A DNA stretch of 31,003 nucleotides, taken from Candidatus Sumerlaeota bacterium. GTDB taxonomy: Bacteria > UBP6 > UBA1177. Shown here one piece after another: positions 1 to 31,003 of the stretch. The position numbers and the translations under genes were made by a program. The notes below the pieces were generated by a model that saw only the letters and a list, made by a program, of their open reading frames with translations, ran no database searches and had not been told where the DNA came from. Within the stretch, counting starts at the first letter, position 1; each line of letters starts with the position of its first letter. Location of the stretch: NCBI GenBank assembly GCA_007136595.1, contig SLGQ01000158.1, forward strand, positions 1 to 31,003, given 5' to 3'.

Positions 1-1485
1 GGAGGAGATATTTTAATTGATGCGACTTCAGGAATTTATGCTGATGGAATTACATGCGGAACTTCTGATGGTAAATCATCTTCCGCTTATTCCACAGGAG
101 GAGGTAGCGGAGCAGGGCACAGAGATGCAGGTGGATTATCGAAATATTGGACAGGTTCAAACATTTTTAATTTGACAGGAGGTGCGGCAGTTGGAAGCAT
201 GAGTGTGCTTAATTATTTAACAGGCTCATGCGGTGGTACTAATTACCAGAACACTCAAGGTGGCAAGGGTGGTGGAGCTATCATTCTTCATGGTGGAAAT
301 ATTACAATTTCCGGGACTCTTTCCGCTAATGGAGGGAATGGAGCTTATGGTCAATATGGTGGTTCAGGTGGAGGTTCCGGCGGCTCAATAACACTCTTTG
401 GTGGCATAGTTGACCTGAAATCAAGTTCTGACTTGAGAGTTGAAGGTGGAGCCGGAGGAACTACTCACTCCAGTTATACAAATTATGCAGGAGGAACAGG
501 AAGCAAAGGGATGATAAAAATTCTTTCAGGTCAGAAATCGGCAGGCATAGTCGTTCCTGGTGCAAAAATAGGTACATATAATGTTTTAACTGTAGCTCCT
601 CCCGATGTTATCTCTTCAACTACTCATCCACAACCTGAAAAATGGTATAATGACGGTTTTTCTGAAGCTATGATAAGTTGGAACAGACCCACTTATCTTG
701 ATGTTTCAGCATATTTTTATAAAGTTAACACAAGTGTTGTAAGCGTCCCTGTAAGCGGAGACGGCATTTATACTGAAAACAATACAGTTGTTCTTGATTC
801 TGATGATTTTGCTGCTGGTGTTAACTATTTTCACATAACAACCAATGATATTGAAGGTCAGACAGGAACTGTCGAGAACGCTTTTGTATTAAAGGTAAAC
901 AATATTCCTCCGACAATATCTTCTTCTTCCCATTCAAGCCAGAACACTTTTTACCAAACTGCAACAGTGTCTCTCAACTGGACCGACCCTTCCGGGAGAT
1001 CGGGTAGCTTTCCTTTATATAGATATATATGGGACAGATATGCAGGAACTACACCCTCATCAACTACAGGTGTTGAAACAGATAAAAAAGATCTCACTTT
1101 CACAGGTGTTCCTGCCGGAATATGGTACCTTCATGTCATAAGCATTGATACGATGGGGTATCCGACCAAAACGGCAAGGCACTTCAAGGTAAATGTAGGG
1201 CAGGAGCCTGGCAGAGGGAATATTGCAGGAAATGTTAAAAAACTTGGAACAAATACCGACATTGAAGGAGCTGTTGTAAAAGTTAATGACGGAATATGGA
1301 CAACGGTTACAGCATCGAACGGTTCTTATTCTTTCGGAGCGGGAACTGTCTATTCAAACACAGAATATTCCTGGCCCCAGTGGGAAGTGAGTGTTGAAGC
1401 CCCGGGCTACAAGAAGAGTGTTCAATCTGTAAATGTGTCAGCAGGAGAAACAACCCCTCTCAACTTTTTCCTTGAAGAAGAATAA
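1..1485 (+). CDS. Gly-rich secreted/surface protein, 5'-truncated; two Ig/Fn3-like modules and a C-terminal carboxypeptidase-regulatory-like beta-sandwich
   Basis: Frame 1 is open from base 1 (GGDILIDATSG...GGGSGAGH), so the start at 172 is not the real one. Gly-rich GGGSGG/GGxGG motifs; two similar ~100-aa modules (SSTTHPQPEKWY...YFHI / SSSSHSSQNTFY...WYLHV); C-terminus GNIAGNVK...IEGAVV...TASNGSYSF...VSVEAPGY...V.V.AG.TT.LNF.L. Confidence 0.7.
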   Translation, partial: GGDILIDATSGIYADGITCGTSDGKSSSAYSTGGGSGAGHRDAGGLSKYWTGSNIFNLTGGAAVGSMSVLNYLTGSCGGTNYQNTQGGKGGGAIILHGGNITISGTLSANGGNGAYGQYGGSGGGSGGSITLFGGIVDLKSSSDLRVEGGAGGTTHSSYTNYAGGTGSKGMIKILSGQKSAGIVVPGAKIGTYNVLTVAPPDVISSTTHPQPEKWYNDGFSEAMISWNRPTYLDVSAYFYKVNTSVVSVPVSGDGIYTENNTVVLDSDDFAAGVNYFHITTNDIEGQTGTVENAFVLKVNNIPPTISSSSHSSQNTFYQTATVSLNWTDPSGRSGSFPLYRYIWDRYAGTTPSSTTGVETDKKDLTFTGVPAGIWYLHVISIDTMGYPTKTARHFKVNVGQEPGRGNIAGNVKKLGTNTDIEGAVVKVNDGIWTTVTASNGSYSFGAGTVYSNTEYSWPQWEVSVEAPGYKKSVQSVNVSAGETTPLNFFLEEE

Positions 1486-1588
1486 GGTTGCAAAAAAATA
1501 TGGGGCTATTATTGATTTGTTTTCTGAGTGATTAAAAACACCTATTAATTCAGGTGCATATAATTTATGCCTGAGTCGAGGAAAATTC

Positions 1589-1617
1589 TTGACATTGAGT
1601 TTAAAATCAAATAACCT
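1589..1617 (+). promoter_or_regulatory. sigma70-type promoter for cassette 1
   Basis: TTGACA (1589-1594), 17-nt spacer, TAACCT (1612-1617), in the intergenic gap about 50 nt before ATG 1667. Confidence 0.6.
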
Positions 1618-1666
1618 CACGTGAGAGTTTTTGGTGGATTAACAATTCTATCTTAGGTAAGGTGCT

Positions 1667-2539
1667 ATGAGACACAGCAGATTATCCTTTATTACAGTTA
1701 TTTTAATTGTACTTTTTTCGTTCACTGTTTTCGGTGACGATCTTTTCGATCTGGATTCCGGTTTCGGTTTTTCAGATGAAGAAGAAGACACTCCGTCTTC
1801 ATCAATTTTTGACACAGAGCCGGCTCCGGCTCCTAAGGATGAAGCTAAAGCGGCTCCCAGAACTGCACAACTGCAGATCGGAGAAGCTGCGGCTGACACG
1901 GAAGCTGAGGCAGAGCTTAGAGACCTGAGTGTCGAAAGAAAAAGCAGGATCAAAGTCGTTCAAAGAAAAGAATTTCACAAAGATGGTCGTTTTGAGATCG
2001 GAATCGATGCCGGAATGATCAGTGGTGACTGGGAAGGCGTCCTTGTTGTCGGTGCCAGAATGGCTTATCACTTCAACGAATACCTTGCTCTTCAGGGAAG
2101 ATTTCTCTATGGAGCGGTATCATGGGAGAACGAAACACTTAAACAGGCTGATGAAGCAGATGCTTATGTCGCAAAGAGCAACATGACCATGGCTGGCGGT
2201 TTGTCGCTGGTTTTTTCTCCGATCTACGGAAAGGTCAGCCTTTTCGGAGATATTATTCCCAAGTACGATATTAATATATCGGCAGGTGGATATTTCTATC
2301 AGACCAAAGCTGAAGACAAAAACCAGAGTGTCAGACCTTTGACAAACAACAACGGTGCTTTTCAGATCGGTTTTGCTCCAAGAATATTCCTTGGCAAGAA
2401 CGCAAGTCTCAGTGTCTGTTCCGACTGGTTCATAATGAAAGATACCCGTCCCAGACAGGAAGGAGGAAATACTAAATACCTTAAGTCAGACTTCATGGTT
2501 ACATTGAATCTTAGTATGCTTCTTCCCTTTGATAGATAA
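1667..2539 (+). CDS. Outer-membrane beta-barrel protein, GltA/GltB (NfsA/B)-like
   Basis: Signal peptide, acidic N-terminal linker, motif RIKVVQRKEFHKDGRFEIG, alternating beta-strands, ends LSMLLPFDR. Lies directly upstream of gltC-like. Confidence 0.75.
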   Translation: MRHSRLSFITVILIVLFSFTVFGDDLFDLDSGFGFSDEEEDTPSSSIFDTEPAPAPKDEAKAAPRTAQLQIGEAAADTEAEAELRDLSVERKSRIKVVQRKEFHKDGRFEIGIDAGMISGDWEGVLVVGARMAYHFNEYLALQGRFLYGAVSWENETLKQADEADAYVAKSNMTMAGGLSLVFSPIYGKVSLFGDIIPKYDINISAGGYFYQTKAEDKNQSVRPLTNNNGAFQIGFAPRIFLGKNASLSVCSDWFIMKDTRPRQEGGNTKYLKSDFMVTLNLSMLLPFDR

Positions 2540-2555
2540 TTTGGGGGTATGTTAA

Positions 2556-4205
2556 ATGAAAAGATTAGTTATACTAATATCTTTTGCGGTTTTTGTTCTG
2601 ATGCTTTTTGCTTCCTGTGCCGAACAGCTTACTGTCCGTGAAAGGGAAATGAGAAGATATGACAGAATAGACCCGAGGATCGTTCAGGGTATGCCTGAAG
2701 CCATAGTCAAGGTCGTGGAAGCGTACAATTCAAGGGATTACTTCACTTCCGCTATAGGTTTCTATGCGATAATGAAAAATGACGAGTGGGACAGATTGCA
2801 TGAAACCGCCAGATACTATTATGCAGAGTCCCTTTTCAGGATAGGGCTTTACCAGCCTGCGGAATATCAGCTTGCTGAGATTCTTTTTGAGGGTCCTGAT
2901 TCTCATTACTTTGTTTCAGCTTTGTTGAAACTTCTTGCCGTTACTTATGAGACGCAAGATGAAAGAGTCCTTTTTGCGATTCTTTCGAATGTCGATTATT
3001 CAGCACTGCCCGCAAAATTTGCGAACGAGCTTACTTATTATATAGGTAAAATACATTTTTATAACGGGCAGGATGATCAGGCACTTCAGATGTTCAGCCA
3101 GGTAAAGGATTACAGTTCTTTTTATCCTAAATCCAGATATTTTATGGGTGTTATACAGGTGAGACAGGAAATGTTCGCTGAAGCTCTGAAAAGTTTTACT
3201 GAAATCAGAGAGATGCCCGATGATAAATATATCGGCGGAGATATTGCTAAGCTGAAAGGAATGGCGGAACTTGCACTCGGACAGCTTTATTATGCAGCTG
3301 CCTGGGCTGTTTCCAGAGATAGAGAAAGAGAAGGTAATCCGCTTGCTCTTTTCAATGTTTCTCTGAACTACTTTACCAATGTGGGAAGAGATAATGAGCA
3401 ATGGTTCGAGTCTCTGTTTGCAAGAACATGGGCATCTTTGATGATATCAAGATTCGATGCTACTCTCGGTACAGTTGTTACATTAAGGTCACCATTCTTT
3501 ACCGACATATATTTTCCTGAGATCAATGTTGTTGAAGCTGTTGCTTACTATAACCTTTGCCAGTATGATGAAGTAAATCGTGTTATCGACTACTTCTTTG
3601 GCATTTATCCGGGTTTCAATGAAAGAATGAACAGCTGGCTTGAAGAGGTTTCAACTAAAACAGGGCTGGATATTTACAGAGAACTTCTCACAATGTATCG
3701 TGATGCACAGAGGGGAGATCCGACACCTTTACCGGAATCTGTTTTGAGAACGATCGTTTATGAGCCTCTTTTTCAGAGAAAGTACAACCACATTAAAGAA
3801 ATAGAAAGAGAGTTCGGAATAATTGAAAACGCTCCGGAAGCTTTCAGGACAAGTGTGATAGCACAGGATATTTCCAAGAAAATGGCTTACCAGCTTGCAA
3901 CATTGAGAGATGAAGCAGGAAGAATGCTTGTTCAAAGAGTTCAGGAACTGAACAATGAACTTGGTCAGCTTATTGCAGATATGGGTGCAATAAGATTTGA
4001 GATGACAGACAGTCAGGTAAGAGTTCTTGAAAAACAGGAAGTTTTTGGAAGAAGAGCTGAAGAAGAGCCGGAAGAAGTTGTAGAAAAAGAAATGAACCCT
4101 TCCGTTCCCGATGGTTACTACTACTGGCCGTTTGACGGTGAATATTGGGAAGATGAACTGGGATATTATTTCTTTCAAGTTGAAAATATATGCAGGGAAC
4201 AATAA
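2556..4205 (+). CDS. gltC: GltC/NfsC-like TPR protein, possible lipoprotein
   Basis: TPR helices (YYYAESLFRIG, YFMGVIQVR); C-terminal signature YYYWPFDGEYWEDELGYY typical of GltC; lipobox-like LFASC. Confidence 0.8.
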   Translation: MKRLVILISFAVFVLMLFASCAEQLTVREREMRRYDRIDPRIVQGMPEAIVKVVEAYNSRDYFTSAIGFYAIMKNDEWDRLHETARYYYAESLFRIGLYQPAEYQLAEILFEGPDSHYFVSALLKLLAVTYETQDERVLFAILSNVDYSALPAKFANELTYYIGKIHFYNGQDDQALQMFSQVKDYSSFYPKSRYFMGVIQVRQEMFAEALKSFTEIREMPDDKYIGGDIAKLKGMAELALGQLYYAAAWAVSRDREREGNPLALFNVSLNYFTNVGRDNEQWFESLFARTWASLMISRFDATLGTVVTLRSPFFTDIYFPEINVVEAVAYYNLCQYDEVNRVIDYFFGIYPGFNERMNSWLEEVSTKTGLDIYRELLTMYRDAQRGDPTPLPESVLRTIVYEPLFQRKYNHIKEIEREFGIIENAPEAFRTSVIAQDISKKMAYQLATLRDEAGRMLVQRVQELNNELGQLIADMGAIRFEMTDSQVRVLEKQEVFGRRAEEEPEEVVEKEMNPSVPDGYYYWPFDGEYWEDELGYYFFQVENICREQ

Positions 4206-4244
4206 TTGATATTGAGTGAAAAACCAGATAAGGGGTTTTGAAAA

Positions 4245-7200
4245 ATGGTTACAAAAAAAACATTATGCACTTTTTTAGTGTTGTTGGCAGTTGTTACTGC
4301 TACAAGTGATTTAGCAGCACAGAGAAAAAGAAGAGAAGTCGATACTTCTACCGGTCCGGCAAGGACTCAGGTGGAAACTGCTACAATAGAGATTGACTCG
4401 AAAGCCATGGAAAAAAGAAATGAAGCCATAAGACAGCTTCAAGAGTTGATCAGGGATTATCCGGAAGGTCCTAGAAAGGCCGAGATATATCGCCGTTTGG
4501 CAGAACTTTACTGGGAACAGTCAAGAGCCACCAGAGGGGCGATAATGGAGGAGTACCAGAGGGAGACCAACAGATATTACGAGCTTAACGATCCCAATCT
4601 TCCTATGCCTGAACTCAACCTTAACCCTGCTTGGGAGTGGAACAATAAAGCCATTGAAATTTGTGACTACATCATCAAAACCTATCCAAATTTTGAAAAT
4701 ATTGATGAAGTTTATTTCTTCATGGCTTCAAACCTCATGGAAGTTGGTCAGCCACTCAGGGCGGTAAGATATTATACACTTGTTGTTGAGAGATTTGAAA
4801 ACTCCAGGTTTGCCGCAGACTCATATTTTGCAATGGGAGAATATTTCTTTGAAAACAACAATGTTTTTAAAGCTATGCCTAATTACAAGGCAATAATTGA
4901 CAAGTTCCCCGACAACAAATTCTACGGATATGCACTGTATAAATATGCTTGGTGTATGTATAATGTCGGTGAATACGAAGAGTCTGTAAAGCTTTTCCAA
5001 CAGGTTGTTGAAGTTGCCCAGAAAATGGTTGGAGCCGATGGAAGAGTGGGAGACCAGGATCTTATGGAAAATGCTCTTAACGATATGGTTGCTCCCTATG
5101 CTGAATCAGGTTCAGTTGACGATGCCGAGAGATACTTTAAAACGATCGTTAAAGAAACAAGATACTTTATTGCAGTTCTCAGAAGACTTGCTGAAATATA
5201 TTTCAGCCAGGACAGGAATGAAGAGGCGATTGTAATTTATAGAAAACTTATTGAGGAAGCCCCCGAAAGACCTGAGGGTCCTACATGGCAGAAACAGATA
5301 GTTGAAAGTTACCAGAAAATGAACAACAAGGATATGGTCAGGAAAGAGATCATAAATCTTGTTAAAAATTATGCTGATCCTAAAGCACCATGGGTACAGG
5401 CAAACAAAGAAGATGAAGTAACCCTTGAAAGTGCGAGGCAGACAGCTGAAACCGCTTTGAGGATCATGACAGTTGACTATCACAATGAAGCAAGGAAGAC
5501 CAATAACAGAGCTACATGGGATATTGTCGCCGAACTTTATCCTATATATCTTGAATATTTTCCAAAGTCAGAAGCTTCTTATGATATGCGTTTTAACTAT
5601 GCAGAGTTTTTGTGGGATCACAAAAAATATTCCGAAGCGGGTGACCAATACCAGATAGTTGCCGACATGAACCCGAAAGGTCACCATTTTGAAAATGCAT
5701 CTTTTGGAGCAGTAAGTTGTTTCGGTATGTTGCTTGAAGCTGAGCAGAAAAAAGCGGAAAATCTTGCCAAACAGAGAATGGCGGAATCAAGGAAACAGGG
5801 TGCTGGTGAGATCCAATCTGACAGAGTTGCTCTTGCTGATGAAAAAGCGGATGTTAAAAAAGAAGAAATTGAAGATCAGTTTAAGCCGCAACCGATCCCT
5901 GATCTTCATCAGAGATTTATAAATGCTACAGAAACATATATCAGAAACATTCCCAGATCGAAATATTTGGTTGATATCATTTATAAACAGGCTATAACAT
6001 ACTACAGTTTCAATCATTTTGATAAAGCTGTGCCAAGTTTTGAAATGATAGTTCAGAAGCACCCCAGACACAATCTTGCTGTTTATGCCGCTGACCTCAT
6101 AATGGACTCTCTTAACATGACAAGAGACTGGGAAGCCATTAACAGTAAAGCCCGTGAAATGCTTCGTAACTCTGCCCTTATTTCAGGAAGGAACAGGTTG
6201 AGGAATGACCTTGAAAGTTTTAAGGAAATGGCATCGTTCTATTCTTCTGAAATTCCTGCGCAAGGTAAAAGATATCTTGAGTCGGCTGACAGATACATGG
6301 CTTTTGTAACTGAATTCCCGAGGTCAAAATTCAATGATGTGGCAAAGTTCAATGCCATTGTTTATTACCAGAGGGGAGGAGATCTTTACAGGTCGATAAG
6401 AGTTCAGGAACAGTTCCTCAGAGAGACAGGTGAAGTTTATGTGAAATCCGGTTTGCGCGACAGGATCATGTTCGGGCTTGCAAGAAACTACGAGGCAATT
6501 GCTGAGTATGACAGGGCGGCAAGACTGTATGTTGATTTTGTTGAACAATCTCCTGACAGCAAAGATGCAAAGGATGCAATATTTAACGCCGCTGTTCTTT
6601 TTGAAGCAATCGGTGACACCGAAAGAGCTATAGATAACTATAGGCTTTATGTTGAAAAACATGCAGAAACAGACAAAGAGAAAAGTCAGATAGCGCTTCA
6701 GTACGGTTACATCTGGATGAGAAGAGGTAGAACATTCTACGACCGTGCGGAAAGAGGTTTTGACAGGTTTGTTTCAGATCATCTTGACATTAGAGGACTT
6801 GAGGATTTCTTTTTTATAGATGAAAAAGGTCAAAGAAAAGAGATAACCTCCAATCCAAGTGTAGTTGTTGAGAAGGGTACTCCGAATGTAATTTTTGCTC
6901 TTTACGGAGCAAGAATGAGAATGAACGAGGAGCTTGGCAACAGAGAACAGTTCTATGCAAATGTTGACAAAGTTCTTCAAATATTCAGAGGCGGAGAATT
7001 CAAAGAGAAAGAAGAGATCAACGAAATTTCAAGAGATACTATAGCAAAGGCTATGCTTGCAGAACTTGCTTCTGAATTTAAGGATTTCCTTGAGATAAGG
7101 TTTGATAATATTGAAATAAAACCTAAAATGAAAGGATACGAACTCCTTACATTCGGATTTGATGTTGTTGACGGAGAGATAATACATCACGGAGGTGAAA

Positions 7201-7874
7201 ATCCTGATGATTATCTTACACCTGCTGATAAAAGGAACTTAAGAGCAGCCGCAAAAATTAAAGATGATTTCAATGAGGTTTCCCAGGAAAGGATGACCAG
7301 AAAAATTGAGCTCACTGTTTCTCTTACTGATAAATACGCTAATATTATTGAAGCCACTAAATCTCCGAGATACACTCCGGCAGTTCTTTATCACATAGGT
7401 CGAATTTACAGAGATCTTACCGACCAAATGTTCAATGCACCTGTTGCTCCATGGTTGAGTGAAGCACAGATCGCTGAATATCAGACCTTTCTGCAGGAAA
7501 GAGCTTTCGGAGCACAGAAAAATGCAGTTACCTTTTTTGAGCAGGCGATAGTACAGGGATACAATACCTCTGTTTACAGTGACTGGTTATTGAGAGCAAG
7601 GAAACAGCTGAAATACTTCCCGTTGGTTACTGGTGCAAAATATTATGACGAAAATGAAATAGTTCCGCGTCCGAATATGATAGAGACATCTTCTTTTATC
7701 GGAAGACTTGACAGGAATATTAAATTCCCTGAAATGGACCCGAAGGAAAGAGAAGCCTTGAAAAGGTCTTTGAACAGACCTAAAACAACTACAGTTCAGC
7801 AGGAAGCGGGAACAGAAGAAGCCTCAGAAGTTGTTGAGGAGTCAAAACCTGAAGAAACTGAAACCAGTGAATAG
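4245..7874 (+). CDS. gltD: GltD/AgmU (NfsD)-like large periplasmic TPR protein
   Basis: 1209 aa with signal peptide; KRNEAIRQLQELI...KAEIYRRLAELYWE; many TPR repeats (YFAMGEYFF, YALYKYAWCMYN); position between gltC- and gltE-like genes. Confidence 0.8.
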   Translation: MVTKKTLCTFLVLLAVVTATSDLAAQRKRREVDTSTGPARTQVETATIEIDSKAMEKRNEAIRQLQELIRDYPEGPRKAEIYRRLAELYWEQSRATRGAIMEEYQRETNRYYELNDPNLPMPELNLNPAWEWNNKAIEICDYIIKTYPNFENIDEVYFFMASNLMEVGQPLRAVRYYTLVVERFENSRFAADSYFAMGEYFFENNNVFKAMPNYKAIIDKFPDNKFYGYALYKYAWCMYNVGEYEESVKLFQQVVEVAQKMVGADGRVGDQDLMENALNDMVAPYAESGSVDDAERYFKTIVKETRYFIAVLRRLAEIYFSQDRNEEAIVIYRKLIEEAPERPEGPTWQKQIVESYQKMNNKDMVRKEIINLVKNYADPKAPWVQANKEDEVTLESARQTAETALRIMTVDYHNEARKTNNRATWDIVAELYPIYLEYFPKSEASYDMRFNYAEFLWDHKKYSEAGDQYQIVADMNPKGHHFENASFGAVSCFGMLLEAEQKKAENLAKQRMAESRKQGAGEIQSDRVALADEKADVKKEEIEDQFKPQPIPDLHQRFINATETYIRNIPRSKYLVDIIYKQAITYYSFNHFDKAVPSFEMIVQKHPRHNLAVYAADLIMDSLNMTRDWEAINSKAREMLRNSALISGRNRLRNDLESFKEMASFYSSEIPAQGKRYLESADRYMAFVTEFPRSKFNDVAKFNAIVYYQRGGDLYRSIRVQEQFLRETGEVYVKSGLRDRIMFGLARNYEAIAEYDRAARLYVDFVEQSPDSKDAKDAIFNAAVLFEAIGDTERAIDNYRLYVEKHAETDKEKSQIALQYGYIWMRRGRTFYDRAERGFDRFVSDHLDIRGLEDFFFIDEKGQRKEITSNPSVVVEKGTPNVIFALYGARMRMNEELGNREQFYANVDKVLQIFRGGEFKEKEEINEISRDTIAKAMLAELASEFKDFLEIRFDNIEIKPKMKGYELLTFGFDVVDGEIIHHGGENPDDYLTPADKRNLRAAAKIKDDFNEVSQERMTRKIELTVSLTDKYANIIEATKSPRYTPAVLYHIGRIYRDLTDQMFNAPVAPWLSEAQIAEYQTFLQERAFGAQKNAVTFFEQAIVQGYNTSVYSDWLLRARKQLKYFPLVTGAKYYDENEIVPRPNMIETSSFIGRLDRNIKFPEMDPKEREALKRSLNRPKTTTVQQEAGTEEASEVVEESKPEETETSE

Positions 7875-7886
7875 GGGGACTAAAAT

Positions 7887-9026
7887 ATGAAAAGGATATT
7901 TCTTGTTACAGTTTTTATGGCTGTTCTCTTCGTAGGTGCATGTGCAACGGCACCTAAAGTTGAGGAGAAAGAAGAAAAAGTTGTTGTGGTTGAAAGAAAA
8001 GAACCCAGGGAGCCGGAAGATTGGGCAAAATACTTCACCGAAAAAGGGGCGGAAGCTCTTGAAATAAGAGACGGTAAGGTTGATTTTCCAAATGCCATAA
8101 AGTATTTTGAACGTGCAATTAAAGCGTACCCGACCTCCCCGACACTTTATTATAATTTGGGACTTGTTTACCAGAGAATGGGTAACGACCAGAAAGCTGT
8201 TGAGTACTATAACAAAGCTTTGGAACTTGATCCTAAATATGCAATGCCGGTCATAAACAGAGCTGCCATTTATGCAAACAGGCTCGAATATAATAGAGCA
8301 ATAGAGGTGTGTGAAAATTTTCTAGACAGAGAAAACGACAAAGATGTTGTTGTACTGAGTGCATTAGCCGGTTTTTATCTTCTCAGAGGTGACAACATAA
8401 ATGCCATTCAGTCAGTTAGAAGAATTCTTGTTCAGGATCAGGCAAATGTTGATGCTCTTAAAAACCTCGGTATGATATACTTCCTTAACAGAGACATCGG
8501 TTTGGCTACTATGGTTACTACCAACTCTTATAATTTAAGACCTGATGATGCAGGTATTGCCAACAACCGCGGTGTTCTTTTTTCTGATCAGGGAGATGAT
8601 TCTCTTGCCATGCTCTATTTCGGGAACGCACTGAATAACGATTCTAAAAATGTAAGTGCTAACTTTAATATTGGTGCAATTGCCATGAGATATGGCGATG
8701 CAGAAACAGCTTATGAGAGATTTTCCATTGTGCTTTCTCAGGATCCTGACAATCTTAGAGCCCGTGTTGGACTTGCAATAGCATTAAGAGGACTTTCAAG
8801 ATTTGAAGATGCTGAGAAACAGTATCAGAAAGTTTTGTCAAAGAACCCTAATCATGCAAAAGCAACTTTTAATCTCGGAATTCTTTATTATGACCATATG
8901 AATAAACAAGTTGAAGCAAAAGCATTGTTCAGAAGGTTTATTTCTATTGCAGACGGTATAGATCAAGATCATATCGTTCATAAATATTTGGCTGATAAAG
9001 TTTTTATAAGACCCAAAGAGGACTGA
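7887..9026 (+). CDS. gltE: GltE/AglT-like TPR lipoprotein
   Basis: Lipobox VGAC-ATAP; canonical TPRs (LYYNLGLVYQRMG, ANFNIGAIAMRYGD, ATFNLGILY); synteny. Confidence 0.75.
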   Translation: MKRIFLVTVFMAVLFVGACATAPKVEEKEEKVVVVERKEPREPEDWAKYFTEKGAEALEIRDGKVDFPNAIKYFERAIKAYPTSPTLYYNLGLVYQRMGNDQKAVEYYNKALELDPKYAMPVINRAAIYANRLEYNRAIEVCENFLDRENDKDVVVLSALAGFYLLRGDNINAIQSVRRILVQDQANVDALKNLGMIYFLNRDIGLATMVTTNSYNLRPDDAGIANNRGVLFSDQGDDSLAMLYFGNALNNDSKNVSANFNIGAIAMRYGDAETAYERFSIVLSQDPDNLRARVGLAIALRGLSRFEDAEKQYQKVLSKNPNHAKATFNLGILYYDHMNKQVEAKALFRRFISIADGIDQDHIVHKYLADKVFIRPKED

Positions 9027-9062
9027 TTTTAATGCTTAATAAGTGTAATATGAAAAAATTGG

Positions 9063-9093
9063 TTGAAATTTTTTTTATTCAGTATAGTATAAT
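9063..9093 (+). promoter_or_regulatory. Possible internal sigma70-type promoter before gltF-like
   Basis: TTGAAA (9063-9068) and TATAAT (9088-9093) in a ~110-nt gap; the 19-nt spacer is suboptimal. Confidence 0.35.
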
Positions 9094-9138
9094 AACTGGT
9101 GTACGGTTGTTGAGTTCGGAAATATAGGAGGTTTAGTG

Positions 9139-9405
9139 ATGAAAAAAATCATTGCTTTGGTTATAATGTTTTTATTCTTCGGCATTTTAAGTGCTCAGGA
9201 AGCTGAGACTGATGCTCAGGGAAACATTATCGTTTACAGAGAAAAAACGGTTATTGACTTTGAAGATGTTATGCTTGAAGGTCAAATTAAAAAACCGTCA
9301 GGTTCTTTTCTTATGGATAGAACGAGAACAAGGTTCAACAACCTTATAAATATGAAAGAAGATTTTAATAAAGAACTTGTCAGATCAGTTGACTTGTTAA
9401 ACTGA
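9139..9405 (+). CDS. gltF: GltF/CglF-like small secreted protein
   Basis: GGAGG at 9127-9131 favours ATG 9139; signal peptide; motif KTVIDFEDVMLEGQIKKP...F.NLI.MK.DF. Confidence 0.75.
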   Translation: MKKIIALVIMFLFFGILSAQEAETDAQGNIIVYREKTVIDFEDVMLEGQIKKPSGSFLMDRTRTRFNNLINMKEDFNKELVRSVDLLN

Positions 9406-9446
9406 GTTTATGTTTATGTTAACCAATATATAAAGAGGCTGGAGCT

Positions 9447-10856
9447 ATGCCAGAAAAAGCAAAGTTAAGAAAAAGGTTACTTTATGACCTGTCTCCTATT
9501 CCTTCCGTACCTGTAAATGTGGAAGCAAGGGGGAAGCTTGAACCGGAAGTAAGGGTTGTTTACAACCAGGATGTTCTCCTTGAATCAAAAAGGATGACCG
9601 GTAGTTTTAAAATCGGTACGAATGTTAATTCAGACTGTGTTCTTGACGAAACAGTTTTTGCAGAGTCTGCTTTTAACTTGACATCTACAAGCGGGAAACA
9701 GTTTGTTGTGAATCTTCAAAAAGATTTCAAGGGAGCCGTGTATAATGGTGACCAGAAAACAAATCTTGAAGATTACATTGGACAAGGGAACACAAACATT
9801 GAAGTTGATGATAAAACGATGGTTGTGTTGGAATTCGGCAAGATCTCGATATGTGCTTTGAAGTCACCGGTTGAACCTTTAAAAGGTGGCGGTTTTTTCA
9901 AAAATATCGATTTTGCCTTTGCCATAATAACACTTTTAGTTTTCATCATTGGGCTTTTTGTTGTAAATATGGTTATTGAAACTCCTCCTATCGAGGTTGA
10001 TATTTTTGAACTTGACAACAGATTCGCAAAGTTGATCGTTGGCAGTGAAGAAGATATTAAAGTCGAAGATATCGAGGAAGAAAAAAAGGTTGAACTTGAA
10101 AAACCTAAAGAAGGTCTTGTTGAAGCAACTCAACAAAGAAAGTCTCTCGGTGATGAAGGTAGAGTCGGAGACAAAAAGAGTCAGGTAGCTAATGCACAGG
10201 GTTCTGCCAGAAGAGGGCTTGATGCAAAAGTTGCTCAGAGTTCCGGTATTATGGGTGCTTTGTCATCCGGTGCTCAAAACTTTGACAGAGTTTTCGGTGG
10301 TGGTGGACTTGGTGCAGGTATGGAACAGACACTTGGTTCAGTTACAGGTCTTTCGGGTGTTGACCAGTTTGGTTCCGGTGGTCTTGGAACAAGAGGTTTC
10401 GGTACCGGTGGTGGTGGTAATGCCCTTGGTATCGGTGGTCTTGGAACAAGAGGCCGTGGGGGCGGAGCTGGTGGTAAATATGGTATGGCAGCGGGTCAGA
10501 TAGGTAGAAAAGGCCGCTCTGAAATTACAGCCGGTGGTGGACAGGCGGTTATCATGGGTGCTCTTGACAGGTCTGTTATTGATGCATACATTAGAAGGAA
10601 CCTTGCTAAAATAAGATGGTGCTATGAAAAAGAACTGGCAAAAGATCCTAAACTTTTTGGCAGAATTGTTATTAACTTTACTATTTCCGGAACAGGTGCT
10701 GTAAGTCAGTCAAAAGTAAACAGAACAACAATGGGTAACCAGACAGTTGAAAACTGTGTTGCAAACCAGATCAGAACAATTCGTTTCCCTGCTCCCAAGG
10801 GCGGTGGTATTGTTATTGTAAACTATCCGTTTGTGTTTAAACACACTGAAGGTTAA
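9447..10856 (+). CDS. gltG: GltG (AgmX/PglI C-terminal, TonB-like) energy transducer
   Basis: N-terminal cytoplasmic beta domain, one TM (FAIITLLVFIIGLFVV), Gly-rich linker, C-terminal TonB_C-like domain LDRSVIDAYIRRNLAKIRWCYEKEL...FPAPKGGGIVIVNYPFVF. Confidence 0.85.
   Translation: MPEKAKLRKRLLYDLSPIPSVPVNVEARGKLEPEVRVVYNQDVLLESKRMTGSFKIGTNVNSDCVLDETVFAESAFNLTSTSGKQFVVNLQKDFKGAVYNGDQKTNLEDYIGQGNTNIEVDDKTMVVLEFGKISICALKSPVEPLKGGGFFKNIDFAFAIITLLVFIIGLFVVNMVIETPPIEVDIFELDNRFAKLIVGSEEDIKVEDIEEEKKVELEKPKEGLVEATQQRKSLGDEGRVGDKKSQVANAQGSARRGLDAKVAQSSGIMGALSSGAQNFDRVFGGGGLGAGMEQTLGSVTGLSGVDQFGSGGLGTRGFGTGGGGNALGIGGLGTRGRGGGAGGKYGMAAGQIGRKGRSEITAGGGQAVIMGALDRSVIDAYIRRNLAKIRWCYEKELAKDPKLFGRIVINFTISGTGAVSQSKVNRTTMGNQTVENCVANQIRTIRFPAPKGGGIVIVNYPFVFKHTEG
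10376..10453 (+). repeat. Exact 21-nt direct repeat inside gltG-like (GGLGTRG twice)
   Basis: CGGTGGTCTTGGAACAAGAGG at 10376-10396 and at 10433-10453. Confidence 0.9.
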
Positions 10857-11509
10857 TGGGGGCAAACATGAAAAAATTGTTTTTGATTTTGATTCTGCTT
10901 TTCAGTTTCGCAATTTTTGCTGAAGAAGAAGAAGAAGCAACAGGTGATATTTCGGGAAGTGATCTTAATCCTGTTGTAAGAGGATTAAACTTTAAGCTTG
11001 CCGGTGGAATACTTGCCTATGTAGGTAAAGCCGGTGGCAGTAATGCAGCGAGCCCGATCGGTACCGCTTTTAAGTTCAATATGGGTTATGATTTCAATAT
11101 CAATGATGCAATGGTCATAGGGGCTGCACTTTCGATAGGTAAATTGCAGTATAATGTCCGCCCGAACGATGCCGATGGACTTGATCAGAACTATAAGGAT
11201 TCTCCATGGTATGAACATTACTCTCCTCTTTCCGTAGGTCTGGACATTGATCTTACATGGCTTATTAATCCAAGATGGGAGTTTGGAGCAGTTATCGGTT
11301 TTGATTATTATGCTTTCGGAAAAACATATAAATCGGGCAGCACTACAAAAACCAACGATGGAAACATTGCTGTCGGAGGCGGTCTCATATTTGAATATTA
11401 CACATATACCAGAAGATTTTCCATTGGTACTTCCGCAAGATTCAACTATATAATTGATTTTGACGGAATGAGTATCATGGTTACACCTTTTATGAAGTAT
11501 TCATTCTAA
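10856..11509 (+). CDS. gltH: GltH/CglE (NfsH)-like small OM beta-barrel
   Basis: TAATG overlap with gltG, or alternative ATG 10868 after a G-run; signal peptide; amphipathic strands; ends FMKYSF (aromatic beta-signal); last gene of the cassette. Confidence 0.65.
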   Translation: MGANMKKLFLILILLFSFAIFAEEEEEATGDISGSDLNPVVRGLNFKLAGGILAYVGKAGGSNAASPIGTAFKFNMGYDFNINDAMVIGAALSIGKLQYNVRPNDADGLDQNYKDSPWYEHYSPLSVGLDIDLTWLINPRWEFGAVIGFDYYAFGKTYKSGSTTKTNDGNIAVGGGLIFEYYTYTRRFSIGTSARFNYIIDFDGMSIMVTPFMKYSF

Positions 11510-11521
11510 GCTATATATCAA

Positions 11522-12331
11522 GTGGTTTGCAGGAAAAAATCTAATTTACCCATCGGCATATTCGACAGCGGTGTCGGAGGGCTTACTGTTTTTAAAGAAG
11601 TCCGGAAAATACTTCCTGCAGAAGATATTGTTTATCTCGGTGATACAGCCAGAGTACCTTACGGAACAAAATCACCTGAAGTCGTAGTAAAATATTCTGT
11701 TCAAAATGTAGAGTTTCTGCTGTCAAAGAATGTCAAAGCGATCGTTGTTGCGTGTAACACGGCATCTGCTGCCGCGCTTCCACATTTAAAAAAGAGCTTT
11801 CCTGAAATTGAAATAATAGGAGTGATCGACCCTGTTGTAGATCATATCAGACAATCGATGGCAAACATTAAAAAGATCGCAGTTATCGGAACAAACACTG
11901 CCATATCTTCAGGAGCATATCAGAATCTACTGAATGAGATGGCAGGGGTTACAGTTTTTTCCAAAGCATGTCCATTATTTGTACCTTTGGTCGAGGAGGG
12001 TATGCTGGATCATGATATTACATATTCAATAATTGATATGTATCTTTCAGAGATAAAAAAGGAAAAAATTGATGCAATAATTCTTGGCTGCACACACTAT
12101 CCGATGCTTAAAGAGTCTATCAGGAATTATTTTGGACAGAGAGTCTCTGTCCTTGACACTGCGTATTACACGGCTTTAAGCTTATCTGAAACTTTTAAAA
12201 ATCAAAAAATGAATAAAATATCAGATCAGCCGGGCAAAAACAGTTTCTTTGTTACTGACAGTGTTGATATATTTAAGAATACTGCTGAATCTTTCCTTGA
12301 TTTTCAGATAAGTGAAATATTTCATATATAA
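11522..12331 (+). CDS. murI: Glutamate racemase
   Basis: Motifs IGIFDSGVGGL, GDTARVPYG, VACNTAS and LGCTHYP, with both catalytic Cys present. Confidence 0.97.
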   Translation: MVCRKKSNLPIGIFDSGVGGLTVFKEVRKILPAEDIVYLGDTARVPYGTKSPEVVVKYSVQNVEFLLSKNVKAIVVACNTASAAALPHLKKSFPEIEIIGVIDPVVDHIRQSMANIKKIAVIGTNTAISSGAYQNLLNEMAGVTVFSKACPLFVPLVEEGMLDHDITYSIIDMYLSEIKKEKIDAIILGCTHYPMLKESIRNYFGQRVSVLDTAYYTALSLSETFKNQKMNKISDQPGKNSFFVTDSVDIFKNTAESFLDFQISEIFHI

Positions 12332-12341
12332 AAAGTTGCCT

Positions 12342-12369
12342 TTGCAATAATATTTTTATAAAATATTCT
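12342..12369 (+). promoter_or_regulatory. Possible sigma70-type promoter for cassette 2
   Basis: TTGCAA (12342-12347), 16-nt spacer, TATTCT (12364-12369), upstream of the G-run RBS at 12383-12387. Confidence 0.3.
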
Positions 12370-12390
12370 GCGTAAAACTAAAGGGGGTTC

Positions 12391-13149
12391 ATGATGAGAA
12401 AATTATTTTCAGCATTGATCGTTTTGGCAATGCTAAATATCCTGCTTCTTGCAGAGGAAACTGACACCTCTGATATCAATGTGAATACAGGTGAGATTGA
12501 AAATGAAATATCTGAAGAGAGTGAAAGCGAAGCCGCTGTAAAAGATGACATTCCTGCAAAAGATGAGCGGAGTGCCGTTAAAGAAGTTTCAGATCCGGAA
12601 GAGCAGGGTTATAATATAAAACTTAGAAACCTTGAAGAAAACATCAACTCACTGAAAGATAAGATATTCAGGTCAAAACAAAGACTGGCAATATTGCAGG
12701 AAACAGTTTTGAGTGGTTCCATTGCCGGTGCAAGAGCAAAAATAATTCATAAAAACAATGTCGGACATGCATTCAGACTGGTTTCAGCCATTTATTACCT
12801 TGATGACGCTCCGGTTTTTAAAAGGATAAATCAGCCTGGAGAACTAGCGCAACCGGAAATAACCGTTTTTGAAGGTTCGGTCGTTCCGGGACCTCACCAT
12901 ATTTCAGCATACTATGTTTATGAAGGCAAAGGCTTTGGTATTTTTTCGTATATGAAAGGATATACTCTTAAAATTAAATCGGGTCATTCATTTATTGTCG
13001 AAGAAGGCAACATTGTTGAAGTTAAAGTTTCTCCCGGAGATAAAGGCAGTTCACGAAAAATCGATGAAAGGTTGTATATCTCTTTTGATGTGTCAAAAAG
13101 AATGTATCAGGCACAATTTGATAGTGAACAGGGGTTAACCGAAAAGTGA
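12391..13149 (+). CDS. Secreted coiled-coil + beta-sandwich protein of unknown function
   Basis: Signal peptide, acidic linker, heptad helix LRNLEENINSLKDKIFRSKQRLAILQETVL, then a beta-rich domain; GTGA overlap with the next gene. Start may be 12394. Confidence 0.7.
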   Translation: MMRKLFSALIVLAMLNILLLAEETDTSDINVNTGEIENEISEESESEAAVKDDIPAKDERSAVKEVSDPEEQGYNIKLRNLEENINSLKDKIFRSKQRLAILQETVLSGSIAGARAKIIHKNNVGHAFRLVSAIYYLDDAPVFKRINQPGELAQPEITVFEGSVVPGPHHISAYYVYEGKGFGIFSYMKGYTLKIKSGHSFIVEEGNIVEVKVSPGDKGSSRKIDERLYISFDVSKRMYQAQFDSEQGLTEK

Positions 13150-15428
13150 AAATAATGATTGTTTTAAAATTTTTCATATTTATACCGTTGTTTTTTTTCT
13201 GTCTGTCGTTGTTTGCCCAAATTTCAGAAGAAGAAGATTTTAAGCTCCGGATCGACAATGTCAGATCAGAAATTGTCAGGATCGGGCATCTGTCTGAAGA
13301 AGCTCAGGCAAAGTACCTTTCTCCTCTTATAATGGAAACGGGATATACCGAGTCTGTTTCAAATAAAATGGACAAGGCAAAATTTTATTTTGAGAACAAA
13401 GACTATATTTCATCGGGCAGTATATATTATTCAGTTGTCATGTCCATGGAAGAAAAAGATGCAGTATGGGAGAAAGCACTTTTTTATCTTGCGGAATCTT
13501 TATACAATAACAGGAATTATATTTCCGCTACCAGGTATTATGAGATGCTTATTACCGGAAATCCTGAAACAAGTTACAGGTATAATTGTCTGACCAGGCT
13601 TATCGGTGCCGCCTACAGATTGGGTAACTACAGTGGCGCAAAAAATTATTACTCAATATTCATGGATGCCGGATATGATATATCAAGAGAGCCTGATCTC
13701 GCCTACTACCTGGCTAAAAGTATGTTCTTTGATGGTTATGCAAAAGAAGCGTTCAATGTTTTTTCAACTATTCAGGAAAAAGACAGATACTTTCTCCAAA
13801 GCAGATATTTCCTTGGGGTTGTAGAGTTAAGGCAAGAGAATTTTGATGCTGCCATGGGGTATTTCAATATTATTATAAACTCGGAAAAGGCACCCCATTT
13901 TCACAGTTATAACGCAATAAGGGATCTGGCGCTTCTTGCATCTGCAAGGATAGCTTTTGAATTGAACGATCTGGTGAAAGCTGTAAGGTATTATCTCAGT
14001 TTAGACAAAAGATCGCCCCATTTTTCACAAGCTTACTATGAACTTTGCTGGACATACATCAAAAGAGGAGAGTATCAGAAAGCAATAGAGGCATTAAGAC
14101 TGATAAAGTTCATTGACCCCAATTCGATCGTTGTTCCTCAGGCTGAAATACTTGAAGGATCACTTTTGATAAAGCTTGAAAGATACGGGGAGGCAATGGT
14201 TCTTTTTAATTCCATTGTCGAAAAATATGGAAAAATAAAAGATGAACTTTATTCTTTGGATGGGAAAAATTTTGCCAACCGCAAATTTGATGAACGGTCA
14301 ATTTTCAGCCCCTTTTCTCCCATTGCAAGGTCACTTTTACAGGATAATAAAAAATATTCGAATGCAATTTTTCTTTATGATGATATCGTTGAGCTTGAGA
14401 AGGAAATAGAAAGAACAGAACAGCTTGAAAGAAGACTTGGAGCTGTTATTCTGAATCAGAATGCGGCATCGGTGTTCCCTCCTTTGAAAGAAGGTTCAAG
14501 TTTGGCACTTTCATTGCAGAATCGAATTGTCGCTGCAAGAAACGATCTTATGGAAATACAAAGGGAACTGATCTGGACTACTCTCGGTGAATCTGAAAGG
14601 GAACGGTTTACAGAGCTTGAAGAGGAAAAAAACAGGCTGTCCGGTTCAATTGCAGGGATGCCTCTTTCATCGGAAGACCTTAAGGAAAAAGCTGCTGAAT
14701 ATGCAAGAAAAATACTTTTGATGGAAGAGGAGTTGAACCGAATAACTATTCAAGTAAAAACTTTTCTCAACCAGCTTGACGGAATCAACTCTTTTCATAG
14801 CAGAAATACTCCTCCCGATATGGAATCAAAGCTGTCGGAGAGAATTGAAAAAGAGAAACTTGAGATATCTAAGATCATAGATGAGCTTAATTCCTATAAA
14901 AGAGCCGTCGAAGATGAAAAGAACAGACTTGTTCTCGGTGGAGATATGGTAAGCCGGATCATAATCACAAGAAACTCGCTGAACAGAATAATCGAAGAAC
15001 AACAGCAAATCCTTTCTTCGGCAAAAGGGGCAACGGAATACGCTTCCGAGATAGAAGTGCTGCTTCAGGACACAGTTGAAATCGAGAAGTCACTTGAAAA
15101 TTTCTACTCAGAAATGAACAGGGTTGTTACAGAAATAATTGATAAGATAAGATCCAGTTATGAAAGAGAACAGGACAATCTAAATGAATACAAGAGCAAA
15201 CTGCTTTCAATAAAAAGAGAACTGGAAGAAATGGCATCTTTGGCGCTGTTCTCCAACATAAACCGGGTAAGGACAGTATTTTCGGACATAGTTCTCAAAG
15301 CTGATCTGGGGATCATTGATGTTGCCTGGGAGAAAAAGGATAAAGCTTCAGATGAAATTTTAAGGCAGAGAATAAACAGAGCAGAAGAAATAAGGGCTCT
15401 TTACAGTGATGTGGAGAGTATTGAATGA
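13146..15428 (+). CDS. TPR + coiled-coil protein (GltC paralog)
   Basis: Signal peptide; TPRs (ALFYLAESLY, SRYFLGVV, LALLASARIAFE, AYYELCWTY) that parallel 2556-4205; long C-terminal coiled coil. Confidence 0.7.
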   Translation: MKIMIVLKFFIFIPLFFFCLSLFAQISEEEDFKLRIDNVRSEIVRIGHLSEEAQAKYLSPLIMETGYTESVSNKMDKAKFYFENKDYISSGSIYYSVVMSMEEKDAVWEKALFYLAESLYNNRNYISATRYYEMLITGNPETSYRYNCLTRLIGAAYRLGNYSGAKNYYSIFMDAGYDISREPDLAYYLAKSMFFDGYAKEAFNVFSTIQEKDRYFLQSRYFLGVVELRQENFDAAMGYFNIIINSEKAPHFHSYNAIRDLALLASARIAFELNDLVKAVRYYLSLDKRSPHFSQAYYELCWTYIKRGEYQKAIEALRLIKFIDPNSIVVPQAEILEGSLLIKLERYGEAMVLFNSIVEKYGKIKDELYSLDGKNFANRKFDERSIFSPFSPIARSLLQDNKKYSNAIFLYDDIVELEKEIERTEQLERRLGAVILNQNAASVFPPLKEGSSLALSLQNRIVAARNDLMEIQRELIWTTLGESERERFTELEEEKNRLSGSIAGMPLSSEDLKEKAAEYARKILLMEEELNRITIQVKTFLNQLDGINSFHSRNTPPDMESKLSERIEKEKLEISKIIDELNSYKRAVEDEKNRLVLGGDMVSRIIITRNSLNRIIEEQQQILSSAKGATEYASEIEVLLQDTVEIEKSLENFYSEMNRVVTEIIDKIRSSYEREQDNLNEYKSKLLSIKRELEEMASLALFSNINRVRTVFSDIVLKADLGIIDVAWEKKDKASDEILRQRINRAEEIRALYSDVESIE

Positions 15429-18400
15429 AAATTCTTATCATAGTCTTTCTTTTTTTATTTTTTACACCCTATATTTATTCCGAGACAGAAAACTCCGGTT
15501 CACCTGAAGAAGGAACGATAAGGTTTGTTGTTGATGAAGAGCTTTTCAGTGAGAGTTATCTTGAAAGGCAAAAACTGCACTACGAATCAATAGTCAAGGA
15601 ATATCTGGAAGAGATACAGACTTTGGTAAGAAGGAACATAGAGGAAAGAAGAAGAGCTATCGAGCGTAAATATGAACCGGTAATCGCAAGGGAGCTTGAA
15701 AAAGAGGCTCAAAGCAGATCAGATGCCATTGTACTGTTTGAAGAGTTCATCAGAAGATACCCCGACAACGAAAAATATACTCCGGGAGCAATGTACAGAC
15801 TTGCCGAGCTGTATTATGAACGGTCTGTCATTGAGCAGGAAAGAAGGATGGTTGCTTATGAAGATGCAATCGCCGCACTGGAGAGAGGTGAGATAACCAA
15901 AGAACCTGAGATCCCGGTAATAGATTTTTCTCCCACGATAAAACTTTACAGAACTATACTGGAAACTTTCCAGGACTTTAAATATATGGGAGCGGTTTAC
16001 TATATGCTGGGATACTGTCTCCATGAGTCAGGGGAACCGGAAAAAGCTGTAAAGGTCTGGTTGGAACTTATGGAAAAAGGCATTGAAACTCCTTATATCG
16101 CTGAGCTTAATCTGAGAGTCGGAGAGTTTTATTTTGATAATAATCAGCTTCCTGAAGCTGAAAAGTATTTTGAAAAAGGGGTAAAATATACAGACAGTGA
16201 ACTGTTTGATAAAATTCTTTATAAACTTGCATGGACATACTACAGACAGAACTTCTTTGAAAAAGCTGTTGAAACATTCACGGAACTTATAATGTTTGCT
16301 GATGACATGTCGTCTAAAGGTATTGACCGAGGTCAGGATCTCAGACCGGAATCTATCCAGTATATTGCCATCAGTTTTGCTGATGAAGAATGGGGAAGTG
16401 TTGATAAAGCGATAGAATATTTCTCAACAATAGATGGCAGTAACTTTGAAAAAGATGTGTTCGAGCAACTTGGGAAATATTACGGTGAAAACAGTTATTA
16501 CTCCGAAGCTGAAAAAGCTTACAGGTTCATACTGAATAAATACCCGAACTATGAAAATGCCCCCAGAATACATAACAGTATGATAAGACTTATGTATCAG
16601 GCGAGAGAGTTTGACAGAGCATCCAGAGAGACCGCCATATTTGCCCAAATGTATGATCAGGACAGTGAGTGGGTAAGAGTTAACAGAGGAAATGCCACGG
16701 TGGTGCAGGAAGCTAATGAGTGGGCTCGTGAAGCTTTGCTTAATACCGCCGCATTTCATCACAGGCAGGCTCAGGCTTTCAGAGAAAGAGGAGATGAAGA
16801 GCGGGCTGTGGAAGAATATAGGGCTGCAGCTGCCGCTTATGGTGATTATCTTGTGAAATTTCCTTATACCGCCGACAGTTATGACATAACTTTCAGTTTT
16901 GCTGACACCCTGTTCTATTCGGGAGAGATAGAAAAAGCCGTTGTCGTGTATGAACGGATAAGGGATGACCAGCATCAGGATAAAAACAGAGAAGATGCCG
17001 CATATCAGACTTTTGTTTGTTACAATATCCTTTGGCAGCAGTCGGAAGACAGCAAGATAAAGGGAACAGAAAAAAGAGGAACCCCTTTTTCTCTTCTTGA
17101 AAGAAAGCTTATTGAATCGGGAGATATATATTTTCAAGTTGCAAGAGAATCCATAGAAGGAAAACCCGCCATAGCCTACAATGCGGCAAGAATATTTTTT
17201 GATCATGGGGAGTTTGCAGAGGCGGAAAGAAGATACTTGAGCATCATCAATGAGTTCCCTCAGCATGAGATATCAATATTGGCTGCAAGGGATATTATCG
17301 CTTCATACACAGAAAGGGAAGACTGGGTAGGAGTTGCAAGATGGTCAAAAATATTGAGTGAAAGGCTTTCTCCGACAGAAACGGAAAGCAGAGTAGTTGA
17401 GCAGGAATTTACAACATATAGAGCAGGTGCTCTTTTTATGTATGCACAGAAACTTGAGGAAGAGAAAAAATACAGGGAAGCGGCAGCAGAGTATCTCAGG
17501 ATAGTTGAAGAAAATCCATATAACGAAAATGCGGACAAAGCACTTTCCAATGCCGCTATAAACTATCAGCGAGCGATGATGTTTGACTCTGCCTTACAGC
17601 TTCACGAAAGAATATATAAAGAATATCCTTATTCTGAGTTGGCTCCGCAGTCACTTTTTCTTGTAGGAAGTACGGCTGAAAGGAGTTTTGACTTTGAAAA
17701 AGCGGTAGATGCATATAAATTGTTATATGAAAAATACCCCGCATATCAACGGAGAAATGATGCAATATATAATGCAGGGTTTTTGCTGGAAAGACTGAAA
17801 AGATATAGAGAAGCGGCAACATTTTACAGGCTGTTCTACAATGAGGCAAAAGAAACACCTGAGGGCAAAGAAGCTCTTTATCTTGCAGGAACAATGTACT
17901 GGAAAGCTGAAGATTGGAGAGCAATGATCAAAAGTTCTCAGAACTTTATAGACACCTTCAGTAATGATCCCGAAGTTGCTCATCTCGTTATGAGATCGTA
18001 TTACAATATCGCTAAAGTTTATGAAGAAAAACTGAACAACTGGAATCAGGCAAAAAGGGTATATCAACAGATAGTTGATTATTATGAAAATAATGAGGTG
18101 AAATCTGAAGAAGCGATCCTTTATGTTGCTGAAGCTCAATTCAAGCTGATAGAAGATGATTTCAATGCCTATGTGAAATTGAAAGTTGGCGGACGGAATG
18201 AAAAGGCGCTTGAAGAGAGTTTCATGAGAAAGAGAGATTCAATAGCTCCTCTTATAGAAAGATATACAAATATAATGACCCGTTACCCTGCTGCAGAATG
18301 GGTACTTGCTTCAATGTACAGGATAGGTTATATACTTCAGAACTTTGCAAGCACATTGATGAATTCCGAGCCTCCTCCCGGAATGGGCTTCGAGGAAGAG

Positions 18401-18736
18401 GAAATTTACTTTGCAATGCTTGAGGAACAAATAGCGGGATTTGAAGATCAGGCTGTTGATTATTACTCAAGAGGTTTGGAGAGAGCAAGAGAGTTGAGAG
18501 TGTTCAACAGATGGACACAGCTTATGACAGACAGACTTTCTTCGTTGAGAAGTGCAGAGTTCAGTTTCGGGAAAATTCCCATTTATGCTGCTGACAAAGA
18601 GTTTGATTCAGGATTTCCTTTGTTGCTGTCGCTTAACAGGGTAGAGAAAGCTGAATATCAGAGGGCAGGTCTTGCTGAGGAAATTGATGCGGAAGTCGAA
18701 AAAGATAAAGCTCCGCCGGAAGGAGAAAATGAATGA
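15425..18736 (+). CDS. Large TPR protein (GltD paralog)
   Basis: RSDAIVLFEEFIRRYP...AMYRLAELYYE and ILYKLAWTYY parallel the same segments of 4245-7874; ATGA overlaps at both ends. Confidence 0.75.
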   Translation: MKILIIVFLFLFFTPYIYSETENSGSPEEGTIRFVVDEELFSESYLERQKLHYESIVKEYLEEIQTLVRRNIEERRRAIERKYEPVIARELEKEAQSRSDAIVLFEEFIRRYPDNEKYTPGAMYRLAELYYERSVIEQERRMVAYEDAIAALERGEITKEPEIPVIDFSPTIKLYRTILETFQDFKYMGAVYYMLGYCLHESGEPEKAVKVWLELMEKGIETPYIAELNLRVGEFYFDNNQLPEAEKYFEKGVKYTDSELFDKILYKLAWTYYRQNFFEKAVETFTELIMFADDMSSKGIDRGQDLRPESIQYIAISFADEEWGSVDKAIEYFSTIDGSNFEKDVFEQLGKYYGENSYYSEAEKAYRFILNKYPNYENAPRIHNSMIRLMYQAREFDRASRETAIFAQMYDQDSEWVRVNRGNATVVQEANEWAREALLNTAAFHHRQAQAFRERGDEERAVEEYRAAAAAYGDYLVKFPYTADSYDITFSFADTLFYSGEIEKAVVVYERIRDDQHQDKNREDAAYQTFVCYNILWQQSEDSKIKGTEKRGTPFSLLERKLIESGDIYFQVARESIEGKPAIAYNAARIFFDHGEFAEAERRYLSIINEFPQHEISILAARDIIASYTEREDWVGVARWSKILSERLSPTETESRVVEQEFTTYRAGALFMYAQKLEEEKKYREAAAEYLRIVEENPYNENADKALSNAAINYQRAMMFDSALQLHERIYKEYPYSELAPQSLFLVGSTAERSFDFEKAVDAYKLLYEKYPAYQRRNDAIYNAGFLLERLKRYREAATFYRLFYNEAKETPEGKEALYLAGTMYWKAEDWRAMIKSSQNFIDTFSNDPEVAHLVMRSYYNIAKVYEEKLNNWNQAKRVYQQIVDYYENNEVKSEEAILYVAEAQFKLIEDDFNAYVKLKVGGRNEKALEESFMRKRDSIAPLIERYTNIMTRYPAAEWVLASMYRIGYILQNFASTLMNSEPPPGMGFEEEEIYFAMLEEQIAGFEDQAVDYYSRGLERARELRVFNRWTQLMTDRLSSLRSAEFSFGKIPIYAADKEFDSGFPLLLSLNRVEKAEYQRAGLAEEIDAEVEKDKAPPEGENE

Positions 18737-20334
18737 AATTTAATAAATTATTTTTACTTCCACTTTTCATATTCATTTTTTTCAGCTGTGCAACTACACC
18801 TGTAAAAGATATTGATGATCCTGAAAAGAAAGATGATAAGCCGGAAAAAGAGGTGTCAGAAGAACAGGCAGTTCCGGATCTTGACGAGTCAGATGAAGAG
18901 CTTGATGATGAAAAAAAGAAAGAAGAGAGAGAAAAAAAGGAAGATAGATATTTTGACGGGAATGTTTACAGAGGTCCGGCTTTAAAAGATTTTCAGGATG
19001 GCTTGGAAAAATATTTTTCAGAAGGTTGCGAATCTGCTGTTGCCCGATGGGAAAGCGCAGTTAAAAGAGATCCCCGTAGAGTAGAAATAGCGTTTAATAT
19101 TGCTCTTTGTTATGAAAGAATGGGAGATGCCGAAAAAAGCAGGGAATGGTATATGCGGTCATTTAAAGGCAACAACAATTTTATGAGGCCGCTGTACAAT
19201 TACTCCCTATCCTTAGGTGATAAGTTAAATGAAAAAGTTCCTGAACTTACAAAGCTTGTAGCGAAAACTGAAGATAAAGTCTTAAAGAACAACTTTCTAT
19301 CATGGCTGAACATACAGGTTCGAAATTTCGACAATGCTGAAAAGTATGCTAAAGCTGCATTGAAGCTTGATGAACAGAATGTTGATGCAGTGATAAATCT
19401 TGCAACAATATATTACAGCAATGATATGCTTGAGCTTGCTGACATGGCTCTTGGTATTGCAGAACAGTGGGACAGTGACGACTTCAGACTCCATAGACTT
19501 TACGGTTTCCTGAAATTTGACATGGGGAAAAAGGGAGAGGCCGCAGAACATTTTCAAAGAGCGGTCAGGCTGAACCCGGAACTTTCCGAAGTTAGAAACA
19601 TGCTTGCCGTCCTTGCTATGGAAATCGAGGACTACAACACGGCAAAAGAACAGCTTGAATTTGTTCTGAAAATAAGCCCTGATTTTAATGCTGCCAAAAT
19701 AAATCTTGCAATGGCTTATAAAGGGCTTGAAAAATATAAAGAGTCAAATGATATTCTCATGGGGCTGCTCAACAGTCCTGATTTAACTGAACCAGATAAA
19801 AAGAAAGTTCTTTTCAATTTGGGAATACTTTACCTTGATGCAGATGTGGACGGTGAAGGGAAAACAGACAGATTTGATCTTTCAACCGATTATCTTAAAA
19901 AATATCTTGAGATGATAAAAGGAGATAGTAATTTCAGACAACAGAAAGTGATCGTGGATGAATATATATCAGAAGCGGCAACGAAAAAGAGAAGTCTTGA
20001 AATGATGATCGCTATGAGAGAGCGACAGGCGGCAAGGCAGAAAGCATTGGAAGAGGAGCACAAACTGTTCCTGAAAATGAAAGAAGAAGCGTTTAAAAAT
20101 GCTGTTTCAAAAGACACTGTAGAGGTATGGCGGGAATATCTTGACAAATACCCTGTTATTGATGCTGATGATAAATTCAGTAATGCGGCACAGGCAAGGC
20201 TGAAAGAGTTGGAAAAAGAATCAACTGAACATGAAGATACAGATGATGTTCCTGAAAAAAGTGAAGAAAAAGAGGCAGAGGAGCATGATGAAATTTCTGG
20301 CGGACCTGATGATGCTGAAGAAGGGGAACCCTAG
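18733..20334 (+). CDS. TPR lipoprotein (GltE paralog)
   Basis: Lipobox FFSC-ATTP; TPRs (AFNIALCYERMG, AVINLATIYY, VLFNLGILY); acidic C-terminal tail. Confidence 0.75.
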   Translation: MKFNKLFLLPLFIFIFFSCATTPVKDIDDPEKKDDKPEKEVSEEQAVPDLDESDEELDDEKKKEEREKKEDRYFDGNVYRGPALKDFQDGLEKYFSEGCESAVARWESAVKRDPRRVEIAFNIALCYERMGDAEKSREWYMRSFKGNNNFMRPLYNYSLSLGDKLNEKVPELTKLVAKTEDKVLKNNFLSWLNIQVRNFDNAEKYAKAALKLDEQNVDAVINLATIYYSNDMLELADMALGIAEQWDSDDFRLHRLYGFLKFDMGKKGEAAEHFQRAVRLNPELSEVRNMLAVLAMEIEDYNTAKEQLEFVLKISPDFNAAKINLAMAYKGLEKYKESNDILMGLLNSPDLTEPDKKKVLFNLGILYLDADVDGEGKTDRFDLSTDYLKKYLEMIKGDSNFRQQKVIVDEYISEAATKKRSLEMMIAMRERQAARQKALEEEHKLFLKMKEEAFKNAVSKDTVEVWREYLDKYPVIDADDKFSNAAQARLKELEKESTEHEDTDDVPEKSEEKEAEEHDEISGGPDDAEEGEP

Positions 20335-20382
20335 GAAGAAACGGGGGTAAATGATGCTGAATGATTTGAATAAAAATAAAAA

Positions 20383-20700
20383 ATGAAAAAAAAACAATTT
20401 AATGATGACAAAAAAATTGATTTTAATATAATACTTCAGTATTTTTTTGTAATGTTTGAGAAGCGGGCTTTGAGATTTTTTAGATTTTTAGTGGTTGCAG
20501 TTGTTATGATGTTGCCATCGGGCTATGTTTTCGGACAAGGAGGCATCGTGCTGGAGGAAATTGAAATAAAAGGGAAAATACAAAAGCCGGAAGCCATGTA
20601 TTTCCTTTCAAGGTCAAGATTTGACTACAGCACTCTTGAGCTTGATGTGAGTTTTATTGATAAGGTTGAGAAAGCTCTCCAGGTAGACGAGGCTTTCTAA
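20383..20700 (+). CDS. GltF-like small secreted protein (true start possibly 20452)
   Basis: IVLEEIEIKGKIQKPEAMYFLSRSRFDY aligns by eye with GltF1 VIDFEDVMLEGQIKKPSGSFLMDRTRTRF; the signal peptide reads best from Met 20452. Confidence 0.65.
   Translation: MKKKQFNDDKKIDFNIILQYFFVMFEKRALRFFRFLVVAVVMMLPSGYVFGQGGIVLEEIEIKGKIQKPEAMYFLSRSRFDYSTLELDVSFIDKVEKALQVDEAF
20405..20432 (+). promoter_or_regulatory. Possible internal sigma70-type promoter for gltF2 and the motor genes
   Basis: ATGACA (20405-20410), 16-nt spacer, TATAAT (20427-20432). Confidence 0.4.
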
Positions 20701-20728
20701 GAATATTTATTTTTTTTTGGAGGTTACT

Positions 20729-21367
20729 ATGCAAGCTTTTGCTGATTTCTATCGTCAAGGTGGAATGTTTATGCACTTTATTGCTCTTTGCGGACTTTAC
20801 ATCATTGCAGTGTCCGTGTACAAGTTCATTTTTCTTCTGGTTAAGTTTAACACCAACGGTGCAAATCTTATGAAACAGATCCAGAAACTTGTTATGGCAA
20901 ACAATGTTGACAAAGCTATCAAACTTTGTACTGCGGCAGGAGATGCTGCTCTTGCAAATGTTATGAAAGCAGGTCTTTCAAGAGCAAACAGAGGCGAACT
21001 TGAGATTCAGAATGCTATGGAAGAAGCTACACTTGAAGTTACACCGAAGATCACTAAACTTGTTGACACCATTTTTGCTGCATCAAGTACAGCTACAATG
21101 CTTGGTCTTCTTGGAACGATTTTCGGACTTATTCAGGCTTTCGAAGCTGTTGCTCACGCTGCTCCTGAGCAGAAGTCAGCAATGCTCGCAAGCGGTATCG
21201 CTATCGCGATGAACACAACAGGTTTCGGTCTTATTATCGCTATTCCCGGAACAGTACTTACTGTTGTTATTAAAGGTTTTGCAAACAGAATTCTTGATGA
21301 CATGGATCTTTACTCTGTAAAACTGGTCAACCTGCTTGTTAGCAGAGAAAAAGGAACTGCTGAATAA
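20729..21367 (+). CDS. MotA/TolQ/ExbB-family proton channel subunit (AglR-like)
   Basis: GGAGG at 20719-20723 favours ATG 20729; three TMs; motifs ATMLGLLGTIFGLIQAF and GIAIAMNTTGFGLIIAIP. Confidence 0.92.
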   Translation: MQAFADFYRQGGMFMHFIALCGLYIIAVSVYKFIFLLVKFNTNGANLMKQIQKLVMANNVDKAIKLCTAAGDAALANVMKAGLSRANRGELEIQNAMEEATLEVTPKITKLVDTIFAASSTATMLGLLGTIFGLIQAFEAVAHAAPEQKSAMLASGIAIAMNTTGFGLIIAIPGTVLTVVIKGFANRILDDMDLYSVKLVNLLVSREKGTAE

Positions 21368-21396
21368 TTAACCGATTGTAAACCGGAGGACAGCCA

Positions 21397-21948
21397 ATGG
21401 CTAAGAAAAAGAGAAAAGTGGAGGCAATGCAGGAAATAAACATGAAGCCTGCAATGAACCTTATTCTCATCCTTATTCCTCTCCTTCTTACATCAATGGA
21501 AGCGGTTAAGATAGCAGTTATCAATGTTGCTACTCCGCAGATAGGACCGTCATCAGAGGCGGCACCTCCTGATCAAAGACCTGAAGACAGACCTTTGAAA
21601 CTGACGATCGCTCTCACAAACAGAGGGATTACAGTTTTTGCCAGAGATCAGGTAGTTGAAAATGAGAATGACCCTCTAGGTCCGACAATACCAAAGATCG
21701 AAGGGCAGGAAATGGATGCAGAAGGCAATATGCAGAATGCTATGGTATATGATCTTGCAAAGCTGACAGAAATGCTTTCCGATTTTAAAGATGCCAATCC
21801 TGCAGAAGAAAACATTATTATTACCGCAGAGCCCAACATAAAATTCAGATACATTGTTGAAATCATGGATTCATCAAGGGATATGAGAGACGGGGAAAGA
21901 ACAAAAAGGTTGTTCCCCAATGTTGTGCTCAGTGCCGGTGTAGCTTAA
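21397..21948 (+). CDS. ExbD/TolR-family protein (AglQ-like), Asn at the conserved TM Asp position
   Basis: EINMKPAMNLILILIPLLL TM; periplasmic LTIALT and IIITAEPNIKFRYIVEIMD motifs; GGAGGA RBS. Confidence 0.88.
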   Translation: MAKKKRKVEAMQEINMKPAMNLILILIPLLLTSMEAVKIAVINVATPQIGPSSEAAPPDQRPEDRPLKLTIALTNRGITVFARDQVVENENDPLGPTIPKIEGQEMDAEGNMQNAMVYDLAKLTEMLSDFKDANPAEENIIITAEPNIKFRYIVEIMDSSRDMRDGERTKRLFPNVVLSAGVA

Positions 21949-21959
21949 GGGGGGATGAT

Positions 21960-22535
21960 ATGACAGAAGAAAAAAAGAATTACGAATTAATCCCCGAAAA
22001 TTATGAAGAGGAGATGTTAAAGAGGAGGAAAGCCTCAAAAATTAAGGGTAGAGACACCAAAAGTGAGGATGTTAATATGAACTCGCTTATGGATATTCTT
22101 ACTATCATGCTGGTTTTCCTTCTTAAAAGCTATGCGACAGACCCTATCAACATTACTCCTTCATCCGACCTTGAACTTGTGAGGTCAACTTCATTGCTTC
22201 AACCTGCGGCAACTGTTACAGTAACTGTTTCAAAATCAGCGATAGTTGTTGATAACAAGCCCGTACTGGTTGTAAAGGATGGTAAAGTTGAAGCTTCACA
22301 GAAAAGAGGTGGAGAAGACGGATTTTTTATAATCCCTCTTAACAGGGAGTTGGTTAATGCTGCTGAAAGTAAAAGGAGACTTGCAAGTGTTAATCCGTCT
22401 GTAACATTTGACGGTGTTTGCACCATCGTAATGGATGGAGACACACCTTACAGGCTTTTGACTGAAATTATGTACACTGCCGGACAGGCAGAGTTCAATA
22501 ACTTTAAATTTGCGACAATATCGCAGGAAAGTTAA
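21960..22535 (+). CDS. ExbD/TolR-family protein (AglS-like)
   Basis: VNMNSLMDILTIMLVFLLKSY TM with Asp45; C-terminal IVMDGDTPYRLLTEIMYTAGQAEF. Confidence 0.9.
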   Translation: MTEEKKNYELIPENYEEEMLKRRKASKIKGRDTKSEDVNMNSLMDILTIMLVFLLKSYATDPINITPSSDLELVRSTSLLQPAATVTVTVSKSAIVVDNKPVLVVKDGKVEASQKRGGEDGFFIIPLNRELVNAAESKRRLASVNPSVTFDGVCTIVMDGDTPYRLLTEIMYTAGQAEFNNFKFATISQES

Positions 22536-22547
22536 TTTGTTTTTATG

Positions 22548-22582
22548 GGCCGGTGCTGTTTACAGTGCCGGCCGGTTGTTTT
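22548..22582 (+). terminator. Intrinsic terminator after the motor genes
   Basis: 11-bp stem GGCCGGTGCTG / CAGTGCCGGCC (two G-U pairs), loop TTTA, followed by GGTTGTTTT. Confidence 0.65.
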
Positions 22583-22605
22583 GATATGAATTGAAAAATT
22601 ATAAT
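22576..22605 (+). promoter_or_regulatory. Possible promoter for gltG2 and downstream genes
   Basis: TTGTTT (22576-22581), 18-nt spacer, TATAAT (22600-22605); RBS AGGGAG at 22615-22620. Confidence 0.35.
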
Positions 22606-22626
22606 CGTGTTCTCAGGGAGTTTTAG

Positions 22627-24000
22627 ATGGCTCAGGAAAATATAGCAAAGGTGCTTAGAGTCGGAGTTATTTACAACGGCAAAATTTTGGATGAACAAAT
22701 ATTCAGAAAACCGGAGACGGTATTTGTCGGTGATTCAGAAAAATCTCATTTTGTAGTTCCTTCTTCCTCACTCCCTTCGAAGTTTCCCATATTTTACTTT
22801 AAATCAGGTCGGTATGAGCTTGTCATTATGGAAAATATGACAGGTAAAGTATTTCTTAAAGGTAAGGTTGTTGTAATTGAAGAAATTATCAAAAAAGGAA
22901 TGCTTAAAAAAAGAGGTGGAGCCTATATCCTCCCTCTTTCTCAGGACTCAAGAGGAAAAGTAATGGTGGGAAGTGCGATCGTACTTTTTCAATTTATAAC
23001 ACCACCGCCCAGACCGCCTAAATTAAAGTTGCCCAAATCAATAAGAGGGTCGTGGACTCAAAGACTTGACTGGCCCTTTCTTTCCATATTATCGGTATCT
23101 TTAATAAGCGGTTACTTGTTTTTCGGGGTTTATGTTCCGGGAGTTCCGGTTCCTGAATTTAATATTGCATCAGTGCCGAATAGGTTTGCTGAACTTATAG
23201 TTCCAGATCTTGATGCACTGAGAACGATGGAGGAAAAAGAGGTTGCCGTGGAAGAAACTGACACAGGCACCCAGGTAGCAGCGGCACAGGAAGAAAAAGC
23301 CCCTGCTAAGGAAGAAGTTAAAAAACCTGATCAACCTAGAGACAAAGCCACTATACAGAAAGAAGAGTCAATAAGAAAAGCGGAAATTCAGAAGAAAGTC
23401 GCAGGGAAAGGGCTTTTGAGAATTATCGGTTCAGTTGGTGGTGAAGGTGGAAGCGGTGATGTTGTAGCCGATGTTCTTGGAGATGGAGGCAGAGACAGAG
23501 ATATTGATACTGCACTTGCAGGTATTAAGCAGATAGGAGTCGCTACCAGCTCAACACAGAGAAGCAGGAAAGGGGATGCCGATGCTACAGAAACTGTCAG
23601 AATGGAAGGGCTTGATGTTAAAGAATCTTCCGGAAAGGTTGGTGTTGCAGCTAAAAAAGAAAGGGCTGTAGTAGCAAAAACAACAGTTGAGGCCCCACAA
23701 GTTGACGGGGCAGTTGACTCTAACAGCATTTCACAGTTGGTAAGAAGGAATCAGGCTGCTGTAAGGCGTTGTTATGAAAGAGAGCTTAACGCTAACCCCA
23801 ACTTGAGAGGCAGGGTTGCGGTCACTATAGTAATAAATGAACAAGGTAGAGTTCAGATGGCGGATGTTACAGCAGATACTGTTGGAAATGCTGCTGTCAG
23901 AAGTTGTATTATAGGAGTTGTGAACAGATGGAGATTTCCCAGTCCGGAAGGTGGTCCCGCAAGTATAACCATTCCATTTGTTTTTTCAGCTTCCAACTAG
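22627..24000 (+). CDS. GltG paralog (AgmX/PglI C-terminal, TonB-like)
   Basis: N-terminal LRVGVIYNGKILDEQIF...VFVG domain, TM at LDWPFLSILSVSLISGYLFF, TonB_C-like ISQLVRRNQAAVRRCYEREL...RWRFPSPEGGPASITIPFVF. Confidence 0.85.
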   Translation: MAQENIAKVLRVGVIYNGKILDEQIFRKPETVFVGDSEKSHFVVPSSSLPSKFPIFYFKSGRYELVIMENMTGKVFLKGKVVVIEEIIKKGMLKKRGGAYILPLSQDSRGKVMVGSAIVLFQFITPPPRPPKLKLPKSIRGSWTQRLDWPFLSILSVSLISGYLFFGVYVPGVPVPEFNIASVPNRFAELIVPDLDALRTMEEKEVAVEETDTGTQVAAAQEEKAPAKEEVKKPDQPRDKATIQKEESIRKAEIQKKVAGKGLLRIIGSVGGEGGSGDVVADVLGDGGRDRDIDTALAGIKQIGVATSSTQRSRKGDADATETVRMEGLDVKESSGKVGVAAKKERAVVAKTTVEAPQVDGAVDSNSISQLVRRNQAAVRRCYERELNANPNLRGRVAVTIVINEQGRVQMADVTADTVGNAAVRSCIIGVVNRWRFPSPEGGPASITIPFVFSASN

Positions 24001-24022
24001 GATAATTTAGGGAGGTGCCGCT

Positions 24023-24709
24023 ATGACAAATAAAAGAAACATATTTACGTTGCTTTTTGTTATGCTGGCAGTGGTTTTTGTTTTTGCAGAAGAAGAAGAA
24101 AAGTTATCTGAAAGGGAAATGATAAGAGAAACTGATAAGTTGGCTGGAAAGATTTTAGAAATAGAGAAAACAATTGATAATCTTAGACAGGAATCTGTAA
24201 AAGAAAGAGATATCAGGTGGCAAGTTTGTCTTGACGACCATCTCGGCAATGTAAAAGGTGTTGCAGCAAGTGCTGTTGCAGCTCAAACAAGGCTTAAAGA
24301 CTTAATGAAGGCCGGAAAACCCGAAGATGCCTACAGCCAGTTGATATTATTGCGGGGACTGGGCGAATCTGCTCAACAGTCAATGAATAATTCCATGTCA
24401 TGTGAAAGACAGTTGACAAGGGTTAGTTCAGACACTGAAATAATCGTGGAAATTGATAAAGAAATAACAGGAGCTGTAAACGAAGATAGCGTCAGTGATG
24501 CAATGGGTGTTGGGTTTGCTGATGAATTTGTTGCAGACAAAGATAAAAGTGCTGCCTCCGGTTCAGGAATTGCTGATGCTGCCGGAGTTGACAGAAGTGA
24601 TGTTCCGGCGGAATCTCCGGAAACAGGTGGCGGAACGACAGGGTCAGAAGCAGAGGCGATCGGATATGTGGATGTTCCTGATGTTGTTGATGCCAGCCCG
24701 ACAAGATAA
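24023..24709 (+). CDS. Secreted helical protein with a Cys pair, unknown function
   Basis: AGGGAGG RBS; signal peptide; helical region with RWQVCLDD and SMSCERQ; low-complexity acidic tail ending VDASPTR. Confidence 0.7.
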   Translation: MTNKRNIFTLLFVMLAVVFVFAEEEEKLSEREMIRETDKLAGKILEIEKTIDNLRQESVKERDIRWQVCLDDHLGNVKGVAASAVAAQTRLKDLMKAGKPEDAYSQLILLRGLGESAQQSMNNSMSCERQLTRVSSDTEIIVEIDKEITGAVNEDSVSDAMGVGFADEFVADKDKSAASGSGIADAAGVDRSDVPAESPETGGGTTGSEAEAIGYVDVPDVVDASPTR

Positions 24710-24733
24710 AGTTTTGTATTAGGAATAAAGGTT

Positions 24734-26176
24734 ATGTTAGATTTGATCAGAAAAGTGGTTGTTGTTTTAAAGTGCCAAGCTTTTTTAACTGGATACATAT
24801 TGTTTATTTTAGTTTTGATACCTTCAGAGATGCTCGGTGAACAGCAAAAAGGATTTGCAATTGCAGAAAATACCGTGCTTAATGTAGGGCTTTCTATTTC
24901 CCCTGAATTTGAGTCCAATATCACAAGAGCTTCAAAAAAATCATATACGGAAGATGTTTTGAATGATCCCGGCAACAGAAGGTCAATGGGTCCGTACTAT
25001 GACCTGATAATGCATTACTCCCCTTCTTTAAGGATCAAACTTGATGACAGCAGTAAAACTGTCGAAGCGACCCTTCTTTTTGATTATAATCACTATCTCG
25101 GTCTTGATGACTCTGCATCGTCAAAAAGGCTTTCCGACCTCGATATTAAATCCAATCTTCTTGGTGAGTTCTATAAAAACAACATTGTCGGTTTTGAGTT
25201 TACTAATGCTTTTTCCAGAACAGCCAATCCGGAAGGGCAGGATCTCACAGGAAGACACAAAAATATTTACGACAGTTTCAAGCTTGCTTTGAATCTTAAA
25301 AATTTACATGAAACTCTTTACATGAAAGTTCAGGGTGGTGTTGACATAAACTACTTTGAAGACTCCAAAAACAATCCCAGATACAAAGATTATAATTATT
25401 ATTCCCTTGTAGGAGAACTCTTCGGAAGATGGAAATTCCTTCCAAGAACCATGATGTTTGTAAGGGGATCTTACAGGTTTCAGGACTACTATGAATCAAG
25501 TCTCCGTTCTGAGTCCCGCTCAATGCCGATAAATGCTTTTGCCGGTTTAATGGGGCAGGTGACACCTATGTTTTCAGCTAAGCTTTCAGGTGGATATTCT
25601 GCTTCGTTGGGGAACAACAACAAGCACGACTATAATGCAAATGCAGAGTTGATATATAAATATCACGACAGCACATTGATCAGCGTTGGCTACTTGAAAA
25701 ATCTAAGGCCGTCTCCCCACTATCAATACTATTCAACTCACCGTATTTACACAAAAGCACAACAGAAGTTCGCAAGAAATTTTCTTGCTAAACTCGATGC
25801 AGGATTTTCATTCATAGGATACGGAGAAAGCGTTGAGTTTATGAATGATTATACTTATGATGAAGCTGGTGGTTACTACGAAAGAGATACTTCAGGAATT
25901 GATGGGGGTACGATGGTACACTTGGTAACAGTTCCTGACTCAAGAAGAAAAGATAAGCTTCTTCGAATAAATCCTTCTCTGTCATATAATATACTTTACT
26001 GGCTTGGTCTAAAACTCTCTTATGAGTTTGAGTACAGGATGTCCAACTTCAACAGAGAAACCCACATTACCTGGACAGATGATGTTAACTCCGATAGAGA
26101 TTATGAAAGAAGAACAGTTACCCACTATGATTTTATGAATCACAAAGTACTTTTTACTCTTTCTGTTGATTATTAA
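24734..26176 (+). CDS. OM beta-barrel partner of the OPX protein (EpsX/ExoB/Wzp-like)
   Basis: Long N-terminal hydrophobic signal, many amphipathic strands rich in Tyr/Asn/Ser, ends VLFTLSVDY; TAATG overlap with the OPX gene. Confidence 0.7.
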   Translation: MLDLIRKVVVVLKCQAFLTGYILFILVLIPSEMLGEQQKGFAIAENTVLNVGLSISPEFESNITRASKKSYTEDVLNDPGNRRSMGPYYDLIMHYSPSLRIKLDDSSKTVEATLLFDYNHYLGLDDSASSKRLSDLDIKSNLLGEFYKNNIVGFEFTNAFSRTANPEGQDLTGRHKNIYDSFKLALNLKNLHETLYMKVQGGVDINYFEDSKNNPRYKDYNYYSLVGELFGRWKFLPRTMMFVRGSYRFQDYYESSLRSESRSMPINAFAGLMGQVTPMFSAKLSGGYSASLGNNNKHDYNANAELIYKYHDSTLISVGYLKNLRPSPHYQYYSTHRIYTKAQQKFARNFLAKLDAGFSFIGYGESVEFMNDYTYDEAGGYYERDTSGIDGGTMVHLVTVPDSRRKDKLLRINPSLSYNILYWLGLKLSYEFEYRMSNFNRETHITWTDDVNSDRDYERRTVTHYDFMNHKVLFTLSVDY

Positions 26177-26808
26177 TGACTGTAATGAAGTTCCTCATAT
26201 TCATTTCCCTTACATCCATCTTTCTTGTATCCTGCACTATAAAAGTCGGTGATAAACCCGTTGAAAGAAGTGAAAGTGGTGGATATATATCGAAAACATC
26301 TGAAAGTGATGGAGATATTTTTTCTTCAATAGGTCCCGGAGATGTGCTGAGGATCACTGTTTATGGAGAAAGTGACCTGTCCGGAGAATATCAGGTGAGC
26401 CTTAACAGATCTATAATGTTTCCTTTTATAGGAGAAATATCTGTAGAAGGGTTGAATAATATCACTCTGGCATCAGAAATTGCTGCAAGATTAAGAGAAG
26501 GATACCTTGTGAACCCTCAGGTGACTGTTTTTACACAAGAGTTTGTCAGCAAAAGGATATTTGTTCTCGGGCAAGTTAAAAAATCAGGCAATTTCCCAAT
26601 GAGAAATGAAATGAGCGTTATCGAAGCAATTTCTCTTGCCGGTGGATTTACAAACATGGCAGACCTGAATAATGTAGTTGTTACGAGAAAAGAAACAGGG
26701 AGAGAGATCAGGATCGTAGTGAATATAAGGTCGATAGTTAACGGGCAGGAAGAGAATTTTTATCTTAAGCCCGGAGATATAATATATGTCCGAGAAAGGT
26801 TTTTCTAG
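26176..26808 (+). CDS. wza: Short OPX/Wza-family polysaccharide export lipoprotein
   Basis: Lipobox LVSC; Poly_export motif IGPGDVLRITVYGE...FPFIGEISVEG...YLVNPQVTV; one SLBB domain (VLGQVKKSG...AISLAGG...LKPGDIIYV); no C-terminal OM helix. Confidence 0.9.
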   Translation: MTVMKFLIFISLTSIFLVSCTIKVGDKPVERSESGGYISKTSESDGDIFSSIGPGDVLRITVYGESDLSGEYQVSLNRSIMFPFIGEISVEGLNNITLASEIAARLREGYLVNPQVTVFTQEFVSKRIFVLGQVKKSGNFPMRNEMSVIEAISLAGGFTNMADLNNVVVTRKETGREIRIVVNIRSIVNGQEENFYLKPGDIIYVRERFF

Positions 26809-28955
26809 TGTATGAGAAAGAAATTGACATAAAGCAACTGCTATCTCTTTTAAGGAAACATCTTCCTGTTTTTATCGGGGTGATAATTGTAATTCTTGTT
26901 CTCACCTATGTTTATATTCAGAGATCTCCGGTAATATATTCGGCTGTCGCGACAGTTGAGATAGAGCCCAGATCTGCTGACATTCTGGGTGGCGGAATGG
27001 AGATAGTGTCTGCCGGAACACAGGGATCTTACTGGTCCAACAAGGAGTACTATGCAACTCAATATGAAATTATTCAAAGCCGCATTGTAAGCCAGAAAGT
27101 CATAGATATGATCCCTGAAGGCAGTGTCCTTAATTTTTTTGGTATTGATCCGTCATCTTTTGAGGATCCTTCAAGGTTGGAAAGGATCGATCCCGTTAGA
27201 ATGCTGCAGGGAAAGATAACTGTTGCGCCACAGAAAAACAGCAATATTGTAAGAATAAGCATAAATGATACCGACCCCGAAAAGGCGGCATTCCTGGCTA
27301 ACAGTGTTTCTTCCGCATACATAGATTTTAACTTGGAAAAAAGGTATGTAGCTACCAGAGAAGCCGCAGTATGGCTGGCTGACCAGAGTGTTAATTTAAA
27401 AAATGAACTTGAAACATCCGAGCTTGAGCTGTTTAACTTTAAAGATGAAAACAACATACTTGCCACAACTTTTGAAGACAGACAGAGTGTTCTTTCAAAA
27501 AGGATCGAAACTCTCAACAATATTCTTACAACACAGGATATTAAAAGAAATGCTTTGATGGCAAAAATGGAAGAGTACCGGAAAATTGATTTTGATGACC
27601 CTGAAGGGGGGTATTTAAAAGATATAGCCAAAGATAACCGGATAGTTTATGATTTGAGGATTAAATATCTGCAAGCACTTTCAAAATATAAAGAAAATGA
27701 GAGTATTTATGGGGAGAAACATCCTAAACAACAAGTTATTTCAGCAGAAATAAACAAAATAAGTTCTCTTTTAAGAGATGAACTTGCCAGTGTTGTGCAA
27801 AGTCATGAAATCGAGTTGAGAACATTGGAAAATGAAATAAGAAAAAACCGTAAAATGCTATCCGATGTTCAGTCAGAAGCTATAGGACTTAACAGACTTT
27901 CCATTGACTTTAACAAGTTGCAGAGAGAAGTGAACACGAATCAGAAATTATATGACATTGTTCTTGAAAGGACAAAGCAAGCTGACCTGAGTGCGCTTTT
28001 GAAAAGTAACAATGTAAGGATGATAGATAGAGCAGAAGTTCCGCATTCTCCTATAAAGCCAAGGAAAAGATTGATATTTCTGATAGGGTTGATAGTTGCG
28101 TTCATAGCCGGGTTTCTTTCGATAATTCTTATAGAGTTTCTTGAAACCAGATTCAGGGATTTTGATGAGCTGGAAAAAGCCTCAAAGAAATCGATTCTCG
28201 GTGTTGTTCCCAAATTTAAAGGTGAAGCAGGGGCTGAGAATGTTCCCGCTGAAATAGTTTTTGAATACAGCGATCAATTTGCCGCCATTGAAGCATTCAG
28301 GACCTTGAGAACCAACATAAAGCTTGGTAATCCAGACAAAGAAATGAAAAAGATACTTGTTACAAGTGCCCTTACAAAAGAAGGAAAGACAGTTCTTTCT
28401 GTAAATATCGCAGCAAGTTATGCTCTGGCAGGTAAAAAGGTTGTAATTGTTGATGCAGATATGAGAAAACCGAGGATCCATAAAGTATTTGACATTAAAA
28501 ATGATGTCGGACTTTCAACTGTTGTGATCGGAGAAGTTTCCATTGAAAACGGCATAGATTACGATGTCTATAAAGGTGTTGATGTTCTTACTTCAGGATC
28601 TGTTCCACCTAACCCTGCTGAATTGATAGAATCTAAAAGGTTCAGCGACATAATAGATCAGCTTTCAAAAAAATACGACATAATTGTTATTGACTCGCCT
28701 CCGCTTACCCCTGTGAGTGATGCGGCAACGCTTTCTGTTCTTGTTGACGGTGTCATTCTTGCAATAAACATAAATAAGACCCCCAGAGATCTTTACAGAT
28801 CGGCTGTTGAAAAAATATCTAAACCGGGGATCAGATTCCTTGGTACTGTCGTGAATATGCTCGATTTTAAAGATAAAAAAAGGTTTGCATCATACTATCA
28901 GTATTATCACTATGAACAGTATGATTCAAAACCGGAAAAAGGAAAAAGGAAATGA
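26808..28955 (+). CDS. wzc: Wzc-type polysaccharide co-polymerase with fused BY-kinase
   Basis: Two TMs flanking a coiled coil; EAFRTLRTN, Walker A SALTKEGKT, A' IVDADMRKP, Walker B IVIDSPP; C-terminal Tyr cluster SYYQYYHYEQY. Confidence 0.95.
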   Translation: MYEKEIDIKQLLSLLRKHLPVFIGVIIVILVLTYVYIQRSPVIYSAVATVEIEPRSADILGGGMEIVSAGTQGSYWSNKEYYATQYEIIQSRIVSQKVIDMIPEGSVLNFFGIDPSSFEDPSRLERIDPVRMLQGKITVAPQKNSNIVRISINDTDPEKAAFLANSVSSAYIDFNLEKRYVATREAAVWLADQSVNLKNELETSELELFNFKDENNILATTFEDRQSVLSKRIETLNNILTTQDIKRNALMAKMEEYRKIDFDDPEGGYLKDIAKDNRIVYDLRIKYLQALSKYKENESIYGEKHPKQQVISAEINKISSLLRDELASVVQSHEIELRTLENEIRKNRKMLSDVQSEAIGLNRLSIDFNKLQREVNTNQKLYDIVLERTKQADLSALLKSNNVRMIDRAEVPHSPIKPRKRLIFLIGLIVAFIAGFLSIILIEFLETRFRDFDELEKASKKSILGVVPKFKGEAGAENVPAEIVFEYSDQFAAIEAFRTLRTNIKLGNPDKEMKKILVTSALTKEGKTVLSVNIAASYALAGKKVVIVDADMRKPRIHKVFDIKNDVGLSTVVIGEVSIENGIDYDVYKGVDVLTSGSVPPNPAELIESKRFSDIIDQLSKKYDIIVIDSPPLTPVSDAATLSVLVDGVILAININKTPRDLYRSAVEKISKPGIRFLGTVVNMLDFKDKKRFASYYQYYHYEQYDSKPEKGKRK

Positions 28956-29605
28956 TAAAGTATTTTTTTTCATTTTGTCTCTTTATCTTTTTTGTGTCAT
29001 GTGAATCTCCATATATGGTTAGACATCCCGTTTCTGCAGGAGACACATACTATCTTTATGCAACATATTACGGTGATGAATTTGAGGGGAGACAAGCTGC
29101 CGATGGCTCCACATTTTCACAAAGTGAGATGACTTGTGCGGCAAGAGGTTTCCCTTTTGGGACAATGCTTGAAGTCAAATCAATAGCAACAGGAAAAAAA
29201 GTTGTAGTTAAAGTAACCGACAGACCTGGAAAAAATGTAGTTGACCTGTCAAAAGCCGCATTTGAAAAGATAGATGATCTTTCCAAAGGAAAAATAAGAG
29301 TGAAGGTAAAGGTTGTAAAAAGAGGTGCTGCACAAGCTTCTCAAAAAAGAGATCCCGGCAGTGTCCCTGAAAAGGTTTCGGAGCAAAAAACAGGACACTA
29401 CACTTTGCAGGTTTACAGGTTCGGAGATCTTGAAATTGCCAAAGAAATAGAGACTGGTCTTAACCTTGACTGTTATATTTTTGCAAAAGATGGCTTTTAT
29501 TTTGTAAGGTGCGGTAGTTTTACAACCCGAAAGGAAGCTGAACAGTTTAAAAATGAACATTTTTCCGATGAAAAAGATGCAGTTGTCATTGAGATGTCTG
29601 ACTGA
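28952..29605 (+). CDS. rlpA: RlpA-family lytic transglycosylase lipoprotein (DPBB + SPOR)
   Basis: Lipobox FVSC; ATYYG...G...MT....PFGT...VVVKVTDR...VVDLSKAAF; C-terminal SPOR (YTLQV...YFVRCGSFTTRKEAE). Confidence 0.8.
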   Translation: MIKYFFSFCLFIFFVSCESPYMVRHPVSAGDTYYLYATYYGDEFEGRQAADGSTFSQSEMTCAARGFPFGTMLEVKSIATGKKVVVKVTDRPGKNVVDLSKAAFEKIDDLSKGKIRVKVKVVKRGAAQASQKRDPGSVPEKVSEQKTGHYTLQVYRFGDLEIAKEIETGLNLDCYIFAKDGFYFVRCGSFTTRKEAEQFKNEHFSDEKDAVVIEMSD

Positions 29606-30731
29606 TCTTTTTCTTATACTTATACTTCTATTTATATTACCTTTAAATTCCAACGCACAAAACATTGCCGATCTTTTGAAATCCGAAAACTTTACTGAAG
29701 GCTTCAGACCTTACCTCAGGATCGGTATATATGTGGGTGTTGATTCAGCATTGATAGAAGGTGATGCAGAAGTTTTTGATAAAACGGGTAAAGTCGTTGC
29801 CAAGATTCAGGGGAGATATACTCTGAGTGTAAAAAACGGGAAAATCGCCATATCAAACCAGCTTACAAATGGGGATATGATAAAGTTCAAGTCAAAGTTC
29901 GGTCTTATAAAAGTGGGCAAAAGAATGTTCCGCGGCGATATTGAAGTATGGCTCAGAAACGGTAAACTGGTGCTTGTAAATGACCTGAATATTGAAGATT
30001 ATGTCAGAGGTGTCATAAATAAAGAAGTGATCCCGTCATGGCACATAGAAACAAAAAAAGCTCAGGCAGTTCTTGCAAGAACATTTGCTGTTCACCAGAA
30101 AATGTTCAACCCCAGAGACAAGCTCTTTGATCTTGCACCTACAGTCCTTGATCAGGTTTATGACGGTCTGAATCAGGAAGATGTAACTGCAAATCAGGCT
30201 GTTGACTCAACAAGGGGTGAGGTGATAACAATAGGCCATAACGCTGTCAAAATTTATTTTCATTCAACTTGCGGTGGTCGTACCGGCTCTTCGCAGGAAG
30301 TGTGGAAGATGAGAAATGATCACCTTCAGGCGGTTGATTGTCCATATTGCAGCAACTCAAGATTATACAGATGGAAAAGAGTTTTAAAGAGCAGTTTTCT
30401 CACCGAAAGATTTAAAGCGGCTGGAGCTAAGGTTGGAAATGTAAATAATATTTCAACAAAAAGGGGAGCTACAAGAGTTGATTCAGTTATAGTGAACGGT
30501 CAAAGTTTTCCTGTGAATAGATTCAGAGAAATAGTTGGATTTTCAACGATATGGTCAAATGATTTTACTGTTAAAAAACAGGGCTCCAATTTTGTTTTTG
30601 AGGGTAAAGGTGCAGGACACGGGGTAGGGGCATGTCAATGGGGAATGGAAGGAATGGCAAGGAAAAACCGGAACTATCGCCAGATACTCATGCATTATCT
30701 GACCGGTGTTGAAATAAGAAAAATGTACTGA
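29568..30731 (+). CDS. SpoIID/LytB-domain peptidoglycan lytic transglycosylase
   Basis: LVNDLNIEDYVRGVINKEV (catalytic-type Glu), KAQAVLARTFA, DQVY, YFHSTCGGRT, CPYC, GAGHGVGACQWG. Signal peptide reads from 29568 or 29577; the ORF track starts at 29553. Confidence 0.93.
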   Translation: MKKMQLSLRCLTDLFLILILLFILPLNSNAQNIADLLKSENFTEGFRPYLRIGIYVGVDSALIEGDAEVFDKTGKVVAKIQGRYTLSVKNGKIAISNQLTNGDMIKFKSKFGLIKVGKRMFRGDIEVWLRNGKLVLVNDLNIEDYVRGVINKEVIPSWHIETKKAQAVLARTFAVHQKMFNPRDKLFDLAPTVLDQVYDGLNQEDVTANQAVDSTRGEVITIGHNAVKIYFHSTCGGRTGSSQEVWKMRNDHLQAVDCPYCSNSRLYRWKRVLKSSFLTERFKAAGAKVGNVNNISTKRGATRVDSVIVNGQSFPVNRFREIVGFSTIWSNDFTVKKQGSNFVFEGKGAGHGVGACQWGMEGMARKNRNYRQILMHYLTGVEIRKMY

Positions 30732-31003
30732 TGGATACCAAGCTTTTTGACTACCATCTTCCTCCTGAACTGATCGCTGAAACTCCTCTTGACAGGGGTG
30801 ACAGCAGAATGATGATCGTTGACAGAAAAAATGGAACTTTTACACATTCACAGTTCAGAAACATAACAGAGTTCATAGACAACTCCACGACAGTTGTTTT
30901 TAATTCAACAAAAGTAATTCCTGCCCGTATTTTCGGGAAAAGAGTTACAGGCGGTTCCGTAGAGTTTCTGCTTGTCAAAAATGTTCGCAATGATATCTGG
31001 CAA
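30731..31003 (+). CDS. queA: S-adenosylmethionine:tRNA ribosyltransferase-isomerase, 3'-truncated (absent from the ORF track)
   Basis: Read from the TGATG overlap: MDTKLFDYHLPPELIAETPLDRGDSRMMIV...F.NI...VVFNSTKVIPARIFG...TGGSVEFLL. Confidence 0.95.
   Translation, partial: MDTKLFDYHLPPELIAETPLDRGDSRMMIVDRKNGTFTHSQFRNITEFIDNSTTVVFNSTKVIPARIFGKRVTGGSVEFLLVKNVRNDIWQ

Follow-up and report, generated by a model that had tools for sequence, protein, structure and literature searches.

The window analysed here is a stretch of 31,003 nucleotides and the whole of one contig, from the metagenome-assembled genome of an uncultured member of candidate phylum UBP6, recovered from a soda-lake metagenome sample; the host is neither a myxobacterium nor a Bdellovibrio. 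A 30-kb run of 24 genes on a single strand fills it (ORF listing, Pfam and NCBIfam), and all features given below lie on the forward strand. The one-strand gene order in the preliminary description is borne out for all 24 genes, including the two small GltF genes. Close gene spacing is by itself uninformative because the junctions of MurI and QueA are equally tight. The first gene (1..1485), a 5'-truncated CarboxypepD_reg/PEGA-type gene with a weak AgmC_N match, is a conserved upstream neighbor, with 72% identity to the gene at the equivalent position in the relative G005.

Cassette 1 (1667-11509) is of the Glt/Nfs type. It opens with a GltA/B-like outer-membrane β-barrel (1667..2539), which has a signal peptide, matches the TIGR04565 OMP_myx_plus profile (E 4e-14) and is syntenic in relatives; the preliminary description listed GltA/B-like genes, but the window has just one barrel of that type. 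There follow GltC1, a periplasmic TPR protein (2556..4205; NF033756 gliding_GltC, E 2e-69); GltD1, a TPR scaffold of 1209 aa (4245..7874; BLASTP scores of 291 bits against Archangium GltD and 288 bits against NfsD), which the GltD tree groups with Glt/Nfs; GltE1, a TPR lipoprotein (7887..9026; NF033758, E 2e-33) with a lipobox-like ...VGAC; and GltF1, a secreted protein of 89 aa (9136..9405; phmmer 2e-17 against Archangium NfsF and 5e-11 against GltF). GltG1 (9447..10856; NF033760, E 7e-80, model positions 197-648) is a TonB/TolA-like transducer with one transmembrane segment (148-184) and an AgmX/PglI C-terminal domain, and it sits in the Glt/Nfs clade of the GltG tree. A GltH/CglE-like small outer-membrane barrel (10856..11509; NF033755, E 1e-18) completes the cassette, which thus has homologs of the core proteins GltC/D/E/G together with group A genes (GltA/B barrel, GltF and GltH-type barrel). 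Against the NCBIfam equivalog cut-offs, the cassette 1 scores are 235/450 (GltC1), 116/225, 269/650 and 67.9/70 bits (the GltH-like barrel). Every Glt match is below its cut-off, and the proteins are therefore homologs rather than equivalogs.

The gene for MurI glutamate racemase (11522..12331; TIGR00067, 240 bits, over the cut-off) lies between the cassettes, in the place upstream of cassette 2 where the M. xanthus G4 cluster has mglB-mglA; it is the sole copy in the genome and a housekeeping gene. Cassette 2 (12391-24000) begins with a secreted 252-aa protein (12391..13149; 41% identity, E 9e-47, to Archangium L066:1930-2736), a homolog of the MXAN_1924-position gene whose nearest Atlas clusters come from Myxococcota. 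GltC2 (13146..15428) matches NF033756 with E 7e-12 and the Archangium G4 GltC homolog with E 2e-51. GltD2, a TPR protein of 1103 aa (15425..18736), is 34% identical to Archangium G4 GltD and scores 588 bits against it, compared with 212-233 bits against GltD/NfsD, and the tree split has support of 100. GltE2 (18733..20334; NF033758, E 3e-17) is followed by GltF2 (20383..20700; phmmer 1e-9 to 1e-11 against the small genes that occupy this position in Myxococcota loci), the real start of which may be downstream of the annotated one; a promoter-like site is located at 20405-20432.

The motor genes come next. An AglR-like MotA/TolQ/ExbB channel subunit (20717..21367; PF01618, E 5e-21) has no close paralog in the genome and shares 45-49% identity with motors from G4-type loci of Myxococcota. 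Two ExbD/TolR subunits accompany it: an AglQ-like one (21397..21948; PF02472) with Asn where Asp is usual and a PAMN motif kept in 11/11 aligned G4-type motors, and an AglS-like one (21960..22535; PF02472) that retains the Asp, with a conserved NSLMD motif. This is the sole AglRQS-like motor in the genome, and it stands beside two GltG paralogs. Metatranscriptome matches, for which DNA carry-over is possible, consist of two small perfect contigs, both on motor genes. In the gap between the motor genes and gltG2 lies a GC-rich hairpin with a T-rich tail (22548..22573; 11 pairs, 8 of them G-C), and a gap of 90-130 nt is retained at this position in Myxococcota loci. The hairpin and gap make it possible that the run comprises several transcription units. 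The TonB-like transducer GltG2 (22627..24000; NF033760, E 8.5e-52) carries a TonB_C-like domain (TIGR01352, E 3e-7) and is 36% identical to Archangium G4 GltG; it scores 226 bits against that G4 paralog versus 86-128 bits against Glt/Nfs, with G4 clade support of 99/96.

Profile matches and the GltG and GltD trees place both cassettes in the wider Glt/Nfs family, as the preliminary description had proposed. In these trees cassette 1 groups with Archangium Glt and Nfs, and cassette 2 with Archangium G4 and with the Myxococcota loci that carry motor, OPX and Wzc. Cassette 2 is thereby assigned to the G4 type of M. xanthus (MXAN_1917-1924). Although unrooted, the trees show two old sister types, each found in both UBP6 and Myxococcota.

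Downstream of gltG2 is an export module. A secreted helical protein of 228 aa (24023..24709; alignment, AF2 and hhalign) is a three-helix bundle (AF2 helices 30-125, pLDDT >90) in which two Cys are invariant and the tail is acidic and disordered; it is the homolog of the MXAN_1917-position protein (hhalign 90%, E 1.5e-6 to Myxococcota proteins of 174-194 aa), and its Atlas neighbors are from Myxococcota. The WzpB-type outer-membrane β-barrel of 480 aa (24734..26176; AF2 pLDDT 87.5) belongs to the 18-strand class, with VIA Z of 19-20 to 18-strand Occ porins and AlgE and of 14.3 to PgaA; it has no plug domain and matches the Archangium WzpB-position gene with E 1e-13. A profile of this barrel finds one gene each in 114 of 151 Myxococcota genomes, and an OPX gene adjoins it at 26 of 30 loci. 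The class-3, WzaB-like OPX lipoprotein of 210 aa (26176..26808; Poly_export and SLBB, the Pfam domains stopping at residue 205) is short and without the outer-membrane-spanning C-terminal helix. It has an LVSC lipobox, is 41% identical to the product of the Archangium WzaB-position gene, and its C-terminal Phe-Phe (...RERFF) aligns with ...PESFF of the Archangium protein; in WzaB, the C-terminal Phe-Phe is the motif that binds the porin WzpB (PMC12819527). The twin-Arg Wzc-binding motif of WzaB (Arg106-Arg107) has no confident position in the OPX alignment.

Wzc, a PCP-2a co-polymerase (26808..28955; Wzz, GNVR and AAA_31), has an intact BY-kinase (Walker A/A'/B of ALTKEGKT/VVIVDAD/IIVID, with 6 Tyr in the final 25 residues) and is the only strong GNVR protein of the genome. 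Pfam and NCBIfam detect no glycosyltransferase, Wzx or Wzy genes within the window; one Wzy_C gene is located on contig C36, and a search of the genome, which is 91% complete, gave no Bac_transf/PHPT gene.

The run ends with RlpA, a lytic transglycosylase with DPBB and SPOR domains (28952..29605), a SpoIID-family protein (29553..30731; PF08486, E 3e-22) and, 3' of it, the start of QueA. RlpA is single-copy in the genome and follows Wzc in 20/20 contigs of the taxonomic order, a linkage confined to that order of UBP6 and absent from the Myxococcota loci inspected. SpoIID is a variable neighbor with a second copy on contig C180; in rumen genus g3 the loci showed no SpoIID gene behind RlpA, and QueA drops out there too. 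None of the genes for MurI, RlpA, SpoIID and QueA travels with the module outside UBP6. The proposal that the locus includes dedicated peptidoglycan-opening enzymes is therefore unsupported, since MurI and RlpA are single-copy housekeeping proteins and SpoIID and QueA are variable.

A synteny survey set beforehand as the test asked whether the linkage of Glt-type genes to the exporter occurs in related genomes, and it does so in the taxonomic order, in a sister-family genome and in several Myxococcota lineages, among them those with the M. xanthus-type arrangement mglBA-G4-wzpB-wzaB; synteny is conserved across two phyla, so that the linkage is beyond chance. The order AglRQS-GltG2-228aa-barrel-OPX-Wzc-RlpA is found in 20/20 contigs of the taxonomic order, and the complete gene order is kept across three families. 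A sister-family genome, G037, encodes GltC-D-E-AglRQS-GltG-barrel-OPX-Wzc-Wzy_C; in another genome of the sister family, G038, the exporter is absent downstream of GltG. Outside UBP6, matching gene order is present at P0070, L077, L078, L093 and L147. In the GTDB Myxococcota sample, 7/20 carry motor and GltG, an insert, and beyond it the 228aa-like gene, barrel and OPX, and 3/20 have mglBA-G4-barrel-OPX. The GltG-to-barrel linkage persists across an insertion of ~6.5 kb and, in the Myxococcus-type locus, despite loss of the motor genes. In three G4-type clades OPX and Wzc are not adjacent and the barrel is still beside GltG, an indication that it is a structural part of the G4-type complex; one clade has neither barrel nor motor. 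What stays constant between clades is a core of GltCDEF, motor, GltG, helical protein and barrel, and OPX and Wzc are frequent but not universal at G4-type loci. The linkage envisaged in the preliminary description thus holds for motor, transducer, TPR scaffold and exporter (in the taxonomic order, one sister-family genome and several Myxococcota lineages) and fails for the peptidoglycan enzymes. Its "super-locus" does not hold up as one machine: cassette 1 lies 172 kb off in the relative G028, where MurI remains with cassette 2, and on other contigs in sister family f7. Because cassette 1 is separable, the super-locus is an arrangement at the level of the taxonomic order.

The closest known counterpart is the M. 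xanthus G4 cluster with wzpB/wzaB (MXAN_1916/1915, the BPS translocon). The genes concerned had been described as lying at separate loci in M. xanthus, which is true of Glt, Nfs, Exo and Agl but not of the G4 cluster; Archangium gene order and locus-tag anchors place it directly beside wzpB/wzaB, an adjacency of which no discussion was found in the accessible literature. The Archangium locus and the window share the order 252aa-GltC-GltD-GltE-GltF-GltG-...-helical protein-barrel-OPX, the same tree clades, the OPX lipobox and the terminal Phe-Phe. The window differs in that its cluster includes an AglRQS-like motor and has Wzc immediately behind OPX, in lacking the upstream mglBA and the cNMP-binding gene, and in belonging to a different phylum; the Wzc that partners wzpB/wzaB in M. 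xanthus (MXAN_1025) is encoded ~1 Mbp from them (PMC7310880). On this sequence evidence, the module of cassette 2 and exporter is old and conserved, and stands also beside the BPS export genes of M. xanthus.

Other systems share parts of this architecture. Agl-Nfs with Exo (MASC) of M. xanthus spores is likewise an AglRQS-powered Glt-like complex, acting on a polymer whose export runs through a class-3 OPX system (PMC3858216), and cassette 1 shares the nfsA-H gene order but has a single A/B-type barrel; in M. xanthus there is no linkage between nfs, exo and aglRQS, whereas in the window the exporter is joined to a G4-type cassette rather than an Nfs-type one. The Agl-Glt gliding machinery (clusters G1, G2 and M1) has homologs in the window of GltA/B, C, D, E, F, G and H and of AglRQS, in contrast to which stand the scores under the equivalog cut-offs and a GltG1 that lacks the first ~196 residues of its M. 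xanthus counterpart. The "core complex" of Gammaproteobacteria, Fibrobacter and Geobacter (GltC, D, E, G and AglRQS; Luciano 2011) is also encoded at a single locus with its motor, and the module in the window adds GltF, the 252-aa and 228-aa proteins and barrel/OPX/Wzc. The genes by which Tol-Pal and TonB-ExbBD are recognized are present (PF01618, two PF02472 and TonB_C, with the Asp in the AglS-like subunit only). TonB-ExbB-ExbD has in common with the window a MotA/ExbB-type stator, a TonB_C-like transducer and a neighboring gene for a large outer-membrane barrel, but compared with TonB-dependent transporters the barrel is plugless and Occ/AlgE-like, the TPR scaffolds are large, and transport would run outward.

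We favor, with moderate confidence, a model in which the window encodes two trans-envelope machines of the Agl-Glt/Nfs kind, driven by the proton motive force through one AglRQS-type stator, which would act on the barrel/OPX translocon via GltG2 and the TPR scaffold. Module B (12391-28955) would consist of the 252-aa protein, GltC2/D2/E2/F2, the stator (AglR plus two ExbD-like subunits, one of the Asn and one of the Asp type), GltG2, the helical protein, the barrel, OPX and a kinase-competent Wzc, and motor action would help to export a Wzx/Wzy-type polysaccharide or to place it on the surface; the genes for its synthesis would lie elsewhere. Module A (1667-11509), with outer-membrane barrels of its own and no motor, probably borrows the stator of module B, much as a single AglRQS serves both Glt and Nfs in M. 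xanthus, where AglR interacts with GltG as well as NfsG and the Exo polymer is handled by Agl-Nfs (PMC3858216). It might move the cell or, like Nfs, spread polymer. The physical contact, the direction of energy use and the polymer are what we infer in this model. Several findings speak against it: a polar mutation in MXAN_1922, the G4 gltD homolog of M. xanthus, caused no appreciable motility defect (Luciano 2011; PMC3169522), unlike loss of BPS, which abolishes swarm spreading (PMC7310880, PMC12819527); OPX and Wzc are not adjacent in three G4-type clades, a further clade has neither barrel nor motor, and the exporter is missing downstream of GltG in G038; polysaccharide synthesis genes are absent from the window; and MurI and QueA are as closely packed as the other genes of the run.

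More tentatively, and as something possible rather than probable, G4-type Agl/Glt complexes may in general be the pmf-driven partner of a WzpB-type barrel and class-3 OPX, giving motor-assisted export of a Wzx/Wzy polysaccharide across the outer membrane or its deployment on the surface, and such a barrel-linked module, common to UBP6 and Myxococcota, may represent the original job of the Glt/Nfs family. Agrebi et al. reportedly proposed in 2015 that Glt/Nfs derive from a capsule-assembly system. If our proposal is correct, the long-orphan G4 cluster of M. xanthus gains a function, and the position of wzaB/wzpB 1 Mbp from the BPS synthesis genes is explained.

A rather unlikely alternative to motor-assisted export is that the coupling is functional and not physical, the cassettes being gliding machines with an adjacent exporter for a slime or surfactant polysaccharide, linked for co-regulation only. 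Glt-type motility in M. xanthus needs secreted polysaccharide and BPS modulates motility (PMC7310880); the genome has an MglA homolog (56% identity, contig C51), the hairpin and gap set gltG2 and the exporter apart from the motor genes, and OPX/Wzc are dispensable neighbors in some clades. However, the barrel and the 228-aa-like protein remain with GltG even without OPX, MglB has no match in the 91%-complete genome, and the NCBIfam search yields no full-length GltJ, its model matching the shared C-terminal domain alone. Furthermore, UBP6 members are described as anaerobic fermenters of digesters and rumen in which motility is unreported (PMC7382037), and the M. xanthus strain mutated in MXAN_1922 glides normally (PMC3169522).

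It is very improbable that the Glt cassettes and the exporter are functionally untied neighbors by descent, envelope and housekeeping genes being closely packed on the leading strand in an order inherited within the taxonomic order. Such a run would account for MurI, RlpA, SpoIID and QueA being packed as tightly as the rest and for the separability of cassette 1, and synteny inside one taxonomic order may be plain inheritance; but cross-phylum synteny strongly disfavors it, as GltG-228aa-barrel(-OPX-Wzc) recurs in distant lineages with otherwise unrelated flanks, and the linkage has outlasted the ~6.5-kb insertion and, in the Myxococcus-type locus, motor-gene loss. Least probable is that cassette 2 forms a Tol-Pal-like envelope-integrity or division system (a TolQRA-like motor with YbgF/CpoB-like TPR proteins) acting with the peptidoglycan enzymes, the exporter being incidental: the MotA/TolQ/ExbB-type motor with two ExbD/TolR-type genes, the adjacent MurI, RlpA and SpoIID, and tol_pal_ybgF scores of 94.7 (GltD1) and 115 bits (GltD2), above the cut-off of 90.1, would fit it, but those scores are accounted for by TPR_6 repeats, the proteins most similar over the full length are those of Glt, Nfs and G4, the peptidoglycan genes are unlinked to the module outside the UBP6 taxonomic order, and five further MotA/ExbB genes in the genome are available for Tol/Exb functions.

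The best-supported reading of this locus is that it contains two machines, a separable Glt/Nfs-type machine (module A, 1667-11509) and a conserved machine of the type of the Myxococcus xanthus glt paralogue cluster MXAN_1917-1924, here called G4 (module B, 12391-28955). The outer-membrane end of module B would be a WzpB-type barrel that commonly works with a class-3 OPX protein and Wzc. The window is the full contig C182 of a 2.67-Mb metagenome-assembled genome (MAG) from a soda-lake metagenome (365 contigs, 91% complete). Every long ORF is encoded on the + strand, and GC skew stays positive along the whole window. Pfam and NCBIfam scans bore out the gene list that the preliminary description had given for 1667-30731. 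Cassette 1, which is module A, encodes a GltA/B-like barrel (OMP_myx_plus), a GltC-like protein, a 1209-aa TPR protein, GltE-like and GltG-like proteins, a CglE/GltH-like barrel and GltF1 (9136-9405, + strand; phmmer 2e-17 to Archangium NfsF and 5e-11 to GltF). MurI, also on the + strand, sits between the two cassettes. Cassette 2 (12391-24000) encodes a 252-aa protein, a second GltC/D/E-like set, a 105-aa ORF that is the GltF of this set (GltF2), a MotA/ExbB protein with two ExbD proteins, and a second GltG-like protein; it is followed by a 228-aa protein, a 480-aa protein, a 210-aa OPX protein, Wzc, RlpA, SpoIID and the start of QueA. None of the Glt matches in the window reaches the NCBIfam equivalog cut-off, so on these scores the genes are homologues rather than orthologues in the sense of the NCBIfam curators. 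Public records label the Glt proteins of UBP6 merely as "hypothetical protein," "TPR repeat protein," "TonB family protein" or "AgmX/PglI C-terminal domain-containing protein," and that the phylum has Glt-type machinery goes unrecognised there. Upstream of cassette 1, positions 1-1485 hold a CarboxypepD_reg/PEGA-type gene that is truncated at its 5' end and matches AgmC_N weakly; such a gene also precedes cassette 1 in another UBP6 genome, G005, and PEGA/CarboxypepD_reg proteins also lie beside the Archangium G4 locus (L066:1-597) and the locus of UBP6 genome G038 (L029:1980-3548).

The assignment of cassette 2 to the G4 type begins with GltG2, the cassette-2 GltG, whose top match outside the phylum is a 452-aa Archangium violaceum protein (36% identity). 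The gene order around that protein is mglB-mglA-254aa-GltC-GltD-GltE-89aa-GltG-cNMP-187aa-426aa barrel-203aa OPX. Three published locus-tag anchors from M. xanthus all agree with the gene count of this order: MglA and MglB are MXAN_1925 and MXAN_1926 (PMC4316618), the gltD homologue of G4 is MXAN_1922 (PMC3169522), and WzpB and WzaB are MXAN_1916 and MXAN_1915 (PMC9603273). G4 in M. xanthus therefore lies directly between mglBA and the genes of the BPS translocon. In BLASTP comparisons, the 252-aa protein of the window matches the first G4 gene of Archangium (41% identity, E 9e-47), the 480-aa protein matches the barrel of that locus (E 1e-13), and the window OPX is 41% identical to the product of the gene at the WzaB position. 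GltD2 scores 588 bits against the G4 GltD versus 212-233 bits against GltD and NfsD, and GltG2 scores 226 bits against the G4 GltG versus 86-128 bits against GltG and NfsG. Two unrooted maximum-likelihood trees, one of GltG from a careful search (split 99/96) and one of GltD (split 100), both group cassette 1 with Archangium Glt and Nfs, and cassette 2 with Archangium G4 and motor-bearing Myxococcota loci. Within the GltG tree, GltG2 of the main UBP6 order is nearer to the Myxococcaceae G4 proteins than to the cassette-2 GltG of the second UBP6 lineage, f7, a hint either of horizontal transfer between the phyla UBP6 and Myxococcota or of strong rate differences.

UBP6 is a candidate phylum of anaerobic amino acid fermenters (PMC7382037), and relatives of GltG2 come from rumen, gut, digester and sediment MAGs, among others, with inconsistent NCBI labels. 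In 2011 the Glt group A genes were known solely from Myxococcota and Bdellovibrionota (PMC3169522); the genome of the window belongs to neither, and its locus extends these genes (A/B, F and H) to an uncultured phylum from anaerobic settings. Our sample of the phylum covered approximately 38 species genomes, 35 in one order and three in f7. The linkage of Glt genes to exporter genes, proposed from the window alone, is present in these relatives: AglRQS-GltG2-228aa-480aa-OPX-Wzc-RlpA is colinear in all 20 contigs compared from four families of the order, and G037 of lineage f7 has GltC-D-E-AglRQS-GltG-barrel-OPX-Wzc-Wzy_C. SpoIID and QueA come next after RlpA except in the rumen genus, and the complete 30-kb gene order is retained in three families (f1, f5 and f6). 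The two cassettes can be separated. Cassette 1 lies at a distance of 172 kb in G028 (family f3), where MurI, the 252-aa gene, cassette 2 and the exporter are still joined; the cassettes are on separate contigs in f7, and G038 of this lineage has cassette 2 without the exporter. Searches with a narrow GltG alignment as query for related loci, and with the cassette-1 GltC, returned matches from UBP6 only.

Outside UBP6, contigs with a GltG 29-32% identical to GltG2 have the order GltC-D-E-F-AglR-Q-S-GltG-~180aa-~450aa barrel-OPX-Wzc, beyond which lie unrelated housekeeping genes; close relatives of these contigs are labelled "Bradymonadia bacterium" and "Myxococcales bacterium" at NCBI. When 151 GTDB Myxococcota genomes were searched with a barrel profile, 114 had exactly one matching gene, and in 26 to 28 of the 30 best loci the barrel gene forms a trio with those for the helical protein and OPX. 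Among 20 wider Myxococcota regions, seven have the motor and GltG, an insert of ~6.5 kb and then the trio, three have the M. xanthus-type order, and one has AglR-AglQ..barrel-OPX-Wzc. Three further clades retain GltC-D-E-F-motor-GltG-helical protein-barrel with no adjacent OPX, and in one clade motor and barrel are both absent. Judged by gene order, the invariant core thus comprises Glt proteins, motor, helical protein and barrel, with OPX and Wzc frequent rather than universal.

The 480-aa protein is predicted to be a large barrel (pLDDT 87.5), and structurally it best matches Occ porins of 18 strands and the alginate porin AlgE (Z 19-20), ahead of PgaA (Z 14.3); Foldseek against the PDB returned mainly 22-strand TonB-dependent barrels, which at TM ~0.4 are less clear than the 18-strand matches. 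The 210-aa OPX has the lipobox LVSC and ends in Phe-Phe, and it is the terminal Phe-Phe of WzaB that binds WzpB (PMC12819527). Wzc, the sole strong GNVR protein of the genome, carries the Walker A, A' and B motifs and a tyrosine cluster at its C-terminus. The 228-aa protein, remotely homologous to the proteins at the MXAN_1917 position, has a signal peptide, a confidently predicted three-helix bundle, two invariant cysteines and an acidic disordered tail. There are no polysaccharide synthesis genes within the window, a single Wzy_C gene lies elsewhere in the genome, and PHPT was not detected in the 91%-complete assembly. A second OPX gene, in a 382-aa open frame on another contig of the same genome (C193:8533-9021), probably belongs to a longer class, so the translocon in the window is not the sole polysaccharide export route of the organism.

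In M. xanthus a single motor serves both Glt and Nfs (PMC3858216). The genome of the window likewise has one AglRQS-like set, without a close paralogue, and two GltG paralogues, and modules A and B probably both use the one motor. In place of the canonical proton-binding Asp, the first ExbD-like subunit (21397-21948) has Asn (P-A/I-M-N) in 11 of 11 G4-type motors aligned, and the second (21960-22535) retains Asp (N-S-L/M-M-D) in 10 of 10. The alignment covers UBP6, including lineage f7, and Myxococcota-labelled contigs (the window and L077, L078, L093, L094, L029 and L033 being those named), and on this evidence the asymmetry is a conserved family trait rather than a local mutation. Directly 3' of the motor genes is a strong 11-bp GC-rich hairpin with a T-rich tail (22548-22573), which may act as an attenuator setting the stoichiometry of motor to GltG; Myxococcota loci likewise retain a gap of 90-130 nt here. 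The one metatranscriptome, from the same study, gave just two small perfect contigs against 19.5 kb of locus, at 21180-21423 (AglR-AglQ junction) and 22176-22378 (inside AglS); this is weak evidence, DNA carry-over being possible, and too little for any operon statement. A promoter scan of the window found 67 sites versus 49 ± 8 in shuffles, not usefully above the latter. An MglA homologue, 56% identical to Archangium MglA, is encoded on contig C51 (1179-1748; L083), and tblastn found no MglB homologue in the 91%-complete assembly.

The preliminary description had also counted peptidoglycan-opening enzymes in a dedicated machine, a reading that we reject: MurI and RlpA are single-copy in the genome, the RlpA linkage is confined to this UBP6 order, SpoIID and QueA are variable, and no peptidoglycan enzymes accompany the module in the Myxococcota loci compared. 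Tight packing alone means little, since spacing inside the cassettes is no tighter than at the MurI and QueA junctions. The idea is not absurd, because a lytic transglycosylase reportedly links Glt complexes to peptidoglycan in M. xanthus (eLife 13:RP99273), but nothing at this locus supports it. A further proposal, from synteny and the Agl-Nfs/Exo precedent, is that the motor would directly energise polysaccharide export or polymer placement. Against this, the OPX is missing from the locus in some clades, and a polar MXAN_1922 mutant had no appreciable motility defect (PMC3169522). That paper, Luciano 2011, is the only one found to mention MXAN_1917-1924 in the literature searched; OPX and BPS papers (PMC9603273 and PMC7310880 among them) call wzaB "orphan-like" and do not mention its Glt neighbours.

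The locus bears on what the Glt "core complex" and the G4 and G5 paralogues do, a question that has stood since 2011, and on how class-3 OPX systems, which have no outer-membrane pore of their own, cooperate with a barrel, a subject of active study in papers of 2022-2026. An origin of Glt and Nfs in capsule assembly was reportedly proposed by Agrebi et al. in 2015. That general idea is thus already known, and the adjacency of G4 and exporter is undiscussed in the literature searched. The proposal has so far been without a genomic intermediate uniting motor, scaffold and exporter, and this locus and its Myxococcota counterparts supply such a unit. Their value lies in a sharp hypothesis, directly testable in the tractable model M. 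xanthus (G4 block versus BPS).

The module also varies in its details. The insert in a "Deltaproteobacteria" MAG (L147:11487-17741) holds a 312-aa gene, a cNMP-binding gene and a gene for a 1601-aa FG-GAP beta-propeller protein; an insert of ~6.5 kb separates GltG from the helical protein and barrel in many Myxococcota versions (L125-L131 too), and the contig encoding P0071 has the FG-GAP protein and no barrel. The G4-type GltG family is large, its profile matching 1856 cluster representatives at E <= 1e-30. Some of these representatives (P0216, P0222 and P0237) are ~925-937 aa long, with three matched stretches and the full GltG match in the C-terminal half, and may be fusions.
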